Shown here: positions 1-64,000 of the stretch, piece after piece | Layout of the letters: each line of letters begins with the position of its first letter | How positions within the stretch are numbered: position 1 is the stretch's first letter | From: a virus | UHGV virus genome: UHGV-0213393 | Strand: one strand, 5' to 3' | Length of the DNA stretch: 64,000 nt | Notes under the pieces: generated by a model | Told to the model about the DNA's origin: nothing | The model's input: only the letters and a program-made list of their open reading frames with translations | Database searches by the model: none | Made by a program: the position numbers and the translations under genes

Positions 1-327
1 TTGGGAGTTTGTTCATTGAGCAGAAAACACCACGTAAATCTGACGTTTGCTGATGACGCCGGAAGAACCAGAAGCATAACCATGAAAGTTGCTTCCAGGA
101 AAGTAACCGCGCCACTTATACGAGAGGCCGTAAGTGAACTTGATATGAGTGAGAATGCAGCTCTGTTATCGGTAAGCTGGCTGGGGAAAATGACGGATCA
201 GGAATACTCGGATGGTATACCCCACGGTGAGCGGCAGATAGTAAAGCGCGCGTTTAGAATTTCAGAGGTAGTTGTCGTACTGATAGCTTTGATTTATATG
301 GCATACATGCTACTCCAACACGTCTAA
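1..327 (+). CDS. hypothetical protein, 5' partial, hydrophobic C-terminal anchor
   Basis: ORF open from window edge; C-terminal VVVVLIALIYMAYMLL segment; followed by terminator hairpin. Confidence 0.4.
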   Translation: MGVCSLSRKHHVNLTFADDAGRTRSITMKVASRKVTAPLIREAVSELDMSENAALLSVSWLGKMTDQEYSDGIPHGERQIVKRAFRISEVVVVLIALIYMAYMLLQHV

Positions 328-335
328 ACGGTCAT

Positions 336-360
336 AAACCCGCCAGTTGGCGGGTTTTTT
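336..360 (+). terminator. rho-independent terminator
   Basis: aaacccgcc-agtt-ggcgggtttttt hairpin plus T-run. Confidence 0.7.
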
Positions 361-398
361 GTTGCCTGAGTCTTTTTATTGAAATTGCATACTAATAA

Positions 399-419
399 AA
401 TGTGTTAGAAAACTAATTT
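399..419. promoter_or_regulatory. operator-like motif copy (TGTTAGAAAA core)
   Basis: atgtgttagaaaactaattt about 20 bp upstream of the 437 ORF. Confidence 0.5.
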
Positions 420-436
420 CAAGGAAGGGAACAAAC

Positions 437-1645
437 ATGAGTCAGCAAGTAGAATCATCAAGCCTGGAGATCATCTCAACCGCAATTGAAACGCTGCGGA
501 CACAAATCGCGCTTATACAGAAACGAAATCCGGGCGATGACCTGTCAAAGCGACTGCATGAGAGCGTCATTGCCACTACAGATAACCTGGTGGCGGAAAT
601 CAACCAGCTCCTTGATGATGGGGCAGTTGATTACAATAAGCTGGTGGATCAGTTTGAGGAATATCAGCAAGCCGTTAATGATGGCTTGATCCGTTTTTCT
701 CAAGTCACTGGTGTATCAGCGACAGTTGAAAGCCTGGGGGATGCAGTTAATCAATTTGCCGCGAATATGCGTAATGAGATCGGCAATCTGGAGGCGCGTC
801 TTGAGCAGGCAAATACACTGCGCAAATCTGCTGAAGTCGATTTGAGTCGTTACAAAAAAGACTATCCGCCAAGCCTGACAAAACGACTGGATGTTGCGGA
901 GAAAGATAACCGCACGCTGAAAAGAGAGCGTCGCGAACTAAAAGAGCGTTTAACCAAGCTAAATCAGCAATGCGTTGAGTATCAAGGCGAACTCGTCACA
1001 CTGCGTAAAAAGTTAGCAGCGGCGCAGAGCATTATTGAAACATTGAAACGAGAGTGTTCAGAGCTTGGTCATGATCTGAATCGCGCCTGTGGCATGGGGC
1101 AAAGGCCAGAGACATTCCCGCTAATGTATGACGGAAGAGAAGCTATTGCCTATATCCATGAGTTTCCGCATGGTCTGGTCGCGGAGACTGGGCAACGTGG
1201 CGAAGCGTTGCTGACGGCAAATTACCATCAGCAAATCAGAACCAGCCGCCTGCTGACGATGGATGTGATCCCATCAGTATGGGGAACGCCGCTTTACTAC
1301 CGAATTCCTGGCTTCGAAACTGACTGGAATACCGACATAGACGAATGTCTGGCAGATAAAATTATGGCGTACCTTGAAACGGATTTTCCACGCTTGCATC
1401 GCCGGATTATGGACTCTAAGGATGCACCGATCGACGAATTGAAAATGCGTCCAGAGACGTTGGAGGCAATCAAGCAGACTGAGTTTGATACAGTGTTCAG
1501 TGTGGCCTGCATTCCAAGCAGCTTTCATGAAAGCATTCCGTTCATGCAGGGCGATCGCCGTCAGGAAATAATTGATGCTTGCCGGGTATGGGCGAACGAG
1601 TGGGATAAGAAGAACGGTGGAGTTGAAAATCTTTACGGGAAATAA
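437..1645 (+). CDS. hypothetical coiled-coil protein
   Basis: 402-aa ORF with RBS aaggaaggga; heptad-rich charged central region; no recognised catalytic motif. Confidence 0.6.
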   Translation: MSQQVESSSLEIISTAIETLRTQIALIQKRNPGDDLSKRLHESVIATTDNLVAEINQLLDDGAVDYNKLVDQFEEYQQAVNDGLIRFSQVTGVSATVESLGDAVNQFAANMRNEIGNLEARLEQANTLRKSAEVDLSRYKKDYPPSLTKRLDVAEKDNRTLKRERRELKERLTKLNQQCVEYQGELVTLRKKLAAAQSIIETLKRECSELGHDLNRACGMGQRPETFPLMYDGREAIAYIHEFPHGLVAETGQRGEALLTANYHQQIRTSRLLTMDVIPSVWGTPLYYRIPGFETDWNTDIDECLADKIMAYLETDFPRLHRRIMDSKDAPIDELKMRPETLEAIKQTEFDTVFSVACIPSSFHESIPFMQGDRRQEIIDACRVWANEWDKKNGGVENLYGK

Positions 1646-1679
1646 TGTGTTAGAAAATTAAAATTGTCTTTCTAACATA
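1646..1679. promoter_or_regulatory. operator-like inverted pair (TGTTAGAAAAT-N9-CTTTCTAACA)
   Basis: tgttagaaaat ... tctttctaaca inverted repeat directly after the 437..1645 stop. Confidence 0.55.
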
Positions 1680-1794
1680 TTGATTATAGGGTTAACTTAA
1701 CATAGAATTTTTCGTGCTGGTGGGGAGCTTCCCATGTCGCTTGCGGGTTTGATAGTCACTTCATTGTCTTTCCCCACCAGCATCAAACAAATTT

Positions 1795-1815
1795 AAGTGT
1801 TAGAAAGTAAATTTT
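1795..1815. promoter_or_regulatory. operator-like motif copy
   Basis: aagtgttagaaagtaaatttt. Confidence 0.4.
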
Positions 1816-2505
1816 AAGGTAAGGGAAAGCTCCGGCACCGTGCAAATACATGCCCGGCAGGTTTAGTGCGTAAAGTGGTTTCAGCGAGAGCATTTTACGG
1901 AGTAAACGACAGTGACTTGAGCCACGGAAGGTCTTTTTAAGGTGTTCATTGATGATGATCTGGCAGTGAGTATGTTAAGTGGGCCAGGCTGCATCGGGTC
2001 ATCATCAGTGAACATCCTCAACGTTAAGGAGGCGCAGAGTTGGGTTTTCCTCTTATTTTGCTGACTCTGAGTCTCCTTAACGTTGCGGTAATGCACCTAT
2101 GCGGATGTGGCCTTGCATTGTGTTTTGAAAGAATGGGGGTAAGGCCGGGGATATCCCCAGGGGGAGGCACCCCCGCTGCAACGAACAGCCATAGACGGCA
2201 GTCGAGTGATGAAAACGTGAAAAGACTTTAAACCTCGTTACGGCTGGCGTGGCAAACGCGACAACCGGGATAGGACGGTGACGGGCGGAGAGAGAGCCGC
2301 TTCAAGATAAAAGCCGACTATGGATTCCTTTCTGCGGGCCTTTGAAAGTGAATCTTGCTCAGGCAGTCGGCTTTTATGTTGATACGTAGCGATAACCGCG
2401 ACAGGCGCGGCGGTAAGTATGGCGGGGTTATTCCTTCCCCGTTGAGGACACCGAGTTGCCAGGTTGACCATACGCCTAAGTGGCAATACCGCGAGTGGGA
2501 TATTT

Positions 2506-2530
2506 GCCCACCTTCGGGTGGGTGTTTTTT
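2506..2530 (+). terminator. rho-independent terminator
   Basis: gcccacc-ttcg-ggtgggtg followed by tttttt; closes an ORF-poor structured region. Confidence 0.7.
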
Positions 2531-2991
2531 CAGTGTTTTCGTCATGGTTAGCGACTTTGCGGCGGTTTAGAAACTGACCATTAAAGTAAATGCAAACGAT
2601 GATCTGATGATGGTAGCGGCCTAAGAAGCCTGACGCCACGGGGTATGAGTCGTCCCCCGTCAAAAAATCGACCGCAGAGTGTCCCCGTCTGTGTATTAGG
2701 GAACGGGGAGGCATAACAGGCAAGGGCGCTGGTGTGATTAACCAGATGAATGAGAAGGGTCAGGTCTTTCTGGTCAGCGCCCTTACCTGTTACGTCCTTC
2801 CCGCGTAACAGCCATTGGTTAATGGCTTTCTGGAATAATGTCTTGTAACGGGTATATCCCGTCATGCTGAAGGCGCTAATCACGCTGGAAGCCAGGGTTA
2901 TGCATCCCCTGTTACCGAATTGCAGCCAGGGCGCGGTGCGCCGAAAAGCATACGGAGGTGGAAGCCCTCGCCGGAGACGTACCCGGCAAGT

Positions 2992-3066
2992 GATGGTGTA
3001 GCTCAGCGGTAGAGCAGTTGGCTGTTAACCAACTGGTCGGTGGTTCGAATCCACCCACCATCGCCA
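2992..3066 (+). tRNA. tRNA-Asn (anticodon GTT)
   Basis: Hand-folded cloverleaf: acceptor gatggtg/caccatc, anticodon loop ctGTTaa, T-arm ggtggttcgaatccacc, 3' CCA encoded. Confidence 0.85.
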
Positions 3067-3071
3067 ATTTA

Positions 3072-3158
3072 GGGGAGTTAGTCCGTAGAGGTAGCGGTGT
3101 AGACTGTAAATCTACTGTCATTGCGACTCGGGTGGTTCGACTCCATCACTCCCCACCA
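3072..3158 (+). tRNA. tRNA-Tyr (anticodon GTA), long variable arm
   Basis: acceptor ggggagt/actcccc, anticodon loop ctGTAaa, extra arm, T-loop ggttcgactcc, CCA encoded; D-arm not fully canonical by eye. Confidence 0.65.
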
Positions 3159-3162
3159 AATT

Positions 3163-3238
3163 GCCGGTTTAGCTCAGTTGGTAGAGCAGTCGCTTTGTAA
3201 GCGAATGGTCAGCGGTTCGATCCCGTTAACCGGCACCA
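3163..3238 (+). tRNA. tRNA-Thr (anticodon TGT)
   Basis: acceptor gccggtt/aaccggc, D-arm gctcagttggtagagc, anticodon loop ttTGTaa, T-loop ggttcgatcc, CCA encoded. Confidence 0.85.
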
Positions 3239-3479
3239 ACACAACAGGTAAGAGCATTTGTAGAGTTCGACTCTCTACCGTGGGCTTTTTCCCGCGATGC
3301 GAGCCATAAATGCTCTTTCCGTTGTGGTGAATGCGCGTTGCTGGCGCGCAAGTCCGCCCTATGGCAACGAGGCGGCGTAGTAAATATCGATGCCTCAGTC
3401 ATCAAGCGCACTGACCGGCCTTATGGGCTATGAAAAAAAGAGGCGCAGTCGGAGATCAGTACCGACCACCACAATCACT

Positions 3480-3566
3480 GGAGAGTAGGGAGCATGGTGC
3501 TCAAGCGGTCTTGAAAACCGTCCCGTCGCGCAAGCGATGATGGTTCGATTCCATTACTCTCCGCCA
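3480..3566 (+). tRNA. tRNA-Ser (anticodon TGA), long variable arm
   Basis: acceptor ggagagt/actctcc, anticodon loop ctTGAaa, long extra arm, T-loop ggttcgattcc, CCA encoded. Confidence 0.65.
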
Positions 3567-3995
3567 TCGCAACGTTAAGAGTATTTGGCTAATTAAGCGA
3601 ATGCCGGAAGCAGAACCGGATCACCAAATGCGTACAGGCGTCATCGCCGCCCAGTCAGCCAAATGCTCTTACCATTGCGGTGAATGCGGCTAAGCGCACG
3701 CGGAACAGTTAAAACAGTAAAGGTGGTCTTTTTACTGGCGTAACGAGAATCCATAAGTGATCCGGCGTTAATTGTTAACTGGTTAACGTCACCGGGAGGC
3801 ACCCGGCACCGCAACCTAACAGCAATGGCGTTTTGTCTTAAAAGGTGGCTGCAAGTGATGGATTTTTGGGCGTTTGCCGATAAAAACCCGGAGTGGACAT
3901 TATTGTTTCTGCTGGTGGTTGCATACGGGGTAGAGCAAGCGGCAAAAGCCTTACGCGGTTCTGGCAAAAAGCGTAAGCGTAATTAACAGTAATCT

Positions 3996-4071
3996 GGCCC
4001 TTTAGCTCAGTGGTTAGAGCGGGCGACTCATAATCGCACGGTCACCGGTTCAAGTCCGGTAGGGGCCACCA
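3996..4071 (+). tRNA. tRNA with CAT anticodon (Met, or Ile if lysidine-modified)
   Basis: acceptor ggccctt/aggggcc, D-arm gctcagtggttagagc, anticodon loop ctCATaa, T-loop ggttcaagtcc, CCA encoded. Confidence 0.8.
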
Positions 4072-4525
4072 CATTTGGTTGTAACACGGCGTATGGCACA
4101 TGCGTCGTTAGCGGTCTGGTGTAGCTGTTAGGTGCCTTACTAACACTGCATGGGCACATCAGGTAGCCGGAATGTGCAAGTCACCGTTGGTAGGATAGCG
4201 GACTCAGGGACTCACCATCCTGGCGATTCGGTGTGACAGCCGGAATAGCACGGCGTACAACAGGAAAAGGTGTTTAATTAATACGAGCGCCTTCTCCGTT
4301 GTGGTAATTGCGGCTATGCGCTCGTGACGAAGCCATTTTCATTCACTACGTTCTGATAAGTGTCGTCGCCGGGCGTGGCTAACCTGGCAGGTGGAGGCAC
4401 CACCGCCACAACTCCTTTCAATTCATCATATAGCCGCTCAGGCTGTAACCCTTAATTAATACGAAGTTACGACGTCACTACCGGTTCAGCCGGGGGATAG
4501 TCGCGCGTGTAAAAAAGGAGACGTT

Positions 4526-5101
4526 ATGTTAACGGCGAACGATAACGCGTATTCAGAAGATGATCTCGTTTTGAGTGACTTTATAGGGCGACGAGAATGC
4601 TGGACGCAAAAGCGCGAGGAGCTTTATGCAGCGTTAGTTCGTAAAGGCGTCAACATCGAAACCGCACAGAACGGTGATATGACAGTGGTAAGTGTTGGAC
4701 TGCACGGCGTAAGTGTGTCAGCAATCAATCACGAGCCGTACATTGCGTTATCCGAGTCGATGGTAAGGTTAGTTAAGTTCCTGAAGTACACAGAAGCGAA
4801 TAACGTGCTCATCGCCAAAAAGAACATCCCGTTCTCATCGGCCTTTTACTGGATGATGAAGGGGCTTGATGCCCGGCGAACATCATGGCCTAAAGGGAGC
4901 TATATATCGATGCTCCGTGGCAGTGTTGGTAGCAAAGAAAAGCTCGTCGAATTCCTGCCGGAAGAGGCATTCGATATTGTTGAAGGTTGTGATGTGATGG
5001 TTATGCCTCGCCTGGTAATGATGAATGGGGATTTACAGGCGCAGACAGACTGGTTTGCAACTGGTGTTGATATTATCGCTACTGACTGGGAGGTTTTTTG
5101 A
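4526..5101 (+). CDS. hypothetical protein
   Basis: 191-aa ORF with RBS aaggag; stop overlaps next start (ATGA). Confidence 0.55.
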   Translation: MLTANDNAYSEDDLVLSDFIGRRECWTQKREELYAALVRKGVNIETAQNGDMTVVSVGLHGVSVSAINHEPYIALSESMVRLVKFLKYTEANNVLIAKKNIPFSSAFYWMMKGLDARRTSWPKGSYISMLRGSVGSKEKLVEFLPEEAFDIVEGCDVMVMPRLVMMNGDLQAQTDWFATGVDIIATDWEVF

Positions 5102-5481
5102 TGTACGAGGCTACTAAATTACGCATTGAGGATGCGATGCACATTGGTTGGGACATCATCACCTGCAAGATAACATCATGCAAGGCTACACGCACAGACG
5201 CCGGACACAAGAGCACAATATCAGGTTATGTCGTGATGTCAGTCAGGAGTGTGCGCATACGCTTCAGATGGAAAGCCTGCCAGGTTACATCATCAATGCC
5301 GCTTACCGTCGAGCAGGATTACTTATGCTTACCCGAAATAGACGGAGCGTTGCTGGTGGGCAATAGTGGTCGAAAAGCCGATTTTGAAGCCAGTCTGAAG
5401 ATGGCGCAGGCGGTGATCAACAAACATAAAGGGAAGTGGGAGGCAAAAGTTAAGCATGTTGTTCGTTTATCCCGCTGGTAG
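5098..5481 (+). CDS. hypothetical protein
   Basis: 127-aa ORF translationally coupled to upstream gene. Confidence 0.5.
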   Translation: MMYEATKLRIEDAMHIGWDIITCKITSCKATRTDAGHKSTISGYVVMSVRSVRIRFRWKACQVTSSMPLTVEQDYLCLPEIDGALLVGNSGRKADFEASLKMAQAVINKHKGKWEAKVKHVVRLSRW

Positions 5482-5496
5482 CGTTAGTAAATTAAT

Positions 5497-5514
5497 ATTA
5501 ATTTTCTAATACAT
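5497..5514. promoter_or_regulatory. operator-like motif variant (ATTTTCTAATA)
   Basis: taattttctaatacat between ORFs. Confidence 0.35.
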
Positions 5515-5588
5515 CATGTTTTTGACAGTCTTCTCAGTATTAACAAGCTGATTATCATCCCCTCGGTCTTTTTCTATCCGGGGGATAA

Positions 5589-5981
5589 ATGGAGCAAATC
5601 AGTAGCGCCGAAATAGCGGATATCATGATCAGGGCTGACTGCTATCTGACGGTCACCGAAATCACCAGCCGTGCAAAAGCACAATATCCTCACCTTCATG
5701 TGTCGCGCGTAAACGTAAATAACATCATACGTTTTTTTGTTCGTTCCAGTCGTGCCATTTGCGAAATAGACGACCGCGTATACCCCCGGAAATATTGGTT
5801 ACATGGCCTGAATGGATACCAGTTCAAGGTGCGCGGGCGCACTCCTGAATTCGGTCGGCTGTTGGTGAAAAACACCAACCGAAAGATAGAAGCTCAATTA
5901 CGAAAGGAGCAGCGTCAGTTGGTGGCGATGACTAACCAGCTATGGAACGCCGCTGTGAAAAAACGTGAGGCTTCCCTATGA
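5589..5981 (+). CDS. hypothetical protein
   Basis: 130-aa ORF; overlaps start of downstream terminase small-subunit candidate. Confidence 0.5.
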   Translation: MEQISSAEIADIMIRADCYLTVTEITSRAKAQYPHLHVSRVNVNNIIRFFVRSSRAICEIDDRVYPRKYWLHGLNGYQFKVRGRTPEFGRLLVKNTNRKIEAQLRKEQRQLVAMTNQLWNAAVKKREASL

Positions 5982-7342
5982 CGTTAATTAACTGGGAGGC
6001 GCATCGAGCTAAGTTCCTGGAGTTAAGAGAAGAAACCGGGATCACCATAAAAGAATATTGCGAGCAGCATGACCTCAGCTTTAACACCGCCAGAAAGCAT
6101 CTCAATATGAAAAAAAATGAGGTTAAGGCGAAAGCTAAGGCTGCCGGGAAAAGTACAAAACAGCGCGCAAAAAGCAGCGCCACCGGCTCAAAAAAAGAGC
6201 AAAAAAAGGCTGATAAAAGCACAGAATTTACAAAAACTGACAAATCGTTAGCTGGTGGACAGTTCCGCGCCATGCCGCAAAAACAAAATGCGGATCACAA
6301 AGAAAAACCAAGTAATAACAACAGGATACACAAGGATGTGAAGGGATCATTTTGTGATGAAATGGGAGAAATGATCCCTAAAAGCAGCGAAAAAGCCCAA
6401 CGAAACAAGGGATCATTGCAAATGATCCCTGACTCATCAGCTCAAAGCGCCACTTTGCCTGCCACCAACGTCGCCCGTGAGATGATGAAGAACGGCGCGA
6501 CTGAACATTTACGACTTGCGATACAGATGGCGCAGGAACGAGCAATTCAGTATCAGGCCATCGTTGACCAGGAAGCGGAGCGACTACAGGAAGAGATTGA
6601 CGCCCTCGGCGATACACAGCCAGAGGGGATGCACCCAGGGCAGCGTCTTCTCGGCCTAATAAGCGATGCGGCCTACTACATGAATGACTTTATCAGTAGG
6701 TTGGCAGCCATCTACCAGACCGAGCAGAAGCTACGCCAGGGGGATGAAAAACTTGCGCAGGGCGCGCGTCAGCAGGCATTCAGGGAGGCTGAGGCCAGAG
6801 AAAAACTGGCGATTGCCCGCCTGCAGGCCGAGCAGCGTGGCAAGGAGATTGAGTATCGCATTGGCGCTGACGCACGCGCCGCCAGGGTTATCGCCGCCGC
6901 TATACGTATGCGTGAGCGCGAGGAGCTGGACGATATAGGCGTAGCTGAATATATCGAGCGGCAGGGCGTCAGTGTCCCAGCTATCCTGGCGGCACGAGCG
7001 GCAAAAGCGATCTCACTTCTGGAGCCTCCGGTTTCTGACGTTAACGATGTTGATGATGAGCAACTGGATAAAGAGGCGAAGCAGTTTGCCGAGCAACAAG
7101 CTGGACTCCCACAATGGCTTGCACAACGCCGGGCTGAAGTAGCGAAAATCGTTGATAGGCTTGGGATGGGGGATTACGACCGGAACGGAGAACGTAAAGC
7201 CGGTGAATTTGAGGCCAATGATGAAGACCTGAATATAGACCCTTCCGCCACGGCTGATATCTACGGTGATTATGACGCGGGGGATACCGGTTTTGATGCT
7301 GTAGATGACGAGATTGTGATAGACCAGCCGGAGGATGACTAA
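5978..7342 (+). CDS. putative terminase small subunit (PacA-like)
   Basis: Immediately upstream of and coupled to the ATPase terminase gene; N-terminal HTH-like region, K-rich linker, acidic C-terminus; contains internal GATC cluster. Confidence 0.45.
   Translation: MTLINWEAHRAKFLELREETGITIKEYCEQHDLSFNTARKHLNMKKNEVKAKAKAAGKSTKQRAKSSATGSKKEQKKADKSTEFTKTDKSLAGGQFRAMPQKQNADHKEKPSNNNRIHKDVKGSFCDEMGEMIPKSSEKAQRNKGSLQMIPDSSAQSATLPATNVAREMMKNGATEHLRLAIQMAQERAIQYQAIVDQEAERLQEEIDALGDTQPEGMHPGQRLLGLISDAAYYMNDFISRLAAIYQTEQKLRQGDEKLAQGARQQAFREAEAREKLAIARLQAEQRGKEIEYRIGADARAARVIAAAIRMREREELDDIGVAEYIERQGVSVPAILAARAAKAISLLEPPVSDVNDVDDEQLDKEAKQFAEQQAGLPQWLAQRRAEVAKIVDRLGMGDYDRNGERKAGEFEANDEDLNIDPSATADIYGDYDAGDTGFDAVDDEIVIDQPEDD
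6333..6430. promoter_or_regulatory. candidate pac site (clustered GATC inverted pairs)
   Basis: Four GATC as gggatcatt / aatgatccc pairs at 6345, 6373, 6411 and 6424 inside the small-terminase gene. Confidence 0.45.
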
Positions 7343-8850
7343 TGGCTGGTGGTCGTAAGATTAAGTGCGTCACCAGTGATCCACGTTGGCGCGATATGGT
7401 TATCAGGTATCGATACAACTTTACCCAGGCGGTTGTCGATATTTTTGGGATGTTCCCCTCCCATCAGCAGCAGCAGATCATTCAGTCAGTGCAGGAGACG
7501 GGGAGCAGGACGACCGTTACGTCCGGACACGGAACGGGTAAGTCATCCCTTACCGCGATGTTGCTACTAATTTTTATGATCCTGTTCCCCGACGCCCGCG
7601 TCATTATTGTTGCGAACAAAATAGGCCAGGTAAAAACAGGCGTATTCAAATACGTGAAACAGTTTTGGGCGAATGCTGTTAAGCGCCACGGCTGGTTACA
7701 GACCTATTTTGTCCTGTCTGACACCATGTTTTATGAGCGTTCCCGTAAAGGGATATGGGAAGTGCTCTGTAAAGGTTATCGACTCGGTAACGAAGAGGCA
7801 CTGGCGGGGGAGCACGCGGAGCATTTACTGCTAATCCTTGATGAAGCATCGGGCATATCCGATAAGGCGATTAACGTCATGACGGGGGCGTTAACGCAGA
7901 AAGATAACCGTATGCTCATGCTTTCCCAGCCTACGCGTCCAAGCGGTTACTTTTATGAATCCCACCATTCAAGGGCAAAGGCAGAAGGCAATCCGGAAGG
8001 AGTCTGGACGGCAATAGTCCTTAACTCTGAAGAATCTCCATTCGTTGAACCGAGCTTTATTCGTGAGAAATTGCTGGAGTACGGCGGCAGGGATTCGCTG
8101 GAGTACATGGTTAAGGTGCTGGGCCAGTTCCCGCGTGCAATTAACGGGTATTTGCTTGGTCGTGATGAGTGCGACCGCGCCGCACGGCGTAAAGTGTTGC
8201 TGGAGAAAGATTGGGGCTGGGTAGCGACCGCTGACGTCGGTAATGGTCGCGACAAATCGGTGCTCAATATATGCAAAGTATCCGGTTATCGTGAGAAACG
8301 ACGCGTTGTGAACTTTAAGATACTGGAGATGCCAGGCACTATGGACCCGTTGGCTTTTGCCGACTTTATCTATAACGAATGCACTCCTGATAAATACCCG
8401 AACATCACCATTGCTGTGGATGCTGATGGCTTTGGTTCAGATACGTGTGCGCAGCTTGTCCGCCGTGGTGCTAATCCCGTTCGCATCCGTTGGGGTAAGC
8501 CTATGTTTGCGCTAAGAGACAGAGAACGCTTTGTCAATCAGCGTGCTTACGCCAATATTATGGCAGGGGATGCCATTAAATCAGGGCGTATGCGTATCGA
8601 TAGTGACCCCAAAACCGCAGATCAGGCATCAAAAATCCCGTATATGCTTAACGAAGAAGGGAAGGTAGCGATGATGCGCAAGGAGCACATGCGGCAGAAG
8701 TTAAACATCAAGTCGCCGGACAGATGGGATACCTACTGCTTCACTATGCTGGTGGATTACGTGCCTGCTAATGAAGACATTGGCGCAGAACTCGCAACAT
8801 TCCGCGATCAGGTGTTGGCAGAAGTGGATATTCCTGATATTGACATTTAA
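7342..8850 (+). CDS. terminase large subunit (PacB-like)
   Basis: P-loop GHGTGKSS and Walker B LLILDEASG in N-terminal half; about 500 aa; coupled to upstream small-subunit candidate. Confidence 0.7.
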   Translation: MAGGRKIKCVTSDPRWRDMVIRYRYNFTQAVVDIFGMFPSHQQQQIIQSVQETGSRTTVTSGHGTGKSSLTAMLLLIFMILFPDARVIIVANKIGQVKTGVFKYVKQFWANAVKRHGWLQTYFVLSDTMFYERSRKGIWEVLCKGYRLGNEEALAGEHAEHLLLILDEASGISDKAINVMTGALTQKDNRMLMLSQPTRPSGYFYESHHSRAKAEGNPEGVWTAIVLNSEESPFVEPSFIREKLLEYGGRDSLEYMVKVLGQFPRAINGYLLGRDECDRAARRKVLLEKDWGWVATADVGNGRDKSVLNICKVSGYREKRRVVNFKILEMPGTMDPLAFADFIYNECTPDKYPNITIAVDADGFGSDTCAQLVRRGANPVRIRWGKPMFALRDRERFVNQRAYANIMAGDAIKSGRMRIDSDPKTADQASKIPYMLNEEGKVAMMRKEHMRQKLNIKSPDRWDTYCFTMLVDYVPANEDIGAELATFRDQVLAEVDIPDIDI

Positions 8851-8853
8851 AAG

Positions 8854-8873
8854 CCCCGGCGATTCGGGGCTTG
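8854..8873. terminator. bidirectional terminator hairpin
   Basis: gccccg-gcgatt-cggggc with T-run on minus strand, between convergent genes. Confidence 0.55.
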
Positions 8874-8887
8874 TGGGTGGTTTGCGA

Positions 8888-9925
8888 TTACCAGAGTTTT
8901 GCCGCGTACATCGTTTGTGTGAATGTGTACCCATAGCGTTCTTCAACGCTTTTACCGTATTTTTTCCTGGCTTCAGTAAGGCGGATGCCTGTCAGGTCAT
9001 CGCCGGAGGCAATCATAACTTCCAGTAGTTCCAGGTCCATTTTATCCAGCCTTGCCATTGCATCTTTAGCCTCTTGAATTTTCCGGCTAACGATCTGGTG
9101 TATGGCTGGATCGGCTTCGGCCAGCATTTTATCTGATTTGTTTTTTAAACTCTGATTGCGGATATCAATGTTTCTCAGGATATATGACTTCACGACATAG
9201 CTTGGCTGCTGCTTTTCCAGATCACGAACCCGATAAAGGTCAAATTCGCCGAGAAGTCCGCACGGAAGCGGTTTAATGCCAGTGTAAATGGTAAGGGTAC
9301 GGCGCTCACCAACGTTGTTAACAACGGGAATCTCTGTGTTTGCTTTTCTTGCAAAGATCAGCGCACCGTGCGCACCCACTCGGAAGCGTGAAAGTCCATT
9401 GTTGCCCTCGATATTGGTGGTAATCACCACATCGGTATAACCTTCTTTTCTTGCGCGGTATACCTCGCCCTCACGTTCAGCGGCGAAGAATCTGCGTTCT
9501 TCTTCAAGCGCACCGACAACCTGTGAAAATATCCTGTTTTTCATGCTTTTCTTTATAGTTTTATCGTATTTTTTCAGCAGGTCTTCGCGCGTAAATGTTC
9601 TCGTTGTGGTTGCGCTTTGCATAACGATATGCGTACTCTGATTAGTATCCTCAACAATGAATGGGATCGGTAAATAAACCGACTCAACAATGTTTGAGGC
9701 TTTGTCATCATCCTTGCGACACAGATCAACAAAGGCTTTCCATTCGGCTATGCATTTTTCAGCTTCTTCTAATACAGCCGGATCATGTGTTAATGCAACA
9801 TGGCGAAATTCCTCGCCAACATAACTGGTATCATGGAAAACAGAGTTTGCGACCACCAGCTCTTTCCACCGTTCAGCGGTTTGCAGGAACCGTTTGTACT
9901 CATTCTCGATCGACTTCTTACTCAT
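8888..9925 (-). CDS. hypothetical protein; candidate C1-type repressor by synteny only
   Basis: Start chosen at MSKKSIENEY with RBS AGGA; sits between terminase and the lox/cre module, where P1 carries c1; operator-like motif in its own promoter. Confidence 0.5.
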   Translation of the reverse strand: MSKKSIENEYKRFLQTAERWKELVVANSVFHDTSYVGEEFRHVALTHDPAVLEEAEKCIAEWKAFVDLCRKDDDKASNIVESVYLPIPFIVEDTNQSTHIVMQSATTTRTFTREDLLKKYDKTIKKSMKNRIFSQVVGALEEERRFFAAEREGEVYRARKEGYTDVVITTNIEGNNGLSRFRVGAHGALIFARKANTEIPVVNNVGERRTLTIYTGIKPLPCGLLGEFDLYRVRDLEKQQPSYVVKSYILRNIDIRNQSLKNKSDKMLAEADPAIHQIVSRKIQEAKDAMARLDKMDLELLEVMIASGDDLTGIRLTEARKKYGKSVEERYGYTFTQTMYAAKLW

Positions 9926-9940
9926 TATTCCTACTCGATT

Positions 9941-9958
9941 TAGTTTTCTAACATAAAA
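9941..9958. promoter_or_regulatory. operator-like motif copy in promoter of the 8888..9925 gene
   Basis: tagttttctaacataaaag just upstream (minus strand) of the start codon. Confidence 0.5.
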
Positions 9959-10121
9959 GTCCTGTGACAAATTTATGCTGAATAACAAGGTGAGTAAAGG
10001 ATAAAACCGCTTTTTTTTGATTGTTCCTATTAGAAAATGTAACCAGGAACAGCTACCGCATGGCTGACGGATTTGCGAAGTGATCTGGTCGGTGTTTTTT
10101 TTGGGAAAAAAGTCCTGATTT

Positions 10122-10155
10122 CTAACTTTAAATAATTGGCATTATTTAAAGTTAG
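10122..10155. other. lox-like recombination site (13-bp inverted arms, 8-bp asymmetric spacer)
   Basis: ctaactttaaata-attggcat-tatttaaagttag; arms resemble loxP ATAACTTCGTATA; about 150 bp upstream of the Cre-like gene. Confidence 0.65.
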
Positions 10156-10306
10156 GCTATAATCTCCAGTAAACAGGTAGTATTGACAAGGATGAAAAAT
10201 CATGCCTCGAATCAAAGGCTTGAATTTTGAAAATTAACTTATAACTACCCTGTCAGTTTTCTATTTTTCACGTAGCGTTATCTGTATATAGAGGTTTAAT
10301 AGTTTC

Positions 10307-11335
10307 ATGGGTGAACTAGTTATCTCCGGCGGTTCTGGTGGTTTTCTGCGCGATATTGGCACCGAATACCAAGAAGCTGCAAAAAACTTTATGCAGTTCA
10401 TGAACGACCAGGGAGCTTATGCCCCAAATACGCTTCGAGATCTCCGTCTGGTGTTTCATTCCTGGGCGCGGTGGTGTAACTCGCGCCAGCGCCCCTGGTT
10501 CCCGATTACGCCGGAAATGGCCCGCGAGTATCTTCTCCAGTTGCATGAGGCCGATCTGGCTTCGACCACCATTGATAAGCACTATGCCATGCTTAACATG
10601 CTGCTTTCGCAATGTGGCCTCCCGCCGCTCTCGGACGATAAAAGTGTGTCTCTGGCCATGCGGCGCATCCGGCGCGAAGCGGCAACGGAAAAAGGCGAGC
10701 GAACAGGCCAGGCTATACCGTTGCGGTGGGATGATCTGAAATTGCTCGACGTATTGCTGTCCCGTTCCGAGCGGCTGGTGGACCTGCGCAATCGGGCGTT
10801 TCTCTTCGTGGCATACAATACCCTGATGCGTATGTCAGAAATCTCGCGCATCCGCGTCGGAGATCTGGACCAAACAGGTGACACTGTAACGCTGCATATT
10901 TCACACACGAAGACCATCACGACCGCCGCCGGACTTGATAAGGTGCTTTCTCGTTGCACTACCGCCGTACTGAACGACTGGCTGGAGGTGTCCGGACTTC
11001 GTCAACATCCGGACGCGGTGCTATTCCCGCCAATACACCGCAGTAATAAGGCCAGAATCACGACAACTCCCCTTACTGCACCTGCAATGGAGAAAATATT
11101 CAGCGATGCCTGGGGGTTGCTGAACAAACGAGATGCCACGCCGAACAAGGGAAGATACCGGACGTGGACAGGCCATAGTGCGCGTGTTGGTGCGGCAATT
11201 GATATGGCTGAGAAACAGGTGTCAATGGTCGAGATCATGCAGGAAGGCACATGGAAAAAGCCCGAAACACTTATGCGATATTTGCGCCGTAGCGGGGCAT
11301 CCGTTGGTGCAAATAGTCGCCTGATGGATTCCTGA
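10307..11335 (+). CDS. cre: Cre-like tyrosine site-specific recombinase
   Basis: Blocks SVSLAMRRIRRE, RNRAFLFVAYNTLMRMSEISRIRVGDL and WTGHSARVGAAIDMAEK...MQEGTW match Cre as recalled; catalytic Tyr in LMRYLRR. Confidence 0.9.
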   Translation: MGELVISGGSGGFLRDIGTEYQEAAKNFMQFMNDQGAYAPNTLRDLRLVFHSWARWCNSRQRPWFPITPEMAREYLLQLHEADLASTTIDKHYAMLNMLLSQCGLPPLSDDKSVSLAMRRIRREAATEKGERTGQAIPLRWDDLKLLDVLLSRSERLVDLRNRAFLFVAYNTLMRMSEISRIRVGDLDQTGDTVTLHISHTKTITTAAGLDKVLSRCTTAVLNDWLEVSGLRQHPDAVLFPPIHRSNKARITTTPLTAPAMEKIFSDAWGLLNKRDATPNKGRYRTWTGHSARVGAAIDMAEKQVSMVEIMQEGTWKKPETLMRYLRRSGASVGANSRLMDS

Positions 11336-11353
11336 ATTAATTTTCTAACAACC
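11335..11353. promoter_or_regulatory. operator-like motif copy
   Basis: aattaattttctaacaacc directly after the cre stop. Confidence 0.45.
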
Positions 11354-11407
11354 TTTTTAGACAGTGCATTTTAATGTAAAGTACCCTCGCCTATTGCGGA
11401 GGGTACT

Positions 11408-11752
11408 TTGCACAATCGTATTACGGAATCAAAACGCTTCACTGTTGACGGTTACACCATAACCTTCACTGCGGGCGTTAAGCGAGACCAGGCGGTCGTG
11501 GTGTTCGGTGTTATGACCGGACTTGATGCCGTTCCCGTGTTTACCCTCGAAAAAAACTGGCGAAATCTGGAGGAAGCTGAACGCTACGTCCGGAAAGTAA
11601 CCGTCATTGCTGCTGAAAAACTCCTGGCCCACTATCAGGAAAATTATCGCGCTATGACCGAGAAAATTAACCATGTTTTCACTCGCCCCACCAGCGGCTT
11701 CATTGCTCCTGATGCAAATGCCGGGCGCTATCCGGCAAGGGGGCGCAAATGA
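11408..11752 (+). CDS. hypothetical protein
   Basis: 114-aa ORF. Confidence 0.5.
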   Translation: MHNRITESKRFTVDGYTITFTAGVKRDQAVVVFGVMTGLDAVPVFTLEKNWRNLEEAERYVRKVTVIAAEKLLAHYQENYRAMTEKINHVFTRPTSGFIAPDANAGRYPARGRK

Positions 11753-12237
11753 AAACTTACTACCCATCCCTGAACTGCTATCCAACCACTAATCCTGAGC
11801 TGTCAGGGAAACTTCTGTCCCTCCTGGCTGATAGTCCTGATGAATGGCATAAGCCTGGTGATATCAACACACAGTTCCCTGAGTACGGGTGTATCCGCAC
11901 CCGAAATGAGCTGAAGAACCTCATTGCTCACGGTTTTGTCCGTCACCGTAGCGGGAAAGGCTATCAGTTGGCTATCCCACAAGGAGAGGCAAGAGAACTC
12001 TTTGGCTATCGAGAAAGCCAGACGCAAGCGCGGGTGATCGCAGAAATTATCCGTAATGGCAGCGTCTATGCCCGCAAATTCTGGCTGTCTGGCGGTGGCG
12101 ATGCATCACAGTTCTTGCGTGCTGTGCGATCGCTGGAGGAACAAGGTGTAATCGAGAATACCTGCGTCTCCGTTCCGACCGCTCCGCATATCAAACGCCG
12201 GATTTATACATTTACCCGGAGAGCTAAAAAGCAATGA
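11749..12237 (+). CDS. hypothetical protein
   Basis: 162-aa ORF, coupled to neighbours. Confidence 0.5.
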   Translation: MKTYYPSLNCYPTTNPELSGKLLSLLADSPDEWHKPGDINTQFPEYGCIRTRNELKNLIAHGFVRHRSGKGYQLAIPQGEARELFGYRESQTQARVIAEIIRNGSVYARKFWLSGGGDASQFLRAVRSLEEQGVIENTCVSVPTAPHIKRRIYTFTRRAKKQ

Positions 12238-12728
12238 TTAACGTGAAAGTGAAACGCCTTCATCCGGCGGCAAAACTCCCCGTTTACGCCACCGCCGGAT
12301 CGGCGGCGATGGATTTTGTTGCTGTTGAAATAACGCCTGGTATCGATAGCAATGGCGCTATTTCCTCAAGCTGGTGGGTGCATACCGGCCTCGCTATGGC
12401 GATCCCTCCTGGCTGGTGTCTGAAACTTTATCCTCGTTCCGGATTGGGCTGCAAAAAGCATACGCGCCTGGCTAACTGCGTAGGAATTATCGACGCCGAT
12501 TATCGCGGTGAAATCATGGCAAAACTGATTACAGATCCTGGTGGTGAAGGTGTTTGCCTCAAGCCTGGAATGGCGGTCATGCAAGGCATTTTTGAGCGTG
12601 TTGAACCGGTATCGCTGGTAGAAGTTGATGAACTCGATGAAACAGAGCGAGGTGCTGGTGGCTTTGGTAGCACATCGGAAGACCGCATTGAAATCAAGCG
12701 TACACCGCTTCAGTACGAAAAGTTTTAA
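12234..12728 (+). CDS. dut: dUTP diphosphatase (dUTPase)
   Basis: Motifs AGSAAMD, PRSGLG, GIIDADYRGE and RGAGGFGSTS correspond to the conserved dUTPase motifs. Confidence 0.9.
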   Translation: MINVKVKRLHPAAKLPVYATAGSAAMDFVAVEITPGIDSNGAISSSWWVHTGLAMAIPPGWCLKLYPRSGLGCKKHTRLANCVGIIDADYRGEIMAKLITDPGGEGVCLKPGMAVMQGIFERVEPVSLVEVDELDETERGAGGFGSTSEDRIEIKRTPLQYEKF

Positions 12729-12742
12729 GTAGAGGAAAGATT

Positions 12743-13429
12743 ATGGCCAGCACTTTTCAGGTGTTCCCCAAATACAAAAGCCACAGCATCATTCGGGCAT
12801 CGAAAATCAAAGATATTGTTATTGTCGGCGAAGCTTATGCGCCCATTTTTGGCAGTATCGAAGTCGTGGAGCCAAAAGGAATGACGCTTCGTGTTGATGG
12901 TGTGTTCTTGGAAAAATTCCGACCGCAAATAGGAGGATATCTCGTCACTGCTGAAAATGGCTATCTGGTCTATGTGCCAGAGAAAGCATTTGAAAAATGC
13001 TATAGCCGGGTTAACGACGCCTCCGAAAATGGGGTATCGCTCAGCATTGAAGGTCACAATGGGGTGACATTCATTACAGCCAGGGACGTAACTATTTCTG
13101 CTGGCGGTATCGCTACTCTACAAGAAGAAATCGACCTTGAAGCAGCCGACTTTTCTGACGCGCTGATGTGGCTGAAGGATGGCAAGAAAGTTGCCCGGCG
13201 CGGGTGGAATGGCGAAAACCAATTCTGCTGGCTGGTTCCAGACAAACAGGGCGCTTCAAGACTAACCCCTATAAAACATGCCATCAATGGAGAGCTTGAA
13301 ATCAATTTCGACTCTCCTCTTGCTCCTTATGGTACGCATTTCGCTTTGAAAAATGCACAAGGTGTAGTTGTTCCGTGGGTGCCTTCAGTTGGCGACCTGC
13401 TGGCCTGTGACTGGTTTGTTGTGGAGTGA
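12743..13429 (+). CDS. hypothetical protein
   Basis: 228-aa ORF with RBS ggaaag; C-terminal LMWLKDGKKVARRGW segment; no confident assignment. Confidence 0.5.
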   Translation: MASTFQVFPKYKSHSIIRASKIKDIVIVGEAYAPIFGSIEVVEPKGMTLRVDGVFLEKFRPQIGGYLVTAENGYLVYVPEKAFEKCYSRVNDASENGVSLSIEGHNGVTFITARDVTISAGGIATLQEEIDLEAADFSDALMWLKDGKKVARRGWNGENQFCWLVPDKQGASRLTPIKHAINGELEINFDSPLAPYGTHFALKNAQGVVVPWVPSVGDLLACDWFVVE

Positions 13430-13435
13430 TTTAAC

Positions 13436-14233
13436 GTGGAAAATACCAAGAACATTCAATATCGCCTGCGTAACGGCCTGCTGGTGGATGTAAACGATGA
13501 TATGTCCCTGCCCTTTGCCACCATTGAGCGAACCATCCTTACATACCTGGGTTTAGACGAAGAGTTAGATAGTGAGAATGGCATTGCTATCTGGCGTGAC
13601 GGAAAAACGGGAGTCAGACGTTTTATTACGGCAAGAGGCATTCAGTGCACACAGGAAGAATTGTTTGAACTGGCGCAGTCTTATGGATGCATCGCGTTAG
13701 ATCCCCTGCATGACCCAGCCATAGCGCAACAACTCATTCGAGAGCTGTCGCTTTCGGTCACGCCAATAATCTTCCGCCAGGGAACCTTAACCGGCACATG
13801 GCGTGTAGAACGCATCTCTAAATATCAGCCATATAATATCCATTTGAACGGCACTATTACTGGTGTGGATCAACCAGTAGCAGGTGAAAACAAAGACCTG
13901 GAACTTGCAGTAATGATGGCTGCTTGTCGCGTGCTTGGCCTGGGCAAGCAGATGTTTATCCATTTCCCAAACGGCGCGGAAGGCGAAGTAGAGCTGATTT
14001 CCTGCGACTTTTCCTTAACCTGGATGCTTGATGAATTCCTGGACAAAACAGTATTCCGTGCTGAAGAACTGGATATGTATGTCACCTCAAGTATTCCTAA
14101 TGACGTGAAAGTTGAGGCCATCGCTACAGCCAGGGCGAAATGCCGTGCGGCGATTGCAGAACAGGCCAAAGAAGAACAGTCCGATGAAGTCGCGGCAGAT
14201 GTGGAAGCAGAGGATGCTGATGCTGACGCCTAA
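13436..14233 (+). CDS. hypothetical protein, acidic C-terminus
   Basis: 265-aa ORF. Confidence 0.5.
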   Translation: MENTKNIQYRLRNGLLVDVNDDMSLPFATIERTILTYLGLDEELDSENGIAIWRDGKTGVRRFITARGIQCTQEELFELAQSYGCIALDPLHDPAIAQQLIRELSLSVTPIIFRQGTLTGTWRVERISKYQPYNIHLNGTITGVDQPVAGENKDLELAVMMAACRVLGLGKQMFIHFPNGAEGEVELISCDFSLTWMLDEFLDKTVFRAEELDMYVTSSIPNDVKVEAIATARAKCRAAIAEQAKEEQSDEVAADVEAEDADADA

Positions 14234-14285
14234 AAGCAAGAAATTAGCTGGCTGACAGCAGAAAAAATCATTGAGTGATAGTAGG

Positions 14286-14314
14286 AAGCCCGCTTGGTTG
14301 AGCGGGCTTCTTTT
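14286..14314 (+). terminator. rho-independent terminator
   Basis: agcccgc-ttggttga-gcgggct plus tcttttc. Confidence 0.6.
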
Positions 14315-14694
14315 CAAATATTGGAACCATATAGTTCACGTAGTTTTTCCGCTACTGAAGATACGGGGATTTCACCAGTTGCAGCCCCCACCGCAAGTTC
14401 CACCAGCACGGGAGAATCATATACCTGTATACCGTTACGGCGTAGAAATAGCAGCGCACTGTTTAGCGCGGTACGCTTATTGGCATCATTGAATATATGC
14501 CCTCTCGCAGTAGCCACCAGGTAGGTTGCGGAGACTTCGAAAAGGTCGGTGATCTCTTCGTAGGCAACTCTGGCCTGAACTCTCCCGATAATGGCCTCTG
14601 CCCTACCCGGATCTGACATTCCCGGCAGGCCGCCGTAGCGGTTTATATTCGCATCATGAAGCGCAATAAGTTCTTCCGGTGATATATGCCTCAT
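14314..14694 (-). CDS. doc: Doc toxin (Fic-family kinase, death on curing)
   Basis: Sequence [17 protein letters not shown]...[19 protein letters not shown] matches P1 Doc as recalled, including the Fic-type motif. Confidence 0.95.
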
Positions 14695-14915
14695 TATCGG
14701 TTAACCAGTTCCTTGTTGGTGGAGTCCAGGGTGTCAAACAGGGATGCAAATTCAGCATCCAGCGCCGCTTTTTTGTAGGCTTCGAAAGTAGCCTTGCTGA
14801 CAATTACTGCTGGCTCACGGCCTCTGCGGGTGATTTCAACCTCTTCCCCAGCTTCAACATTGTTGAGCACTTCAGAAAGGTTGCCACGCGCGGTACGGAA
14901 GTTAATGGATTGCAT
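14694..14915 (-). CDS. phd: Phd antitoxin
   Basis: [32 protein letters not shown]... matches P1 Phd as recalled; stop overlaps doc start. Confidence 0.95.
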
Positions 14916-15059
14916 AAACACCTCGTGTACTCGTTATGTGTACACAATTATAAACTTCACAGGCATAAAGCACCAGCACTTTGCAGCTTAAATCACCGGA
15001 CAATCGTCAAACTCCCCACTTCGGGCATCATTGATGAAATGATGTGGTCACGCCAAACT

Positions 15060-15524
15060 TTAATCTTCAAGGTCTGCTTCTGATACCACTGTATAACCCA
15101 GAAATATTTTAATCTCATTCCACAATCCCATGATCTTGCCTTCATACTCTGATGGTTCTCTTACAATTACTGAATCTGGGGGAGTGTGAGCCTCTAATTC
15201 GGTTATGATCTCATGGCAAAGATTATGTTTGTAATATTGTTTTAGTTGCTCTCGAATAGGTTTTGGCGCACTTTCAATAGTTTCTTTTGCGGCATTTAGT
15301 GAAAGAATTATATTACTTGCGTCATTAACATCCCAGTCTGATCCAGCTTTTCCTGTTGCTATTTTATTTGCCCTATCAGCAAAGTTTATCAATGCTTCAC
15401 TATAAAATTTTTCCTTATCGAATAATCCAAGCTTTTTACTTGTGCGCAAACTAATAAAAGCAGCTATTGCTGACCCAAATGCCGCAATAGCTGATGCCCA
15501 ATCGGGATTGATATGAAGAAACAT
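15060..15524 (-). CDS. hypothetical membrane-anchored protein
   Basis: 154-aa ORF with N-terminal hydrophobic segment; AT-rich. Confidence 0.5.
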   Translation of the reverse strand: MFLHINPDWASAIAAFGSAIAAFISLRTSKKLGLFDKEKFYSEALINFADRANKIATGKAGSDWDVNDASNIILSLNAAKETIESAPKPIREQLKQYYKHNLCHEIITELEAHTPPDSVIVREPSEYEGKIMGLWNEIKIFLGYTVVSEADLED

Positions 15525-15608
15525 GCTATCTCTACCTAATGCCAGATCTTTAACCTAGAAATATTGTATCAGTAGTTATGGCTTTGCCACCAGTAATGCG
15601 ATTTTTTC

Positions 15609-16502
15609 CTAGTTGTCATTGCCCCCTACCAGCGGCAATAAAGCCCTGGCCATCTTATGAACCAATAGTGCATCAATAATGCCAAGCGTATGCCCCGGGT
15701 TAATGTTTAATGCCGCCTCAAGGTGACACCTTTCCAGGCCACTTTTCTCGGCTTGTTTATGATGATCTGGCGTAATAACGTCGCCCAAAACACGGCTAAT
15801 TCTTTCTCGTAATTGCTGGGTGCCAGCACACTTGATAGCTGTATCGTGGAGACGGTTAACCAGTTCGCGGTAAACATGCGGCTTAATTCGTATACGTTCG
15901 CCGGGGACGCCATTTCCTGGCGCTTGCTCCGAACTATCCAGATAGTTGCCAGCCTCGTAAGCTACCCGCAACCAGTGCATGAATGTTTCCGCAGACACAC
16001 AACCGCAGTCCACATCGATTTTCCCGCGTTGCAGTTCCAGCCATTGCTCAAAATCTAACTTGTAAGCCTTACTTTCAAGTTCATCACCATTGAACTCGAC
16101 TTTCTGAGACGCTATGCGAGCTGCTTCATACTGTTCACGAGTGACAACCGATGTGAACGCACTGCGATCAAAGTCACTGATATCGCAAATAATGCCATCA
16201 AATGAATAATTCTTTGATGGTTGGTAATTTTTGTAGCGCGTATCAAAACGAACCGTAGCCCAACTACAACCTGCCAGCGGAATGGATAGATAGCAAAAAT
16301 CTTTTCCATCAGGCCATCCAGCCCCCTTAGATAATTCCTTCACTAAAAAGTCAATCAGTGTCATTCCGTTACCATCCTTGCAAGGCGCTAACGCTATTTT
16401 GGCAAGCGCCAATACTTCATCTGCCGTATATCCAGCACCGTGACCATACATTTCAATACGGGAAATAATCTCTGATATACGCTCTTTAGTGATTCTGGTC
16501 AT
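15609..16502 (-). CDS. hypothetical protein sharing a YRELVN...QLRER module with the 26169..26780 protein
   Basis: 297-aa ORF; internal segment KPHVYRELVNRLHDTAIKCAGTQQLRERI parallels APHIYRELVNALRDIAAVYHGTEQLRERL. Confidence 0.55.
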   Translation of the reverse strand: MTRITKERISEIISRIEMYGHGAGYTADEVLALAKIALAPCKDGNGMTLIDFLVKELSKGAGWPDGKDFCYLSIPLAGCSWATVRFDTRYKNYQPSKNYSFDGIICDISDFDRSAFTSVVTREQYEAARIASQKVEFNGDELESKAYKLDFEQWLELQRGKIDVDCGCVSAETFMHWLRVAYEAGNYLDSSEQAPGNGVPGERIRIKPHVYRELVNRLHDTAIKCAGTQQLRERISRVLGDVITPDHHKQAEKSGLERCHLEAALNINPGHTLGIIDALLVHKMARALLPLVGGNDN

Positions 16503-16708
16503 AGCTGTATTTCCTTACATGATTCGCCTTTACGACACACGGCTACACGGTTATCTCGTACATTAACCACGGTCACCGTTCCGTCATCGCATTGAGTGAC
16601 TATTACAAGATTCTCTGATTCAGTTACACAGTGCTGCTGTTCTCCAGCCATTGCAGCCGGAGGAGCAAATAGCGCCAGAACAAATGCCAACCTTAAAAAA
16701 TGCTTCAT
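16499..16708 (-). CDS. small secreted protein
   Basis: 69-aa ORF with signal-peptide-like N-terminus ending AMA and cysteines in the mature part. Confidence 0.5.
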   Translation of the reverse strand: MKHFLRLAFVLALFAPPAAMAGEQQHCVTESENLVIVTQCDDGTVTVVNVRDNRVAVCRKGESCKEIQL

Positions 16709-16770
16709 TTGGCCTTATCCGTTATCAAAATTGGAATATCCGTTATCACGAGCGTGATATCCGTTATGAA
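16709..16770. promoter_or_regulatory. direct repeats plus palindrome, candidate operator
   Basis: Three copies of tatccgttat and palindrome tatcacg-ag-cgtgata upstream of the 69-aa ORF. Confidence 0.4.
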
Positions 16771-16787
16771 GGGGGTAATAAAATTAC

Positions 16788-16964
16788 TTAGTAATACCCT
16801 CCTCCAGACTGAACGCCAGCGATAACCCAGGCCGCAAGAAGCGTAAAGCCACTCCCAGCTCCACATTCCATCGTTCCCCATTCAACACCACCAGCCAGCA
16901 AAACAAATGAACCGCAAAGGCATACAAACAAAAAAGTAATCCAAAATTTCTTTCTGTTTTTCAT
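16788..16964 (-). CDS. small glycine-rich hydrophobic peptide (58 aa), absent from ORF track
   Basis: Hand translation MKNRKKFWITFLFVCLCGSF...GGGYY; start overlaps upstream stop (TAATG). Confidence 0.4.
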   Translation of the reverse strand: MKNRKKFWITFLFVCLCGSFVLLAGGVEWGTMECGAGSGFTLLAAWVIAGVQSGGGYY

Positions 16965-17263
16965 TATGGTTGACTCCAGTTATCTTCAATAACAATACTT
17001 AACCTCTGAAGCCATTCTGCTAATTTCAGCATGGCTTCTCTTTCGCTTAAACCACGCGGGAAATCATCAAGTGCAATTGTTGGCTTGAAGTTCCCAAAAT
17101 TATCCATTTCAACGGTCAGATTTTGCTCCAGCACGGTATTCCTTACGCGGCTATTGTGCCGAAGCAAATATACTGAACGTGATTTATTGTTTTTGTGGTC
17201 GAACGTATATTCGGTAAGTATCATCTGGCTTCCGCCATAATTATTACCGCGCCACATAATCAC
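16964..17263 (-). CDS. hypothetical protein
   Basis: 99-aa ORF coupled to downstream small peptide. Confidence 0.5.
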   Translation of the reverse strand: MIMWRGNNYGGSQMILTEYTFDHKNNKSRSVYLLRHNSRVRNTVLEQNLTVEMDNFGNFKPTIALDDFPRGLSEREAMLKLAEWLQRLSIVIEDNWSQP

Positions 17264-17269
17264 TCCGTG

Positions 17270-17671
17270 TTAATAAGAAAAGTAGACCGTTGCGACTCTG
17301 TTATATTGATCGAACGAAATAGCATTTACTTCATAGCTGGTGGGTATCTTTTCGCCAAGAATGTAACCAGGCCATGATTTCCACGGAATTTCTGCTCGTT
17401 CGTCATGCCACACTGCGCAACCAAGAGAACCGACCGTCTCTCCATGCCGTTTTCCGCAAGTAACAAAGCCTATATTTGGCTTATCTTGCGTGACTGCTAC
17501 AGTGGTGGTATTTGCGGATGCATTGATTGCAGTGCGTTGCTCCTGCTCGCTTGCGGCTGAGGCACTAATTGCTGCCGTTGTTGCGGCGGTTGCAACAATA
17601 ACCGATGCATGTGATAAATGGCAGGCAGATAACATTGCCAGAAAAATAATAGTTCTCCGAAATTTAGCCAT
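17270..17671 (-). CDS. secreted hypothetical protein
   Basis: Start chosen at MAKFRRTIIFLAMLSACHLSHA (signal-peptide-like); Thr/Ala-rich linker then Cys-containing domain. Confidence 0.5.
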   Translation of the reverse strand: MAKFRRTIIFLAMLSACHLSHASVIVATAATTAAISASAASEQEQRTAINASANTTTVAVTQDKPNIGFVTCGKRHGETVGSLGCAVWHDERAEIPWKSWPGYILGEKIPTSYEVNAISFDQYNRVATVYFSY

Positions 17672-17847
17672 TGATTTAACCTTTATTGCGAACATATTTA
17701 GCTGTGTGTTGCCGATGTGCGGAGATTTTCTTATATCAATTCCACGCGCTCTGCTAACGAGCAATCCAAATAATCTTCCGGATGCTTGTCGGTGTTATTA
17801 ATGATGCGAATCCTCAAATCTTTTCACCTTTGAGGATAAGTTGCAGG

Positions 17848-18903
17848 TTAGCCACGGTTAACCTCCTGCGGCGGTTCCGGTAGCCGCATCCAGTCGGTTA
17901 CATTACGACTCTGTGTTTCGAAAAATTCATCACCATTGCGGACAATATCGAAAAACTCTCCGTCTCGATATTGCGCATAAAGAACGAATGCGCCATCACA
18001 TAAAATAATTACGTGCTGACCATCATCTGGCATTCGCTCACTACAGCTTATCCAACCATCCGGAGTTACCGGATAGTTGCCAGCCAGTCTACGCAAAACA
18101 GCCTTAACAGCCTCAATACGGTCATCATCGCAACTTTCCAGCGTATCTATGCGATCGAGCATGATGATGGCGTTATCAATATCAGGATTGCCGGTCCACT
18201 CATTACCGCGATTGGATTCGGCAGCCTGGTTGCCGTGTACTGTTTGATTCTCGGCTTTACCCAGTCTGTCGTCGCTGCATGAATGCCCTTCCAGCCAGGC
18301 CAATGCTTGTCGCATGAAATACGCAATATGTTTGCCGTGGTAATCGTCTTCATCGATGTGAAAAGCGATACTGCGGATGTATTCAATTGCGTTTTCAATG
18401 GCCTCCGGCGTTATCGGCGCTGACATATTTTGATTTTGGAGTGCCAAGACGCGGCTGGCATCCTCAACATCTTTAACTGCATCTGCGCAGTAGTTATAGC
18501 GATTGCACTCCACTAACTTCTGCTTGAGATTTTCAATTGCTTGCGCGACATCAGCCTGTATTACCGGCACAGGCGGAGCGGCGTACAAAGCAATCAAACT
18601 GCCAATTGTTCGCTCTTTCGCATCATCCAGACATGGGTAGGCCGGGGTAGATACAATTGCATTATCTCTAAGGTCGTCAGCCATTACCCATGCCATCGGT
18701 TCTGCTTCCAGCGATGCCAGCACAATTCGTGCCAGCTCACGCACAACTTCAGGGGGCGCGTAACGGTCATTCAGGTCATCCCACAGACGTAGCATGTTAT
18801 CGCTACCAAGGTGAACATCCTCGTTAGTTCCGGCAAGCGCACTAATAACCTCATCGGCAGCTTCAATAATTTTCTTGGCCTGTTCTCTGGTAATACTGGT
18901 CAT
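17848..18903 (-). CDS. hypothetical protein, C-terminal phage-type small domain
   Basis: 351-aa ORF; C-terminal DGWISCSERMPDDGQHVII... resembles a recurrent phage domain (DUF551-like, from memory). Confidence 0.5.
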   Translation of the reverse strand: MTSITREQAKKIIEAADEVISALAGTNEDVHLGSDNMLRLWDDLNDRYAPPEVVRELARIVLASLEAEPMAWVMADDLRDNAIVSTPAYPCLDDAKERTIGSLIALYAAPPVPVIQADVAQAIENLKQKLVECNRYNYCADAVKDVEDASRVLALQNQNMSAPITPEAIENAIEYIRSIAFHIDEDDYHGKHIAYFMRQALAWLEGHSCSDDRLGKAENQTVHGNQAAESNRGNEWTGNPDIDNAIIMLDRIDTLESCDDDRIEAVKAVLRRLAGNYPVTPDGWISCSERMPDDGQHVIILCDGAFVLYAQYRDGEFFDIVRNGDEFFETQSRNVTDWMRLPEPPQEVNRG

Positions 18904-18913
18904 AATTTATGCT

Positions 18914-19447
18914 TTAGTTGTAGCCAATCGGATTAACAGCAACAATAACGCCATCCGCGAACAAATCTTTAATGAGGTGTTCGCTCGGCTCGCCTTTTTC
19001 GTACTCTTCAATAAGGTAAGTGTCTCCATCTTCATTGATATAAACAGGAAGAATGGAACCGTTGATGAAGTAGGTTCCGTTGTTATCGAGGATTTTTGCC
19101 TCGGCGATTTGTTTTTTGGTAAAACGATCTTCTTTTTTCAAAGTTGCCATATCTGTTTCCTTATGTGGGTTAATTTTATTGTGTAGCTTCCTGAATGGGG
19201 TCCACACTATATCGATATACAGTTCAACTAACGGTTCAAATACTTTCCCCATTAGAACAGTCACTAATATTGAGGCTATTGGTATCAGCAACACGAAAAA
19301 CAGAATGATAAACAGCAATTCTATTGCTCTACTCTTTCGCGGATATTCTTTTCTGAATAAAGTGGGCATTTCCTCCCCATTAAATGCGTCAATGATTTCT
19401 CCAGTGTTTTGCGCTGCACCGGAATTATCTTTAAATCCTTCTTTCAT
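18914..19447 (-). CDS. hypothetical membrane protein
   Basis: 177-aa ORF with central hydrophobic helix; AT-rich. Confidence 0.5.
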   Translation of the reverse strand: MKEGFKDNSGAAQNTGEIIDAFNGEEMPTLFRKEYPRKSRAIELLFIILFFVLLIPIASILVTVLMGKVFEPLVELYIDIVWTPFRKLHNKINPHKETDMATLKKEDRFTKKQIAEAKILDNNGTYFINGSILPVYINEDGDTYLIEEYEKGEPSEHLIKDLFADGVIVAVNPIGYN

Positions 19448-19453
19448 CGTTTG

Positions 19454-19594
19454 CTATTCTTCCTCACACCCAAGATATGAAAGAGATGTAATTGCTTTTG
19501 CACGGAAACCACCAATCTTGCTAAGTGCGCTTTTAAGTGCGTCAAGGTCAGATTGTGATTTGATCATGAAAGTTAACCGCGCAATTCCAGACAT
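19454..19594 (-). CDS. possible small ORF (46 aa), absent from ORF track
   Basis: Hand translation MSGIARLTFMIKSQSDLDALKSALSKIGGFRAK...; stop 6 nt before next gene start; weak RBS. Confidence 0.25.
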   Translation of the reverse strand: MSGIARLTFMIKSQSDLDALKSALSKIGGFRAKAITSLSYLGCEEE

Positions 19595-19645
19595 AGAGTC
19601 AGAACCATTCACTGCGTTGTAGTGATATATGTATCGGGTGACTGA

Positions 19646-20230
19646 TTAGGTCACGCCCTCCTGCTGGTGGTTTATATTGGCGTCCTGTCTTGTGTTGGCC
19701 TGCACCATCTCTTCGATTCGTTTAGCCAATGCTGCGCGTTCTTCAGAGTAACGCAATGCTTTCCGTATCCATTCGGCACGTTGCTTTCTAAGGTCTGCAA
19801 TCAGTCTGTCTTTGCCTTTCAGCTTAAAACGTGGGCGGCCTGCCGTTTGCTCAATCTCCACATTCTCATGCTCAATGGAGGTGGTCATTACGTGTCTCAG
19901 CCCGGCGTTCTCTGCCACCAGCGTCGCTAGAATAGTCTCAAGCTCTGAAATTCGGCACGTGGCATCAATATTTGTGTCTTCCAGGCGTTTAACTTCATCC
20001 AACAATGCCAGCGCAACTTTTGGTGGGATAGCCGCGATATAACGGGCATTAGCACCAGCATTCCTTTGTCCATCAATGCCAGGCCAGTCAATAAAGTATC
20101 CGCAATGCCTACCCTCAGACGTGCGCGCAGGATAAATGCCGTTATGACCCGGCAAAATATATGCTACCCATTCATCTTGCGTTGCCTGTTCCGCCGCCTC
20201 GCGCAGTTCTTGATAGTTAATTTTGCTCAC
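19646..20230 (-). CDS. Ead/Ea22-like protein
   Basis: N-terminus MSKINYQELREAAEQATQDEW typical of Ead/Ea22-like phage proteins; paralogous N-terminus in the 24644..25135 gene. Confidence 0.55.
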   Translation of the reverse strand: MSKINYQELREAAEQATQDEWVAYILPGHNGIYPARTSEGRHCGYFIDWPGIDGQRNAGANARYIAAIPPKVALALLDEVKRLEDTNIDATCRISELETILATLVAENAGLRHVMTTSIEHENVEIEQTAGRPRFKLKGKDRLIADLRKQRAEWIRKALRYSEERAALAKRIEEMVQANTRQDANINHQQEGVT

Positions 20231-20507
20231 TGGTTGCCTCCGCTTCCCACGTTTTCAGACTTTCACCACAGAACGGGCAAAATGAAACTCGAATCGGCGA
20301 TTTAGAAAATTCACCAGACCGCAGCATGATCAGGTCTTGTGAACGAATTAATTCATGGTTATAGATTTTGTATTTCAGCAGACCTTTTCGCGTCGTGTAT
20401 TCAGCGTCATGCTCCAGGGATTTTGCCAACGCCGCGCACGGTTCTATCTTGTTGCCATTAATTTGGCATTTTGACTCACTCACTGGTTGCCCCCTGAATA
20501 CGCTCAA
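20217..20507 (-). CDS. hypothetical protein with Cys motifs
   Basis: 96-aa ORF with C...C and CPFC pairs. Confidence 0.45.
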   Translation of the reverse strand: MSVFRGQPVSESKCQINGNKIEPCAALAKSLEHDAEYTTRKGLLKYKIYNHELIRSQDLIMLRSGEFSKSPIRVSFCPFCGESLKTWEAEATSEQN

Positions 20508-21057
20508 ACTCTATTACCCACACCCAAGGATTAGCGTTCCAACTATCTTCGCCATAAATTGATTTCCATAGGCTACGGAAACCTGGGTAATGCTTATCGC
20601 CAATGAGGGTCGATTCTGTTGGTGCGCCCTCAGCCCTTGCATCGCATTCGCTGATATCGTTCAACCGCTCAACGCGCACGTTGGTAATTTCCAGAAGAAT
20701 GCGCGATGCCCAGCGCGGCATGTGAATTGATGGCGTCCACTTTTCTGATACTGGTTTATTACAAACCTCGACCGGAACCCGGTGCGTTTGTTCTGTCCAG
20801 GAGTTACGCACGCTTGCGCGATAAACCAGCGTTGCGACGTCCGTCGCTTTGCCATGTACCCGGTAGGTTTCGCGAACCCAAATACGATCGCCCGGTTGAC
20901 CATATGGACAATGCTTAGCAAGCAACTCTGCGGCCACTGCCCGTCCATAGAATTTTTCTTCAACAATCCTGCGAGTCTGTGTTTTATTCCCGCCAATAAT
21001 TGCCCGGACCATTTCATCGTTAAAAATCATCCCGCGTTCTTTCATTTTTTGATCCAC
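20476..21057 (-). CDS. ASCH-like domain protein
   Basis: N-terminal MIFNDEMVRAIIGGNKTQTRR resembles the ASCH signature. Confidence 0.45.
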   Translation of the reverse strand: MDQKMKERGMIFNDEMVRAIIGGNKTQTRRIVEEKFYGRAVAAELLAKHCPYGQPGDRIWVRETYRVHGKATDVATLVYRASVRNSWTEQTHRVPVEVCNKPVSEKWTPSIHMPRWASRILLEITNVRVERLNDISECDARAEGAPTESTLIGDKHYPGFRSLWKSIYGEDSWNANPWVWVIEFERIQGATSE

Positions 21058-21061
21058 TCCA

Positions 21062-22057
21062 TCAGTTATTGAACGTGATCACTCCGCGCTCGATGGCGAA
21101 GTCGAAAAGCTGGTTAGCGGCTACGTAAAGGCGTATGCCATGTGCTTTTTCCCATGCCCGGACATCGTTTTCTGCGCTTCTGGCGCATTCATCGCAAAGA
21201 GGAACGGCCCAGCGATCGTGTTCGTTTAACGAGCGGGCGCGGTACATGAACGGGTGATTAACTTTGCCACCGCATCCGATGCACGGACGAGAAATCACAA
21301 ACCGGAGATAAGCCGGGCTTTTACCGAGAACCGCTTTTGGTCGGCGCATATACAGCAGGCCGGAATCCTCATCTACAGACAGGTTGACGATCTGCTCTGC
21401 GGTTATGTCCACCAGCTCACGGGTGCTGTGCTCCCAGGTGATATCCGATTCTTTCAGTGTGCCGGTAGGGATTTCCTGTTTTGGCTGACAAAATGCAATG
21501 CGACCGGCTTCATCTGGCAGCTCGTCTTTAAGATTTCGGCGAATGGCCCAAAAAGTGAGTTCAACCATGCTCAGATCGCGTTCTGGCGGTAGTTTTAACT
21601 CGCTCGCAGCCCAGTTCATAACCCAGTTGGCACGATTCAGGGATAACTGGTCGTCCAGCTTGCTGTACCCCTTCATCATGTATTCCGCATCATGCTTCCA
21701 GCACAGGCGAACGGCAGAGCCGTTATAGAAATGAGTGGTTAGCTGGTGGCTGCAATCGCGCTTATCGTGCGCCTGGCAATCGTGGATATTGGAACTTACC
21801 CAATGAACAAGCGAATCTTCACCGCCCAACGCGTTAAATACGCGCTCGCTTTGAAAAAACGGTTTCAGAGACTGGTTGGCAACCAGCGAATAATTCAGAT
21901 CCACTACGCCATCTGGCGTGTTTTCAGCCTGTTCACGCGGAAGTGGGGAGATAATGAAACGGCGACCTGCGCCAATGTAGTTGCTGGTGGGCTTGTCTAC
22001 CGGAAAGACAGCCACACCAGCTCCGTTTACGAAATGAGGTGTGATTATTGCACTCAT
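21062..22057 (-). CDS. hypothetical protein with C-terminal Cys/His motif
   Basis: 331-aa ORF; C-terminal CIGCGGKVNHP...CDEC motif. Confidence 0.5.
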   Translation of the reverse strand: MSAIITPHFVNGAGVAVFPVDKPTSNYIGAGRRFIISPLPREQAENTPDGVVDLNYSLVANQSLKPFFQSERVFNALGGEDSLVHWVSSNIHDCQAHDKRDCSHQLTTHFYNGSAVRLCWKHDAEYMMKGYSKLDDQLSLNRANWVMNWAASELKLPPERDLSMVELTFWAIRRNLKDELPDEAGRIAFCQPKQEIPTGTLKESDITWEHSTRELVDITAEQIVNLSVDEDSGLLYMRRPKAVLGKSPAYLRFVISRPCIGCGGKVNHPFMYRARSLNEHDRWAVPLCDECARSAENDVRAWEKAHGIRLYVAANQLFDFAIERGVITFNN

Positions 22058-22095
22058 AATGTATACCGACTCCGTTTTGTTCCGAGCGGTAAAAT

Positions 22096-22131
22096 AATAT
22101 GTTAGAAAATTAAAATTAATATTCTAACACG
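22096..22131. promoter_or_regulatory. operator-like inverted pair
   Basis: atgttagaaaat-N9-atattctaacac upstream of the minus-strand 21062..22057 gene. Confidence 0.55.
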
Positions 22132-22161
22132 ATTTTGAGTGCATAAACGATGTGTACAGGA

Positions 22162-22848
22162 TTACGACGGTCCTCCCTTCACCTGCTTTAGCGTCAGATT
22201 TCCGCAAAAAACCGCGCCAGTGTCTATGTAGTGCTGGTTCCAGAAAGATTTCTGCCTGTTTACTGGCGTATGCCCGAAAATAAAGCTATCTGCACCAGTG
22301 ATCATTCCACCAACACCATCAACCGCGTCATAAAATCGCTCACGCCGCCAGGTAACATTGAGATCGCTAACAGGTTTACCAAACTGGTATTCGTTATCAG
22401 GATAGTCGGCATGGGCTATAACGATAGTTTCATGCCCGGTGTTCAACTCAATGATATAGGGCAGACGTCTTACCAGCTCCACCAGCGCCCTGGCTAATAT
22501 TTCCCGATCAGCGTCCAGCATGAAGAACCATTGACCGCCATTCATTAGCCAGTTATTCACATTGCCTGCGAGACTTAACGCATCGATCATTAATCGCTCG
22601 TGGTTTCCCATAACCGACCGAAACCAAGGCATCTGCAATAGCTCCAGGCATTCAACATTTTCGGTGCCGCGATCGATAAGGTCGCCAACCGATATCAGTA
22701 AATCCTGTGTCGGGTCAAAGTCCACACGATGAAGTTCAGACATCAATCTGGTGTAGCAACCATGCAGATCACCAACAACCCATATGTTTCTGTAGCCTGA
22801 ACCATCAATACGGCTATATAAATTCACTTCATGCAGCGCCTGGGTCAT
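22162..22848 (-). CDS. Ser/Thr protein phosphatase (lambda PPase-like metallophosphoesterase)
   Basis: Motifs GDLHG, GDLIDRG and GNHE; extended collinearity with lambda phosphatase as recalled; start set at MTQALHEV. Confidence 0.85.
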
Positions 22849-23149
22849 GCGGCAACCTTCTCCCGCAGCCAGATACAAACCGGACCATCTTCAGTGTCAT
22901 GAATAGAGCCAACAAACCAGCCTTCGCCCTCTGGTCGCTCCGGTTCCCAGGCGGCAATATCGGGACCATCTGCGTCCAGATTAAAATCATCTTCATCCAT
23001 ACTGCGAATAGTCCACTGAAGATTATCATCCAGGCGTCAAATTCCTCAGTGGATATATATTCACGACCTGCGCAAAACTTTTCATGCTCCGGATGTGTCC
23101 AGCAGCCATATTCATCACGTTCTACCGGCATTTCTTTAATGATGCTCAC
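22829..23149 (-). CDS. hypothetical protein
   Basis: 106-aa ORF in a tightly packed minus-strand operon. Confidence 0.45.
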
Positions 23150-23370
23150 TCTTCATCCTCCAAGTCGGCAACGGCCTCCATCACATCAGAACCGCGAATA
23201 ACCTCAAAAGCACGGCAGGCCATTTCAAACACCTGTTGTTCTTGCGGATGCGGTGACTCCCAATACTTAAAACCAGGTCGATGCTCGTACCCCATCATGG
23301 AATAAAAATCGCCAGCAAGTTCAATCGCGGCATCAACAAGTTCGCGATTTGTCATCGTCTGTTCTGTCAT
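23146..23370 (-). CDS. hypothetical protein
   Basis: 74-aa acidic ORF, coupled. Confidence 0.45.
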   Translation of the reverse strand: MTEQTMTNRELVDAAIELAGDFYSMMGYEHRPGFKYWESPHPQEQQVFEMACRAFEVIRGSDVMEAVADLEDEE

Positions 23371-23642
23371 TTTGTTTTCTCCTGTCTGAACATCACTATC
23401 ATCAGGTCGCCTTTTGTCGCTATCCTCGCTGTTGTGCCTGGTTCAATGCTGCCAAGTTCAAATGCGTCATAGAACGCTTCTAATGCCTTCTGGCGTAGTT
23501 CCTGTTTGCGCCGTTTTTTCCACTGTTTCAGGAAAATGGAACCCAGCCATCGCCATGTACGGGACATGATGTAAAGCCAACCGAGAAGTGCCAGACCGGA
23601 ATTTAGGAGCGTATCGATCGTTATTGTCGTGTCGATATTCAC
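23367..23642 (-). CDS. hypothetical membrane protein
   Basis: 91-aa ORF with a hydrophobic helix. Confidence 0.45.
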   Translation of the reverse strand: MNIDTTITIDTLLNSGLALLGWLYIMSRTWRWLGSIFLKQWKKRRKQELRQKALEAFYDAFELGSIEPGTTARIATKGDLMIVMFRQEKTK

Positions 23643-24322
23643 TTGCTGCTTCCTCTTCGAAGCTCATCGGCAATACTTACGCATATCTCTGCGCCTCTAA
23701 TCAGCCCCGGAACGTTCTTGTTTGGCCCAACTTCACCATCAACAAAATCAATCATCGCGTTACGAGCCATATCCACGCCCTGCGCCCGTACTTCAGCCAG
23801 AATTTCGTCAGTGGCTAGAGTTTTTCTCGAACGGTAAGACCAAACAATGTCGTCTGTTTCACTAGGCTCTTCATGAGAGCAATTTGGACAGACAGCAGTA
23901 CAACCGGCATGATCTTCTATGAGCATCTTCAACCACTCATTTTCCGCCGCCAGCCTCACGCGACTGGCCTCCAGTTCTGCTACGCGCTGTTTTGCAGCAT
24001 CCAGCTCAACCGACAATTTTTCCAACTGCTCTTTATGCTTCTTGTATTCCTGATATGCGTGCCAAGACTGACCTTTGCGCACACTATCAGTGATATCAGC
24101 AACCTGCTCTGGTGTTAGCGTGGTCAGTGGCTGTGCTGGAAAAATCATCACTTGCCCGGCATCCCAATCAAAACCCACCTGAATTGACTGAACCTCAACT
24201 GATGGTGTTGAACCGATGCGACCAGGCGAATGAACAACGATCGTTACATCCATATCGCGATGATGGCTGTGGTTGTTGGACAAAATGCGATTCACCAACT
24301 CAGAAAATTTGGAAAATTTCAT
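23639..24322 (-). CDS. hypothetical protein
   Basis: Start chosen at MKFSKF where ATG overlaps upstream stop (ATGA); coiled-coil plus Cys pairs. Confidence 0.5.
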
Positions 24323-24642
24323 GCTGATTCCCTTTGCTCTTCCTGGATAATGTTGTTGCAATCTTTCACGCACTCGTTGCAGATGAAAACGTTGTCCCCG
24401 GCAATTAACTTTTTAACGGTGTGCTGGGATTTGTTGCAGAAGCTGCAATAAAGCGTTGGACTGGCTGATACGGATGGTGCGCCAGATGTCAGCCGCGCGA
24501 TGTCGTTCTTGCGACGCAATATCACACGGCTGCACTCGACCAGCATCTCCGGGGATATATCCTCCTCCGTGGCGAGCGCCTCCAGACGTTCGAGCAAGCG
24601 AAATACTTTTTCCTGGGTGATTGCAGAATGCGATGTGGTCAT
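24319..24642 (-). CDS. small protein with ClpX-type zinc-binding-domain-like C-terminus
   Basis: C-terminus [39 protein letters not shown] resembles the ClpX N-terminal zinc-binding domain; start at MTTSHS with RBS AAGGAG. Confidence 0.55.
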
Positions 24643-24643
24643 C

Positions 24644-25135
24644 TCACTCTCCTTTGATGCGAATGCCTGTTGCAATGCTGTTTATGATGCTGTCAGTGCA
24701 TGGGGTAGAAAGCTGGGCATCTCCAGCAATTTTCATGACCTCAACATCTGCATATCGAATACCGAGGTGTATCAGACCGGCTATGCCTGACTTAAGCCGA
24801 GCATTTTCCATAAATAGAACCTTTGCCCGCTGTTTTTCTGCTTCAAGCTCAACGCGCAGCTTCCCTACCGTTAGCGCAATATCCTCGTTCTCCTGGTCGC
24901 GGCGTTTGATGTATTGCTGGTTTCTTTCCCGTTCATCCAGAAGCGCCAGCACGGTTTCTGGTCCGGCCAGAAATTTGAAGGCGTTGAGCGCATCAATATC
25001 CACACCGTAATCTTTAAGTTCCTGTTCACTTATCAGATCATCATCAACTGGCAACATTAACAGGCGTTCCATTGCCGGAATTGCACGTTCTGCCGCCTCA
25101 CGCAGCGCCAGTGTGTCGATGTCGATTTTGCTCAT
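24644..25135 (-). CDS. Ead/Ea22-like protein
   Basis: N-terminus [18 protein letters not shown]; RBS GAGGAGG. Confidence 0.55.
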
Positions 25136-25398
25136 TGTGCCTCCTCGATTTCGTCCCATTCCACCCAGGCATTCTCTCCATCAGCATCGATTTCACCTTT
25201 GTGACCGCATTTGGAACAAACGGCCTCATCACCCGCCCACAAAGAATCTTTGGTTACCGACCATCCTGTTACCTTGGCTTTGCCGTGCTGGCACTTAGGG
25301 CAATCATCAAGCCATTCGACTTCGACCGTTGAAGGACCAAATCCATGTTCAGTTCGGATGCTCATGACTGAACTCCTTTGCGAATCTGTTCCGCCCAT
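25132..25398 (-). CDS. small zinc-ribbon protein
   Basis: 88-aa ORF with CPKC ... CSKC. Confidence 0.45.
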   Translation of the reverse strand: MGGTDSQRSSVMSIRTEHGFGPSTVEVEWLDDCPKCQHGKAKVTGWSVTKDSLWAGDEAVCSKCGHKGEIDADGENAWVEWDEIEEAQ

Positions 25399-25865
25399 TC
25401 TTCAAGGGATTTCTCCGCATATTCACCGGACAGGCCATCAATCGGATGCGGTTCATTAGCCAACTCTTCTTTCGCTGACAAAATCATGCGTGTAACGTCG
25501 AAAACTTCACGCAAAGACTTATTGATAAATCCGTGATTGAACGCAGCAGCAAGACGGCTTGCGGTGTAGTTAATCCCCTCGTTGCGTGCCTCCGCACGTA
25601 TTTCAGCCAGGAAAGCGTCGGTGGCTGACATATTTCCTGTTGCCTTCATGGCCTTCAAAATAACCAGAACGCCATCTTGCCCAACCAACTCGGAGATAAT
25701 CTCAGTGTTGTCGCCAACAACCTCACAGAATGCCTGAACAGCTTTACGAGCAAGAGCATTCTCCGCCGCCAGCGCCGCGCGCTCTTTCTCAAGTCGGGAA
25801 ATTTCCGTTACATACTCAGCGTTACGCTCTGCCAGTTGTGCGGGCGTTAAACCTTCAGACTTCAT
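25362..25865 (-). CDS. hypothetical protein
   Basis: 167-aa ORF. Confidence 0.45.
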   Translation of the reverse strand: MKSEGLTPAQLAERNAEYVTEISRLEKERAALAAENALARKAVQAFCEVVGDNTEIISELVGQDGVLVILKAMKATGNMSATDAFLAEIRAEARNEGINYTASRLAAAFNHGFINKSLREVFDVTRMILSAKEELANEPHPIDGLSGEYAEKSLEEWAEQIRKGVQS

Positions 25866-26172
25866 GCACTCTCCTTTCGAAATAAACGTACTGATTAATC
25901 ATGCCCAGGGGCATTTCGAGTTTTTCTGCGATCTCACGGCGGGGAACGCCACACTGATGAAGCTGCCGCGCCAGCTCTATATCGCTCTGCCGGTATTTGG
26001 CTGACTGGTGAAAGTCACCTTTCAGAATCATGCTGATCCGCAATTGCCGCGCTTTAGTCCTGACAGCACCACCGGTACGCCCGATCAGTCTCCCAATACC
26101 CTCGACTGTCATAGTCCCGGCGCACTGGCGGAGTATCATGATTTCTGCCCTTCCCCATCCCCGCCAGCTCAC
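25855..26172 (-). CDS. HTH DNA-binding protein
   Basis: 105-aa ORF with helix-turn-helix-like segments. Confidence 0.4.
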   Translation of the reverse strand: MSWRGWGRAEIMILRQCAGTMTVEGIGRLIGRTGGAVRTKARQLRISMILKGDFHQSAKYRQSDIELARQLHQCGVPRREIAEKLEMPLGMINQYVYFERRVHEV

Positions 26173-26780
26173 GCAGAACTCCTTCTAACCAAAAGAACGC
26201 CATCTTCAGAAACAACGTTGCAGGACTTCAGGTAATTCATTGCCTCTTTCGGTAATGGATTCTTTGGATCGGCGCTTGCCAGGGATTTCGATAACCTCAT
26301 GATAAATTTGATCATTACCTTCTGACGGAGCTTGTGCTCATGAGATGCAGACAGGTAATAGGAAATGGTATGGGCTAAACGCTCACGAAGCTGTTCTGTG
26401 CCGTGATATACAGCAGCGATATCACGTAGTGCATTGACCAGTTCCCGGTAAATATGCGGAGCAACCTGGCATTCAATGTTGGTTGGTGACTCATAAATTA
26501 CATTCAGCCCCAGCTTTTGAGCCAGCTCGTGCTCTGCACGAGCGCCAACTGATTCCTCCCACCCCTTGAGCAAATAGACCGCATTAGCCGAACGCACCAT
26601 TGCAAGGCAAATATCCATGTATTCGCTCTCGCAGAGGCCAGCAGGTAACAGCGCCGGATTCAGAACAATATGCCCTACCTCCATCAGCTCTTTTGCTTTC
26701 GAAAAAAACGCTGTGCGGTTGTAGTCGGGATAACCAGTCATCGGACCCGCGATGTAAATTTTCATAATGCGTTTTGACAT
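26169..26780 (-). CDS. DUF4406 / nucleoside 2-deoxyribosyltransferase-like protein with C-terminal shared module
   Basis: MKIYIAGPMTGYPDYNRTAFF...VLNPA pattern; C-terminal YRELVN...QLRER module shared with the 15609..16502 protein; start ambiguous (26765/26780/26807). Confidence 0.5.
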   Translation of the reverse strand: MSKRIMKIYIAGPMTGYPDYNRTAFFSKAKELMEVGHIVLNPALLPAGLCESEYMDICLAMVRSANAVYLLKGWEESVGARAEHELAQKLGLNVIYESPTNIECQVAPHIYRELVNALRDIAAVYHGTEQLRERLAHTISYYLSASHEHKLRQKVMIKFIMRLSKSLASADPKNPLPKEAMNYLKSCNVVSEDGVLLVRRSSA

Positions 26781-26973
26781 CAAAGTTTCCCCAGGAACGT
26801 TACGCAAAAGTTGATGAGAGCAAAGAGTTCAATGCCCAGCTCAAACAACGCCAGGACAGTGAAAAACAGGGCATATAGCAACCCAATTTCTGTACCGGAT
26901 TGCTGGTGGATTGCACTTATTGCGACAAGCATCATGACCTCCTGATATAGCGTCTGAAAAAAGTATCTTCATT

Positions 26974-27010
26974 TTGTGTTAGAAAATCAATTTTGATTTT
27001 CTAACATATT
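26974..27010. promoter_or_regulatory. operator-like inverted pair in a divergent promoter
   Basis: gtgttagaaaatc-N6-gattttctaacat between the minus-strand operon and the ref-like gene. Confidence 0.6.
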
Positions 27011-27051
27011 TGATCAACCATAGCGGCGATGTAGACAAACCGGGTATTTCT

Positions 27052-27627
27052 ATGAAGCAAAGCTATTGGGAGAAACAGACACAAAAAGCCCTGCAAAAAC
27101 TGGCTGATCCGAAATGGCGGGAGGAACAAAGGGCAAAGCGTCTTCAGCAAGCTCAACGCCAGCAGCAGCGTGCGCGAGAAAAAGCCGCATCGCCTGAATA
27201 TCGGCAAAAGAAAATTGAAAAAGCGAAGCAATATGAACAGCGAAGAAAAGAGAAGGCCGCTTCTGCTCCTGTCAAAAAAACTCGCGCGTCACGCGGCCTG
27301 AAAGGCAGAACACTCACAGCAGATGAGCGCCGGATACAAACTGCCATCGGTGCTCTCCCCTGCATTGCCTGCCATATGCACGGACAGCATAGCCCTGTGG
27401 TATCCCTGCACCACATCTTCGGAAGAACAGCAGAGAACGCGCATAAATACGTCCTCCCTTTGTGTAAATGGCACCATCAACACGCAGCGCCAGCAGAGAT
27501 CCGCGAGCAATACCCCTGGTTGGTTCCTGTTCATGCTGATGGAAAAATAGGCGGCAAAGCAGATTTCAGGCGGCACAATGCTGATGAAATGACGTTGTAT
27601 CAGATGGTGACTGAATTAATAAATTAA
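27052..27627 (+). CDS. ref: Ref-like HNH-motif protein (recombination enhancement function-like)
   Basis: Lys/Arg/Gln-rich N-terminus then CIACHMHGQ...HHIFG...CKWHH Cys/His cluster; flanked by operator motifs as P1 ref is by C1 operators. Confidence 0.55.
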   Translation: MKQSYWEKQTQKALQKLADPKWREEQRAKRLQQAQRQQQRAREKAASPEYRQKKIEKAKQYEQRRKEKAASAPVKKTRASRGLKGRTLTADERRIQTAIGALPCIACHMHGQHSPVVSLHHIFGRTAENAHKYVLPLCKWHHQHAAPAEIREQYPWLVPVHADGKIGGKADFRRHNADEMTLYQMVTELIN

Positions 27628-27642
27628 TTTTCTAACATTTTA
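27620..27642. promoter_or_regulatory. operator-like motif copy
   Basis: aattaattttctaacatttt after the ref-like stop. Confidence 0.5.
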
Positions 27643-27958
27643 AGTTGAATTGTGAGATTCGCCGTTGTACATTCACAACCGATTGGTACACCGGTCAACT
27701 TTTTGAGACAAACCGTTTGGTTTTTCGTATGATTGCCGCCGCCATACCAATGGCGGTGCAATATAGGTGGCTGAAAAGCCCCCGTTGACTCACGGTGTTC
27801 CAACCTTTATTGCGCCGCCACCAGACCGTGGAACAGTCGATGGCGGCTCCGAAAGCAAGGAGTCACTACACTATGAACAGCTACTGTCTTTTCCCATCAC
27901 TCGTTGTCCGCCACTCACGCGATAATCTGCATTCTTTACTCGCGCTGGGGGTGTCAAA

Positions 27959-28126
27959 ATGACCGTTCGCTACCTCAACTTTCAAATCCAGAACATCACT
28001 GGCGGTTGCTATGACTGGTTTGTCACTCTCGGAAAAGAAGTGTTCACCGGGAAGCTGGATGAAGTGAAAGCTAAAGCAATGGCCTACGCCTGCAAGCAAG
28101 CCCAAAAGAAGAAAAGAAAAGCATAA
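27959..28126 (+). CDS. possible small basic protein (55 aa), absent from ORF track
   Basis: Hand translation MTVRYLNFQIQNITGGCYDWF...KQAQKKKRKA; G-rich SD-like sequence upstream; terminator downstream. Confidence 0.3.
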   Translation: MTVRYLNFQIQNITGGCYDWFVTLGKEVFTGKLDEVKAKAMAYACKQAQKKKRKA

Positions 28127-28232
28127 GAAAACACACAGTTGCGCCCTGGCATTATCGTGGGGTATATTTCTACGGCACCTTAGAAAAACGGGTGCCGGGA
28201 TTGGAACCCCGGATAATGTCAAAGGCGACACA

Positions 28233-28255
28233 GACGCCGAACGCGTCTTTTTTTG
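28233..28255 (+). terminator. rho-independent terminator
   Basis: gacgc-cgaac-gcgtc followed by ttttttt. Confidence 0.7.
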
Positions 28256-28439
28256 TGTCATGCCATCGCACAGCCATACTTAGCGTTTAGCTCAGAGATC
28301 AATGGTAGTGCTGGCTGGGCTGCCGAAAGGCAGGCCGGTTCCCTTTGACGCCGGTAGTTCCAACCCAGTCAGTGCTACCGCCATTGAGATTGGAACCTCA
28401 CGCGGTAGCTCCTTAACTTAGTCAAAGGAGGCTGCCAAT

Positions 28440-28655
28440 ATGGCTACTATCCCTACCCCAACTCATTCTGAATTTATCTGGCGTTTCTATTCCTGCCAAA
28501 AACACCTCTATATCTGCGTAATGGCTGCTACCGAAGCAGAGGCGCGCTCATACCTTCCCGAAGAACCCTGCATTTTTGCTGCTCGCTTCACTCTTGATGC
28601 GATGGAGATCCTCAATTACTGGAATCTGCCAATGAACTGCGTGGAGGTGCACTGA
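28440..28655 (+). CDS. small protein overlapping the antirepressor start (icd-like position)
   Basis: 71-aa ORF whose stop overlaps the next ATG; arrangement recalls P1 icd-ant. Confidence 0.4.
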   Translation: MATIPTPTHSEFIWRFYSCQKHLYICVMAATEAEARSYLPEEPCIFAARFTLDAMEILNYWNLPMNCVEVH

Positions 28656-29596
28656 TGAATCTGTCCATCTCTCAAAAAGCGACAATGACCAGTATTGAGA
28701 TCGCGGAACTGGTAGGTAAGCGTCATGATAATGTGAAGCGTACCATTGAAGTATTAACTAAAGGTGGTGTCATTCAATTTCCTCAAATTGAGGAAATTGA
28801 AAATAAACAATCAGTTGGCCCTCGTCGATTTTCCAAGGCTTACATCTTTGAAGGCGAACAAGGCAAGCGCGATAGCATCATTGTCGTCGCGCAGCTCTCT
28901 CCCGAATTCACCGCCCGGCTGGTGGACCGCTGGCGCGAACTGGAGAATGCCAGGGGACCGTTAAAATCAAAAGCCGAAATCTTGGCCGAAATGGCGCAAA
29001 TGCATCTTGAGCATGAACGCCGGATCAACGCCGTTAATGCCCAGGTAGCCGAAGTATCGGCACAAGTGTCCAAAGTCGCTGAAACCGTCGAGCAAATAAA
29101 GAAAGGCAATATTCCGGAAGGCTACATTAGCTACCGCCAGTTAGCGGCAAAATGCGGCCTGACTGAAGCCAAATGCCGTAACCTGGTCAATGCGTATCGG
29201 ATTCCCACCGATACACATGAGTTTTTAACTCCCGATGGTTTGCTCGCGAGACGCTCCATTGTGGCCCTGGCCCCCTTCCGGAAAGCCTTTAAGCAGGTTA
29301 TGTCGGAGGCAGAACCACGTAACAAACGCTGGTATCATCCCAGGATGGGGCTATTTCAGGCCATTCACCATCCTGTGCCTGAAAGTCCAAAGGCAAACCT
29401 GTCGTTGCATACCGCCAGAGAGAAGATTAAAACAGGGTATGCAACCGTATGCCGTCGAGCATCCTGGCCTGAAAGTGTCTGGGTATGGCCCGAAAGAGGC
29501 TCACGGAAAAACTGGCGCACCATTCGCGACGGCAAAATCTGTGCGATTGATTTACAGCCAGAAGATGTAGCAGCGACCGACTGGATTGTTAGTTAA
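28655..29596 (+). CDS. Rha-family phage regulatory protein / antirepressor-like
   Basis: N-terminal TSIEIAELVGKRHDNVKRTIEVL matches the Rha/antirepressor N-terminal signature. Confidence 0.65.
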   Translation: MNLSISQKATMTSIEIAELVGKRHDNVKRTIEVLTKGGVIQFPQIEEIENKQSVGPRRFSKAYIFEGEQGKRDSIIVVAQLSPEFTARLVDRWRELENARGPLKSKAEILAEMAQMHLEHERRINAVNAQVAEVSAQVSKVAETVEQIKKGNIPEGYISYRQLAAKCGLTEAKCRNLVNAYRIPTDTHEFLTPDGLLARRSIVALAPFRKAFKQVMSEAEPRNKRWYHPRMGLFQAIHHPVPESPKANLSLHTAREKIKTGYATVCRRASWPESVWVWPERGSRKNWRTIRDGKICAIDLQPEDVAATDWIVS

Positions 29597-29634
29597 TAGA
29601 TTTGCCCCGGTCATGCCGGGGCTTTAACTACTAA

Positions 29635-29949
29635 GTGACCGGACACAGCAAAATGTATGCCACGAAAAAAATTGATTTCACTTATTCTTCCGCCACAATT
29701 GAGCGGCGCTTCACCCTCATTAGAGAGTTGGAACTGTCAAAAGTCTGGTATCAAATTCTACTGGATGAAGAGTTCTCACTGATGATAATGGCTGAAAAAG
29801 AAGCAATGCCGAATGACCGGCATAAAGTCATTGCCAGCCTTGACCTGGTGACAAACAGATACTGGGAGACAGAGGAACTGCGTGAAGCGGGAGTAATTCG
29901 TGACCTGATGGATAATTCCGTTCCCCGTCGTTATCGAGTAATGAGCTAA
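29635..29949 (+). CDS. hypothetical protein
   Basis: 104-aa ORF (GTG start in track; alternative ATG at 29652). Confidence 0.4.
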   Translation: MTGHSKMYATKKIDFTYSSATIERRFTLIRELELSKVWYQILLDEEFSLMIMAEKEAMPNDRHKVIASLDLVTNRYWETEELREAGVIRDLMDNSVPRRYRVMS

Positions 29950-30094
29950 AACTCACCTACACACCGTCAGGCCCAACGCTAATAAATGAAACACCCCGCT
30001 CTTAGTGTTTCAGGGAGCCAGCTCATTTTTAGCTTGGAAGCAACTTGATTATGAGCTAAGCCTGACATACACTTCAGCGAGAAAATGATCAAGT

Positions 30095-30135
30095 TAAAGA
30101 CACAAAAGCTCTGTTAAAACAGAGCTTTTGTGTCT
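30095..30135. other. perfect 17-bp stem-loop at left edge of AT-rich island
   Basis: aagacacaaaagctctg-ttaaaa-cagagcttttgtgtctt. Confidence 0.5.
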
Positions 30136-30275
30136 TTAAAACATAGATATCATGCCATATATAGTGCCAAAGTTAGTTTTAGACACTATATATATTACAA
30201 AAGGTAAAAACCGCTTCTACTTTTAACATACACAGAAAAAAAGAAAGCGGTTATAGATAAGGGAAAGGAGGGGTT

Positions 30276-30581
30276 ATGCTCTATGCGGTTCCTCAGCAAG
30301 CTTCTGATTCTTTGAAGTTGATCAAGACTGTACTTCAGCTTATAGCATCTCAACAAGAAGTGTCACAGCAGTTAAAGTTACGGGTTTATGAGGTGATCAG
30401 AGAAGCCTCAAACTTAAGTGTAGATAAAGGTGATCAACTACAGATTCCCTCTCACAGAGAGTCCATCTCGCTCGCGGTAGAAATACGCCATACTAAGGCG
30501 CTAGCCAAGGTGCTAACCAAAGTAACTAGCGAAGATATGTTAGAACCCGTAATGGCCCGGAATGTATTAGAGTACATTTAA
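30276..30581 (+). CDS. hypothetical protein, first gene of AT-rich three-gene operon
   Basis: 101-aa ORF with RBS aaggagggg; stop overlaps next start. Confidence 0.55.
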   Translation: MLYAVPQQASDSLKLIKTVLQLIASQQEVSQQLKLRVYEVIREASNLSVDKGDQLQIPSHRESISLAVEIRHTKALAKVLTKVTSEDMLEPVMARNVLEYI

Positions 30582-31666
30582 TGCTTGCATTTACACAACT
30601 TACATTAGTTCGAAATAAGCTAAGGGAGATTTCAGAATCTCCCTATTTTTCTAAAGACATGCATGAATATCTCGCTGTTCTACAAGAAGCAGCAGATAAG
30701 CTATATGAAAACCATGAGAAGGTTGCCGATGAAATAATTGCTGATTGTACTTTTTTTATCACCGATGCAGTTAATTTTTTCACTGGCAGTACTACAAAGA
30801 AAATTCCCTACGAGATTGTTTATTGCTTAAATGATGCCTGTAAAAAATGGATAAGTGAAAAAACACTTATTACAACGGCTCTATCGCCAGATATGAATGG
30901 GTTTTATTTTAAGTCTGTAAGTAAGAATTTCTACACTTTACTTAATGAAATTTTACATGTTAAATGCGATATCGAATTAATTCAGATTTCATTACCTGAA
31001 ATGTACCGAAGACGACCATTGTGCTCAACACCTTTATATCACGAGTTGGGCCACTTTGTTGATATTAGCAAAGGTATTTCTGAGCTTGCCAATCTAAACT
31101 TTCGTTCTATTAATCAAGGTACGCTTCCTGTGCCACATAAAGGTATTGAGTGGTCTAAATTACCTGATGTTATTTGGCTGAATCACTGTAGGGAGTATTT
31201 TGCAGATCTTTTCAGTGCGCAATTTGTAGGGGAAAGCGGTGTGGATTTCTTATACAAATTAGCTGGTTCTCATCCTGCAAGCGAAACTCACCCATCAACA
31301 GAAAACAGGGTTAAAGTTGTAAGCGACTTTTTGAACAAAGTGGAAAATCCAGTTATTGGCATGTTCAATGCTGTGATATCAGCCTTACATAAGGGTGGGC
31401 AAATTATTTCTCCTTGTTTGACATTGCCGACACCTTTGCTTGATGTGAAATCAGCTTTTGATAATGTGCGTCCTTTTGTTATTCGCGACCACAATGAAAT
31501 GCATGCTTTTATTAACAGCAGCTGGCAGTACTTATGCTCTGAATGGGAAAAACCTACGGGTATATGGTCTGGGTTGTCAAAAGAAGCCATAGAAAAAACT
31601 ATAAATGATTTGGTTGAAAAATCGATTCGAAACGTAATGATTCTTGAAAAATGGAATGCACAATGA
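30581..31666 (+). CDS. HExxH-motif protein, possible zinc metallopeptidase
   Basis: 361-aa ORF with PLYHELGHFVD motif; AT-rich; coupled on both sides. Confidence 0.55.
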   Translation: MLAFTQLTLVRNKLREISESPYFSKDMHEYLAVLQEAADKLYENHEKVADEIIADCTFFITDAVNFFTGSTTKKIPYEIVYCLNDACKKWISEKTLITTALSPDMNGFYFKSVSKNFYTLLNEILHVKCDIELIQISLPEMYRRRPLCSTPLYHELGHFVDISKGISELANLNFRSINQGTLPVPHKGIEWSKLPDVIWLNHCREYFADLFSAQFVGESGVDFLYKLAGSHPASETHPSTENRVKVVSDFLNKVENPVIGMFNAVISALHKGGQIISPCLTLPTPLLDVKSAFDNVRPFVIRDHNEMHAFINSSWQYLCSEWEKPTGIWSGLSKEAIEKTINDLVEKSIRNVMILEKWNAQ

Positions 31667-32280
31667 ATCTCCTAAGCAAAGCTGAATTACTGCAATATTA
31701 TGAATCAGAAGAACCTGAATCGTTGTTCATTGAACCTCTTCTAAATAAAAACCAAATTGGGAACTTCACCATAGACCTTAGACTTGGTTACGATTTTTTA
31801 GTGTCTATTATGACAAGGAAGCCGTCAATAGAGTTAATTCCCTCTAAAAACAATGATACTCATCAACCAATCAGAACATTTTTCCAGGAAACAAGGAGAG
31901 ATCTTGGGGATAGATTCATTGTTTACCCGAATCAAGTGGTACTGGCAACAACATTAGAATATGTTTGTTTGCCACCAGATTGCTACGCTGATGTATTGTC
32001 CAGAAGCAGCTATACAAGGCTTGGTCTTTCATTAAATACCATGATACAACCAGGGTACAGAGGCTGTATATCTTTAGAGTTATTTAATCATGGGAATAGC
32101 CCTGTGGAACTTATTGTTGGATCTCGCATATGTCAAATTCGTATATTCAAGAATGAAACTGTCGGTGAATACATAAGTCATGAGTCTCACAGGAAATATT
32201 TCGGAAATGTGAGGCCAACCGTCTCAGCAGCAGAAAGTGATAATGAATTAAATATGCTGGAAAAGATCCGACAAAAATGA
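31651..32280 (+). CDS. dCTP deaminase-family protein (dUTPase-fold)
   Basis: IDLRLGYDF, SRSSYTRLGL and IQPGYRGCISLELFNHG align with the E. coli Dcd catalytic Ser/Arg/Glu motifs; alternative start 31663 overlaps upstream stop. Confidence 0.7.
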   Translation: MECTMNLLSKAELLQYYESEEPESLFIEPLLNKNQIGNFTIDLRLGYDFLVSIMTRKPSIELIPSKNNDTHQPIRTFFQETRRDLGDRFIVYPNQVVLATTLEYVCLPPDCYADVLSRSSYTRLGLSLNTMIQPGYRGCISLELFNHGNSPVELIVGSRICQIRIFKNETVGEYISHESHRKYFGNVRPTVSAAESDNELNMLEKIRQK

Positions 32281-32368
32281 AAACTTTAATGCTTTATATT
32301 ATAAAAGCATACAGCGACAACGCAGCCACCAAGATGTGTTGTCGCCATGTTCAAAGTTCTAACGCAGT

Positions 32369-32761
32369 TTAAAAATCACCTGCGCGCTGTTTTTCAAGCA
32401 CAGATTTAACATTTGGCGCTTTCCCTTTAAAAGAATGGAAAGTGCCACATTTTTCTGTTTTAACCTCGCGCAGAGCTTCGCCATCGGCGTTCTGCCATTG
32501 ATGGGATAATGTCATATCACCGCGAGAAGGAACATCCAGCGAGTACAGCGTGTAAGTTCCCCCCATCTCCGCATACTACTGGAACACATAGCTCATTACG
32601 TCAGATTCAGTTTTTCGGTGTGCGTTATCAACCTTATTCCCATTCAGAAATATGGCATCTGGATAGATTTTTATATCAAACCGACCGCACTTAACTTGTA
32701 AATTTCCGGCGCTCGCGATCAAAGGGAAAGACGCCAGTAAAGCAATAGCAAATCTTTTCAA
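32369..32761 (-). pseudogene. secreted protein reading frame interrupted by an in-frame TAG
   Basis: ORFs 32576..32761 (signal peptide MKRFAIALLASFPLIASA) and 32369..32566 are in the same frame, separated by one TAG and three codons. Confidence 0.3.
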
Positions 32762-32781
32762 TTCTGCCTCCGCTGCGTAAC

Positions 32782-33405
32782 TTATTGCCCGTATTTTTTA
32801 CACCATTGCTCTGCCATTTGTTTGGCTAAAGGCCCGGCTACTGCACTGTATTCTGCTGTTTTACTTTGCACACATGAAGCAGATGGTTTTTTATTTCGCT
32901 GCTCGGTTAGTTTGCGCTCATAAGCCATCATGCTATCGAACCCGGCAATATCACTTTGGCGAAGCATTCCCTTTTTAACCAAAAATTGCTGCCCCTCTGG
33001 CACCAACGCAAGCATAAAAAGAGGTTGCAATAACTCACCTAATCCTTGCTGGCGATACACTTCGAATTGCTGCCATCCCTGACTTAATCTGGAAAGAGTA
33101 TCTTTGGTTGAATAACCTGTTTTTGTTATAGCTTTGTCCGTCAGATATGCTGTATATGCAAAAACGCAAAAGTCAGTTTTACCAATAAACTGAGTTCCAA
33201 CAGGCCGTAATAGAATGCCCTCCCTCTTGCAAAAGTCCATAATTGCCGCTTGTGAATGATCCCCACCAGCGTTATTCATAACCTGCTGTCCTGCCCTGAA
33301 TTGTGCAGGTAACGCAGTTGCATTGGCAGTATTAACAGATACGCATCCCAACATAGCCGCGAGCGCGGCCCCTAAAACCCTTAACTTCACTACACCATCC
33401 TTCAT
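32782..33405 (-). CDS. secreted/periplasmic hypothetical protein
   Basis: 207-aa ORF with N-terminal signal-peptide-like segment. Confidence 0.55.
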   Translation of the reverse strand: MKDGVVKLRVLGAALAAMLGCVSVNTANATALPAQFRAGQQVMNNAGGDHSQAAIMDFCKREGILLRPVGTQFIGKTDFCVFAYTAYLTDKAITKTGYSTKDTLSRLSQGWQQFEVYRQQGLGELLQPLFMLALVPEGQQFLVKKGMLRQSDIAGFDSMMAYERKLTEQRNKKPSASCVQSKTAEYSAVAGPLAKQMAEQWCKKYGQ

Positions 33406-33621
33406 GTAAACAAAATGAAGTTTTATGTTATAAAAACAATTAACTACATCAACATGATTTAGGCCAAATTTCGGTCAAAAAATAAAATCCACAAAAAGTG
33501 GTTGACACTATTTTGGAAATCACAAACTACACATAATCCATCGCGCTAACGGCTCCCGTTGAAGGTTCTTTTGACGATTAACTTTCAGCCGAAGCGCGGT
33601 AGGGAGTCATAACGCCAAAGC

Positions 33622-33647
33622 AGGCCGCCATGTGCGGCCTTTTTTTG
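33622..33647 (+). terminator. rho-independent terminator
   Basis: aggccgca-catg-tgcggcct followed by ttttttt. Confidence 0.7.
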
Positions 33648-33673
33648 TATCCGTCATCCGTGGAGGAAGGACA

Positions 33674-34327
33674 ATGGAAAAGATCGCAATATTCAGCCTG
33701 ACCACCAGCAAGCCTCAAATGCTCACTGCAATACTGAAAGACGGTGCTCTCATTATTAACGAAGTAAAACCCCTTCCCGCGTCAGCATTGGAGCAAAAGC
33801 AAAAAATTCCTCCAGCTATAGCAGCCCTGCGGAAAAGCAAATTTAAGGTACTGGTAGACGAAATTACGCCAACGATCTCCGCTGGCACCGGAGCAAGCCA
33901 AGTGACTCTCAAGACACGTCATGCCGATGGCAGAGCAGCAATCATCGTCGGGATGGAAAGATACAGAGAGTTAAAACTCCAGAAGCTATTATCCCTGCCG
34001 CAAAATAACAAAGGTGCTTTCGAAATCCCCGACTCTATCGTTGATACCGAATACAACGGTAACGGAGAAGAAGTCTACAGGGTGAACTGGCAGGATATCA
34101 GGCCGGAGCATATTCTGATGATCCTGTGTTGCTACGCGACCGTATACCACAACGTTGCCAGTGCGGATTACGTAGAGCAGATGACCGGGACAGTCGAGAA
34201 AGAGCAAAAAACAGGCATACTCGCTTCGTTCCTTTCCATTATTGGGCATGAAAAAGTTAAAGCAGGCACCTCCCAGCCAAAGTCACTGGCTGGGAAAGAA
34301 GTTGATGAAGATACCGTGATACTTTGA
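33674..34327 (+). CDS. hypothetical protein
   Basis: Start at MEKIAIF with RBS ggaggaagg. Confidence 0.5.
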   Translation: MEKIAIFSLTTSKPQMLTAILKDGALIINEVKPLPASALEQKQKIPPAIAALRKSKFKVLVDEITPTISAGTGASQVTLKTRHADGRAAIIVGMERYRELKLQKLLSLPQNNKGAFEIPDSIVDTEYNGNGEEVYRVNWQDIRPEHILMILCCYATVYHNVASADYVEQMTGTVEKEQKTGILASFLSIIGHEKVKAGTSQPKSLAGKEVDEDTVIL

Positions 34328-34655
34328 TCACATTAGTAGCTTTGTTAACTCCCTCAATACTAGGTAGAAGAGTAACAAAAATACTGACGCCAGTATTTGC
34401 GTGGTCAATGAGGCGTTCATAAACAGATCAATAAGCTTTAACAATTCTAGAATAACATCCATGTCATTCACTCCGTTTAATTTTTAATCTAATGCCAGCA
34501 AATGAAGCTGGCCCCCGCATAAAGATTAATGAAAGTCACTTGTCACCAATGAGGGGATTTATGAACCACATCCCCCTGAACTGGTGGCCTGTCTGTTTCT
34601 CGCATTTCACACCCTGTATACAGTTTCCCCCAGGTTATGACTGTGAGGAACTGTT

Positions 34656-34985
34656 ATGAGTTACAGCAGGCTCGACGATCGATGCATTGAAGACGATGTG
34701 CTGCGCGCACTATTCCATCAGGAGATGATCAAGCGGGTATCGGAGTATCACTCCGATAATTTCCAGTACACGATAAAAATTGATGAGGTTTATCGCTCAG
34801 ACCTGGCGGCCTATCGCGCCTATGGCAACGCTGATTTGCGCTGGGTATTTCGCGTGCTGGTGGGCCATGAGTCAGAAATGGAAGAAATGCCGGTAGGGAC
34901 AACGTTAACTCTTCCTGACGCAGCATGGCTAAGAAACAAGATTCGCGATTACGCTGGCTCGGCACCGGAGATAGAAAATGCCTGA
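34656..34985 (+). CDS. hypothetical protein
   Basis: 109-aa ORF coupled to downstream gene. Confidence 0.5.
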   Translation: MSYSRLDDRCIEDDVLRALFHQEMIKRVSEYHSDNFQYTIKIDEVYRSDLAAYRAYGNADLRWVFRVLVGHESEMEEMPVGTTLTLPDAAWLRNKIRDYAGSAPEIENA

Positions 34986-36174
34986 CTTCCTGAAAAATCA
35001 GGACGGGCGATATATCACTGACGGCCTGTCCTCTAAGGATTTCACACGCGTATTTGAACTCATCAGGAAAGAGCAAAACCGCAAACGCCGCCAGGCGCAC
35101 AGGACACTCACGCCGGGCAGGCTTAGGAATAAATCAGCCGAAGACATTCTTAAGCTGGGGAAAAAGAAAGGCGGCACGTTCTTTACGCGTGACGATCTGA
35201 AAGGCTTCGAAAAGCTGCGAAGCAAAGCACGCGAAAAATACGACAGCAAGACGGCTGGCATTACATACGCACAACTGGTAGCGTCCAGCCAGGCTATCGA
35301 TATTAAGCGAGCAAATAACGCCGTAGACGACGGTTCTGGTATCAAAAGAGCTACGCCCGTATCTCTTCGTCACAATGTGATTAATATCCGCGTGGAAGCG
35401 TCCGATATATCCGTTCACCAGCACCACATTGTCCGGGTACGTTTTGAAGAATGGGATCAGATGGTCGATGACATCGCAGAAGACGATAAATCAGCCCTGA
35501 AAGTCACAAAATCACTGTGTGCCGGGCGAGTGTCTTTCGATTGTGACTGCGGTCGCCATCAATACTGGTATCGCTACATCGCCACTGCGGGTAACTTTGC
35601 CCTGGCCCCGCCAAAAGAATACGCCTATCCAAAAGTTCGCAACCCTAAGCTGCAAGGCGTCGCCTGTAAACATGTGATCCACTCAATGACACGACTACAG
35701 TCTGCCAGTTGGCAGATGAGTATTGCTCGCGCCCTGCAAAAAGCTGCAACGCAAGTTGCCTTTGGTGACGATCGCCGCCGCACGACAAAACACTTCACAA
35801 AAGAAGACGAGAAGGCGTTCAATCGAAATCGTAGCAGCAAAACGAATGTTGAGGCAGCTAAACGTGAATGGAAGCTCTATCAGAAACGCCAGGCCGCTTT
35901 AAGCACAAAACTGGCAAAGGACAACGGCAAGATTGACAAGCTACGTGATCAGCTGACCAGGGCCAGAAAGTTGTCCGATGCACAGAAAAAACGGGCAGCA
36001 GCAAAAGAAGCAGCCTTGCAACGTGAGAAACAGAAAAACAAGGAGCTTCAGCAACGCCTTGCCGATCAATTCGCACTGAAGAAGCAAGCGTTCATTGATG
36101 CGCTGGTCATGACAGGAACGTCACCTGAGCAAGCTGAAAAAATGTTTATGGAGTATGTGAAGAAAGGTTCTTAA
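34978..36174 (+). CDS. SWIM-type zinc-finger protein with lysine-rich coiled-coil C-terminus
   Basis: CxC-x(n)-CxH pattern (DCDCGRH...ACKHV). Confidence 0.5.
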   Translation: MPDFLKNQDGRYITDGLSSKDFTRVFELIRKEQNRKRRQAHRTLTPGRLRNKSAEDILKLGKKKGGTFFTRDDLKGFEKLRSKAREKYDSKTAGITYAQLVASSQAIDIKRANNAVDDGSGIKRATPVSLRHNVINIRVEASDISVHQHHIVRVRFEEWDQMVDDIAEDDKSALKVTKSLCAGRVSFDCDCGRHQYWYRYIATAGNFALAPPKEYAYPKVRNPKLQGVACKHVIHSMTRLQSASWQMSIARALQKAATQVAFGDDRRRTTKHFTKEDEKAFNRNRSSKTNVEAAKREWKLYQKRQAALSTKLAKDNGKIDKLRDQLTRARKLSDAQKKRAAAKEAALQREKQKNKELQQRLADQFALKKQAFIDALVMTGTSPEQAEKMFMEYVKKGS

Positions 36175-36182
36175 TTTACAAC

Positions 36183-36206
36183 AAAGGCGGTTATCCCGCC
36201 TTTTAT
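36183..36206. terminator. bidirectional terminator
   Basis: aaaggcgg-ttatc-ccgcctttt between convergent genes. Confidence 0.65.
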
Positions 36207-36207
36207 A

Positions 36208-36957
36208 TTACTTGTCCTTTGATGTCGATTGAGACTCATATATTGTCTCTACGTCATCTATTAGTTTATTAATACCCCACAATCCAGTGTCTTTATAAAA
36301 ATCGCTTTCTTCAATTGCTTTTAATAAATCGGCAAAATCTTCTTGGGTGGAAATTCTTTTCTTTTTTGCTTTATATACATCGACAATTACTTTTATGCCG
36401 TGATACAGAGCCACTCTGGCACTCTCAGTCTCTCTCTTCTTCTCTTCAATTGCAGACAATAATTTATATTGATCTTCTGTTTGCTTTTCTAGACTTAAAA
36501 GCTTGCTCTCTTTTTGCTTCAAGTTGATCTGCAACTCTTTTATTCTTGCCCTCTCTTCTAAATCAAACTCATAGTCAATGTATCTAATTCTTGCATAGTT
36601 CCTGCCTGTTGCTTTTGATATATACATTGTTATATAAGGCATTACCACTGACGCAGTGGTTCCATATATAAATGGCATAACAAAATGAGCCACAAACGGA
36701 GATACAATGATGGGGCCAACATAAGGAAAGTGATATTTCTCACCAACCCATACTATAGACAATGTTGTATATATATCGTACTTTGATTTAAATAATATAA
36801 TAATATCCTGCCAGTTAACGACAAAAAAAGAAACCACAACATATGCAAACAACTTATTAAATAACTTGTCTCTTATGGCTTCTTCTATTGTGTTCCTGAC
36901 TGTGACATTTTCATCTTTATTTTCTAATGATGAATCTTTGCTCATATAAAAATTCAA
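36208..36957 (-). CDS. hypothetical membrane protein with cytoplasmic coiled-coil
   Basis: 249-aa ORF; hydrophobic helices then charged coiled-coil; strongly AT-rich. Confidence 0.55.
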   Translation of the reverse strand: MNFYMSKDSSLENKDENVTVRNTIEEAIRDKLFNKLFAYVVVSFFVVNWQDIIILFKSKYDIYTTLSIVWVGEKYHFPYVGPIIVSPFVAHFVMPFIYGTTASVVMPYITMYISKATGRNYARIRYIDYEFDLEERARIKELQINLKQKESKLLSLEKQTEDQYKLLSAIEEKKRETESARVALYHGIKVIVDVYKAKKKRISTQEDFADLLKAIEESDFYKDTGLWGINKLIDDVETIYESQSTSKDK

Positions 36958-37006
36958 ACCTTCTTATCTTTATTTTTGGTGAAGGCGGTCTTCCAGACCG
37001 CCAGAC

Positions 37007-37366
37007 TCAAACACCAACCAGGCTTTCAAGAGGAATGCCAAACTGGGAATGTAAACGACGAATCATAGGTAACGTCAAATTTCGCGTGCCATTAAGCACT
37101 TCGTAAACACGGTTTGACTTACCAATTGCCGGTTCCAGATCCTTCACTGTCAGCCCTTGCTGTTCCATACGAAACTTAATGGCTTCAATAGGTGATGGTG
37201 GCTCAATTGGGTAATGCTTTTTCTCGTACTCTTCGATGAGCAGGCACATTACTTCAAAGAAATCGCCTTCCGGTGTGTTCATTTCCGGTTCGTTATCGAA
37301 CATCGGTTCGACCGCACGCAGTGCGGCCTCATAATCTTGTTCTGTACGGATAGGTTTAATGTTCAT
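37007..37366 (-). CDS. higA: HigA-family antitoxin (HTH)
   Basis: C-terminal LTVKDLEPAIGKSNRVYEVLNGTRNLTLPMIRRLHSQFGIP parallels E. coli HigA. Confidence 0.8.
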   Translation of the reverse strand: MNIKPIRTEQDYEAALRAVEPMFDNEPEMNTPEGDFFEVMCLLIEEYEKKHYPIEPPSPIEAIKFRMEQQGLTVKDLEPAIGKSNRVYEVLNGTRNLTLPMIRRLHSQFGIPLESLVGV

Positions 37367-37369
37367 GAT

Positions 37370-37672
37370 TTACTCCAGTTCTATTGTATCCGCTTCAATG
37401 GCATCGTATTCCTTATGTGTTCCAATAAACTTAACGAACATCCATCCTCGCTGATAAGCAATTGCGACAATTAACCTGTAATCATTTCCCTTAATATTAA
37501 ACACCACGCGCCTGTTTTTAAGGATGCTGGCTGTCCGGTACTGTTCTTTGATCTCAGCCGGGTTTTTCCAGTCAGCCTTTGTTGCTTCATCAACCCATGC
37601 CTTTAATGGCTGTTCTGCATCGGGATTCTTCGCCCAGAAATCCCTTAGTGTTTTTACCGAAATTATTTTCAT
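37370..37672 (-). CDS. higB: HigB-family toxin (RelE-fold mRNA interferase)
   Basis: VVFNIKGNDYRLIVAIAY...VKFIGTHKEYD matches the HigB signature; start at MKIISVK. Confidence 0.8.
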   Translation of the reverse strand: MKIISVKTLRDFWAKNPDAEQPLKAWVDEATKADWKNPAEIKEQYRTASILKNRRVVFNIKGNDYRLIVAIAYQRGWMFVKFIGTHKEYDAIEADTIELE

Positions 37673-37699
37673 CACAGATTCCTTCTCTCTGAAAGTATA

Positions 37700-37750
37700 G
37701 TAGTCCCAATATGGGACAATGTAAAGCACTTTAGTCCCATGCTGGGATAT
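37700..37750. promoter_or_regulatory. palindromic operators in higBA promoter
   Basis: gtccca-ata-tgggac and atccca-tgc-tgggat upstream of higB. Confidence 0.55.
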
Positions 37751-38608
37751 GAATTGAAATCACAATCTCCAGACAATGCCCCTCGATACCAGATAAATCG
37801 ACCTTTGAGGACGCTTATGGGCCGTTTTGATGAATGGCTTGCTGATGATGCAAGCCTGATGAGAAAGGGAACAGAACATGACAGCACGCAGAGAGAAGAG
37901 ACAACGACGGTTGAAGCGAATGAAGGAAGCACAACGGAAAATGGGAATGTCAGTGCAGGGCCATTCAGTATTCTGGAAGAGCACGCCGCCACCCAATCTA
38001 ATAGCCATGATAATTGGCCTGATAATGCTGGTGACTCTGTTACGGAAGTGATTGAACCTGACATCGCTCCCCTACCGGCATCGCTCGCTAACAGAGAACC
38101 AAACCAGCAGCTTAAAACCCGATATAACGGACATAAAGCGTTCAACGACCAGATCCGCGCCGATTGGATGCTCATTATTGAATCAAGCCCTGACGCGTTC
38201 GAGGCGCTTTTATACCGCCCGGCTGATGGCACCTATGGCGTCGTAAACGATGAAACAGGTGAAGAGTCTTTCACGCAACTGGACAACAACCAGCGTGAGC
38301 TTACCTATCTGGAACCGGAAATCGTATACGTCCTAGATAACCCGGACGGAAGGGATTCGTTTCATGCCATTGATGCCGATGGAGAACAGGATGGTCTTGC
38401 TGATGAAGTGCTAATCCTACGTATTGCTGCAAACAACGTACCTGTTGGTTCAATCCTGGAATGGAACGAAGAAATGGCGAATGGCCTCGCCCGCCGCTGG
38501 TGGTACGTGCATCGAATCTTCAGCTACGGAACACAACACGTCGGCTCCCTTTATTACTGCATCCCGGCCAGGAACTTTGATACCACTCAAAACGGAGTGA
38601 TCGAATGA
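37739..38608 (+). CDS. hypothetical acidic protein
   Basis: 289-aa ORF; true start uncertain because 5' end overlaps the higBA promoter. Confidence 0.45.
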   Translation: MLGYELKSQSPDNAPRYQINRPLRTLMGRFDEWLADDASLMRKGTEHDSTQREETTTVEANEGSTTENGNVSAGPFSILEEHAATQSNSHDNWPDNAGDSVTEVIEPDIAPLPASLANREPNQQLKTRYNGHKAFNDQIRADWMLIIESSPDAFEALLYRPADGTYGVVNDETGEESFTQLDNNQRELTYLEPEIVYVLDNPDGRDSFHAIDADGEQDGLADEVLILRIAANNVPVGSILEWNEEMANGLARRWWYVHRIFSYGTQHVGSLYYCIPARNFDTTQNGVIE

Positions 38609-39372
38609 CACCCAACAAAACTCTCCTGTCCCGCATTGGCGAGTGGCAGACAACGCGTACTGGAAAATTCCAGACAACTGGTCTGGAAAGAGTGGATAAC
38701 GCTTTTGCTACGCTAATCAGTGACATTTTTTCTGACGTAACGCTGGTGGAACCAGCAAAAGAAGAAAGGCGCTTTGCATCATTCCTGAGTCGCCCACCAG
38801 CGGAGCGTGTTTATGTTGCCCGTTTTGATAACGCGGTCGAGTTCCTTAAAGCGGTTCGCCGTGCTAATGCCGGGCAAGGGAGAAAGCCAGAGAATCCGAA
38901 CATTAATCGCGATGCACTCCCTCTGATTAATATCTCGCGCTCAATGGATATCAGCTATATCAACAATGACCAGCAGATAGACCGCAAAAGCTGTGATCAC
39001 TTCTGCGAACCTGGCAGCGGTATGCCTTTAGTAGCCCTGGAATACACCCAGGCAAATCTGACGTATGACGTTACATTAATGGCGACGGATAAGGCGACCA
39101 TGAGTCTGATGTGTAATTCGCTAGGAGCACGTCTTCGCTTGATGGCAGGAACGCAGTTTGAAGCAACAACCCCGCTGGTACGAGTACCCGTCCCGCTAAT
39201 TTGCGCGATTCAGGATGCTAAAGACATCAGTTTTACTGATGTTTCAGCCCCAATTGGGGAAGAGCGTATTTATGCTGCACAAACGGCAATTAGTGTTATA
39301 GCAGACGTGATCACCGCCTGGGAGCTGGACGCGAAACGAATTATTACTGAAACCTCTCTGAGAATGGGGTAA
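38605..39372 (+). CDS. hypothetical protein
   Basis: 255-aa ORF, coupled. Confidence 0.5.
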   Translation: MTPNKTLLSRIGEWQTTRTGKFQTTGLERVDNAFATLISDIFSDVTLVEPAKEERRFASFLSRPPAERVYVARFDNAVEFLKAVRRANAGQGRKPENPNINRDALPLINISRSMDISYINNDQQIDRKSCDHFCEPGSGMPLVALEYTQANLTYDVTLMATDKATMSLMCNSLGARLRLMAGTQFEATTPLVRVPVPLICAIQDAKDISFTDVSAPIGEERIYAAQTAISVIADVITAWELDAKRIITETSLRMG

Positions 39373-39375
39373 GCC

Positions 39376-40356
39376 ATGTCCCAGGAGCTACAGCAATACT
39401 TTCTACAGTCCGTTACCATCAACGGAAACAAAGTGCCCAGGGAGTGGATATTCACTGCCGTATATGTGGAAAAGGCAAACCTGCGTGCACCATTGCTGAA
39501 ACTGGAAATTCACGATATTACCGGCACCATAATTGATGACTGGAAAACAAAATACGGCGCAGCACTGGTTGCAGAGATGGGTGATCCACAAGGCAATTCA
39601 GGCACGTTTAAAACAACTTTTTTCGTAACATCTGCGGTGCTGGCTGGTGATGTCATTACGGTCATTGCAGTCAGTGAAGACGTTCGGATATTTAAGATCC
39701 CCGCTCTACGGGCTAACCTGCATACAAACAAAACGCCTGATACCATTTTCAAGACGTATACCGGTACACTGAAAGTTTCCTCCAGCGCATTGAAACGAAG
39801 CTGTACGTACCATCTTTCCGCCGGGGAAAAACCCTCCAAAATGCTATCTGAAATGGCCCGCGACAAAGGCGCTTTATGCTGGGCCTGCCGTGGTCAGTTT
39901 AACTTTTATACATTAGCTGACCTTATGAAAGCTAAACCATCATTCACCTATGAAGGGAACAACCCCAGGGCGGAATACACGATTTCAAAAATGAGGCTTA
40001 TACAGCAAGAGTATGCCGTTACGGCAAATACTCAGTATCGATTTACCGGCTATTCAATGACTGAAGGCTATGTCGAATATGGCGATAGCTCACTTCCAAT
40101 ACGCTATATATCCGATCCGGATATGGAAACTCTGCGCAATATGCAATTGTCGCTCGTACCCAAAATGGATATTGAGGTCGCGGGTAATCCCGACATCACG
40201 CCGGGAATGGTTATTGAGATCCTCGTGTATCGTTACGACCAGGAAAATAAGCTGGACGAATCGTTGCCTCGTAAGCTGTTGGTGAAAAACGTAGCCCATT
40301 TTGAGGACCGGATCGGCTATACAACACGAATGATATTAGGAGTACCCAACCAGTGA
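39376..40356 (+). CDS. hypothetical protein (possible virion component)
   Basis: 326-aa ORF upstream of spike-like gene. Confidence 0.45.
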   Translation: MSQELQQYFLQSVTINGNKVPREWIFTAVYVEKANLRAPLLKLEIHDITGTIIDDWKTKYGAALVAEMGDPQGNSGTFKTTFFVTSAVLAGDVITVIAVSEDVRIFKIPALRANLHTNKTPDTIFKTYTGTLKVSSSALKRSCTYHLSAGEKPSKMLSEMARDKGALCWACRGQFNFYTLADLMKAKPSFTYEGNNPRAEYTISKMRLIQQEYAVTANTQYRFTGYSMTEGYVEYGDSSLPIRYISDPDMETLRNMQLSLVPKMDIEVAGNPDITPGMVIEILVYRYDQENKLDESLPRKLLVKNVAHFEDRIGYTTRMILGVPNQ

Positions 40357-41030
40357 AACGCAGAGCGCAAATCGTAGGGACCAAACACCCTGCCGGACTT
40401 ATGCGAGCGCAGGTCCGCATACTGCCTGACTGGAACGGTGTACCGGATGAAGACCTCCCATGGGCAGAGTATCAAATGCCTATCGGTAACGCCTTTACAC
40501 CTACAGTCAGCGGCGATTTAGTCTGGGTCGAATTTCCTTATCTGGATGCTAAAGGCAGGATAGACACGCGCCGACCTTTAATCGTTGGCGCGGCGCAGGA
40601 TGCCCCAGGAGGCGTACCAAATGTGCCTCCGGAAGCCTCCGGACAAGGAAACGGATGGTCGCCAGAAGAAGTTGATGGTGCTCCTGCCCGCCCCCAGTTT
40701 TCGGCGACTGAAGATTTTGTTATTCACCGAAACAATATCCTTGAGGTCAGAACGGCTGGCGGTGGCTATGAAATAGCAAACACCGCCGCAGGATCAAGGA
40801 TAGGGATGAACGAATCCGGCCAGATTTACATAATCGGCCCGGCGAATATAGTGCTTAATGCTGGAGGTGAGGTTAACGTCAAATCAAGCAGCAAAACCAA
40901 TGTATCCTCAGATGGAGACGTTAATGTAAAAGGCAGCAATGTAACCGTCGCCGCTGATGGTGATATAGCCCTGAAAGCTGGTGGCGCGCTAAAAGCAACA
41001 GCGAGCAATTTCTCCTTTGTGAAGGGATAG
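40353..41030 (+). CDS. putative baseplate spike protein (gpV-like)
   Basis: C-terminal repetitive VNVKSS...DGDVNVKGSNVTVAADGDIALKAGG suggests a beta-helical spike. Confidence 0.45.
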   Translation: MKRRAQIVGTKHPAGLMRAQVRILPDWNGVPDEDLPWAEYQMPIGNAFTPTVSGDLVWVEFPYLDAKGRIDTRRPLIVGAAQDAPGGVPNVPPEASGQGNGWSPEEVDGAPARPQFSATEDFVIHRNNILEVRTAGGGYEIANTAAGSRIGMNESGQIYIIGPANIVLNAGGEVNVKSSSKTNVSSDGDVNVKGSNVTVAADGDIALKAGGALKATASNFSFVKG

Positions 41031-41042
41031 CAAAATGCAAAA

Positions 41043-41079
41043 CTGTGTTAGATAATTGAGTTTTATTTTCTAACATAGT
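41043..41079. promoter_or_regulatory. operator-like inverted pair
   Basis: tgtgttagataatt-N6-tattttctaacatag upstream of rdgC. Confidence 0.55.
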
Positions 41080-41089
41080 TTTGCGAAAC

Positions 41090-41995
41090 ATGAGATTAGT
41101 CGCCTTTAAAAACATATACGTCTATCGCCTTGCCCGCGAAATAAAACTGGACTCAACCACCGTTAGTGATGCCTTAAGCCAATTCACATTCACTCCATGC
41201 GCATCACAAGAAATGGCAAAAGTCGGATGGGTGCCGGTTCTGGCTGACAACCTGATCCATGAATACCACGGTTTTCTACTTCTCCAGCAACAGCGAGAAA
41301 TTAAGCTCCTGCCCTCTCATGTCATTAAGGAGGAAGTGCAGAAAAAAGTGGAAAAGCTCGAAAATGAGCAATCTCGTAAGCTGAAGAAGTCGGAAAAAAA
41401 CACCCTGAAGGATGAAGTTCTCCACTCTTTGTTGCCTCGCGCATTCACTCGCAAATCATTGTCGCGAATCCTTATTGATCGCGACAACTATCTGGTCTTC
41501 GTAGAAGCTTCCAGCGCCAGAAAAGCAGAAGAAATGCTGGCGCTCTTACGTAAATCACTTGGCAGCCTGCCAGTGATTCCATTCACGCCGATAGAACCGC
41601 TCGAAATGACTATGACCGAATGGTTCAAGTCAACATTTCCTCAAGGCTTTAAAGCAGGCGAAGAAGCCATATTGAAATCTCTGTTCGATGACGGCGGCGC
41701 AGTTCGTTGCAAGAAAGTAGACCTACAGTCAGAGGAAATAATGACTCATATTGAAGCCGGAAAAGTTGCAACAACAGTTGCAATCAACTGGCAGGACCGC
41801 GCGACCTTCAGGTTAAACGATGACATGAGCATCAAAGCACTGACGTTTTGCGATGATCTCTATGACCAGAACGATGACATCGACCGTGAAGATGTTGCCC
41901 AGCGATTTGATGCTGACTTCATTCTGTTCACAAGCGAATTATCCGCGATGTTTAGCTCGCTGGTGGAGGCCATTGGCGGTGAAGCAGAGCATTAA
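41090..41995 (+). CDS. rdgC: RdgC recombination-associated protein homologue
   Basis: Collinear with E. coli RdgC as recalled: FKNIYVYRL, EKNTLKDEVLHSLLPRAF, LALLRKSLGSLPV, DIDREDVAQRFDADFIL. Confidence 0.85.
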   Translation: MRLVAFKNIYVYRLAREIKLDSTTVSDALSQFTFTPCASQEMAKVGWVPVLADNLIHEYHGFLLLQQQREIKLLPSHVIKEEVQKKVEKLENEQSRKLKKSEKNTLKDEVLHSLLPRAFTRKSLSRILIDRDNYLVFVEASSARKAEEMLALLRKSLGSLPVIPFTPIEPLEMTMTEWFKSTFPQGFKAGEEAILKSLFDDGGAVRCKKVDLQSEEIMTHIEAGKVATTVAINWQDRATFRLNDDMSIKALTFCDDLYDQNDDIDREDVAQRFDADFILFTSELSAMFSSLVEAIGGEAEH

Positions 41996-42659
41996 TAACC
42001 GACCGCTGGCGGTGAGTCTTTGTGATTATACAGGGAATATGGTTTCCCCCTGGCTGGAACACGGCATTGATGCAGTCATTGTCGATCCGCAACACCAGGA
42101 GTCCGGCAGCCAATTGATGGAGTCAGGTGCTGTACTCACACGTATCAGCGCAATTATTGACAGTGATGAGGTCTACAATTTCCTTCGGAAAAATTTGCAC
42201 AGAGTTGTATTTTTAGCCGGTTTCCCTCCATGTACTGACCTGGCTGTATCTGGCGCACGCTGGTTCGCAGATAAAGCGAAAAAAGATCCGGTTTTCCAGT
42301 TCAAAGCAATGCAGGTTGTCTGGCAGTGTTACGACATTGCAAAGATGATTGGTTGCCCGTACATGATTGAAAACCCGGTCAGCCAAATATCGACATTCTG
42401 GCGTAAACCTGATCACATATTCCATCCTTATCACTTCACTGCATATTGCAAGGAAGACAATTACACCAAAAAAACATGCCTGTGGAGCGGACAAGGATTC
42501 ATCATGCCAACTCCGCGAATCGACGAGTCGTTAGGTGATCCAGACAACCGAATACACAAGGCACCGCCAGGACCTGAAAGAGCGAATTTTCGTAGCGCGA
42601 CACCTTACGGTTTTGCAAGAGCTGTATTTGAAGCAAATAAGGAGGGAATCCGTGGCTGA
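41853..42659 (+). CDS. C5-cytosine methyltransferase-like protein (start uncertain)
   Basis: GFPPCTDLAVSG (motif IV-like PC) and MIENPV (ENV motif); overlaps the rdgC 3' end. Confidence 0.45.
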   Translation: MISMTRTMTSTVKMLPSDLMLTSFCSQANYPRCLARWWRPLAVKQSINNRPLAVSLCDYTGNMVSPWLEHGIDAVIVDPQHQESGSQLMESGAVLTRISAIIDSDEVYNFLRKNLHRVVFLAGFPPCTDLAVSGARWFADKAKKDPVFQFKAMQVVWQCYDIAKMIGCPYMIENPVSQISTFWRKPDHIFHPYHFTAYCKEDNYTKKTCLWSGQGFIMPTPRIDESLGDPDNRIHKAPPGPERANFRSATPYGFARAVFEANKEGIRG

Positions 42660-43569
42660 TATTGGTGCTAAATTTATTTCTTATAGCGACAATCATCGTC
42701 CTGCGGCGGAAGCCACTATCAGCCATATGCGACGTATTCGCTCGGAGGACGAATTTGATCGCCCCGTCTTTAAGTGGGTCGGCGGCAAATTTTCTGCACT
42801 GCCCATTATCTTCGAACACCTGCCCCACGGAAAACGGTTGATAGAACCTTTCGTTGGAGGTGGCGCTGTTTTCACTAATGCCGGATTTAAAAGCAACCTG
42901 CTGAACGATATCAATAATGACCTGATTAACTTCTATCAGACATTGCAGCGTGAAGGGCATTCTCTTATCACACTGGCATATCGTTTTTTTCAGGATTACA
43001 ACTCTGCTGATGCATTTTTGAATGTTCGCAATGCATTCAACAATGGTGCTTATGATTCCCTTCACCATGCAGCGGCGTTCCTGTATCTCAATCGTCATTG
43101 TTTTAATGGCGTCACTCGCTATAACCGTAAAGGAGAGTTCAACGTCGGATATGGAAAGCAGAAATCCCCCCACTTCCCTCTCGCGGAAATGGAGGCGTTC
43201 CTGGCTGACGATATTTCAAAGTATTCGGAATTTGTGTCCGGCGATTTTGCTGGTGTAATTGAGGCTGCAGGGAATGATGATGTGATTTTCTGCGATCCCC
43301 CCTATGAACCATTGCCCGACACTACCGGATTTACAAATTACTCAGGGCATAGCTTTAGGTTTGAAGATCAACAACGGCTGGTGTCACTGCTGGTGGATGC
43401 CCACAGACGCGGAGCGAAAATTGTGATAACAAACAGTGGTGCGCCTAACATTCGCGAACTTTACGTTGGCAATGGCTTCAAGGTGTATCCTATGCCATCC
43501 CGTCGCTCTGTATCCTGTAAAGCATCAACCCGAATGATAGCTAACGACATTATAGCCACGCTCAATTAA
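42652..43569 (+). CDS. dam: DNA adenine methyltransferase (Dam-like)
   Basis: FKWVGGK, EPFVGGGAV and DPPY motifs; GTG start with RBS AGGAGGG overlapping upstream stop. Confidence 0.8.
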   Translation: MADIGAKFISYSDNHRPAAEATISHMRRIRSEDEFDRPVFKWVGGKFSALPIIFEHLPHGKRLIEPFVGGGAVFTNAGFKSNLLNDINNDLINFYQTLQREGHSLITLAYRFFQDYNSADAFLNVRNAFNNGAYDSLHHAAAFLYLNRHCFNGVTRYNRKGEFNVGYGKQKSPHFPLAEMEAFLADDISKYSEFVSGDFAGVIEAAGNDDVIFCDPPYEPLPDTTGFTNYSGHSFRFEDQQRLVSLLVDAHRRGAKIVITNSGAPNIRELYVGNGFKVYPMPSRRSVSCKASTRMIANDIIATLN

Positions 43570-43570
43570 G

Positions 43571-43590
43571 AAAAGCCCCATATGGGGCTT
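43571..43590. terminator. bidirectional terminator
   Basis: aaagcccca-ta-tggggcttt between dam and parG-like gene. Confidence 0.65.
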
Positions 43591-43599
43591 TATAACATC

Positions 43600-43700
43600 A
43601 AATAAACGCCATTACGGTACACTAATAACACCATTCTGGTACTAAAAAGGCATCAAGGTAGTATCAAAATACCACATGGAACCAAAACGGTGTTATTCCG
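43600..43700. repeat. centromere-like repeats downstream of parG-like gene
   Basis: aacaccattctggtactaaaaag and ggaaccaaaacggtgtt recur, with near-identical copies at 44640-44850. Confidence 0.45.
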
Positions 43701-43703
43701 GCG

Positions 43704-43991
43704 TCATTTTGTATCCTCAGACTCTGCAAGCATGAGGATAGCATGGCGGATCATATTCAATTTGCTGCGATTATGCTTTTTGCTTAACGCATCAAGTACC
43801 TGGTACTCGTATTCATTGAAGCCAACACGAATGGATTTAAAATCACGTGGGGCGTCCTTATCGAGCACTTTGTTGTCTTCTGGTTGCTCACCCGGCACCA
43901 AATCAGCCTTACTGGCAAAATCCTCAATTCGGCGTTCAAGATCGGGGTCTTTTACTTCGGGGGCTTTTACCGATTTACGAGGCTTAATCAC
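43704..43991 (-). CDS. ParG-like small partition protein
   Basis: 95-aa ORF directly downstream of and overlapping parA-like gene. Confidence 0.5.
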   Translation of the reverse strand: MIKPRKSVKAPEVKDPDLERRIEDFASKADLVPGEQPEDNKVLDKDAPRDFKSIRVGFNEYEYQVLDALSKKHNRSKLNMIRHAILMLAESEDTK

Positions 43992-44625
43992 TTAATAACT
44001 CCTTAACCAACATCTGGATTTCACCTTTAGCTTTCCCGTTGTCCATCTCAACAACGCCCTTCCCTTCAGCCATGCAATCGCGGTAAACCTTACGATCACG
44101 AATGATGGTTTTCAGCAACTTCAGTTGCGGATATTCAGCCAGGTACTCTTTGGCCTCATTGGTTTCATTCACAACCGGATTGGATGGGGCCATTGTTAAG
44201 ACTGCGAACGCCTTAATGCTAGGATTAGGCATCAGGTCCAAAGCCTCTTCAAACACTTCAACAAAGTGTGCCAGCGTGTCTAAATCTGGTTGAGATGGTC
44301 TAAATGGGACCAACACAATATCTGCAGCGGTTATGCCTGTACGCATCTCTTTGCTATCGCGCCCGGCTGTATCAACAACTACAAATTCATAACGCTTATC
44401 CAGATCGAGAAGTGTTTCTCGAATATTACCAAACTTCTGGACACAATGAATTACAGGAGAAACCTCTGCCGTGTTACGGTCAGCTGCCCAGCGGGCAGCT
44501 GTTCCTTGCTTGTCTGCATCTAGTAACACTACATCCTTATTTTCGCGGGCAAGCTCCGCACAGATGTTTACGCTTGTGGTTGATTTTCCACAGCCACCTT
44601 TTTGGCTGACTACCAATATAATCAT
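43984..44625 (-). CDS. parA: ParA/ParF-family partition ATPase
   Basis: Deviant Walker A VVSQKGGCGKST and overall ParA-like architecture. Confidence 0.85.
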   Translation of the reverse strand: MIILVVSQKGGCGKSTTSVNICAELARENKDVVLLDADKQGTAARWAADRNTAEVSPVIHCVQKFGNIRETLLDLDKRYEFVVVDTAGRDSKEMRTGITAADIVLVPFRPSQPDLDTLAHFVEVFEEALDLMPNPSIKAFAVLTMAPSNPVVNETNEAKEYLAEYPQLKLLKTIIRDRKVYRDCMAEGKGVVEMDNGKAKGEIQMLVKELLSD

Positions 44626-44639
44626 ATCCGTTCCTCGGT

Positions 44640-44850
44640 GTTATTTTGGTATCAAACTGGTTCCAAACAGAAGCCTTATTGATGCGGTTTTGGCTCTATA
44701 GTGGAGTCACTATGCTTTGCAAAAGTATAACACTAAACACTCTAAATTTACCCTCTGTTGCATCCTGTTTAACACGAAATCAGCCTCAAAGTGGAACCAG
44801 ACACAAAACAGCACCATAACAACACCGTTTTGGTACTAAAAGAACACTAA
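44640..44850. repeat. centromere-like repeats upstream of parA
   Basis: ttttggtatcaaactggttccaaac, gtggaaccagac, aacaccgttttggtactaaaag. Confidence 0.45.
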
Positions 44851-44869
44851 ATTAGAACCATAACAGTAT

Positions 44870-44892
44870 AAAAAAGGCTGCAAATTGCAGCC
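44870..44892 (-). terminator. rho-independent terminator for parMR operon
   Basis: ggctgcaa-a-ttgcagcc with A-run upstream on plus strand. Confidence 0.6.
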
Positions 44893-44910
44893 TTTGAAGA
44901 TGTAGATTTG

Positions 44911-45276
44911 TTAATCAGGGAGTGAGTTTGCCAAATTCTGTGCAGAGCGGCTTTTCGAAACGCCAGGTTTTTTAACATCCGCTGAGGCTGAGGGGTTTCC
45001 TTCAGGGTTTTCCCGAACTTCAGGCGAAATTTCAAGAAATGAAACCAGCATTTTTCTGATCACTTCAGGGCTATTATCACCGGATAAAAGCGATGCCAAC
45101 ATGGGAGGTAATCTGCTATCAACCTCGCCAAGAGCGATACCTGCAAGCATCGCTGTGCGCGCCATATCATTGCGATCTCTTAATGGATGGCCCTCAAGTT
45201 TTGCATCAGCATATTGCTCACTGGCGTTAAGACCAGGACGAAGATAAAACAATACTTTTCGACGTTCCTGAGACAT
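44911..45276 (-). CDS. parR: ParR centromere-binding protein
   Basis: Directly downstream of parM; RNDMARTAMLAGIAL parallels R1 ParR. Confidence 0.75.
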   Translation of the reverse strand: MSQERRKVLFYLRPGLNASEQYADAKLEGHPLRDRNDMARTAMLAGIALGEVDSRLPPMLASLLSGDNSPEVIRKMLVSFLEISPEVRENPEGNPSASADVKKPGVSKSRSAQNLANSLPD

Positions 45277-45286
45277 GGCAACCTCA

Positions 45287-46246
45287 TCAACCGATAGATT
45301 TTAGACCATAGACAAGAGCAAGTTGTGGATCATCAGCAACGAAAAACCTATCGTCACGAATGTTTACCTGCTCACGGATAGCATCAGCAACAAGCGGCGC
45401 GCCGCCACCAATGACCATAACATGCGTGTATCCTTTGAAATCACTGATCACATCCAGTACGCGTGTACGGAGTCGTTCTATGCTTGACGAAATGGCTTTC
45501 TTAACATCATCAATAGCAGACGGATCGTTAATATTGTCGGTCAAATAATCCTCATCATCACGATTAATGATTAATTGATCGACATTATAATTAGAGGTTT
45601 CGGTATTCGCTTTTGCAAGTGCCTGTCTGACCTCTTTAGTTACCAGCGAAACGCCGAGATTAGAATCGCCAAATACGCGAGAAACGGCGGTCATTTGCCC
45701 GGCGACCATCGACACATCCAGAGTAGTCCCACCAAGATCAACAATAAGCACAGAATGCGCTGGCACAAGGCTGTCGCACAGACCGATCCCTGCGGGTATT
45801 GACTCCGGGCGCACAGTCACTTTTTTGATAGTAAAAACCTGACCTTTGTTAAGGGTGACTGGTCGCATCAGGCTGGCCTTTTTCCGCTCAATATTTTTCA
45901 TGTTGTATTGTGCGTCGTCGTCATAAAACTCTGCCAGTGGCAACGTGACAACTATTTCCACTTCTTGAGGCTCAATGCCACTTGTAAGCAGGGCATGATG
46001 AACAGCAAGCACATTAAGCGGGCTGTATTGCCATTCAACGTTATTCGTCGGCAGCACATCCGGCGAGATCAAGTCATATGAATATTTTTCGTCATCAATG
46101 ATGTAGTTAAACGGCTTTCCTGCGCCAAATGTGGCGGACCATCCACGTTTAAAACTGTTCGGACAGATATGGGTTCGAGTTTCCCCGTCTTGTTCCCACA
46201 GCATTTTGATATTGGTAGAACCATCGTCGATAAAAATGCGCATCAT
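45287..46246 (-). CDS. parM: ParM/StbA actin-like partition ATPase
   Basis: MMRIFIDDGSTNIK, HHALLTSG, IVDLGGTTLDVS, GYTHVMVIGGGA closely parallel R1 ParM as recalled; RBS GGAG. Confidence 0.9.
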   Translation of the reverse strand: MMRIFIDDGSTNIKMLWEQDGETRTHICPNSFKRGWSATFGAGKPFNYIIDDEKYSYDLISPDVLPTNNVEWQYSPLNVLAVHHALLTSGIEPQEVEIVVTLPLAEFYDDDAQYNMKNIERKKASLMRPVTLNKGQVFTIKKVTVRPESIPAGIGLCDSLVPAHSVLIVDLGGTTLDVSMVAGQMTAVSRVFGDSNLGVSLVTKEVRQALAKANTETSNYNVDQLIINRDDEDYLTDNINDPSAIDDVKKAISSSIERLRTRVLDVISDFKGYTHVMVIGGGAPLVADAIREQVNIRDDRFFVADDPQLALVYGLKSIG

Positions 46247-46339
46247 ATTGCTCCACTTCTGAGACACATTTGAGAAAGAATTGAATTTTATATGAGAAAA
46301 CAAAATAAGACCAGAAGTTAGATAGCGTAAAAAGCATCA

Positions 46340-46435
46340 AACTAGAGACGCAATAGAGACACAAAAGAGACTTAGATGATACATGATGTACCCACGATAC
46401 CCGTTTGAGACAAATCAGAGACAAATGTGAGAAGT
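46340..46435. repeat. parC-like iterated AGAGAC repeats upstream of parM
   Basis: At least five AGAGAC(A) copies. Confidence 0.5.
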
Positions 46436-46495
46436 AAGAAATCTGAAGAGTGAAAATCACAAAGTGGAGAAGATTTAAGAAAAAGGAGGTGTTAG

Positions 46496-46780
46496 ATGAG
46501 TGCAATAGCGACCAGTGACACAGTTTGTTCTGGTCATGGAGGATTCCCTCCGCGACCTGTAGCAGAAACAGTTTCCTGGTTTACCGTAAATGGAAAGCCA
46601 GTGGTTGTAGATGGGGGAGCGTTCCCAAGCCATACAGACGGAAATAGCGCGCACCCCGGATCAGCCGTATCGACGCGCTCATGGTTTGCAATAGGCGGGA
46701 AAGGAGTTGTTTGTGTGGGAGATCCCCTTTCTTGTGGCTCAGTCATCGCCAATGGTGAAGCAATTTTTCAGGTGTCATAA
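46496..46780 (+). CDS. PAAR-domain protein
   Basis: TVNGKPVVVDG and GGKGVVCVGDPLSCGSVIA match PAAR repeat pattern; RBS AGGAGG. Confidence 0.6.
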   Translation: MSAIATSDTVCSGHGGFPPRPVAETVSWFTVNGKPVVVDGGAFPSHTDGNSAHPGSAVSTRSWFAIGGKGVVCVGDPLSCGSVIANGEAIFQVS

Positions 46781-47574
46781 TGCTTGATTCAATCGCTGAA
46801 GTTAATGCATTCAAAATTCTAAATGCATCAGGCACAACTACGCCTGCATCTATCACGCTAAGTAAAACAGCGTCATCCAATGCCAGTTCTCTGGAAGAGA
46901 ATATCCAGGCTCTTATCCTGAAGGATAAAGCATACCCGGCGTCGGTGGTTTCATGGGTCAATCAGCTTTCTGTCTTTTCAGAACAACTGAAAACTGTCAG
47001 TGCAGAAGCAACCAATTTAGCCGACTCGCTGTCTCCGTATACTTCGCCAACTGAATTACTTCAGATGAAAATTGGCTGGGAATGTTACGTCAAAGGTAAT
47101 GAGTTATCTCCTGCGCCAGAATTTGCTCTCGTAACAGTTATGGGAGATACCCTGCATCCGCAATCGCTTATTGACGCGTTGGCAGCATTTGAACTGGTGC
47201 CAATCACTTCAGCCATGACCGCTATAAATGCAAAAGTTCAGGCGTCAAGCGGGGAGGCTTCAGGCAACGGAAGTTCCACCGGAACAACACAGCAACCAGC
47301 ACTAACAGAAGAAGAGATCAAAGCACTAAAAGACGCTGTGGAAGCAGCAACAGAACAAATAAATGCAATAAACAACACGAGCAGTAGTCTCTCAACACTT
47401 GTACAGCAAGTTAAGGACTCTACCGGAAAAGCCAAACAGGGACTGGAGAATGCTGTAGCTATTACGTTAACCGGTTCTCTACTGGGCGATGAAGTAATGA
47501 GTCCGGCAATCAGTTTGATCATGCCACAAGGTGTGATCGATGCGCTCCAAAGCAACACTAAAAAGGAACCATAA
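46780..47574 (+). CDS. hypothetical protein
   Basis: 264-aa ORF coupled to PAAR gene. Confidence 0.5.
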   Translation: MLDSIAEVNAFKILNASGTTTPASITLSKTASSNASSLEENIQALILKDKAYPASVVSWVNQLSVFSEQLKTVSAEATNLADSLSPYTSPTELLQMKIGWECYVKGNELSPAPEFALVTVMGDTLHPQSLIDALAAFELVPITSAMTAINAKVQASSGEASGNGSSTGTTQQPALTEEEIKALKDAVEAATEQINAINNTSSSLSTLVQQVKDSTGKAKQGLENAVAITLTGSLLGDEVMSPAISLIMPQGVIDALQSNTKKEP

Positions 47575-47644
47575 CCACACCATTTAAGCCCATAAATGGT
47601 TACAAATTGGTACACATATCACACCAACAAAAAATCTGAAGAGG

Positions 47645-48103
47645 ATGGTTTTGAAAAAGATAATTTTGATAGTAGTTGCGCTTTTAGCCATTTATGGAAT
47701 TTACCGTACTACGGCGGCAGTTATCGATCACATCAGGTATATCCGTTCCCTGGAAGACTCAAAATCACAACTTGAAAGCGAGAACAACACGCTTTCTACC
47801 GCATTGCAGTTAAGTGAAAAATCGCGATCTGCCATGATGGCTGAAAACGAAAGAATTAAAACACTGGAGAAGGAGTACCAGCGCAAAACAGCAGAACTGA
47901 ATACCAGCCTGATCAAACAACGGGAGGAAAGCCAGAATGAAATCAATCGTCTTGAAACTGCGTTACGCAATGCCGGGGTTAATGATGTGCGTGTGCCTGA
48001 TGACGTTATCAGGATGCAGCGGGAACGGGCAAAAGAAATCAATCAGCGTGCCAATGCAAATTACCGTAGAAGCCACCAGCAAACCGCAGGGAAATCTGAT
48101 TGA
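47645..48103 (+). CDS. i-spanin (Rz-like)
   Basis: N-terminal TM helix then long coiled-coil. Confidence 0.55.
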   Translation: MVLKKIILIVVALLAIYGIYRTTAAVIDHIRYIRSLEDSKSQLESENNTLSTALQLSEKSRSAMMAENERIKTLEKEYQRKTAELNTSLIKQREESQNEINRLETALRNAGVNDVRVPDDVIRMQRERAKEINQRANANYRRSHQQTAGKSD

Positions 48104-48317
48104 TTATACCCCTTGCATAGTGCCAGAGGACACGCCTGTGCTGTTAAACAAGTATCCGGCATACACTGAACAGTTATTCAGCACTATCGATGAATGCAAC
48201 CAACGAAACGCACTGAATAACCAAAGGAATAGGGAGATTTGGGAAGGGAAGGGGGTTAAGGCTCCTGAAGCCAGATGTCCTGGCTGTCAGCTTCTTCGAA
48301 ACCGTGACAGACGTTAA
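47937..48317 (+). CDS. o-spanin (Rz1-like lipoprotein), overlapping i-spanin in another frame
   Basis: Positively charged n-region, hydrophobic core, lipobox LSGC; Pro-rich; overlaps 3' part of Rz-like gene. Confidence 0.5.
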   Translation: MKSIVLKLRYAMPGLMMCVCLMTLSGCSGNGQKKSISVPMQITVEATSKPQGNLIDYTPCIVPEDTPVLLNKYPAYTEQLFSTIDECNQRNALNNQRNREIWEGKGVKAPEARCPGCQLLRNRDRR

Positions 48318-48738
48318 AGTCACTCAAGCGATACTGGCGCTGACGGCCTCTATTTCGCTCATGCCAATGCATATATCCACCAGCAAATGCCAGCGGACAA
48401 TCGCTATAGTCGATGTAGCCAATACCATTACCCAAACGCGCTTCGCGCGCCCCGGCTTTCCAGGACAGCAGAAAAGAGTCACGATCTGCCAGCATGACTA
48501 CAAAATCATCCGGATCGCCTATGCAGTGAAGAATGCCTGCCTTGCATAACTGTTTGAGTGCCTTGGACTGACTCAGGATGTCTTCACCGTAATACTGAAA
48601 ACAATCATCAACAATAGCAGGATAGCCAGCGGGTGGATTCAGGCTGGTTGGTATAGCTGACGCGATAGCCAGCATTAAACGATATTGTGTTTTCGATGGG
48701 TTCGCGTGACTCATGTTTCCTCTACTCACTGTCTCCAT
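48256..48738 (-). CDS. hypothetical protein
   Basis: 160-aa ORF. Confidence 0.45.
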   Translation of the reverse strand: METVSRGNMSHANPSKTQYRLMLAIASAIPTSLNPPAGYPAIVDDCFQYYGEDILSQSKALKQLCKAGILHCIGDPDDFVVMLADRDSFLLSWKAGAREARLGNGIGYIDYSDCPLAFAGGYMHWHERNRGRQRQYRLSDFNVCHGFEEADSQDIWLQEP

Positions 48739-49118
48739 GCATTTTTCAGCTCCGGAATATCAGCCATTTCAACCAGCTTCCGAAGCCCCGCGCTGACCTT
48801 CCCATTACCAACCGCAGCAAGCCAATCCCTTACTGACTTCGGCATATAAAGAGTGGTCGTTACAGGATCTTCCACTCTTACAGGCGTGCCAATTTGAGGC
48901 CACTTAACAGATGCCAAAACGTCAGAAGGCGGGGTAAGCGCGGGAACATTAAGAATAGCCTTTCCTGAATGGAGAATCACGATTCGTTCAGCCAGGGAAA
49001 GAATGTCTCTTTCAGTAAGGATTGATGACAGTTGAGCTTCTACAAGGCATCTGCTGCTTGTATTCAGAGAATGGCTTTTAGCACCATTTTTGTATGAAAC
49101 GAAGATCTTGTACGCCAT
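48726..49118 (-). CDS. hypothetical protein
   Basis: 130-aa ORF; promoter region carries operator motifs. Confidence 0.45.
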   Translation of the reverse strand: MAYKIFVSYKNGAKSHSLNTSSRCLVEAQLSSILTERDILSLAERIVILHSGKAILNVPALTPPSDVLASVKWPQIGTPVRVEDPVTTTLYMPKSVRDWLAAVGNGKVSAGLRKLVEMADIPELKNAWRQ

Positions 49119-49200
49119 TTGTTCTAATGTTTTATGTTAGAAAATTAAGATTAAACCATACTAACACAAGATTGTTAACGAAAATTATTTTTCTAATGCT
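49118..49200. promoter_or_regulatory. operator-like motif cluster in divergent promoter
   Basis: ttgttctaatg, tatgttagaaaattaag, ctaaca, attatttttctaatgc. Confidence 0.55.
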
Positions 49201-49277
49201 ATTGACTAAATAACAAAGTGAGTATTGTCACCTCGTCAAAAGAATCTTCACGCCGCGCCCGAATTTAGGGTTTAACC

Positions 49278-50975
49278 GTGAACAAGAACATTGAGCCAGC
49301 TCGTAAGCGCGAGCGCGAGATTATGAATCGGGCGGCAAGCGTCATGGCTATGACCGTCGATCCAACCACTGATGCTGCCGGTAACATGATTACCGACAAC
49401 GAAGTGATGATGGCTAACCTGGAAAAAGCTATCCAGAAAGAGCCTATGTTTGAAGGCGTTGGACCAGAAGCAGCTCGCCAGATCATTGGTAGCTGGGCCA
49501 TGTCTATTCATGAATACAAACGCCAGCATGGGCATTATCCGGCAAGCGATGTATTAGCCAACGCCCATGTAGCACTTGAGCGCCTGATGATGGAGTCCGC
49601 TAAAGAGACGCATGAAGGCGCTGGCAAAGCCATGTTTGAATCAGTAGCCAAGGACATGCGCACCTCCGATGGTGTAATGAAGGTTGCACAATATGCCGCA
49701 CTGATCCTGCCTGCTTCTCTCGGCGCAGCCACCAGCGACGCATGTACGTTTATCCCTTGTGATCGTGATGAAACCAATATTTACGAGCTGACCAACGTTG
49801 CTGGTACAAAATTCGGTACATTCGAGCAGGGCGATGAGCTGAACATGCAATCTGCGGGCGTGTATTCGCAGATGAAACGCCTGTACATCCTGACCGAAAA
49901 AGGCGATGGCAGCAAAACCACCTTCCAGTTTGATATCCAGAACTTCGAAGGCCAGGCCTGCCCGCTGCGCCAGGGCTACAACAAACTGCTGATTAACCGC
50001 AAACCGTCCAAAGTAGATGATGGTGACGGCAACCTGTATTTCAACGACAAAGACGTCAACGGCAACTCTTTCTCTGCTACAGCAAAAGTTAAATACGATA
50101 CCGGCGTTATCGATATCACCTTTACTGAAGCACCAGCAGAAGGCACAGAAATCGCTGTTCAGGTTGAAATCAACATTGAACGCAATCCTAGCCTGATCCC
50201 AGTCATTAACCAGTCCATGCGCAATTACGCCCTGCGCCCGTCGCAGTACGTGATCGCATCCGAACATACGGTTATGACAGCATCTGACCTGAGCCGTGAA
50301 CACGGACTCGAACTGGCAGCATTGCAATTCTCCGCAATGCGCAACTGGATTTCCCACGAAATCGATATGATGCGCCTGCGCACCCTGGTATTCCATACCG
50401 TTTACGGTCGTGAATTTGACGTGGCACTGCCGGAAGCGCAGAACTACGAATCGTGGGTTGGTTTAATTCGCCATGTAGTGAACGCGCTGTCACAGGATAT
50501 GGCTGACCGCACCCTGACTACCGGTATCCGTGGTGGCTTTGCTGGTGGCGATGCTGCTAACTTCCTGCGTTCCTTACCGCCGCAGCACTTCCAGTTGGCA
50601 CCTGGCTATGTACAGTCGCCATACATTCAATACATCGGCACCCTGTTTGGTTCCATTCGTATCTACGAAGTGCCGAAGCCTATCTGCAAACAATTCCAGG
50701 AACATGGCTACGACTTTGGCCTGGACGACATCTACTTCTATGGTCGTGGCGAAGGCATTGGTAAAGCTGGCCTGGTCGCTGGTGATGCTGTGCCTGCTAT
50801 TCCGTACGTCCACGAAACAAATCCAGCCCTGGTAAACCGCACCACTCTTTGGGGTACAGCAATCAACGATGTGCATCCGCGCAACGGTGAGAACTATTTC
50901 ACTCGCCTTCGTCTGACACGTTCGAAAGAAGGTGCGATTGACATGTTGAGCGGGCAAATCAACGAAAAAAAGTAG
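49278..50975 (+). CDS. putative major capsid protein
   Basis: 565-aa ORF, first of a plus-strand structural operon, followed by an Ig-like small protein; size matches my recollection of P1 major head protein. Confidence 0.4.
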   Translation: MNKNIEPARKREREIMNRAASVMAMTVDPTTDAAGNMITDNEVMMANLEKAIQKEPMFEGVGPEAARQIIGSWAMSIHEYKRQHGHYPASDVLANAHVALERLMMESAKETHEGAGKAMFESVAKDMRTSDGVMKVAQYAALILPASLGAATSDACTFIPCDRDETNIYELTNVAGTKFGTFEQGDELNMQSAGVYSQMKRLYILTEKGDGSKTTFQFDIQNFEGQACPLRQGYNKLLINRKPSKVDDGDGNLYFNDKDVNGNSFSATAKVKYDTGVIDITFTEAPAEGTEIAVQVEINIERNPSLIPVINQSMRNYALRPSQYVIASEHTVMTASDLSREHGLELAALQFSAMRNWISHEIDMMRLRTLVFHTVYGREFDVALPEAQNYESWVGLIRHVVNALSQDMADRTLTTGIRGGFAGGDAANFLRSLPPQHFQLAPGYVQSPYIQYIGTLFGSIRIYEVPKPICKQFQEHGYDFGLDDIYFYGRGEGIGKAGLVAGDAVPAIPYVHETNPALVNRTTLWGTAINDVHPRNGENYFTRLRLTRSKEGAIDMLSGQINEKK

Positions 50976-51104
50976 CAGTGGCGAACGTGTCAGTTTCACC
51001 AACATCAATTGAAGTAAACGAAGGTGAAACTATCGCCGCGAGCACTTCAAAGACACGAAAAACACCCAAAAAGAAGTAAGACCAGCCCCTGAATAAGGGG
51101 CTAT

Positions 51105-51395
51105 ATGGAGGAAAAAATGGCTGATATTCAGGTAACTATTACACCTTCCGATGCGACAGATAAATCTTTCACTATCGAGTCAGATCATCCGGAAATTGTG
51201 AGCGTAGATGGCAAAACCTGTACCGCACTTAAAGCAGGTCAGGCAGTGCTCACTATCAAAACCACCGATGGCAATAAAACGGCAACATGCACCGTAACGG
51301 TTAATGAAGCCCCAAAGAGCGTCAGCGCCGTCAGCGTTGAACCGTCAACCAAAGAAGTGACGGTAGGTGACAGCTTCACGGTCGGCGAAGCCTGA
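51105..51395 (+). CDS. Ig-like (Big_2-type) domain protein, possible decoration protein
   Basis: VTITPSDATDKSFTIESDHPEIVSVDG...TALKAGQAVLTIKTTDG typical of bacterial Ig-like group 2 domains. Confidence 0.5.
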   Translation: MEEKMADIQVTITPSDATDKSFTIESDHPEIVSVDGKTCTALKAGQAVLTIKTTDGNKTATCTVTVNEAPKSVSAVSVEPSTKEVTVGDSFTVGEA

Positions 51396-51400
51396 TAAAA

Positions 51401-51422
51401 GTCTCCCCATGCAAATGGGGAG
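51401..51422 (+). terminator. possible terminator hairpin
   Basis: ctcccca-tgcaaa-tggggag. Confidence 0.4.
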
Positions 51423-51460
51423 GCTTCTCTAATCCGCTCGATAAAGAGGAAAAGAGCAGC

Positions 51461-53116
51461 ATGAATAAAATTGGTTTTTCTGTTGGTCAGGCGGCGGGCG
51501 TTGCGGTAGCGGACGTAAATGCCGATGCTACCCTGTCCAACACATCTGGCGGTGCTTCCGTCTTTGCCGGGTTGGTTATTTCCCGCAGAGGAGCACCAGG
51601 CAAGGTTTTGCAGGTTACAGCAGCCAACTATCAGAGCGTGTTAGGTTCACCTCTTCACCCGCGCACCGGGGCCGCATTTGAACCATATCGCCACGTTGAA
51701 CGCGCAGTAAAAGGCGGCACCGGTTATGTGGTTCGCGTATGCGCAAAAGACATGAAAGTACCGGGCATTGCCGTTTCTGTTCAGGCCAGGTCGAAAAGCA
51801 CCAAGTCTGCAAAAACTCTGCAAATTGCTCCGACCGAAGCAACGGTAAATATCGGCGATACACTGACCGTTCGTGCCGTTTCTGGAGTCACTTCTCCGGT
51901 AACTTTCGCTGCAAGCGAAACACCTGAAATTTCCGGCAGTGAACTGGCTATTTTCTACATAAAGGACGGTGATGCTTCGACAAACCGCACGTTATCACTG
52001 ACCCGTGAGGACGAAGAAAATGACCTGTTCACTCTGGAACTGAAAGAGACACAGACCGATGGTTCTGTAGAAACGCTGGAAAGCTACCAGGTTTCTTTCG
52101 ATCCGGATGCAACGAACGATATGGGCCAGCCAGCATGGATTCCTGCGTTGTTAGAAAGTCAGTCCACCAGGCTTGGAGCTGTACTGGCTGATGGTGCCGA
52201 AGACTCCGCTCACTTGCTGACTTTCGAAGATGTAGCGTTTGAAGGCGGTACAGATGGCGATCTGTCCTCAATTGACACTGATGATTATCTGAAAGCGTTA
52301 GAGGTTCTCGAAGCGTCAGAAGTTAATTATACCGCGCTGCTTTCTATGGGCTGCTACGACGCATCCGTGCTGGCAAAAATTAATTCGCTGGCAGAAGACG
52401 TTCGCGTGGATATGTTCTACGACCTGAAATGTGCTCAGACTGGTGATAACGCTATCGCGGAAGCTAAATCACATGGTTTCGGCAAATCCCACCAGGCTGC
52501 ACGTTATCACTTCCCGTACTCATGCCGTGACACTTTCAGCGGTATGAATGTGGTTTACGGAATCAGTTGCGACGCATTTGTGGCAAAAGCTAAAGGCGTT
52601 GCGCTTGTGTCTGATGTAGGCGGCTGGCATTACGCCCCGGCTGGTCTGTCTCGCGCAATCATTGATCGCCAGAACATCACCAGACTCTCCGGGATTGGCA
52701 CAATCGATCGTGAAGCGTATGTGACCGCTCGTATTAACCCTGTAAGCGTTGCAGCGGATGGTTCTGTCTACATCGACGACTCCCTGACGACATACAGCAA
52801 AAATAACTATCTGCGATTCCAGCACGTTTCATCACTGATGAATGCAATTGCCCGCAATTTCTATGAAGTTGCTCAGGCAATCAAGCATGAACCTGATGGC
52901 GTAACGCAGGAAAGTCTGACTAACGCACTGACAGATCTTCTGGACCGTTTTTATGCGGCTGGTGCGCTGGTTACACCACGCGATGAATCTCAAGGTTCTG
53001 CCCCTTATGTGGTCAAGGTAACTCAAAAAGACATCGACTTGTGGGAAGTGGAATGGTCCGTGTGTCCAACAGGCACTGCTCGTCGAATCCTCGGCAAACC
53101 AATCCTGATGCGTTGA
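51461..53116 (+). CDS. putative tail sheath protein
   Basis: 551-aa ORF; C-terminal region pattern resembles contractile-sheath C-terminal domains; capsid versus sheath assignment is tentative. Confidence 0.4.
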   Translation: MNKIGFSVGQAAGVAVADVNADATLSNTSGGASVFAGLVISRRGAPGKVLQVTAANYQSVLGSPLHPRTGAAFEPYRHVERAVKGGTGYVVRVCAKDMKVPGIAVSVQARSKSTKSAKTLQIAPTEATVNIGDTLTVRAVSGVTSPVTFAASETPEISGSELAIFYIKDGDASTNRTLSLTREDEENDLFTLELKETQTDGSVETLESYQVSFDPDATNDMGQPAWIPALLESQSTRLGAVLADGAEDSAHLLTFEDVAFEGGTDGDLSSIDTDDYLKALEVLEASEVNYTALLSMGCYDASVLAKINSLAEDVRVDMFYDLKCAQTGDNAIAEAKSHGFGKSHQAARYHFPYSCRDTFSGMNVVYGISCDAFVAKAKGVALVSDVGGWHYAPAGLSRAIIDRQNITRLSGIGTIDREAYVTARINPVSVAADGSVYIDDSLTTYSKNNYLRFQHVSSLMNAIARNFYEVAQAIKHEPDGVTQESLTNALTDLLDRFYAAGALVTPRDESQGSAPYVVKVTQKDIDLWEVEWSVCPTGTARRILGKPILMR

Positions 53117-53159
53117 TTTATCTTCCCCGCTGAAACGCGGGGATGAATGAGGTTTCCTA

Positions 53160-53900
53160 ATGAAAAACTATTCTGTTGTTGATCCATTCATGCGCGCGCT
53201 ATTTGCAGGCAAAACAGCCGGTAACGCAGATACAGCCATACTGGAAAGCGCCAAAGATTCTGGTTGTTTTGAAAGTGGCGATAACGCCATCCTGGAAAGT
53301 GCCAAGAATGGAACCGATGGCGCGGATATCGAAGCCGCAATGATGGAAGCGGTGGAATCCCGTGCACAAAGTGACATCCGCAGTCTGGCAGCTTCAATGC
53401 TGGCGAGCTGGGTAGAAGATGGCGACCCTGAAGCGGATTCATTTGATGCGCTGGCAATCACAATGGCTGGCCTGGCCGACATTGACGAAGACACGGAACT
53501 GACCGACGAACAGGTTGACGCATATAACGACGCACTCGCGGCGTTGGCTAACGCGGCTGTGGCCCTGGGCGCTGATCAGGACGACGTCACCGAGATGATC
53601 GATGACGAAGATGACGCGGCAGCAGAACGCGTATTTGACGCACTGTCAGAAAGCGATAGTGAAATGATGGAAGAAGCCATTGCGATTTACACCGTTGCTG
53701 GTGGCAATGCCGCAATGCTCGAAGCTGTCAGCAAAAAAGTCGTTCGTGATGGCAAGGTTACTATCATCCGCAAACGCCCGCGTCGCATGACGTCCTTACA
53801 AAAGCAGGCGCTGAAAAAAGCTCGCCGTAAGGCACATACGTCGATAGCTAACACTCGCCGCCGTAAGTCTATCCGCATTCGCAAAAAACGCGGTCTGTAA
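53160..53900 (+). CDS. hypothetical acidic protein with Arg/Lys-rich C-terminus
   Basis: 246-aa ORF. Confidence 0.45.
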   Translation: MKNYSVVDPFMRALFAGKTAGNADTAILESAKDSGCFESGDNAILESAKNGTDGADIEAAMMEAVESRAQSDIRSLAASMLASWVEDGDPEADSFDALAITMAGLADIDEDTELTDEQVDAYNDALAALANAAVALGADQDDVTEMIDDEDDAAAERVFDALSESDSEMMEEAIAIYTVAGGNAAMLEAVSKKVVRDGKVTIIRKRPRRMTSLQKQALKKARRKAHTSIANTRRRKSIRIRKKRGL

Positions 53901-53918
53901 TGATGTAAGCCACCTGTA

Positions 53919-54536
53919 ATGGTGGCCTGTTTGGGAGAAATAGCAGTGATTTGCGGCGCTAACGTTGCGGACGGAATCAGTCCGCTAATGAAAGCATACA
54001 TCATATCAAGCGAGGATATGGTCATCGGATATATCGGAGAAGGTTCCTCTGCCGAATTAACGTCTCTGTGGCAGTCGCCGTTCGAAGATAAGGCAATGGG
54101 CAGTGTGTTAGGCGCTATCAGCGAGGCGACGTCAGCTCTTACTGGCGTGGCACAGGTGATAAGCGGGCGCACAACCAAAAGCCGCCTCAACTCCACCCTT
54201 GTGTGGGAAGGGCAGCAGCCGCCGGAGTTTACCCTGGTGCTGGATTTTTTAGCGATGTCCAACGCAAAAACTGAGGTAAACGACGCCATAACGACGTTGC
54301 TGAAAATGGCATCGCCAGAACTAAACGACGTTGCTCTTTTTGGTCGAATCCCGGAAGCCGTAACGATAAATATCGGCAGAAACGTGATGTTAACGAACGT
54401 TGTGATCAAAAGCGTGAGCTATCAGCTTGACGCCCCACGCACATCGGAAGGCTATTTCACCCACAACACGGTCACTCTGCAATGCAGTGGTAACACATCT
54501 ATTAACCGCAGCAATATCTCATCTGTTTTTGTTTAG
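53919..54536 (+). CDS. hypothetical structural protein
   Basis: 205-aa ORF in structural operon. Confidence 0.45.
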   Translation: MVACLGEIAVICGANVADGISPLMKAYIISSEDMVIGYIGEGSSAELTSLWQSPFEDKAMGSVLGAISEATSALTGVAQVISGRTTKSRLNSTLVWEGQQPPEFTLVLDFLAMSNAKTEVNDAITTLLKMASPELNDVALFGRIPEAVTINIGRNVMLTNVVIKSVSYQLDAPRTSEGYFTHNTVTLQCSGNTSINRSNISSVFV

Positions 54537-54544
54537 GAGTAATT

Positions 54545-55036
54545 ATGGCCGGTTTTTCAAACACAAAAGCCGATCTCGCCTTCCTGAAATCCAGATTCAA
54601 CAAGAACCTGGCAGCAGGCGAAAAATTAATAGGCACTGAATACTGGATGACCATTAAGGGATACGAAAATCTGTCAGTGCTGATCCGCACTGCGCAGTTA
54701 CCGGAAATGACGCGTGAAGACGTAGAAGATTACGCTCCAGGCGGTATGAAGTTCAACCAACACGGCCCGCTGCGTAACTCAGGTGAATTTCAGGTTACCT
54801 GTGCGGAGACGATTGAAGGTGTTGTACTCGCTGCCGTCAAAGAGATGGTTTATGAGAAGAAATATCTGGATATCTCTTTCCAGGCTGCCGCTGAATCTAA
54901 CAGCGGTGACAGCAAAGGTCTGTCACGTACTTACTCACACTGCAAAGTGTATTCCGATGCCGTTGATTTCTCATCAGAAGATGTAACGGCGGTTGTCAGA
55001 CCGACCCTGCGTATTGTGTACAACTGGGTTGAGTAA
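54545..55036 (+). CDS. hypothetical structural protein (possible tail tube)
   Basis: 163-aa ORF following sheath candidate. Confidence 0.4.
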   Translation: MAGFSNTKADLAFLKSRFNKNLAAGEKLIGTEYWMTIKGYENLSVLIRTAQLPEMTREDVEDYAPGGMKFNQHGPLRNSGEFQVTCAETIEGVVLAAVKEMVYEKKYLDISFQAAAESNSGDSKGLSRTYSHCKVYSDAVDFSSEDVTAVVRPTLRIVYNWVE

Positions 55037-55087
55037 TACCGATCCCGCTCAAAAGAGCGGGGTTATCCCCTTCCGTCCGGAGCATCT

Positions 55088-55639
55088 ATGACACCTTCTG
55101 AACTATTAGAAAGCGTTAAAGCGCGATTCAATCCTCTTCTTGTACGGGAAGAGGAGACACTGAAAGCATTCCTGATCAAAGCATTGACTACTTACCAGGA
55201 CAGAGCGGGAGTAGTGAAGGCATTAAAGCTGGAGAAAGCAGACGGTACGGCGATCCCTGTTCCGGATGATTATCTGTCTCTGATCCACGTCACTGACCAC
55301 AACGGACTTCTGGTTTACGCCGACGAGATTGCCGGTTTTGTCGAACTTGAGCTTACCGGTTCTGAACGCTGGCCTTTCAAGATGCAATACCTTGTAAATC
55401 TCCGCGATCGCAACCTGGATGAGTGGCAAGTTCCACCTGCGATTATCGGAATGCTTGAGGAATATCTTGAAGCACTTATCAATGTCCGCAACGTTGCCCG
55501 CCAGCGAAGGGCGTCAATTGATGGCAAGTTTGATTACTCCGATCTTCCTGATGAGGCGACGCTCTACGCGCGTGTTCAGGAGATAGAAGAAAAAATGGCA
55601 GCCAACCGGGCCATTATCCCTGGTGCTACCATTTTTTAA
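55088..55639 (+). CDS. hypothetical structural protein
   Basis: 183-aa ORF. Confidence 0.45.
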   Translation: MTPSELLESVKARFNPLLVREEETLKAFLIKALTTYQDRAGVVKALKLEKADGTAIPVPDDYLSLIHVTDHNGLLVYADEIAGFVELELTGSERWPFKMQYLVNLRDRNLDEWQVPPAIIGMLEEYLEALINVRNVARQRRASIDGKFDYSDLPDEATLYARVQEIEEKMAANRAIIPGATIF

Positions 55640-56360
55640 CACGGAGGGCTACGTGAGTATTTTTAGTGCTGCAACGCAAACGCTAGCCAGTGCGGTATCG
55701 TTTAGCGCGAAATCGTTCACCAGCAACCTTATCAGCGACATTCTGGATAGAGCGGTGTCTGGCAGTGGCGTTAGTGGGAGCTATGGCAATGACATCGCTT
55801 ACGGAAAGAACGTAGTTGCTACGGCTATGCGTATCCGCTATGCCCAGGGCTGGCAGTGGACGGTAGATGTAGACGGATTAAGCGGCTTTGATATGTTCGT
55901 TAAGGACATAACTTACAGTAGCGGGAATATTGAAACAGAAAGCAAAATCATTGGTAGCGTCGAGTTCAATAAGCCAACGCACGTAACCGCCGGACCGGTA
56001 ACAATGACGGTCAGAGACACAGAAGACGGCAAAATAATGAATTGGTTCAAGGAGCGCCGCGCCCGTGTAACCAATAGCGATGGTACGCTAAACCTGCCGC
56101 CAGATTATCTCATGAATATCAGGCTATACCGCGTTACACAGGAAGGCGGGAAAGAGCTGGAAGAGGAAATGCGTGTATTTCCTACTCAGATAGGAGAGAT
56201 CAGCCGCTCACGTGATCAGGTGTCCGAATTCTTGTCCTATCCGATCACGTTCCAGCGATACACATCTGCTGGTTCCGGCCTGTCCGCATTAGTCAATGGA
56301 GCTGCTGGTTTAGCAACAAGCGCACTTAAAAGCGCCGCCAGCAACGTGATCAAGTTTTGA
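55623..56360 (+). CDS. hypothetical structural protein
   Basis: 245-aa ORF. Confidence 0.45.
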   Translation: MLPFFNTEGYVSIFSAATQTLASAVSFSAKSFTSNLISDILDRAVSGSGVSGSYGNDIAYGKNVVATAMRIRYAQGWQWTVDVDGLSGFDMFVKDITYSSGNIETESKIIGSVEFNKPTHVTAGPVTMTVRDTEDGKIMNWFKERRARVTNSDGTLNLPPDYLMNIRLYRVTQEGGKELEEEMRVFPTQIGEISRSRDQVSEFLSYPITFQRYTSAGSGLSALVNGAAGLATSALKSAASNVIKF

Positions 56361-56395
56361 AATGCAATATTAAAGTGCGAGAAGGTGGGGAAGGG

Positions 56396-56693
56396 GCAAA
56401 CTTGAGGGCAATTTCTACACCTGCTGTTTACGTCAATGATGGCATTTTTTACACATCACAACAAAATCAATGAGTTACATTCAAAAAACACTTAACAGGT
56501 GTGCTATAAAAATAGCTATAACATACGATGCTATCTGAGGGTGATTTTTACACATTACTTATTAATCAATAAATTACAAATGATGTTAGCCGTTAAAGCT
56601 CCAACCAACTCACTAATGGTGTAAGAATTGCCCTCAATCTCCCATCTTTAAGGGCAAATCCTACACCTACAGAGAGGTGTAGAAATTGCCCTT
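56396..56693. repeat. repeated GGGCAA(W)TTCTACACCT sites including an 18-bp-arm palindrome
   Basis: gggcaatttctacacct at 56406; agggcaaatcctacacct-acagag-aggtgtagaaattgccct at 56651-56693. Confidence 0.5.
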
Positions 56694-56711
56694 AAGACTG
56701 CTGATGGAGAA

Positions 56712-56942
56712 ATGTTGACTATAGTCGAAATGGCTTACAACTAATGTTGACTGTACTCGATACCGATCACAAAACATTGACTACACACGACAAGAAATGA
56801 GGAAAGATTGACTATAAGCGACAAATACTCAATGAAATAGCTGGTTTATCCATTGATCATGTGAAAAAGTTAATAACTAAATCCGCCAGCATCAATGTTT
56901 GTCGCGTATAGTCAACGCTTGGAATCGCACACAGTCAATGTT
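56712..56942. repeat. iteron array downstream of repA (incA-like)
   Basis: About six 19-bp repeats related to ATCGCACATAGTCAACATT in both orientations. Confidence 0.7.
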
Positions 56943-57825
56943 ATGGATTTCGTTTATGGATCTGGAAACCTATTTTCCGACCATTCTTTATCTCTGAAAA
57001 TTTAAGATATTCAACAGCTTCCAAGTCTTTCATGGCTTTACGAATCACACTGTTCTGAACGCTAACCGATGATTTGAGGTTCAATCTGGCGCGAAGGCGC
57101 TCAATACTCACTGGCGCAGGGTTTGAAGGTAACGCTTCGAAAAACGTATAAAGCACCTTGGCTGTCTCTTTCCTGCCAAGTTTATCGAGCATTTTGAGCT
57201 TCAATATTCGCTTATAGTCAACGTAATACAACTCAGACAACTGCTTCTGCGGTTGGATTCTTATAATGTCATTTTCAGTATCAAGTTCACTAAATGCCAA
57301 TAAATTCATCTGGATATAACGAACATGTTCTTTGCTGGTGGGCAAGTTGAACTTCAGCAACGTCTGCTGAATACGCGTTAGAGAGTCGCCAATGCTCTTG
57401 CGAAAAGCCTTGGACAGCCGCTTCCTTGGATAACCGCAACGATCCACAAATTCAGAGAATGTCAGGGTGATCACACCATCATTATCTGGTTTATAGTCAA
57501 ACAATGCAGATGTAATGCCTATCCACACCTTAAAATCAGTATCCATATCCAGCCGTGGCCCATGAATCTCAATACCCTGATACCCTTCCTGCTCTACAAT
57601 CTTCAGGCTGGACAGTTCTTCTGTCGCATCAGTGGAGTTAGTTAAACCGGCGTTCTTGCGACGTAAAGCAACACTGGTAGATTTCAATGTGGGAACAAAC
57701 ACCCCAAGCCGCAACAAAGCTATCGGCTGAATAGTGCTATTATTGTTAGGCTTTAAGCTGTGGATTTCTCCGGTATTCCCTGATATTTCCTCAACGTTCA
57801 GAAAGCCTTTTTTGTCATCTACCAT
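56941..57825 (-). CDS. repA: RepA iteron-binding replication initiator (P1 RepA family)
   Basis: IQPIALLRLGVFVP and GPRLDMDTDFKVWIGI match P1 RepA as recalled; flanked by iterons on both sides. Confidence 0.9.
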   Translation of the reverse strand: MVDDKKGFLNVEEISGNTGEIHSLKPNNNSTIQPIALLRLGVFVPTLKSTSVALRRKNAGLTNSTDATEELSSLKIVEQEGYQGIEIHGPRLDMDTDFKVWIGITSALFDYKPDNDGVITLTFSEFVDRCGYPRKRLSKAFRKSIGDSLTRIQQTLLKFNLPTSKEHVRYIQMNLLAFSELDTENDIIRIQPQKQLSELYYVDYKRILKLKMLDKLGRKETAKVLYTFFEALPSNPAPVSIERLRARLNLKSSVSVQNSVIRKAMKDLEAVEYLKFSEIKNGRKIGFQIHKRNP

Positions 57826-57874
57826 CCTGTTATTTCCTTGATTGACGGGGCTTTATAGCCAAATGAAAGATACT

Positions 57875-57883
57875 TATCCACAG
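57875..57883. promoter_or_regulatory. DnaA box
   Basis: TTATCCACA adjacent to the upstream iterons. Confidence 0.6.
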
Positions 57884-57904
57884 CCGTCTGAGGGCTGAGA
57901 GAAT

Positions 57905-58009
57905 TATCGCATACAGTCAATGTTTATATCGCATATAGTCAACATTAAATCGCGTACAGTCAACATTAAATCGCACATAGTCAACATTAAATCGCACATA
58001 GTCAATGTT
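57905..58009. repeat. five direct 19-bp iterons upstream of repA (origin/incC-like)
   Basis: atcgcatacagtcaatgtt, atcgcatatagtcaacatt, atcgcgtacagtcaacatt, atcgcacatagtcaacatt, atcgcacatagtcaatgtt at 21-23 bp spacing. Confidence 0.85.
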
Positions 58010-58044
58010 GATCTCCATTTAGGCCAGTGATGGCGCGGCTCGCA

Positions 58045-58125
58045 GCGATCCGGGATCTTCTTTGGATCTTACTGGTTCTCTTTGGGATCTATTTATTGGA
58101 TCTACCCTGTGGATAAATAGGTTAA
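58045..58125. promoter_or_regulatory. GATC cluster with second DnaA box, origin-associated
   Basis: Five GATC within about 70 bp then ctgtggataaa. Confidence 0.6.
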
Positions 58126-59009
58126 AGTCAAAATCACACACTCCCTATCCTCCAGCCAAACGAGTACCGACTTTTCTGGAGGAATCCTTGAACATTCCCA
58201 AATTCCCATTACCTTCACAGCCTGAAATAGAAATTCAGTTTCATGCACCTACTGTGAAAGATGCCCTGAAATATTCAGACATCAATCCGGCAGAAGACGA
58301 GGCAACCACAACAGAATACCTCAACGCCATGCAAGATGGCGAAATTAACGACAGCTCAAACTGGACAGTTCAGGATCGCAGAACCGCGCTATGGTGGATC
58401 TTTGTCAATTCCAGACCAGATGCCGTAATGACTTACTCATACGAGTGTGGTCACTGTGGAAACGTTCATCACGCAGATATTAACCTTTCAGACCTTGCCG
58501 AAACGGTAGAAATCCTGACTGTCCCGCCGTTTATTAAAACTATGGTCCCTATAAACGGAGTACCAACCGAGTGGACGCTTAAACCACTAACAGGGAAAGG
58601 CGCTGAATTGCTTGAACGTATGCGCGCCACTTTGCCTGATATGAAAACTCCAGAGTACAGTGCTGAGGTTGCTCGTCTCCGCATAGCTGAGTTGGCCTTG
58701 TGTACATCTCTGAACGACGATCCAGAAGACTTCACACAAGCTGCAAACAGACGATTCGATATCATTGAAAACATGGCACTGGAAACCGAGTTTACCCCTC
58801 TGGTAGCTCGCATTCAGCTCATGCAGAAAGACCTTCGCCACGGCTTAAAAATGGCTATTGAACGAGGCACAAGCCGCCTGATCCTACCGCCACAACGCTG
58901 CAAAAACGCTAAGGAGGGTGCAGACGTGACTACCACGCTGTACGCCCCATTTCTCAATAGAGAGTTTATCCCATCAATTAGATCTGAATGGATGGCTAAC
59001 CATTATTAA
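58062..59009 (+). CDS. hypothetical protein (5' end overlaps origin GATC cluster; true start probably downstream)
   Basis: 315-aa ORF; contains CGHCGNVHH motif. Confidence 0.45.
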   Translation: MDLTGSLWDLFIGSTLWINRLKSKSHTPYPPAKRVPTFLEESLNIPKFPLPSQPEIEIQFHAPTVKDALKYSDINPAEDEATTTEYLNAMQDGEINDSSNWTVQDRRTALWWIFVNSRPDAVMTYSYECGHCGNVHHADINLSDLAETVEILTVPPFIKTMVPINGVPTEWTLKPLTGKGAELLERMRATLPDMKTPEYSAEVARLRIAELALCTSLNDDPEDFTQAANRRFDIIENMALETEFTPLVARIQLMQKDLRHGLKMAIERGTSRLILPPQRCKNAKEGADVTTTLYAPFLNREFIPSIRSEWMANHY

Positions 59010-59063
59010 TAACCTGACGTTATACGGCTACCAGCCAGTTAGTGACGTTGAACAATTACCGCA

Positions 59064-62000
59064 GTGGCGGGCACTCCATATGGAAAAAGCACTGGAAGAG
59101 AAATACAAAGCCCACGCCAAAAAAACAGGGTGATCACCGCCGATGTAAGTGAGGTTATTTTGAACGATAAAAAAGACCGAATAGCGATAATCGACGCAAT
59201 ACAAACGGCAAACGCGAAAGAGCTAGCTGCGCTTTCAGAAATAAAAAAAGCACTTGAGTCTTACGGACGCAATCCTGATACCAGCGACGCACCACAAGGA
59301 CGCGTAAGTCGTCGCCTGGCCCGAACAGGGAAAGCAGGGGCGCAACGCAACAGTTTCACACAGGGGCCGTATAAAGACCGGCTCCCTACCAGGAAACAGA
59401 GATTACGTATAAACAACACTAGCGAGATAGATAATCCGCAAAAAGCAGCAGCAGATCACCGCACCGCTCATTCGGAATCAAAAACAGCACCACTGGCTGA
59501 AGGCAAAGCCACGAAGTCATCGCCAGAGCGCATTCAGTTGCTCACTCCTGACATTCAGCCTGCAAGGCAAGAACAACCAGTTAGAGAAAGCCAGAGCACC
59601 TCTGGTGCACCGTTACGGGATAGCAACGGACGATTTGCCTCTCAGAAAAAAAACGAGGATCTCGCACGCCAGAATGAGCTACGCGCACAGGCAAAACTAC
59701 AGGTTGGGTTCCTGCGAAAACTCGGTTCCATTATGGGGGTTGATGGTTCAGGGAAAGCCGACGATGGAGCTGTAACCGATGCTGCCGGGGTAGGGGCTGG
59801 TGGTCCACTATGGATGGCAGCACGGGGCGTATTTGATATCAGCCGCGAGATTACTGGTAAGGCTAAATCATTGAAAGAATGGATAGATAATGGCAACGAT
59901 AAAGCGGCTGGCGCACCGGTGGTCGCAAAAGCCCCCGCCATTACTTACCCGGCACCTGACAATGAAAGGAAGACTCCAGATAACGCGCCCGGTTCAGCAA
60001 AGGCATTTACTGAAGCCGTTAAAGAAAAATCTGTACGTGCGATCGAAGAACAAACGAAAGTTCTTCAACGCAACGACAGCCAGATAATTGATGAGCTGGA
60101 AACTGTATCCGAAGAGATCCGGAAACTACGAAAGTCGCAGGAGAGTGGGCTAAAACTGAGCGACCTCCTCGGCGGTGGCAGATTACGTTCCAAAATATCC
60201 CCTACACGCGGTCGTAGCAGTGCACGTGGTGGCAACACGGGCCGCACTGGAGACAGTAAAGAAAACAAGGGCAAGAAGGGAAAAAACACCAGCAAACCTA
60301 CTGAGACGGGCAGGAGTCAGGAAGGCAAAGAGGGGAAAAAAAATCAGCCAGGCAAAAACAACAGTGCGGGCGAGGAAAAAAATCGGACAAAAAATGCTGG
60401 TGGGAACGAGGGTAGTACCTCACCAAAATCATCGGGTGATAAATCTTCAGTTAAAACCAGAGCAGGTAAGGTCACTGAAGAAAGCGTAGCCAAAACGGCG
60501 GCTGGTGGAGCGGCAGGGAAAGACGCTGGTAAAGCGGCAACTTCCGCTGGGGAAAGCCTTACCAGGAAAGAGGCGGGTAAGGTTGCCGTTGCCACTGGTG
60601 AAAACATCGCGAAAAAAGAAGCTGGAAAAGTGGCTCTCAAAGCTGCCGGAGGTGTTGCCGCAAGGGCCGGATTCAGGGCGATTCCAGTCATCGGCCAGGT
60701 GGCTATGGTTGGTTATGATGCCGTAGACGGCTACAGCGACACAGAAGCGCAGAGGGCGACTTATAACCTGAAGGAAGGGCAGGACGTTACAACACAGCAA
60801 AAGAGCGCCTACGCCGCTGCTAACGTCCTGGATATGGGCGGTCTGGTGACGGGAGCGGCTAACCTCATTGGCGAGGGGATGTCCGCGCTAGGCTTTGAAG
60901 GTGTCGGACAAAAACTTCAGAGTCTTGATACCAGCAATATCGCTCGCGGCATAAATAGTTCTATCGACGCGTCGAAGAACGCATTCAGCAGCCTAAAAGA
61001 ATCGTTCTCATCAAGCAGCGAAGGCACTGCGCAGGTTAAGAAAGCCGTTGAAGATGGCACCAAGCAAACGGTAGCCGCAATTAATGATCTGGCCCGACAG
61101 CTACAGGGCGGGCGCAGAGGTGAGGATGGCGTGGGTGAACACGGCTACAAATCGCCAGACGAATTTAAAGCGCCTGAAAAAAATACAATAACGACTGATC
61201 TGAATATAGGCGGAAGCAACGCCAAGAACAGGAATTACCGGAATAACAACCTGGGGAACCTGGTTTTTGCAAATCAGGAGGGGGCGGTACTGGAAGCGCC
61301 GAACGCGAAAGGCGAACAGCGTTTTGCGCGGTTTAATACGCCCGAAGAAGGGATTCGGGCATTGGCAAACCAGGTATCGAGTTATTACAACGGTACAAGT
61401 GCTGCCGCTGGGTATCAGAAGCTGCAAACAGTATCCAGCATCATTTCAAAATGGGCACCACCAACAGAGAACAACACCAATCAGTACATTGAAAACGTCA
61501 GCAAATATCTAGGGGTATCCCCCAACGATAAAATAGACGTTAGCAACCCTGAAGTTATGACGCACCTTGTTCGCGCTATTGCGACGAAGGAGGGGGGTAA
61601 CCCGGCGGTTAACAACAATTTCATCAAAACAGCTCTTGGTTCATTCAACGCTAAAACTGGGCGTTGGGAAGGGCAATTCAATGATGAAACGCTGGAACAC
61701 ATTAATAAAATCCAGAAGGAAAAGGGCGGTCCTCTAATCGCTCGCAACTCCCAATATAGTGTCGGTAGCAAAGTCAAATACGCCAACGGCTCATCTTCTG
61801 CTATTCCTGCGTCAAGCGTAGCCCAGGCTGTAATGCCTAGCCCTACTGACGTGGTTCAACACGCACAGGCAGCTAAAAAACCGAAGGCAGCTCAACAGGA
61901 AAATGCCCAAGCGATCAGCCACGCGAAAGCTAGTGGCAATTCTTCCGCCGCAGCCGGATTGACGGAGCGGTTAATGAGTGCAGACGGTGTTGGGGGCGTC

Positions 62001-62927
62001 ATCGCCGGGATAGTTGGGGGAGATCCCAATATGGGGCTAAATCTCGGCCCTGTCAGTTCTCCGGAAGAGATGTCCTCGTTAGCAGCAAAAGCCAAGCAAT
62101 TGGATAAGTTTCTTGTTGAAAAAATATCCAGAGCAACGGGCAAAAACTTTAGTTTCCAGAAGGCGGAACAGATCGCCGATATCACTACGGCTATACAGCA
62201 AAAGCGCAACGTTAACCGCGATACAGAAACCATTGGCCTGCTTCCGGAGAGTCCGGCAACCATCAGCGAGAAGCGTGCCACATCGACACCGGCGGGTGTG
62301 CAGATGTACGACAACGGCTACAAGGTGGTTGAAGGTGAGGACAGGGGCTTCTTTGGCTCGCTATTTGATTCAACTGTGTCAGGGCTTAACCAGGTAGGCT
62401 CCGCCGTCCTCCCCGCCGTTGGAGATAACCTCTCGCGACTTGTGGGCGGTATTGATAGCACCGGAATGTTAAATGACTTTGTATTGCAGTCCTCTGGACA
62501 GAATACCGATGTTGCTCGCGCTATTAGTCCGTTAACAAGGAGTGTTGGCGGTTGGCTGAATGGTGGCATACAGAAAACGGCGGATACGATCAGGGACACA
62601 ACTGGCGCAATCAATCAAAGCCTGTTTGCTTCGGGCGTGGCTGCTAAAGAACCGTTCCTTGCAATGCCTCCGCAGCTACCAATCGTCACGGACCTCGCAC
62701 GAAGCGGAATAAGGCAGATGCTAACAACAGATACCGCAAATAACGATCCGGCTATGTTGAAAGCACTGGAGAACGTTTATTCCGTTCTTAAAGAGATTCT
62801 TGGCGTAAGCAAAGACAACCGCAAAGGCGATCAGGACAAAGTTGTGAACACATCACAACCACAACCTCGTCAGCGTGCCAGCACGACTATCAATGACCCA
62901 TCTCTTGACAAATTACTGGAGGATTAA
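59064..62927 (+). CDS. large virion-associated protein with Lys/Gly-rich low-complexity linker
   Basis: 1287-aa ORF; low-complexity basic/glycine-rich region around residues 370-520; lies immediately upstream of baseplate W/J-like genes. Confidence 0.5.
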   Translation: MAGTPYGKSTGREIQSPRQKNRVITADVSEVILNDKKDRIAIIDAIQTANAKELAALSEIKKALESYGRNPDTSDAPQGRVSRRLARTGKAGAQRNSFTQGPYKDRLPTRKQRLRINNTSEIDNPQKAAADHRTAHSESKTAPLAEGKATKSSPERIQLLTPDIQPARQEQPVRESQSTSGAPLRDSNGRFASQKKNEDLARQNELRAQAKLQVGFLRKLGSIMGVDGSGKADDGAVTDAAGVGAGGPLWMAARGVFDISREITGKAKSLKEWIDNGNDKAAGAPVVAKAPAITYPAPDNERKTPDNAPGSAKAFTEAVKEKSVRAIEEQTKVLQRNDSQIIDELETVSEEIRKLRKSQESGLKLSDLLGGGRLRSKISPTRGRSSARGGNTGRTGDSKENKGKKGKNTSKPTETGRSQEGKEGKKNQPGKNNSAGEEKNRTKNAGGNEGSTSPKSSGDKSSVKTRAGKVTEESVAKTAAGGAAGKDAGKAATSAGESLTRKEAGKVAVATGENIAKKEAGKVALKAAGGVAARAGFRAIPVIGQVAMVGYDAVDGYSDTEAQRATYNLKEGQDVTTQQKSAYAAANVLDMGGLVTGAANLIGEGMSALGFEGVGQKLQSLDTSNIARGINSSIDASKNAFSSLKESFSSSSEGTAQVKKAVEDGTKQTVAAINDLARQLQGGRRGEDGVGEHGYKSPDEFKAPEKNTITTDLNIGGSNAKNRNYRNNNLGNLVFANQEGAVLEAPNAKGEQRFARFNTPEEGIRALANQVSSYYNGTSAAAGYQKLQTVSSIISKWAPPTENNTNQYIENVSKYLGVSPNDKIDVSNPEVMTHLVRAIATKEGGNPAVNNNFIKTALGSFNAKTGRWEGQFNDETLEHINKIQKEKGGPLIARNSQYSVGSKVKYANGSSSAIPASSVAQAVMPSPTDVVQHAQAAKKPKAAQQENAQAISHAKASGNSSAAAGLTERLMSADGVGGVIAGIVGGDPNMGLNLGPVSSPEEMSSLAAKAKQLDKFLVEKISRATGKNFSFQKAEQIADITTAIQQKRNVNRDTETIGLLPESPATISEKRATSTPAGVQMYDNGYKVVEGEDRGFFGSLFDSTVSGLNQVGSAVLPAVGDNLSRLVGGIDSTGMLNDFVLQSSGQNTDVARAISPLTRSVGGWLNGGIQKTADTIRDTTGAINQSLFASGVAAKEPFLAMPPQLPIVTDLARSGIRQMLTTDTANNDPAMLKALENVYSVLKEILGVSKDNRKGDQDKVVNTSQPQPRQRASTTINDPSLDKLLED

Positions 62928-62932
62928 GACCG

Positions 62933-63307
62933 ATGCTTTATGAGATTGATGCCCGCCTTCAGACAAACGAGAGCGGGGTGGTAATCGCTGAAGGCGACAC
63001 AAACGCCTGGATAGCCCGACTCGATGAATGGCTACGGACACCAAATGGCAGCGTTTACGGATTGCCGTCATGGGGGAATCCGATGGAGGAGTTCAAACAC
63101 GAACCCTTCGGTTCTGATACGTCACACATTGTTGAAGTGGCGATTGAAGCGCGAATGATGACGAAGCTACAGCAGGACTTACCAGGGCTTGGACTCCAGG
63201 CGATCCGCTGCGCGACTGTCTCTGAAGACCAGTTACTAATTAGCTTCCAGGCAAAAGGAGGCACCGTGAATGTTGTTATGCAGAAAGATAGCGGAGATAC
63301 AGCGTGA
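62933..63307 (+). CDS. putative baseplate wedge protein (GpW/gp25-like)
   Basis: 124-aa ORF preceding J-like gene; size and position typical. Confidence 0.45.
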   Translation: MLYEIDARLQTNESGVVIAEGDTNAWIARLDEWLRTPNGSVYGLPSWGNPMEEFKHEPFGSDTSHIVEVAIEARMMTKLQQDLPGLGLQAIRCATVSEDQLLISFQAKGGTVNVVMQKDSGDTA

Positions 63308-64000
63308 GTATTACCGAATTACTGGACAAGTTTAATGCCAAGCTGAACGAAAACCCCTGGTGGGCGCGATTTGTAAACAGCCAGTTTATTCAAATGCAGT
63401 CCGTTTTGGGCGCGCAGATTGTTTATATTGCGCGTACATTTGCAAGCCGTGCACTTACAGAAGGATTCATTTCCACCGCGACGCGTAGAGCAAGTATTCT
63501 CGCGGCAGCGGAAGACCGTGGCTATGTCGGTCGTTTGGTCGATGCGTCATACGGCACTGTTTCCATCACCAACAAAACCGACAGGGATATTACTCTACCC
63601 GGAGGGGCTGAATTACTGACAAGTGACCAGACACCAATTGCAACCAGCAGTAGTGTTGTTATCCCTGCTGGTGAAACAGTACCCGGCATAGAAGTAAAAC
63701 AGCATGAAGCAGTCAGCGTAACGTTCGACGTGGTGCAAGAAACACCATTCTTGACGCTGTTACTTTCCCGTGAGTTAACAGCAGAAGTCGCCAGCCTGGA
63801 AGTTGTCGTGATAACTAATGGTGTCGAGGAAAAATGGACACATAACCCCCTGTTCCGCATGTCCAGGGATAACAGTAAACATTATGTGTTGGTTTATAAG
63901 CCGACAGAACAGATCGGCGTGCGCTTCGGTGATGGATCAATGGGGATGATGCCAGCGGCAGGGAGTCAGGTACGCATTGATATTATGGCAAGCCTCGGTG
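63304..64000 (+). CDS. putative baseplate J-like protein, 3' partial, absent from ORF track
   Basis: Open frame from GTG at 63304 (overlapping upstream stop, GTGA) to window end with no stops; product VSITELLDKFNAKL...RRASILAAAEDRGYVG. Confidence 0.45.
   Translation, partial: MSITELLDKFNAKLNENPWWARFVNSQFIQMQSVLGAQIVYIARTFASRALTEGFISTATRRASILAAAEDRGYVGRLVDASYGTVSITNKTDRDITLPGGAELLTSDQTPIATSSSVVIPAGETVPGIEVKQHEAVSVTFDVVQETPFLTLLLSRELTAEVASLEVVVITNGVEEKWTHNPLFRMSRDNSKHYVLVYKPTEQIGVRFGDGSMGMMPAAGSQVRIDIMASLG

Follow-up and report, generated by a model that had tools for sequence, protein, structure and literature searches.

Introduction

A short motif recurs at dispersed intergenic positions, between 399 and 49,200, in the 64,000-nucleotide stretch of viral DNA analyzed here (the window), which is a D6-like phage-plasmid of the P1 family. 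The question is which protein reads this motif, and which genes are thereby controlled. The original prediction was that it is the operator of a repressor encoded at 8888-9925, that its core resembles the operator of the P1 repressor C1, and that it defines a lysogeny regulon.

The C1 operator of P1 is 17 bp long and asymmetric (PMC8546580). The consensus of the P1 and P7 C1 operators, which make up the immC regulon, is ATTGCTCTAATAAATTT (22 sites). The annotated P1 operators Oc1, Olpa, Oref, Omat, Odmt, Oban, OpmgR, Oc4 and OrepL were used for comparison.

Results

A 17-bp asymmetric motif in non-coding DNA

Searching both strands for the 11-mer TGTTAGAAAAT with at most one mismatch gave 17 matches in the window. 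Dinucleotide shuffles yielded 1.62 ± 1.18, and none of 100 shuffles reached 17. Copies had been predicted in at least eleven intergenic regions on both strands, and all eleven intervals contain the motif, with copies at 403; 1648 and 1667; 1798; 5482 and 5501; 9943; 11340; 22100 and 22119; 26977 and 26996; 27627; 41046 and 41065; and 49135, with a weaker one at 49182. Two of the 17 simple matches, at 52149 and 55631, score low, lie inside coding sequence or at its edge, and are probably due to chance.

The full conserved element is longer than the initial 11-mer. It is a 17-bp asymmetric sequence, TGTTAGAAAAYTAAWWT, with information at positions 1–17 (TGTTAGAAAAT-TAA-WW-T) that peaks at TGTTAGAAAA, and without internal symmetry; positions 12–17 are conserved in unpaired sites also. 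A scan of the window with the 17-mer matrix returned 16 strong sites (19.9–28.7 bits) at 12 loci, and 24 matches of at least 9 bits, compared with 4.6 in Markov nulls. All 16 strong sites are in non-coding DNA in a window that is 85.8% coding.

The sites are laid out as seven single sites and five bivalent 30-bp palindromes. Inverted pairs separated by 6–12 bp had been anticipated. Five such pairs exist, but the spacing between the inverted 11-mers is exactly 8 bp in every one, so that two inverted 17-mers overlap by 4 bp to form the 30-bp palindrome. No weak back-to-back partner scoring at least 3 bits was found beside the single sites. Both orientations relative to the flanking genes occur; P1 operators behave likewise, whereas a directional promoter box would not. 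Further motif sites are present outside the window, in the rest of the replicon, including upstream of repL.

Sites and neighboring genes

At the left of the window, a putative single operator (403..419, + strand, 26.2 bits) lies 17 nt upstream of the pmgS ATG (437). It is kept in D6 and in a Shigella plasmid, with diverged flanks, and its P1 counterparts are OpmgRa and OpmgRb, which control pmgR and pmgS. On the 3' side of the pmgS stop, a putative bivalent operator (30-bp palindrome, 1648..1677, arms of 27.1 and 21.0 bits) stands at the head of a leader and tRNA operon (tRNAs at 2992-4071, + strand) and is abutted by a σ70-like TTGATT-17-TAGAAT at 1680-1708; the counterpart in P1 is the bivalent Oban, which is followed by a dicF-like region and tRNAs. 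Within the leader of this operon of the window is another putative single operator (1798..1814, + strand, 23.8 bits), whose TGTTAGAAA core is kept in D6 and the Shigella plasmid.

Upstream of lpa (ATG at 5589) is a putative bivalent operator (5482..5511, arms of 21.0 and 24.2 bits), both arms of which are kept in three lineages around a diverged spacer. Olpa of P1 occupies the matching relative position, ending 71 bp before the lpa ATG. The expected copy in front of the candidate repressor gene is found at 9937..9953 (- strand, 22.7 bits), 11 nt upstream of the c1 ATG and downstream of a conserved promoter-like pair, TTTACT...TAAATT. D6 has this putative autoregulation site unchanged, and the Shigella plasmid has it almost unchanged; P1 has Oc1ab, Oc1c, Oc1d and Oc1e upstream of c1. 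Farther away in the c1-dre intergenic region, a weak operator-like site (10028..10044, + strand) reaches 7.2 bits only; its TTAGAAAA core is kept in D6 and the Shigella plasmid within an otherwise divergent stretch. Between the dre stop and orf117, the first gene of an orf117-dut-isaA operon, a putative single operator (11334..11350, - strand, 26.1 bits) lies 57 nt upstream of orf117 and is kept in the same two relatives.

Three more palindromes are putative bivalent operators. The one at 22100..22129 (arms of 27.1 and 25.2 bits) separates ppp and pdcB, both on the - strand, and corresponds to 80709-80738 in D6. The one at 26977..27006 (27.0 and 25.3 bits) lies between the divergent orf88 and ref, the product of the latter matching Pfam RecA_dep_nuc, and is the counterpart of P1 Oref. 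The last, at 41046..41075 (19.9 and 22.5 bits), is located between gene 5 and the hrdC-methyltransferase-dmt genes. It corresponds to 64116-64145 in D6 and to Odmt, upstream of uhr-hrdC-dmt, in P1. At the other end of ref, a putative single operator with the perfect consensus (27621..27637, - strand, 28.7 bits) overlaps the stop codon, so that ref is indeed flanked by copies, as had been proposed. This site is upstream of orf86-orf85-isrK-C4-icd-ant, with the C4 antisense RNA at 28298-28385; in P1, Omat overlaps the ref stop and Oc4 controls c4-icd-ant. Finally, the divergent region between orf52 and capsid gene 23 contains a putative single operator (49135..49151, + strand, 26.0 bits) 16 nt away from the orf52 start (- strand), with a D6 counterpart at 54201-54217, and a weaker operator-like site (49182..49198, - strand, 17.8 bits) 10 nt ahead of the gene 23 late promoter, the box of which is at 49208-49228. 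P1 operators are likewise paired with late promoters at mat and gene 26.

The candidate repressor

The candidate master repressor gene c1 (8888..9925, - strand, 345 aa) was identified by homology and synteny. Its product is 81% identical to C1 of D6 and 69% identical to that of the Shigella plasmid, and is longer than P1 C1 (345 versus 283 residues), to which it is 21% identical over 241 residues (BLASTP, E=2e-7). With such low identity, a changed operator specificity is expected. The NCBIfam model phage_rep_C1 is matched with E=2.5e-5 over profile positions 10-249 of 283, the score of 23.9 bits being far under the curated cut-off of 500 bits. A C1 protein from a Citrobacter element, about 30% identical to that of the window, bridges the two (E=1e-40 to the window protein, 3e-11 to P1 C1). 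The gene order pacB, c1, lox-type recombination site, recombinase is that of P1. C1 of the window belongs to no Pfam family and has no recognizable DNA-binding Pfam domain, nor has it a relative in the PDB; its PHROG is labeled 'unknown function'. The ORF upstream of c1 (10030-10215) has no similarity to P1 Coi. Plasmid pSa1423-90k, with a C1 '46%' identical, was left out as it appears frameshifted.

Comparison with the P1 C1 regulon

P1 and the window share the format of a 17-bp asymmetric site, many copies of which are scattered over the replicon in either orientation. They also share its placement. Loci common to the P1 C1 regulon and the D6 group are c1, lpa, ref, the site at the ref stop, hrdC-dmt, the tRNA operon, pmgR/S, c4-icd-ant and repL. 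In the window itself, sites are found at c1, lpa, ref (twice), hrdC-dmt, the tRNA operon, pmgS and C4-icd-ant; D6 and pEC361_3 have further sites at repL and at a second icd-ant operon. The bivalent format, which concerns five of the 12 loci of the window, is built alike. In Oc1(ab) and Oban(ab) of P1 as in the palindromes, the two 17-mers are inverted, so that the specific 5' halves face outward and the AT-rich 3' ends overlap in the middle, although the overlap is 4 bp in a total of 30 bp in the five palindromes and 6 bp in 28 bp in the P1 operators.

In contrast, the sequence of the site differs (TGTTAGAAAAYTAAWWT in the window versus ATTGCTCTAATAAATTT in P1), with only a TTAGA/TCTAA core in common. 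No match to ATTGCTCTAATAAATTT with up to four mismatches occurs at any regulatory position of the window or of D6, and the similarity between the two matrices does not exceed that of column-shuffled controls (P≈0.65). The resemblance of the core to the P1 operator, part of the original prediction, is therefore not borne out beyond these five bases.

Putative operator variants across lineages

The sites are kept in the window, D6 and the Shigella plasmid, whereas spacers and flanks diverge. The window motif has no match in 45 kb of P1, and it is at chance level in Pantoea and Citrobacter relatives, whose C1 is about 30% identical to that of the window. The Citrobacter element carries instead six exact copies of CCTTAGAAT, where 0.39 would be expected; they are located at rdgC, ref, the recombinase stop, lpa and pro/repL. 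Like the window motif, the CCTTAGAAT sites of the P1-like plasmids of Citrobacter and Pantoea combine a TTAGAA core with an AT-rich 3' extension, and their loci match those of the window at c1, lpa, ref, rdgC/hrdC and the recombinase stop. The bases flanking the core differ, being CC...T in these plasmids and TG...AAAT in the window. In cross-scans, the TGTTAGAAAAT-type and CCTTAGAAT motifs were each at chance level in the element of the other. We know of no description of the CCTTAGAAT sites in the literature. A TGTTAG-based variant in the Citrobacter c1 leader, TGTTAGTACAAC, was rejected since it does not recur.

Three variants can thus be compared: ATTGCTCTAAT in P1 (ATTAGAGCAAT on the other strand), TGTTAGAAAAT in the D6 group, and CCTTAGAAT in the Citrobacter/Pantoea group. 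A further proposal, to which we give somewhat less than even odds, is that diversification of the C1 repressors of the P1 family has produced three or more operator variants that exclude one another, all on a shared TTAGA core, with the regulon wiring (genes, single and bivalent formats, promoter-embedded palindromes) almost unchanged.

Relation to promoters

Scanning for the σ70 consensus gave fewer promoter-like matches than in shuffled sequences, and a relaxed scan gave weak candidates only, with 8–9 of 12 matches; those within or beside the sites reached only 8 of 12. With these weak matches, a plausible operator/promoter arrangement can be drawn for pmgS, the tRNA operon, c1, ref and hrdC; for lpa, the strongest -10 candidate is about 40 bp downstream of the palindrome. 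The palindromes themselves hold a -35-like TTAGAA and a -10-like TAACAT separated by 17 nt. The T completing the -10 is on the gene-facing side in four of the five. In P1, both the -35 and the -10 of P1ban are inside Oban, and the palindromes allow a similar reading.

Late operons are preceded by a distinct motif, AAATCACAAACTG-N2-nAnnnT, with a -10 at a fixed distance. It is found 21–136 nt upstream of mat, 26, 7, upfC, 23 and pmgB, and occurs both in the window and in D6, where it precedes R/S, lydA, prt, ddrB, 23, pmgB, 7, 26, mat and upfC. It is the version proper to the D6 group of the Lpa-dependent late promoters of P1, AAGTNACTT-N4-TAnnnT, the P1-type box being nearly absent (one, at 34523-34541). 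Late-promoter motifs are, like the 17-mer, short, dispersed and intergenic in genomes of the P1 family, but the 17-mer has another sequence, other gene neighbors and no fixed orientation.

Discussion

The motif is best explained as the operator that the C1-type immunity repressor encoded by the element itself, at 8888-9925, would bind, a reading to which we assign a probability of about 0.8. It is supported by the enrichment of the motif, its non-coding location, the P1-like format, the positional homology with P1, the conserved footprints, the co-variation with lineage, and the fact that the role of Lpa box is already taken by another motif. Analogy with P1 and the position of the sites suggest that C1 binds the 17-mer. 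The proposal of a C1 operator set placed as in P1 and forming a lysogeny regulon is favored by three-lineage conservation in addition to location. Most likely, the system is not of a new kind but a heteroimmune version of the operator/regulon system already known for P1 C1.

An operator that is real but bound by a regulator other than C1 is the strongest alternative, at long odds. The candidates would be a host nucleoid protein or another DNA-binding protein of the phage, such as an orf72-type regulator (37010-37366) or one of Xre/Rha type. C1 itself offers no recognizable DNA-binding Pfam domain or solved relative, and the motif would co-vary just as well with several lineage-specific proteins. 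Co-variation alone cannot separate C1 from these, as in Citrobacter the late box differs along with C1 and Lpa; for the same reason, the use of Citrobacter to tell C1 from Lpa was dropped, both proteins and both motifs being different there. However, the sites are at the loci of experimentally defined P1 C1 operators, including autoregulatory c1 sites, their 17-bp asymmetric single/bivalent format is that of P1 C1 operators, and no second dispersed intergenic motif fit for C1 was found in the scans made.

It is improbable that the palindromes and half-sites are merely constitutive AT-rich early promoters or UP-like elements, used by host RNA polymerase without a dedicated repressor. The 17-nt spacing of TTAGAA and TAACAT and the orientation of the completing T would agree with this, but the palindromes match the σ70 consensus poorly (7–8 of 12), the single sites have no -35/-10 pair, and TGTTAGAAAA, the part richest in information, is not a promoter hexamer. 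Seventeen strictly kept positions agree with a protein operator, as does the location of the c1-leader site, which is downstream of its promoter. Promoter activity is also compatible with promoter-embedded operators such as P1 Oban, and is hence not truly an alternative.

That the motif is a D6-type Lpa box, the upstream element of late promoters, is highly improbable and was rejected: Lpa is only 34% identical to that of P1, so that an altered box is expected, TAAWWT directly after the 11-mer can be read as a -10, and two of the motif loci are next to late genes, namely pmgS and the gene for capsid protein 23, but late operons in D6 and the window have their own motif with the P1 late-promoter architecture, always aimed at the late gene, TGTTAGAAAAT is absent upstream of late operons except that of gene 23, whose own late box sits closer, most motif sites precede early or immunity genes, and two of the six strong single sites (the site at 10028 being too weak to count) are directed at a convergent gene, into its 3' end. 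The existence of the separate motif excludes Lpa as the regulator of the 17-mer.

If C1 is the reader of the motif, it would, by analogy with P1, sit on the operators in the plasmid-prophage state and block host RNA polymerase at early and immunity promoters. Repression of lpa would indirectly silence all late genes. The bivalent sites appear to embed the promoter that they would control, as Oban does P1ban. The putative regulon comprises genes preceded by sites: c1, lpa, ref, the C4-icd-ant antirepressor operon, hrdC-dmt, the tRNA operon, pmgS, pdcB and orf117-dut, together with repL outside the window. As the recognition sequence differs from ATTGCTCTAATAAATTT of P1, the element would be expected to be heteroimmune to P1.

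The analysis thus provides a candidate operator sequence and a list of C1 regulon genes for the D6 group of P1-like phage-plasmids, along with a sequence-level account of the heteroimmunity expected between D6-type and P1-type elements. Early and immunity promoters can be told apart from late promoters, for which the D6-type box was identified too. The known picture of P1-type regulation is unchanged. Comparison of the three operator variants could help to show how the structurally uncharacterized C1 family reads DNA; if the diversification proposed above is real and undescribed, nature would here offer a set of monomeric repressors with mutually orthogonal operators. If the proposal is true, immunity groups could be predicted from sequence among the many P1-like plasmids with resistance genes.

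A literature search with the motif string returned unrelated matches only, and none of the papers searched treats phage D6 and operators together. The motif has no annotation in the public D6 records, the D6 genome paper being outside this comparison. This C1 type occurs in 152 plasmid records, and the group is common in E. coli, Shigella and Salmonella. The plasmids of the D6 group are annotated almost wholly as 'hypothetical protein'.

Enrichment and geometry of the motif

The 11-mer TGTTAGAAAAT occurs 17 times in the window with at most one mismatch, against 1.6 occurrences expected, a count that was reached by no shuffle. It is present in all eleven of the intervals named in the original prediction. 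Alignment of the copies delimits a conserved element of 17 nt, TGTTAGAAAAT-TAA-WW-T. As positions 12–17 are also conserved in unpaired copies, they are not the mere shadow of a palindromic partner. Scanning with a 17-mer matrix yielded 16 sites scoring 19.9–28.7 bits, all of them non-coding while 86% of the window is coding. The sites group as seven single and five bivalent ones. Where inverted pairs had been described as separated by a variable 6–12 bp, the geometry is in fact constant: in 5/5 cases the two 17-mers are inverted and share 4 bp, giving a 30-bp palindrome. The copies at 49182–49198 and 10028–10044 are weaker and probably real, and the matches at 52149 (inside the sheath gene) and 55631 (pmgC/tub junction) look like chance occurrences. 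Two further operator-like sequences have intermediate scores of 15.9 and 16.2 bits: 29587–29603 (plus strand), at the ant stop and upstream of pmgF, with a core TGTTAGTTAAT also found in D6, and 36913–36929 (minus strand), within the first codons of orf73.

Over its first 12 kb, the window shares 83% identity with Escherichia phage D6, a plasmid prophage related to P1, and 98% with non-mobilizable E. coli and E. marmotae plasmids of ~90 kb. The D6 annotation was transferred via tblastn, the gene order being co-linear: pmgR, pmgS, the tRNA cluster, orf6/5, lpa, pacA, pacB, c1 (8888–9925, minus strand), dre (a Cre-like recombinase), orf117 through dut to isaA, phd/doc, pdcB, ppp, ref, icd/ant, mat, the tail, baseplate and head genes, par, capsid gene 23, sheath gene 22 and sit. 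In D6 (~83% DNA identity), 14 sites of at least 13 bits were found, all intergenic and at the same loci as in the window. In a Shigella dysenteriae plasmid, the C1 of which is 69% identical, the motif persists at c1, at dre/orf117, on either side of pmgS and at repL. In three-way alignments, the 17-mers stand out as identical blocks against intergenic sequence that has diverged; at the lpa palindrome both arms are kept and the spacer is changed. No site was found in the 45 kb of P1 scanned.

Correspondence with the C1 operators of P1

Two dispersed motifs are known in P1-family phages: C1 operators and Lpa-dependent late promoters. The sequences of both were read from the annotation of the P1 record AF234172. 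The P1 operators, ATTGCTCTAATAAATTT, are asymmetric 17-bp elements present at 22 sites (AF234172; PMC8546580), annotated as Oref, Omat, Odmt, Obanab, OpmgRa/b, Olpa, Oc1ab/c/d/e, Oc4 and OrepL; the late promoters read AAGTNACTT-N4-TAnnnT. The motif of the window matches neither, and no P1-type operator was found at a regulatory position in the window or D6. The resemblance of TGTTAGAAAAT to the P1 operator that had been proposed is not statistically supported, as a matrix-to-matrix comparison covering all offsets and both orientations was no better than with column-shuffled P1 matrices (P≈0.65). A TTAGA/TCTAA core with an AT-rich flank is common to the two, which is suggestive only. The C1 and Lpa proteins of the window are 21 and 34% identical to those of P1, and both are therefore expected to read different DNA.

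The parallel drawn with P1 C1 control is supported by position, as TGTTAGAAAAT sites lie at matching loci, including upstream of ref and c1. Oc1ab/c/d/e, upstream of c1 in P1, have as counterparts a site 11 nt before the c1 ATG and a distal weak site. Olpa abuts the −35 of Plpa and ends 71 bp before the ATG; in the window, a palindrome ends 78 bp before the lpa ATG. Palindromes are likewise found upstream of ref (Oref in P1), before hrdC-methyltransferase-dmt (Odmt, upstream of uhr-hrdC-dmt), and after pmgS, in front of a leader and five tRNAs (Obanab, bivalent, before a dicF-like region and tRNAs). A single site precedes pmgS, where OpmgRa/b control pmgR and pmgS in P1. A perfect single site over the ref stop, followed by orf86-orf85-isrK-C4 RNA-icd-ant, corresponds to Omat, which overlaps the ref stop, and to Oc4, ahead of c4-icd-ant. 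Outside the window, exact copies are found in D6 and in plasmid pEC361_3, which is 98% identical to the window, upstream of repL (OrepL, upstream of kilA-repL) and upstream of a second icd-ant operon (Oc4). The format is also common to both systems, namely 17 bp, asymmetric, in either orientation, single or bivalent, with a bivalent overlap of 6 bp in P1 (28 bp in total) versus 4 bp in the window (30 bp in total). Because its sites correspond in position to P1 operators that were defined by experiment, the motif is assigned to C1: it is likely, with a probability of about 0.8, to be the operator of the element's own C1, binding being presumed from analogy and position.

The isrK-like RNA (28175–28253, plus strand; Rfam RF01394, 61 bits) and the C4 antisense RNA (28298–28385, plus strand; RF01695, 77 bits) lie directly 5′ of icd-ant and form a complete immI-type antirepressor module; a second icd-ant copy exists elsewhere in D6 and pEC361_3.

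Late promoters

That TGTTAGAAAAT could be the Lpa box was excluded by the finding of a separate motif at the late operons. In D6, the regions upstream of the R/S tail fibre, lydA/dar, prt, ddrB, capsid 23, pmgB/sit, 7, 26, mat and upfC operons carry a common AAATCACAAACTG, followed by 2 nt and a −10-like nAnnnT. P1 late promoters are built in the same manner, from a box with its centre near −21 and a −10; it is the box that differs. A matrix trained on D6 gave nine matches of at least 12 bits in the window against 1.5 expected. Six are strong and on the plus strand (33517–33537, 34604–34624, 37757–37777, 46454–46474, 49208–49228 and 58131–58151), each pointing at a late gene 21–136 nt downstream (mat, 26, 7, upfC, capsid 23 and pmgB). 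No TGTTAGAAAAT site falls on any of the six, and most late operons have no TGTTAGAAAAT.

Just one P1-type late promoter was found in the window, at 34523–34541 (minus strand), a perfect AAGTGACTT-tcat-TAATCT with a P1-like ggtgac flank, conserved in D6 at 71096–71114. Its location, between the divergent orf76 and gene 26, is that of the bidirectional LP26/LPpmgL of P1, and it adjoins the D6-type late box of gene 26.

Putative operator variants among C1 clades

The motif of the window was not found above chance level in P1-like Pantoea and Citrobacter plasmids, the C1 proteins of which are ~30% identical to that of the window. The Citrobacter portucalensis plasmid (NZ_CP099371) has its own motif, CCTTAGAAT, in six exact copies (5778, 13617, 18377, 26034, 26214 and 39799) against 0.39 expected, with none in the window. 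These precede rdgC/hrdC, ref and, in two copies, lpa, or lie at the recombinase stop or behind pro, and near-copies are present upstream of c1. The Pantoea agglomerans plasmid (NZ_CP134736) has exact copies at 19888 and 26307, upstream of c1 and lpa. Three C1 clades thus have three putative operator variants, TGTTAGAAAAT, CCTTAGAAT and the P1 operator, all containing TTAGA, at corresponding regulon positions. Lpa and the late box likewise differ in the Citrobacter element, so that lineage co-variation alone does not single out C1.

The system of the window would be a heteroimmune counterpart of the P1 C1 operator system, a member of a known system and not a new kind, because operators of C1 scattered over the genome are textbook knowledge for P1. 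No operator features are present in the GenBank or RefSeq records of D6, and the PHROGs entry for this type of C1, which is encoded on at least 152 plasmids, reads 'unknown function'. A literature search, beyond the reach of which was the D6 genome paper, returned nothing linking D6 with operators.

Promoter geometry and putative regulation

By analogy with P1, C1 at the predicted sites would block transcription of repL, hrdC-dmt and the tRNA operon (early and replication functions), of the antirepressor operons and of ref, and would repress c1 itself. It would also block lpa, whereby the late genes would be silenced in turn. An ORF upstream of c1 has no similarity to Coi of P1.

Evidence of promoters at the sites is weak, with suggestive geometry at some of them. 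The c1 site is preceded by a conserved promoter-like pair, TTTACT...TAAATT, and followed by the ribosome-binding site, a TAAAAT hexamer precedes the pmgS site, and the palindrome after pmgS abuts TTGATT-17-TAGAAT. The palindromes read TG[TTAGAA]-17 nt-[TAACA]T. Four of the five have T as the last base of TAACAT towards the downstream gene, and C in its place at the opposite end. This recalls Oban of P1, a bivalent operator that contains both the −35 and the −10 of P1ban.

A stable hairpin (1714–1783, plus strand; −30.2 kcal/mol, z = −3.8) without match in Rfam lies between the bivalent site 1648–1677 and the single site at 1798. Both stem arms, GCTGGTGG/CCACCAGC, have been retained in D6 and in the Shigella plasmid, whereas the sequence between them has diverged. 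The hairpin may serve the tRNA operon as a leader or sRNA structure; at this place P1 has a dicF-like region. The five tRNA genes (2992–4071, plus strand) are of the Asn, Tyr, Thr, Ser-UGA and Met/Ile-CAT types; the region 2387–4255 is nearer to P7/P1-like phages (87–89% identical) than to D6, indicating mosaicism. On its upstream side, the pmgS operator is adjoined by ATTGCATACTAATAAAAT (380–402), which resembles a P1-type operator (ATTGCACTAATAATTTT, O26) save for one extra base. Its conservation in D6 and the Shigella plasmid is limited to ACTAATAAAAT, and the sequence may represent a relic operator or belong to the promoter.

Follow-up and report, generated by a model that had tools for sequence, protein, structure and literature searches.

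A module antisense to host tmRNA in the mosaic leader of a phage-plasmid tRNA operon: a candidate RNA acting on ribosome rescue

What does a virus keep in the 1.3 kb of DNA that precede its tRNA genes, if not proteins? The window studied here, a stretch of 64,000 nucleotides (UHGV virus genome UHGV-0213393), is that of a D6/P1-like phage-plasmid, and its region 1690-2990 is the non-coding leader of the tRNA operon. This region had been described as poor in ORFs, highly structured and likely to give one or more non-coding RNAs directly upstream of the tRNA array. All that is said below about the region and its RNA family is based on in silico analyses. The array fed by the leader begins with this gene:

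2992..3066, plus strand: tRNA-Asn(GTT), first gene of the tRNA array

The description of the region as ORF-poor is right in substance: no ORF is conserved, although a mechanical list includes a 161-aa ORF (2238-2723, minus strand) and a 100-aa ORF (2581-2883, minus strand). None of the region's ORFs qualifies as a protein gene when both a frame kept in relatives and the support of a family are required. We regard it as barely credible that the region codes for small proteins, such as the product of the 100-aa minus-strand ORF or the hypothetical proteins that the records of phages SJ46 and JL22 show here. The 100-aa ORF does match phrog_27020 (E 5e-47), but this family exists because the same conserved DNA has been annotated repeatedly, and the frame is disrupted by 1- and 2-nt indels among P1-type relatives. 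Besides, the search of the region's ORFs against Pfam returned no match above the curated cut-off, the 63-aa plus-strand ORF at 2040-2231 is frameshifted in plasmid CP104667, which is 98.9% identical, and covariation in the variable stretches follows hairpins, not codons.

The proposal of structured non-coding RNA upstream of the tRNA array is supported by this absence of a conserved ORF, by strongly negative folding z-scores and by helices that covary between relatives, covariation being one of the checks that had been suggested. Each hairpin was compared with 200 dinucleotide shuffles, and for all five long hairpins none of the shuffles (0/200) folds as well (z -3.8 to -7.2). The stretches 1709-2530 and 2531-2991 fold with z -6.8 and -3.4, respectively, relative to shuffled sequence, and the values range from -3.4 to -7.2 across the region. 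The three inverted repeats named in the original prediction exist, with arms that are 88%, 94% and 94% complementary; only the first is misplaced by a few bases, since the quoted letters are at 1716-1726 and 1771-1781 rather than at the limits of 1722-1790. The other suggested check, an Rfam scan, gave no family above threshold: 1640-3000 is placed in no sRNA family, and permissive thresholds return just sub-threshold tmRNA matches (25.1 bits, for a threshold of 47) and chance microRNA matches.

The region is not a single RNA. Six modules or more, with differing distributions, are put together in it as a mosaic, which bears out the plural in "one or more" RNAs: a promoter and its palindromic box, D6-specific hairpins, an STnc100-like core, a homologue of the flank of DicF, a terminator, and a block that is near-identical across P1, D6 and the window. 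From the promoter to the terminator, the features are:

1644..1681, no strand assigned: palindromic box AATGTGTTAGAAA-N12-TTTCTAACATATT (inverted repeat I10), abutting the promoter
1680..1708, plus strand: sigma-70-like promoter TTGATT-17-TAGAAT, from a promoter scan
1714..1783, plus strand: 5' hairpin, the first repeat of the original prediction; arms 1710-1726/1771-1787, 88%; z -3.8
1940..2018, plus strand: long hairpin (inverted repeat I4); arms 1936-1958/1999-2021; z -6.4
2019..2085, plus strand: hairpin CAACGTTAAGGAG...CTCCTTAACGTTG; arms 2003-2040/2064-2101; z -7.2
2078..2186, plus strand: STnc100-like multi-branch core GTTGCGGTAATGC ... GGGGGAGGCACCCCC-GCTGCAAC, recognised by shared motifs
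2187..2300, plus strand: conserved non-coding stretch, near-invariant in D6-lineage sequences, with no ORF and no Rfam match
2302..2382, plus strand: hairpin followed by UUUUAU, terminator-like, the second repeat of the original prediction; arms 2302-2319/2365-2382, 94%; z -4.9
2396..2492, plus strand: DicF-flank module ("dicF-like region" in the annotation of P1), a homologue of what immediately precedes DicF in dicB operons of the Qin-like type
2505..2530, plus strand: intrinsic terminator, a G+C-rich stem (2505-2524) and then TTTTTT to 2530

Both promoter hexamers are kept in six D6-lineage sequences, which are elsewhere about 18% divergent. We infer that the palindromic box, also kept in D6-like relatives, is probably an operator or an activator site; its motif GTGTTAGAAA occurs 20 times in the window (3.9 expected), including 4 times as the same palindrome. 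In the D6-like relatives, the arms GCTGGTGG/CCACCAGC of the 5' hairpin are invariant while its interior is variable, with indels, and the hairpin at 2019-2085 shows compensatory changes (CAACATT.../...AATGTTG; CAGAG/CTCTG to TAGGG/CCCTG). The hairpin at 2302-2382 is kept in D6.

The core at 2078-2186 is near-invariant within the D6 lineage. Its closing helix and its invariant AGGCA-loop hairpin are common to two other copies in the window (3781-3822 and 4388-4412, repeat families D5 and D6), and the same two elements are present in the Rfam consensus of STnc100. The likeness to STnc100/PasD (RF02076) extends to the form of the closing helix (GUUG.GG...CC.CAAC), to the GGUGAAU/GGUAAU junction, to the 5-bp AGGCA-loop hairpin by the 3' strand, and to the late-leader and tRNA neighbourhoods in which both are found. 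The differences are that no terminator follows and that the best copy of the window (3676-3813) scores 40.8 bits for a cut-off of 47; at the core itself, Rfam gives no STnc100 match (at least 47 bits are needed for membership).

The module at 2396-2492 is the flank of DicF, not DicF itself. It is 91-93% identical to lambdoid phages, is present in 4002 of 5426 E. coli genomes and is absent from D6. Like the RNA of DicF/dicB operons, it has the segment immediately upstream of DicF (about 92% identity), but the DicF sequence is absent and the module of the window ends in a different terminator. The Rfam DicF model (RF00039) has no match over 1640-3000 at E values up to 10; in mEp460, which serves as a positive control, the module precedes a true DicF that scores 76.7 bits with this model. 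The terminator, which had been predicted at 2506-2530, exists and is kept in P1 and D6, but it does not close the region as was thought: 460 non-coding bases, the most conserved ones, come after it.

Taken by themselves, these modules could form an ordinary operon leader, consisting of processing spacers and Hfq-type sRNAs (STnc100/PasD-like and DicF-flank-like) that act on host mRNAs or simply aid tRNA release; the complementarity to tmRNA and the short frame described below would then be incidental. STnc100 and PasD are known prophage sRNAs that adjoin such elements (Pas preprint), and Rfam matches point the same way; the DicF-flank module is part of a transcript known to be processed, conserved boundary stems lie between modules, and tRNAs are adjoining. 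We nevertheless consider this explanation improbable, since Rfam puts the region in no sRNA family, phage lineages that are unrelated show the complementarity at identical tmRNA coordinates (z up to 10), and the frame has a coding signature; neither of the last two signals is expected by chance.

Both signals are located after the terminator, in the core of an RNA family which occupies positions 2533-2709 of the window (about 180 nt; about 68.88-69.07 kb in P1). The core consists, in this order, of a 48-nt antisense domain, a 12-nt A-rich linker, a 10-codon frame, a stop codon and two pseudoknots. The features from the terminator to the tRNA are:

2533..2580, plus strand: anti-tmRNA domain, 48 nt, antisense to host tmRNA nt ~57-105
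2581..2591, plus strand: A-rich linker UUAAAGUAAAU, single-stranded, 11 nt (12 nt if the count starts from 2579, where the CUGACC block has its last base)
2592..2624, plus strand: tag frame GCA AAC GAT GAT CTG ATG ATG GTA GCG GCC TAA = ANDDLMMVAA*, with weak Rfam tmRNA matches
2639..2672, plus strand: pseudoknot A, stem CGGGG/CCCCG (2639-2643/2655-2659), loop GUCG (2649-2652) with CGAC (2669-2672)
2673..2709, plus strand: pseudoknot B, CGCAG/CUGUG (2673-2677/2689-2693) and UCCC/GGGA (2682-2685/2706-2709)
2714..2792, plus strand: long hairpin, the third repeat of the original prediction; arms 2714-2731/2775-2792, 94%; z -6.7
2793..2991, plus strand: P1-lineage-specific structured 3' domain that ends at the tRNA; last ~135 nt near-invariant

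The family is detected in 728 of 50,697 phage records (about 1.4%), and also in 623 plasmids and 135 E. coli chromosomes; nhmmer was used in place of a covariance model. The carriers include P1, HK620 and the T1-like, N4-like, ViI-like and FelixO1-like groups. The element is annotated as an RNA feature in none of the copies: the rows read "none" or, in some cases, spurious hypothetical proteins. No prior description of it was found in the literature searched, in which few subscription journals are represented, and this is no proof of novelty.

The genomic context varies. In T1-like and FelixO1-like phages, transcription from consensus sigma-70 promoters would begin with the first bases of the antisense domain; lambdoid phages have the element downstream of pR', and in P1 it is within the leader of the ban operon. 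In P1, D6 and the window, the terminator is 3 nt upstream of the antisense domain, so that expression requires read-through or processing. The 5' end (GAUAGU) was also considered as a pairing partner of the phage-encoded tRNA-Ser, on the 3' strand of its acceptor; this was rejected, the bases involved not being conserved across lineages.

Judging from alignments and predicted duplexes, the 5' domain is specifically and extensively complementary to the host tmRNA. The target comprises most of PK1 (nt 57-78), the linker, the resume codon and tag codons 1-5. The reverse complement of the window copy aligns to ssrA nt 52-104 under permissive scoring and to nt 68-104 under stricter scoring (z 5.7, 0/1000 shuffles). 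The same is seen in 15 lineages, whose reverse complements align to ssrA nt 68-106 (80-106 in two of them) with z from 2.7 to 10.1. In 10 of the 15, none of 1000 shuffles reaches the score; in the other five, the number of shuffles that do is 27 (Uz-1), 16 (Serratia 3M), 5 (HK620), 3 (L070) and 1 (Sf11). The sense orientation scores at background. When 700 decoy targets are ranked, tmRNA comes in the top 1-3, and the pairing of the antisense domain with the element's own downstream part is at background level.

The predicted energies are consistent with these alignments. RNAduplex gives -41 to -47 kcal/mol for the 5' domains with E. coli tmRNA, always at nt 54-108 (z -3.2 to -5.9; 0/60 shuffles as good), and -45.5 kcal/mol for the window copy at nt 56-108. 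Against dinucleotide shuffles, the duplexes have z -3.3, -5.6 and -6.2; for the P1-type copy of the window, the duplex z is only about -3.2. The net cofold gain is -11.8 to -16.1 kcal/mol in three lineages, compared to -2.5 to -5.7 for shuffled sequences, whereas that of the P1-type copy in the window (-7.4) is no better than shuffled (-6.2, sd 2.5).

The columns of the antisense domain that never vary are the pairing blocks. The variants of the GCGAC block (GUGGC, GCGGC, GCGAU) are all transitions, which retain the pairing to tmRNA G87-C91 through G-U pairs. Nucleotides ~54-106 of tmRNA are near-invariant across the sampled genera of Enterobacterales, including most host genera of these phages, and differ in Yersinia and Sodalis; since the target is invariant in the relevant hosts, host-specific covariation is unusable as evidence. 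The 48 nt upstream have no covarying helix of their own that would correspond to PK1 of a tmRNA. As long as the RNA is free, its antisense domain is expected from folding predictions to be paired to the resume codon and the first codons of the same element. When the region was compared with tmRNA in sliding windows of 60 nt, no other segment was prominent; the comparison is noisy, since it splits the antisense domain over two windows. A partner complementary to GCGACTTTGCGG was sought within the window and only chance-level matches were obtained.

The second signal comes from the linker and the frame. In 39 of 40 elements, the resume codon follows the last antisense block at a distance of 12 nt; the bases before it are A at -4 (47/47), U at -5 (44/47) and U at -1 (47/47). 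All 47 distinct elements have exactly 10 codons, encoding 12 peptides in total, of the form AN[DE][DEN]xx[LMR][AMV][AV]A. Synonymous codon differences amount to 191 in the tag frame, as against 19 and 56 in the other two frames. An in-frame stop is present 8 codons upstream in 37 of the 47 elements, with no ATG, GTG or TTG between. The codon pattern indicates purifying selection on the peptide that the 10-codon frame encodes; in the first four codons, part of the constraint could come from self-pairing and not from coding. A conventional mini-ORF (an AUG frame, MQTMI* and similar) was also considered and discarded: its length varies from 5 to 13 codons and it has almost no synonymous variation. 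Codon-level selection on a short ORF had been named as an observation that would speak against non-coding RNA, and formally this frame exhibits it. It does not make the region a protein gene, because the frame has no start codon and is found in a tmRNA-like context.

Downstream of the frame, both H-type pseudoknots show compensatory changes: across the family, the helix between the loop of pseudoknot A and its downstream strand exists in six Watson-Crick versions, and the first and second helices of pseudoknot B in seven and five versions, respectively. The hairpin at 2714-2792, whose interior varies with 1- and 2-nt indels, corresponds to the GGTAAGAGC/GCTCTTTCC boundary stems found between the modules of other phages. 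The 3' domain is found in P1-like records only; its hairpin at 2812-2827 covaries (CCATT/AATGG, GTGCT/AGCAC, AATTGC/GCAATT), and other changes in the domain are GTTACG/CGTAAC to GTTGTG/CGCAGC and GAGG/CCTC to AAGG/CCTT.

Is the element a tmRNA? The original prediction had found no match to tmRNA, which is right as far as membership is concerned, but the best-conserved module turns out to be related to tmRNA by its antisense domain and its SsrA-like frame. Like tmRNA (SsrA), it has a start-codon-less frame that opens with GCA AAC GA., resumes on Ala, counts 10 codons as in E. coli, and ends with hydrophobic or Ala residues and a stop. As in E. coli tmRNA, the resume codon is preceded by U(-5)/A(-4) and by a single-stranded linker of about 11-12 nt, and pseudoknots come after the frame. 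E. coli tmRNA has three of these pseudoknots, whereas the element has two, and the place of PK1 is taken by a domain antisense to the host PK1 and template. ARAGORN was run on the window and on 27 related loci and detects no tmRNA; a scan for a T-arm and acceptor finds ordinary tRNAs only, and none whatever in at least 13 loci that carry the element. The acceptor stem with G3-U70, the T-arm and the 3' CCA are missing. The scores with Rfam RF00023/RF04321 are 25.1 bits in the window and 25-33 in relatives, below the gathering score of 47. The element has no tRNA-like domain and hence it is not a tmRNA. Odd tRNA-like pieces occur upstream of the element in N4-like phages and in some boundary stems; they are not general.

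A truncated copy of host ssrA was rejected, in that the alignments of the sense strand are at background save for GCAAACGAyGA (11 nt). It might still be argued that a tmRNA gene was once captured and that the element is its decaying remnant, or else that the element is a scar of recombination, in either case functionless today: the tRNA-like domain is lacking, and one copy, split by a TnpB insertion, has lost pseudoknot A. This seems very improbable to us, given that similarity to ssrA on the sense strand is limited to those 11 nt, that the element is near-identical in P1, D6 and the window while the neighbouring tRNA genes differ more, and that seven or more unrelated groups of phages have kept it, with variation that is compensatory or synonymous.

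The explanation that we favour, with about even confidence in the whole of it, is that the region is a processed tRNA-operon leader, assembled from separately mobile structured-RNA modules, and that the RNA of its ~180-nt module would act on host tmRNA by base pairing. The phage RNA would anneal to the single-stranded template region of the host tmRNA and invade PK1. This would mask the host resume codon and, at the least, block host tagging. The same pairing would release the resume codon of the phage RNA from the antisense domain that is predicted to hold it, and present it about 12 nt from the junction, at the normal place of PK1. A ribosome rescued by the host Ala-tmRNA and SmpB would then decode the phage template, the active form being a chimeric tmRNA in two pieces, to which the host contributes the tRNA-like domain and the phage the template.

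In this mechanism, all ribosomes rescued in the course of infection would write phage tags (ANDDLMMVAA, ANDDVVLMAA, ANEEMYLAVA and others) instead of ANDENYALAA; we put forward this template swap tentatively, at somewhat less than even chances. The phage tags retain the N-terminal AND or ANE, but in place of the terminal LAA they have [VM]AA or A[VA]A, with Leu, Met or Arg at position 7 before it. The altered ends may redirect rescued proteins to a different proteolytic fate; the advantage of swapping tags is not obvious, since those of the phages are still SsrA-degron-like. We know of no precedent for a template supplied in trans to tmRNA. The permuted, two-piece tmRNAs are comparable in that the proposed active form is joined by intermolecular pairing, except that the host would here contribute its complete tmRNA as the second piece. 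PK1 would have to open for the duplex to form, and the duplex could instead be a substrate of RNase III.

In a rival scenario, the RNA is a pure inhibitor or sponge which blocks or destroys tmRNA, by masking or through RNase III, and the tag-like frame is an untranslated internal mimic that keeps the antisense domain folded until tmRNA is encountered. The complementarity to tmRNA is the strongest fact in its favour, and the predicted pairing of the antisense domain with the element's own resume codon and first codons, as well as the lack of a tRNA-like domain, are as expected. A phage RNA that inhibits tmRNA also has a precedent in mycobacteriophage DS6A, whose tmRNA consists of the tRNA-like domain only and is thought to interfere with host trans-translation (PMC4131195; PMC11915505). 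Inhibition alone leaves unexplained why 47 of 47 elements have 10 codons, a stop and hydrophobic, Ala-rich C-termini, why synonymous differences are in excess in codons 5-10, outside any pairing of the antisense domain, and why U(-5)/A(-4) and the 12-nt linker are conserved; we find it rather unlikely as a complete account.

Whether it blocks tmRNA or lends it a template, the RNA differs from its closest known counterparts. Like that of DS6A, it is a phage-encoded partial counterpart of tmRNA, of which it is the mirror image: DS6A has the tRNA-like domain and no tag frame, while the present RNA has only the template, with an antisense domain. As is the case for trans-encoded antisense sRNAs, and for AgvB and AsxR, prophage "anti-sRNA" sponges that pair with host non-coding RNA, the proposed partner is a non-coding RNA of the host. 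Unlike AgvB and AsxR, the target would be tmRNA, the pairing would extend, in five or six blocks, over about 48 nt and not over a short seed, and the RNA carries a translatable template. AgvB and AsxR of Shiga-toxin phages are named in the Pas preprint.

In the literature that we searched, no phage factor is described whose direct target is the template part of tmRNA. The system made of tmRNA and SmpB is the main ribosome-rescue system of bacteria, and it influences the development of several phages (lambda-P22 hybrids, Mu and P22). The association of an antisense domain with a degradation-tag template of its own suggests that phages may block or re-program ribosome rescue. If this is true, about 1.4% of the phages sequenced, the textbook examples P1 and HK620 among them, would carry an RNA that blocks or re-programs trans-translation, and a tmRNA template provided in trans would for the first time be known from nature. 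The idea, which is directly testable with P1 and E. coli K-12, would also account for the extreme conservation of the leader of the P1 ban operon, and would provide a natural antisense design against an antibiotic target.

The ORF-poor region at 1690-2990 is a mosaic leader, whose core is a predicted anti-tmRNA, tag-template RNA. By Megablast, the stretch 1600-3000 matches D6/P1-like phage-plasmids, with 98.9% identity to the E. coli plasmid CP104667 and 88.6% to phage D6, while P1, P7 and SJ46 are about 88% identical to the window across 2387-3000. The genes for tRNA-Asn, Tyr, Thr and Ser and a CAT-anticodon tRNA lie downstream of the leader. Its P1 counterpart begins shortly after Pban, a promoter controlled by C1 (operator Op72), and extends to tRNA-Asn, which makes it the leader of the ban operon; the sole P1 annotation in the homologous stretch is a 'dicF-like region'.

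Features of the leader and its upstream flank (window coordinates)
437-1645: PmgS-like head-morphogenesis gene, upstream of the leader
1680-1708: promoter TTGATT-17-TAGAAT, conserved in the alignment of the D6 lineage
2505-2530: intrinsic terminator
2714-2792: long hairpin, counterpart of the GGTAAGAGC/GCTCTTTCC boundary stems that separate modules in other phages

The original prediction of one or more structured noncoding RNAs upstream of the tRNA genes holds, as an observation and as a general interpretation; the specific content is new. The three inverted repeats that it named are present in the region, together with two further long ones, and so is the terminator. The high degree of structure is borne out, since every hairpin is better than all 200 of its dinucleotide shuffles (z −3.8 to −7.2); the halves of the region fold with z of −6.8 and −3.4. 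None of the ORFs called mechanically in the region has a Pfam match above the curated cut-off. The 63-aa ORF at 2040-2231 is frameshifted in CP104667. A 100-aa ORF on the minus strand matches phrog_27020, which we considered as a real protein family and rejected: it is a spurious ORF that has been annotated repeatedly, because 16 distinct sequences of the P1 type (the version found in P1, D6 and the window) carry 1-nt and 2-nt indels within it, and its variable parts vary as hairpins (CCATT/AATGG, GTGCT/AGCAC, AATTGC/GCAATT).

The first module, 1640-2395, is restricted to the D6 lineage. In an alignment of six sequences of this lineage, hairpins carry compensatory changes, and the block 2078-2300 hardly varies. 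The promoter is preceded by a palindrome made of GTGTTAGAAA, a motif that occurs 20 times in the window (3.9 expected) and forms four palindromes in which the spacing is 22 bp; its sites include 402, 1647/1669, 1797, 22099/22121, 26976/26998 and 41045/41067. A phage transcription regulator, acting as a late activator or as a repressor, probably binds this motif. The segment 2078-2186 has a closing helix and an AGGCA-loop hairpin in common with STnc100-type RNAs and is not called by Rfam; more copies of this core lie between the tRNAs of the window. The next module, 2396-2492, is missing from D6, 91-93% identical in lambdoid phages and present in 4002 of 5426 E. coli genomes. In phage mEp460, its counterpart lies directly upstream of the true DicF, within the dicB operon; the window carries the DicF flank without DicF itself. 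The remainder, 2531-2991, is almost identical among P1, D6 and the window, and its conservation exceeds that of the adjoining tRNA genes. Its last part (2793-2991) is confined to P1-like elements and contains covarying helices, the final ~135 nt, which end at tRNA-Asn, being almost invariant; this part may serve as another sRNA or as a signal for tRNA processing.

The spacers that separate the tRNA genes of the window (3240-3478, 3567-3822 and 4260-4415) consist of more copies from this module kit, with STnc100-like cores (GTTGTGGTGAATGCG ... GGAGGCACC ... CCACAAC) coming after boundary stems ACAGGTAAGAGC...GCTCTTTCC; the stretch 3676-3813 scores 40.8 bits for STnc100, under the 47-bit cut-off. 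An insert at 3261-3279 resembles a T-arm (GTAGAG-TTCGACT-CTCTAC). In mEp460 (1990-2240 of the locus), modules flank DicF on both sides in a Qin-like dicB operon; the upstream core is closed by GTTGTGGC...GCTGCAAC, and the downstream sequence, TGCGGTGAATGCGGCTGAGCGCACGCGGAACAGTTAAAAC, differs little from window 3676-3716. Such modules may be processing cassettes for embedded sRNAs. The tRNA-Ser(TGA) gene at 3479-3566 scores 45.7 bits with the Rfam tRNA-Sec model (cut-off 47), better than with the general tRNA model, an oddity that was also remarked by the annotators of D6. The gap separating tRNA-Ser from the CAT-anticodon tRNA holds a 53-aa ORF (3825-3986) with a core that is hydrophobic and a tail rich in Lys/Arg; CP104667 has a shorter version, annotated there as a hypothetical protein.

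A sensitive blastn search with 2530-2991 matched its first ~180 nt (hereafter the element) to 251 records from unrelated phage groups, and a second query found the element in 728 of 50,697 phage records. Its carriers are T1-like, N4-like, ViI-like, FelixO1-like, T5-like and lambdoid (HK620) phages, Chaseviridae and P1-like phage-plasmids; it also occurs in 623 plasmids and 135 E. coli chromosomes. It always lies in noncoding DNA, usually 5' of tRNA genes or downstream of pR', and is annotated as RNA in none of the records, which show nothing or, sometimes, spurious hypothetical proteins. We found no description of it in the literature searched, most subscription journals being outside the coverage. 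An nhmmer profile detects exactly one copy in the window (2534-2710, E 4.6e-42), and has zero matches in 120 bacterial ssrA loci.

Repeated sub-threshold Rfam matches to tmRNA converge on one stretch of the element. In the window, this stretch contains the frame GCA AAC GAT GAT CTG ATG ATG GTA GCG GCC TAA (ANDDLMMVAA*). This tag frame has 10 codons in all 47 distinct elements, like the tag of E. coli tmRNA, ANDENYALAA. The elements encode 12 tag peptides: besides ANDDLMMVAA, these are ANDDVVLMAA, ANDDLMLMAA, ANDDLMLAAA, ANEEMYLAVA, ANEEVYLAVA, ANEEMYLAAA, ANDEQFLAVA, ANDDQFLAVA, ANDNVFLAVA, ANDNAFLMAA and ANDNEMRAAA. Up to five distinct nucleotide sequences encode one same peptide, and the tag frame shows 191 synonymous codon differences, compared with 19 and 56 for the two alternative frames. 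In 37 of the 47 elements, an in-frame stop lies 8 codons 5' of the tag with no intervening ATG, GTG or TTG. Position −4 is A in all 47 and −5 is U in 44; in the E. coli ssrA sequence the equivalents of −5 and −4 are U85 and A86, which help set the reading frame. Two H-type pseudoknots occupy fixed positions 3' of the frame, and all four helices covary; the loop-downstream helix of the first, for instance, exists as CCGA/UCGG, CCAG/CUGG, CCAA/UUGG, GUCG/CGAC, UCGA/UCGA and CUAG/CUAG.

The element has a conserved in-frame UAG 8 codons 5' of its resume codon. In an N4-like viral contig (L108), the tRNA cluster that contains the element also includes a CTA-anticodon tRNA (9535-9610), an amber suppressor according to ARAGORN. 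Aberrant tRNA-like sequences, with good T-arms and no proper acceptor stem or CCA, are found 90-165 nt 5' of the element in N4-like Uz-1 (2310-2381 of the locus) and L108 (~90 nt upstream); none was found in the other lineages. Loci L129 (3248-3330) and L080, of the Klebsiella phage-plasmid type, carry a tRNA-like gene of 83 nt, called tRNA-Phe(GAA), that has a long variable arm; its acceptor stem, GCAAACA/TGTTTGC, has the sequence with which the tag frame starts, and this identity may be due to chance.

The element is not a tmRNA. No tRNA-like domain was found in cis at its loci, and its sense-strand likeness to E. coli ssrA does not go past GCAAACGAyGA. The papers describing tmRNA databases count phage tmRNAs only with a tRNA-like domain, plus the domain-only form of DS6A (PMC4131195; PMC11915505). 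Transcription of the element in T1-like and FelixO1-like phages is predicted to begin with its first bases, from consensus sigma-70 promoters (TTGACA-17-TAGATT and TTGACA-17-TATAGT).

The 48 nt that precede the linker to the tag frame are conserved in sequence, with no covarying structure of their own. RNAduplex pairs them with nt 54-108 of E. coli tmRNA (sequence taken from a RefSeq genome) in every lineage tested.

Predicted pairing blocks of this antisense domain with E. coli tmRNA
nt 95-104: GUUUUCG(UC) with C(A)GAAAAC, tag codons 2-5
G87-C91: GCGAC, resume codon included
C75-A81: UUUGCGG
U68-G74: CUUUUUA
G57-G62: CUGACC

In the predicted duplex, A82-A86 of tmRNA are bulged in most lineages and paired in the N4-like, FelixO1-like and Erwinia-phage versions; every change observed in the GCGAC block is a transition that preserves the pairing via G-U. 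Shuffle controls give z of −3.2 to −6.2 for the duplex. Reverse-complement alignment to tmRNA has z of 2.7 to 10.1 in 15 lineages (a score as high is reached by 0 of 1000 shuffles in 10 lineages, and 1 to 27 times in the other five) and always falls on nt 68-106 or 80-106, while the sense orientation gives background. As a pairing target, tmRNA ranks in the top 1-3 among 700 decoys. Three lineages have a net cofold gain of −11.8 to −16.1, versus −2.5 to −5.7 for controls; the P1-type copy, which has a terminator 3 nt upstream, gains only −7.4 versus −6.2, and its predicted thermodynamics are weak. In plasmid CP122779, a TnpB (IS200/605-type) insertion interrupts the element inside the antisense domain (1137-1176 and 2500-2583 of the locus); this copy also lacks pseudoknot A and is probably dead.

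What the sequences show is that the element is complementary to tmRNA, that its tag frame bears a coding signature and lies in a tmRNA-like context, that pseudoknots and promoters are present, and that a tRNA-like domain is lacking. We propose that the phage RNA would anneal to the template of host tmRNA, which is single-stranded, and invade PK1, the pseudoknot 5' of the resume codon, thereby concealing the host resume codon. By cofolding, the antisense domain of the unbound RNA is predicted to sequester the resume codon of the element together with the opening codons of its tag, so that binding to tmRNA would free the phage template. The latter would exit the duplex beside tmRNA nt ~54-57, the normal place of PK1; the resume codon of the element is reached after 12 nt, versus the 11 nt that separate PK1 from G90 on the E. 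coli ssrA sequence. A pure inhibitor of tmRNA would also account for the antisense domain, but it leaves the codon-level selection unexplained. The simplest account of all the facts would be a chimeric two-piece tmRNA, combining the tRNA-like domain of the host and the template of the phage; we know of no precedent for a tmRNA template supplied in trans.

The target stretch of tmRNA is almost invariant over the sampled Enterobacterales genera, which makes host covariation unusable as a test, and would explain why the module moves freely among Enterobacterales phages. The ssrA of Yersinia and Sodalis deviate in this stretch (AATAATTGCAAACGACTCGCAATAC), and the model predicts that the element should be absent or altered in the phages of these two genera.

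Follow-up and report, generated by a model that had tools for sequence, protein, structure and literature searches.

Long, irregular helices of about two turns, together with co-transcribed small RNAs other than tRNAs, are known from the RNase III stems of rrn, T7 and lambda and from the T4 tRNA cluster. In T4-type phages the PeSL cassettes (promoter-early stem-loops) are short stem-loop sequences that flank variable cargo and act as joints for modular shuffling. STnc100 and PasD have been described as prophage sRNAs with RIL-seq targets (bioRxiv 10.64898/2026.05.13.724894), and in Stx phages STnc100 is a detected RNA whose gene lies 75 nt downstream of stx2 (PMC12370729). Mycobacteriophage DS6A carries an RNA that is little more than the tRNA-like domain of tmRNA, and a molecule similar to this relic inhibits tmRNA, chargeable or not (PMC4131195).

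The locus described here lies in a stretch of 64,000 nucleotides from the virus genome UHGV-0213393 (the window), and all features given below are on its + strand. In this island of a P1/D6-like phage-plasmid the "spacers" of the tRNA array are conserved structured RNA modules, in which long leader hairpins have tRNA-shaped, STnc100-type units behind them. P1 and the lambdoid phages have some of the best-studied genomes in biology, and the roughly 2 kb beside tRNA genes that are annotated as empty in them are ordered conserved RNA structures, present in at least five phage families. The modules are common to phage families whose genomes are otherwise unrelated. Region 2500-4500 is probably one polycistronic island of non-coding RNAs and tRNAs, built from a repeated two-part module, and the tRNAs and small RNAs would be processed from a single transcript.

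Leader hairpins between the tRNAs

ARAGORN called exactly the five tRNAs that had been folded by hand in the original prediction. Together with Rfam it places tRNA-Asn(gtt) at 2992-3066, tRNA-Tyr(gta) at 3072-3158 and tRNA-Thr(tgt) at 3163-3238; these are followed by a class II tRNA-Ser(tga) at 3480-3566, which scores 45.7 bits with the Rfam tRNA-Sec model, and by a tRNA with the anticodon CAT at 3996-4071, annotated in P1/P7 as tRNA-Ile2 (ileX-like). Four of the five reach the gathering score of 29 of Rfam RF00005 (41.6-75.5 bits). No spacer module was called a tRNA by ARAGORN or by the Rfam tRNA model, and the spacers gave no Rfam match at gathering score. Of the approximately 1 kb that had been regarded as non-coding, about 160 nt form a probable ORF for a small membrane protein of 53 aa (3825-3986). 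It occupies the tciC position and shows 70.6% identity in tblastn to an unannotated stretch after tciB in D6; a Pfam search of this ORF gave no match. The conserved spacer 3' of trnI (4072-4255) is common to P1/P7, with 84-86% identity in BLAST to P7 and other P1-like loci. A terminator-like hairpin with a T-run (2505-2524) corresponds, in the alignment to P7/D6, to the end of the 'dicF-like region' of the P1 annotation and is the sole terminator-like site in 2100-4700.

The recurring module in the spacers is real, but its copies lie at 3308-3335, 3661-3688 and 4285-4312 and not at 3289, 3658 and 4275 as had been reported, and a fourth copy at 2704-2803 had been missed. The second and third copies share 89% and 71% identity with the first. 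A 25-nt version of the module, allowing up to three mismatches, occurs twice in the window, compared with 0.00 expected from 100 shuffles. These modules belong to long inverted repeats with the arms a and a' (3240-3259/3308-3327, 3565-3589/3658-3682 and 4257-4272/4288-4304), in which they form the 3' arm. In each copy this 3' arm of a hairpin of about 20 bp is fused to the 5' strand of the closing stem (7 bp) of a tRNA-shaped small-RNA unit. The previously noted motif '...ccgttgtggtgaatgcg' is the junction between such a leader hairpin and a tRNA-framed unit. Behind tRNA-Thr and tRNA-Ser the hairpins start 1-3 nt past the CCA.

Hairpin h0 (2704-2803) has its a arm at 2712-2732 and its a' arm at 2775-2794, with outer pairs 2704-2711/2795-2803, and is followed by an 'empty' closing stem, TGTTACG...CGTAACA (2788-2810). 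Hairpin m1 (3240-3327, type I, fold z = -3.3) is discussed below with the tmRNA-like module. Hairpin m2 (3565-3682, fold z = -4.5) encloses an interior (3591-3654) that is, by BLAST, 100% identical to the short unit following m1 in a lambdoid prophage. The folded hairpin m3 (4257-4304) is a short-loop form that is also found in D6 and L032. Hairpins h0, m2 and m3 are rows of the hairpin alignment A3.

In 37 distinct phage copies of the a/a' hairpin 92.3% of cells pair, and 11 of the 20 pairs show compensatory change, which was matched by none of 500 shuffles; slid controls reached at most 59% pairing. One pair lying outside the search pattern takes the types GC, CG, UG and UA. A U-G wobble is present in 27 of the 37 copies, and the a and a' arms occur 134 and 127 times on the strand of the tag module (see below) and 13 and 6 times on the other strand, which together indicate an RNA of the tRNA strand. 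The outer sequence is conserved (CACAAC-A-GG / CC-GUUGUG), the centre covaries freely and the apical insert is variable. Between the arms lie 12-170 nt, and in most of the hairpins these inserts are unrelated to a tRNA-like domain and lack a T-arm. A hammerhead-like motif in the insert of L075 was rejected, as it gave no Rfam match at gathering score.

The stem of 20 bp, 92% paired, has the form of an RNase III substrate (about 20 bp of dsRNA), shape being the only property tested. By analogy, the leader hairpins may be likened to RNase III processing stems and the small stable RNAs of T4, where helices of about two turns stand between RNAs of one transcript. However, the outer stem of a/a' is conserved across phage families, which is atypical of RNase III sites, and a purely structural processing role leaves this strong sequence conservation unexplained. 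PeSLs flank protein genes and carry promoters, whereas the a/a' arms are internal to an RNA operon and show selection on their pairing.

tRNA-framed units and their relation to STnc100

Units A, B and C share a frame in which a 7-bp closing stem, TGYGGTG...CACCRCA, is followed by an A, one hairpin stands at the D-arm position after AAU, and another abuts the 3' strand at the T-arm position. Unit A (3323-3474) is closed by TGTGGTG (3323-3329) and CACCACA (3467-3473) with the following A, contains AAT, and has its 5' hairpin at 3333-3350 and its 3' hairpin, GTCGG...CCGAC, at 3448-3466. Unit B (3676-3814, fold z = -2.7) pairs TGCGGTG (3676-3682) with CACCGCA (3807-3813) and likewise contains AAT; its 3' hairpin is CCGGG-AGGCA-CCCGG (3792-3806). 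Unit C (4299-4412) pairs TTGTGGT (4299-4305) with GCCACAA (4405-4411), and its 3' hairpin GGTGG-AGGCA-CCACC (4390-4404) has the AGGCA loop of STnc100. All three units fold with their ends paired, units A and C in the MFE fold.

The closing stem was tested on 192 unique a' contexts. In the TGTGGTG register 75 of them have a 7-bp partner 50-270 nt downstream, whereas eleven other registers gave 1-23; among the examples listed, a hairpin stands before this partner. The two strands covary (TGCGGTG/CACCGCA in 27, TGTGGTG/CACCACA in 22 and TGTGCTG/CAGCACA in 7 cases).

Unit B matches the Rfam model of STnc100 (RF02076) with 40.8 bits and E 6.6e-08, below the gathering score of 47, and its relatives in P7 and D6 score 43.0 and 39.6 bits; for units A and C no Rfam match was obtained at E up to 10. 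The alignment, the folds of units A-C and the register test recover the STnc100 consensus frame (closing stem, AAU, 5' hairpin, AGGCA 3' hairpin). STnc100/PasD and unit B are alike over model positions 31-147, which cover the closing stem, the AAU, the 5' hairpin and CCGGG-AGGCA-CCCGG, whereas the core differs and model positions 1-30 and 148-206 are unmatched. Units A and C have the frame in common with them. We regard unit B as belonging to the STnc100/PasD sRNA family or as closely related to it. The two papers place these sRNAs in the same setting, the late-leader/tRNA regions of phages near terB/tciA and Q, and neither an upstream a/a' hairpin nor a tRNA-like reading of the frame was found in the passages searched (bioRxiv 10.64898/2026.05.13.724894; PMC12370729). 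The STnc100/PasD prophage sRNAs beside Shiga-toxin genes hereby gain a structural definition and a testable route of biogenesis, namely tRNA-style processing.

From this architecture we infer one transcript that would be cut into tRNAs and small RNAs by the tRNA-processing enzymes of the host. The leader is the a/a' hairpin of about 20 bp, and the tRNA-framed unit begins within its 3' arm; the units are probably small RNAs of the STnc100/PasD type, and true tRNAs fill equivalent slots. Stacked on the 3' hairpin, the closing stem would form a minihelix of 12 bp. This is the minimal shape for RNase P and the 3' tRNA-maturation enzymes, so that the host machinery would recognise it and excise both tRNAs and small RNAs. 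The 7-bp closing stem indeed lies directly beside a 5-bp hairpin, although shape alone was tested here. The leader hairpins may be insulating or processing stems, possibly substrates of RNase III, and at the DNA level they could provide homologous joints for cargo swaps between phages.

A processing role of the modules is plausible. However, recognition by RNase P is not assured, because the loops of the 3' hairpins, AGGCA or 9 nt long, are not T-loops and a CCA is not encoded. The fold of unit A is no better than that of shuffles (z = -0.5), the Rfam results for the three units given above also weigh against the model, and the outer 4 bp of the hairpin and the closing stem of the unit contest the same nucleotides. 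In addition, the terminator-like hairpin stands before the island, and sigma-70 promoter prediction over 2100-4700 found none.

A tmRNA-like tag module and hairpin m1

Directly 3' of the terminator-like hairpin the island opens with a module resembling the mRNA-like part of tmRNA (2535-2711). It had escaped the original prediction, as had the hairpin nature of the repeated modules, the closing stems and the small ORF. The module reads GTTTTCGTCA...GCGACTTTGCGG...TTTAGAAAC...TAAAT, followed by the resume codon GCA at 2592. The tag ORF (2592-2621) encodes ANDDLMMVAA and ends with TAA (2622-2624). A hairpin follows at 2637-2661, and then an H-type pseudoknot, in which CGCAGA (2673-2678) pairs with TCTGTG (2688-2693) and CCCCG (2683-2687) with CGGGG (2704-2708); the stems of both hairpin and pseudoknot covary. 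The frame has no in-frame start and a UAG eight codons upstream, and with its Ala resume codon, hydrophobic C-terminus and stop it has the properties of a tmRNA tag frame. In 61 sequences, which were ascertained without reference to the tag, the 10-codon ORF and the TAA are kept without exception (61/61). The tag there ends in Ala-Ala or Val-Ala before UAA, with NUN codons for hydrophobic residues and variation at third positions. In the resume context UAAAU-GCA both U(-5) and A(-4) are retained, and genuine permuted phage tmRNAs have this context too. A small peptide from the out-of-frame AUG (MQTMI...) was rejected, as its length varies between 5 and 9 residues and there is no Shine-Dalgarno sequence.

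Besides P1, lambdoid, T1-like, N4-like and Vi1-like phages carry the tag module, and among 5426 complete E. coli genomes it is present in 670 (about one in eight). The Rfam model tmRNA_permuted matches the copy in the window with 25.1 bits (E 0.004), below its gathering score of 47. Copies in five other phages reach 25-33.5 bits with Rfam tmRNA models (21.8-33.5 bits elsewhere overall), and these weak matches are repeated in six phage lineages. The module is not called by ARAGORN, PGAP or Rfam at gathering score, and the ARAGORN tmRNA search of the window and of every enterophage locus found none. RNAalifold on a MAFFT alignment recovered the structure in part and established no equivalent of PK1. 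In the literature on tag peptides and on 'tmRNA-like' or 'ssrA-like' RNAs of phages no description of the enterophage module was found. On one side of the module stands an a' arm (-64/-83) and on the other an a arm (about +120); in nearly all loci the latter is found between +119 and +130 from the tag. At 140 loci 166 tRNAs were predicted no further than 1.5 kb from the module, every one of them on its strand.

A close comparison is with the two-piece (permuted) tmRNAs of beta/alpha-proteobacteria and marine phages, which share with the tag module the UAAAU and GCA, a 10-residue tag of the pattern AN(D/E)x...(A/V)A with UAA, and a hairpin after the stop together with a pseudoknot. In contrast to these tmRNAs, the phage modules lack a free acceptor end, CCA and G3:U70; their tRNA-like and mRNA-like parts are separate and often not both present in a phage, ARAGORN is blind to them, and Rfam gives 22-34 bits against gathering scores of 47-84.

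The tRNA-like part is found in hairpin m1. A fragment resembling the 3' half of a tRNA had been proposed at 3239-3285; the T-arm (gtagag-ttcgact-ctctac, 3260-3278) was confirmed, but it is part of a conserved three-way junction that recurs in lambdoid prophages with 98% identity. Between a and a' of m1 this T-arm with the loop TTCGACT is followed by a closed acceptor-like hairpin (3279-3296) and by the conserved ATGCGAGCCAT (3297-3307). The topology resembles that of the tRNA-like domain of tmRNA with its P2 helix (T-arm, acceptor helix, D-analogue strand, long helix) but without a free CCA end. In seven homologues 95.7% of the cells of m1 pair, with 100% in the T-arm (2/5 pairs covary) and in the third helix (5/6 covary), and the T-loop is invariant. 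The acceptor-like helix is closed by a loop of 5-8 nt, has no CCA and does not conserve the G-U; a chargeable tRNA-like domain, with free acceptor stem, G3:U70 and CCA, is absent from m1. In this form m1 looks like a tRNA-like domain of tmRNA that cannot be charged. From P2 strand through T-arm, acceptor hairpin and GAUGCGAG to the second P2 strand, its parts follow one another as in a permuted tmRNA precursor, and in phage MII_001 it stands directly 5' of the tag module. Near-identical copies of the element are present in 76 E. coli genomes, and the stretch of exactly 3240-3332 shares 97.8% identity with a lambdoid prophage. By analogy m1 may be compared with the relic of DS6A, which keeps its tRNA-like termini, whereas the acceptor of m1 is closed by a loop and its termini lie in the 20-bp stem (PMC4131195).

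That a chargeable tRNA-like domain lies concealed close to the tag module was rejected after a scan for orphan T-arms followed by NCCA within 1.5 kb at 140 loci. It found the closed m1 type and tRNA-shaped units whose stems have U1-A72/U3-A70, but nothing else, and none had G3:U70. Pairing of the phage modules with host tmRNA was also rejected, since the RNAduplex energies against E. coli ssrA were no better than those of shuffles. The only noteworthy word common to both is GCAAACGA, and recent capture of host ssrA was ruled out on the same grounds.

Alternative explanations and mosaicism of the locus

Because a tmRNA-derived tag module opens the island and m1 is a closed tRNA-like domain, the architecture is suggested to descend from, or to interfere with, the trans-translation system, and the question is raised why a tag-coding relative of tmRNA persists without a chargeable tRNA-like domain. 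A tmRNA-related system, in which a/a' would be the counterpart of P2, m1 a non-chargeable domain titrating SmpB and the upstream module a tag template, so that host trans-translation is manipulated or supplemented, seems rather unlikely to us; it overlaps in part with the processed island, and the two are not mutually exclusive. It would account for the resume context, the invariably kept tag with its stop beside a hairpin, the covarying pseudoknot, the repeated Rfam matches, the flanking arms, and the part order of m1 and its place before the tag module in MII_001, and the DS6A RNA, which resembles a tmRNA inhibitor, is a precedent (PMC4131195). On the other hand, the acceptor-like hairpin cannot be charged, most phages with a tag module have no T-arm nearby, T1-like phages begin the RNA at the tag module, ARAGORN is negative throughout, complementarity to host ssrA is absent, and most a/a' hairpins enclose inserts unlike a tRNA-like domain. 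Tentatively, we can also imagine an unrecognised tmRNA descendant, split into free-standing modules (a tag template under selection at the peptide level and a closed tRNA-like domain), that acts on host trans-translation in P1, P7, D6, lambdoid and P22-like prophages and T1-like, N4-like and Vi1-like phages. If true, this descendant would supply an alternative tag template by an unspecified route or a decoy for SmpB and the ribosome during infection, and in the a/a' helices and the tRNA-framed units one would see what is left of the same scaffold.

The remaining readings fare worse. If the inverted repeats were cargo-capturing sites of recombination or transposition (attC-like, REP/MITE-like or HUH-hairpin ends) without an RNA role, the variable inserts and the mosaic breakpoints at the arms would be expected, and the arms do resemble RYYYAAC/GTTRRRY at 6 of 7 positions. 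This is very improbable, as the elements are specific to one strand and without exception run in the direction of the tRNAs, the wobble pairs would be A-C mismatches if read from the other strand, the arm shares nucleotides with the covarying closing stem of an RNA, and no integrase, RAYT or TnpA is consistently linked in P1-like, lambdoid, T1-like and N4-like phages; the annotation of the stretches retrieved around the element contains no integrase gene. An integron attC site in particular was ruled out on sequence and covariation, with at most 6/7 core positions in the arms and ATTGCGG in place of the GTT core in m2. Functionless decaying tRNA pseudogenes with recombination scars, to which the degenerate tRNAs of the original prediction would correspond, would fit the high mosaicism, the frequent tRNA-like fragments in the inserts (T-arms, an anticodon-arm-like hairpin) and the similarity of the a arm GGTAAGAGCA to the 3' half of a D-arm. 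We consider them very improbable as the main reading: the helices are maintained by compensatory changes across unrelated phage families, whose genomes nevertheless share the modules, and the near-identical copies of m1 and the tag module in 76 and 670 E. coli genomes argue in the same direction. For antitermination sites of the boxA/nut type, which would shield a long untranslated transcript from Rho, speaks that an untranslated operon of about 2 kb would be a Rho target and that the a' arm includes TGCTCTT(T), which makes up the initial 7-8 nt of rrn boxA (consensus YGCTCTTTA). Such a site would be single-stranded and conserved in sequence, whereas here the motif is buried in a 20-bp stem and changes with compensation (TGCCCTT, TGCCATT, GCAGCTT), so that pairing and not sequence is selected; with no boxB or boxC partner identified either, this explanation was rejected as most improbable. 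The small RNAs that had also been proposed, and tRNA-like elements, are supported by conservation, covariation, specificity for the tRNA strand and the STnc100 match of one unit. Conservation in relatives, named beforehand as a check, was found in P1/P7/D6-like, lambdoid and other phages.

The locus shows strong mosaicism. Its homology with D6 and P7 stops at 3258/3259, the end of the a arm, and the matches to a lambdoid prophage cover exactly 3240-3332 and 3591-3654. The architecture of the island would explain how tRNA cargo is exchanged between phages. In lambdoid phages the elements lie between Q and the holin gene, and in P1 and P7 downstream of the C1-controlled ban promoter. A Tad2-like anti-defence gene adjoins the island, and a role of the island in counter-defence or in the control of ribosome rescue would be worth testing.

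Genomic setting and the five tRNAs

The window was identified as a P1/P7/D6-like phage-plasmid, and its stretch at ~28.2 kb with isrK and C4 antisense RNA (28175-28385, + strand; Rfam 61.3 and 77.1 bits, both above the gathering score) is the P1-type immI (immunity) region. Among phages, D6 matches 2900-4520 best, with 90% identity over 66% of the query, and full-length matches of up to 97.5% are found on ~90-kb plasmids of E. coli, E. marmotae and Salmonella. D6 shares the gene order from the ORF at the pmgS position via the RNA island and a 191-aa ORF to lpa. A Tad2-like domain (Thoeris anti-defence 2; PF11195, E 4.4e-10) is encoded by the 191-aa ORF (4526-5101, + strand), which lies directly 3' of the island and has a D6 counterpart annotated as hypothetical protein. 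An exact 13-nt direct repeat, TTAATTAATACGA, which may be a promoter-like or protein-binding element, occurs at 4274-4286 in the loop of the m3 hairpin (see below) and at 4452-4464, 60 nt before the Tad2-like ORF.

ARAGORN called exactly the five tRNAs that had been folded by hand in the original prediction, in agreement with Rfam. The surrounding kilobase, described there as non-coding, is so only in part, as a 53-aa ORF (3825-3986, + strand) encodes one hydrophobic helix with a basic tail and is 70.6% identical to an unannotated D6 stretch after tciB. Both tciA and tciB are missing from the window. The region with tRNA-Tyr and tRNA-Ser (3072-3158 and 3480-3566; query 164-750) is 87-88% identical to the tRNA-Ser/Tyr/Arg cluster of rV5-like phages, e.g., V5, FFH2 and Murica, and tRNA-Tyr is missing at the corresponding place in D6, P7 and P1. 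Downstream of tRNA-Ile2, a 184-nt stretch (4072-4255) is 84-86% conserved with P1/P7-type loci and bounded by a 12-nt direct repeat (TAACACGGCGTA at 4082, TAGCACGGCGTA at 4246).

Leader hairpins and tRNA-framed units

The recurring spacer motif exists, with a frequency far above chance, but 3-19 nt away from the places first assigned to it, namely at 3308-3335, 3661-3688 and 4285-4312; the predicted T-arm-like hairpin was recovered at 3260-3278. All three motifs are 3' arms (a') of long inverted repeats, whose 5' arms (a) lie 15-70 nt upstream, and a fourth hairpin, h0 (2704-2803), lies upstream of the tRNAs. When both arms were searched for independently in ~130 related loci, 40 distinct hairpins were recovered. 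Over 37 aligned arm pairs, 92.3% of the 20-bp stem is paired and 11 stem pairs have changes on both sides, values of which none was attained by any shuffle, while shifted registers were at most 59% paired. The stem centre varies freely with compensation (AAGAGCA/TGCTCTT, AAGGGTA/TACCCTT, AATGGCA/TGCCATT, AAGCTGC/GCAGCTT), and the outer stem (CACAAC-A-GG/CC-GTTGTG) is conserved at the sequence level. Frequent U-G pairs, and arms that occur with a bias of ~10:1 between the strands, indicate that the tRNA strand is the one on which the structure is read. Each of the 166 tRNAs predicted no further than 1.5 kb from the linked tag module (see below) has the orientation of that module.

The apical inserts differ between the copies. 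In the window, the insert of hairpin m1 is a three-way junction in which a T-arm (invariant loop TTCGACT, covarying stem) meets another covarying hairpin and the strand GATGCGAG, which is conserved; among seven homologues 95.7% of cells are paired. The element, 93 nt long, has a counterpart of 97.8% identity in a P22-like E. coli prophage and was detected in 76 of 5426 complete E. coli genomes. Where its surroundings were examined, in three chromosomal copies and in two Enterobacter phages, it sits between the Q antiterminator and holin genes. At the same position D6 and many P1-like plasmids carry an anticodon-arm-like hairpin and a GGTTCGAATCC T-arm, and P7 a third type of insert. Homology of the window to D6 or P7 stops exactly where the a arm ends, and a short unit in the lambdoid prophage has 100% identity to the m2 interior; the arms are therefore mosaic joints. 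On the minus strand of one locus (L075, 1208-1417) an a/a' hairpin holds a 170-nt insert with CTGACGAG...CGAAAC, which looks hammerhead-like by eye and has no Rfam match at gathering score.

The a' tail (TGYGGTG) followed by 'AAT GCG...' starts a second structure. A perfect or one-wobble partner of the heptamer lies 50-270 nt downstream in 75 of 192 unique contexts, compared to 1-23 in eleven other registers, and the pairs covary (TGCGGTG/CACCGCA, TGTGGTG/CACCACA, TGTGCTG/CAGCACA, TGTGATG/CATCACA). In the printed examples the partner stands directly 3' of a hairpin, and most partners are followed by A. The same frame is present in the Rfam STnc100 consensus, to which unit B (3676-3813) aligns (40.8 bits, E 6.6e-08); units A (3323-3474) and C (4299-4412) end like unit B and fold with closed termini. 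The 7-bp stem stacked on the adjoining 5-bp hairpin resembles the acceptor and T positions of a tRNA, with a second hairpin at the D position three nt after the 5' strand, and in some T1-like contigs a canonical D-arm and T-arm surround an 85-nt core. Since closing stem and adjoining hairpins are tRNA-like, the spacers are tandem modules of hairpin and tRNA-framed unit, and the true tRNAs stand in the same series.

A ~165-nt tRNA-shaped RNA was seen 3' of an a' arm in L176 (~1690-1812) and likewise in L180, L199, L160, L139 and L149. It consists of TGTGGTG-AA, a true D-arm (GCTC AATGGC GAGC), an 85-nt core, a T-arm (GCCGG TTCGATT CCGGC) and CGCCACA-A-CC(A/C). ARAGORN does not call it, and in the three loci scanned (L176, L139, L149) Rfam gave no match at gathering score.

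A tmRNA-like tag module

A weak tmRNA_permuted match at 2482-2624, obtained with Rfam in E-value mode, overlaps a tag-coding element (2535-2711, + strand) that reads TAAAT GCA AAC GAT GAT CTG ATG ATG GTA GCG GCC TAA, i.e., ANDDLMMVAA-stop. The module is present in 254 phage records (P1-like, lambdoid, Drexlerviridae, Schitoviridae, Ackermannviridae and T5-like) and in 670 of 5426 complete E. coli genomes, with no annotation or just a hypothetical protein beneath it; in P1 itself (record position ~68,939) only the neighbouring 'dicF-like region' is annotated. This region (NC_005856, 68791-68892) corresponds to window 2435-2530, where Rfam DicF finds no match at E up to 10; its end in the window is formed by a terminator-like hairpin (2505-2524), the only one that the island has.

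Among 61 distinct sequences, collected by an upstream pattern that excludes the tag, all 61 keep the 10-codon frame and TAA, and an in-frame start codon is absent. Variants such as ANDDVVLMAA, ANDEQFLAVA, ANEEMYLAVA, ANDNTFLAVA and ANDSEVLMAA differ by synonymous and conservative changes and have NUN codons at positions 5-8. Ahead of the resume codon, U(-5) and A(-4) match U85 and A86 of E. coli tmRNA. The stop is followed by a covarying hairpin, and covariation between lineages is also seen in an H-type pseudoknot.

These several independent features therefore argue that the module is tmRNA-derived, yet it falls outside tmRNAs as defined: a chargeable tRNA-like domain was looked for and not found. 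In m1 a loop closes the acceptor-like helix, and neither CCA nor a conserved G3:U70 is present. Most carriers have no T-arm nearby, a T1-like phage has a sigma-70-like promoter sequence (TTGACA, 17 nt, TAGATT) placed such that its RNA would start at the module itself, ARAGORN was negative on all tag-module loci, and neither the tag module nor the other phage modules are complementary to host ssrA. Genuine permuted tmRNAs of marine viral contigs have the resume context in common with the module but possess proper GGGGAUG/CAUCUCC-A-CCA acceptors. Phage-borne permuted tmRNAs are already known (PMC9004378), and for the m1-type domain there is a precedent in a phage RNA that is TLD-only and may titrate SmpB (PMC4131195). 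The permuted two-piece tmRNAs of the environmental viral contigs (L009-L128, e.g., L017, L040, L013; ARAGORN 'tmRNA*') have tags such as ANDDSFTPMALAA and ANDDFAPVDYALAA and the resume context of the enterophage module.

Proposed transcription and processing of the island

In the best-supported reading, one + strand transcript would give rise to tRNAs and tRNA-framed small RNAs, both released by the tRNA-maturation machinery. The structures, their covariation, strand, context and mosaic joints are observed, and what is inferred is that the RNAs are co-transcribed, which enzymes release them and whether they are linked to trans-translation. Transcription would start from the Q-modified late promoter in lambdoid phages and, in P1 and P7, from the ban promoter controlled by C1. 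In the D6-like element of the window it would enter from upstream, because the island lies behind a terminator-like hairpin and has no predicted promoter. The a/a' hairpins may be leader, insulator or processing stems as well as recombination joints.

That the arms, at which homology breaks off, are recombination sites acting at the DNA level is less likely beside a strand-biased stem with U-G pairs. Decayed tRNAs, a reading to which the T-arm-like hairpin lends itself, are likewise a weaker explanation for units with covarying closing stems, and boxA sites for motifs that form one arm of a compensated 20-bp stem.

Already known are the tRNAs (from P1) as well as STnc100 and PasD as sRNAs. Rfam 15 (gathering score), ARAGORN, PGAP annotation and the literature open to searching, which excludes most subscription journals, contained neither the family of a/a' hairpins nor a tRNA-like frame for the units, and neither the closed tRNA-like domain nor the enterophage tag module; a prior description of these elements is possible. 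In two lambdoid phages isrJ was detected (L003 1868-1941 and L007 3039-3112; Rfam 62.6 and 54.8 bits) immediately 3' of the Q gene, at the position of the short pR' transcript.
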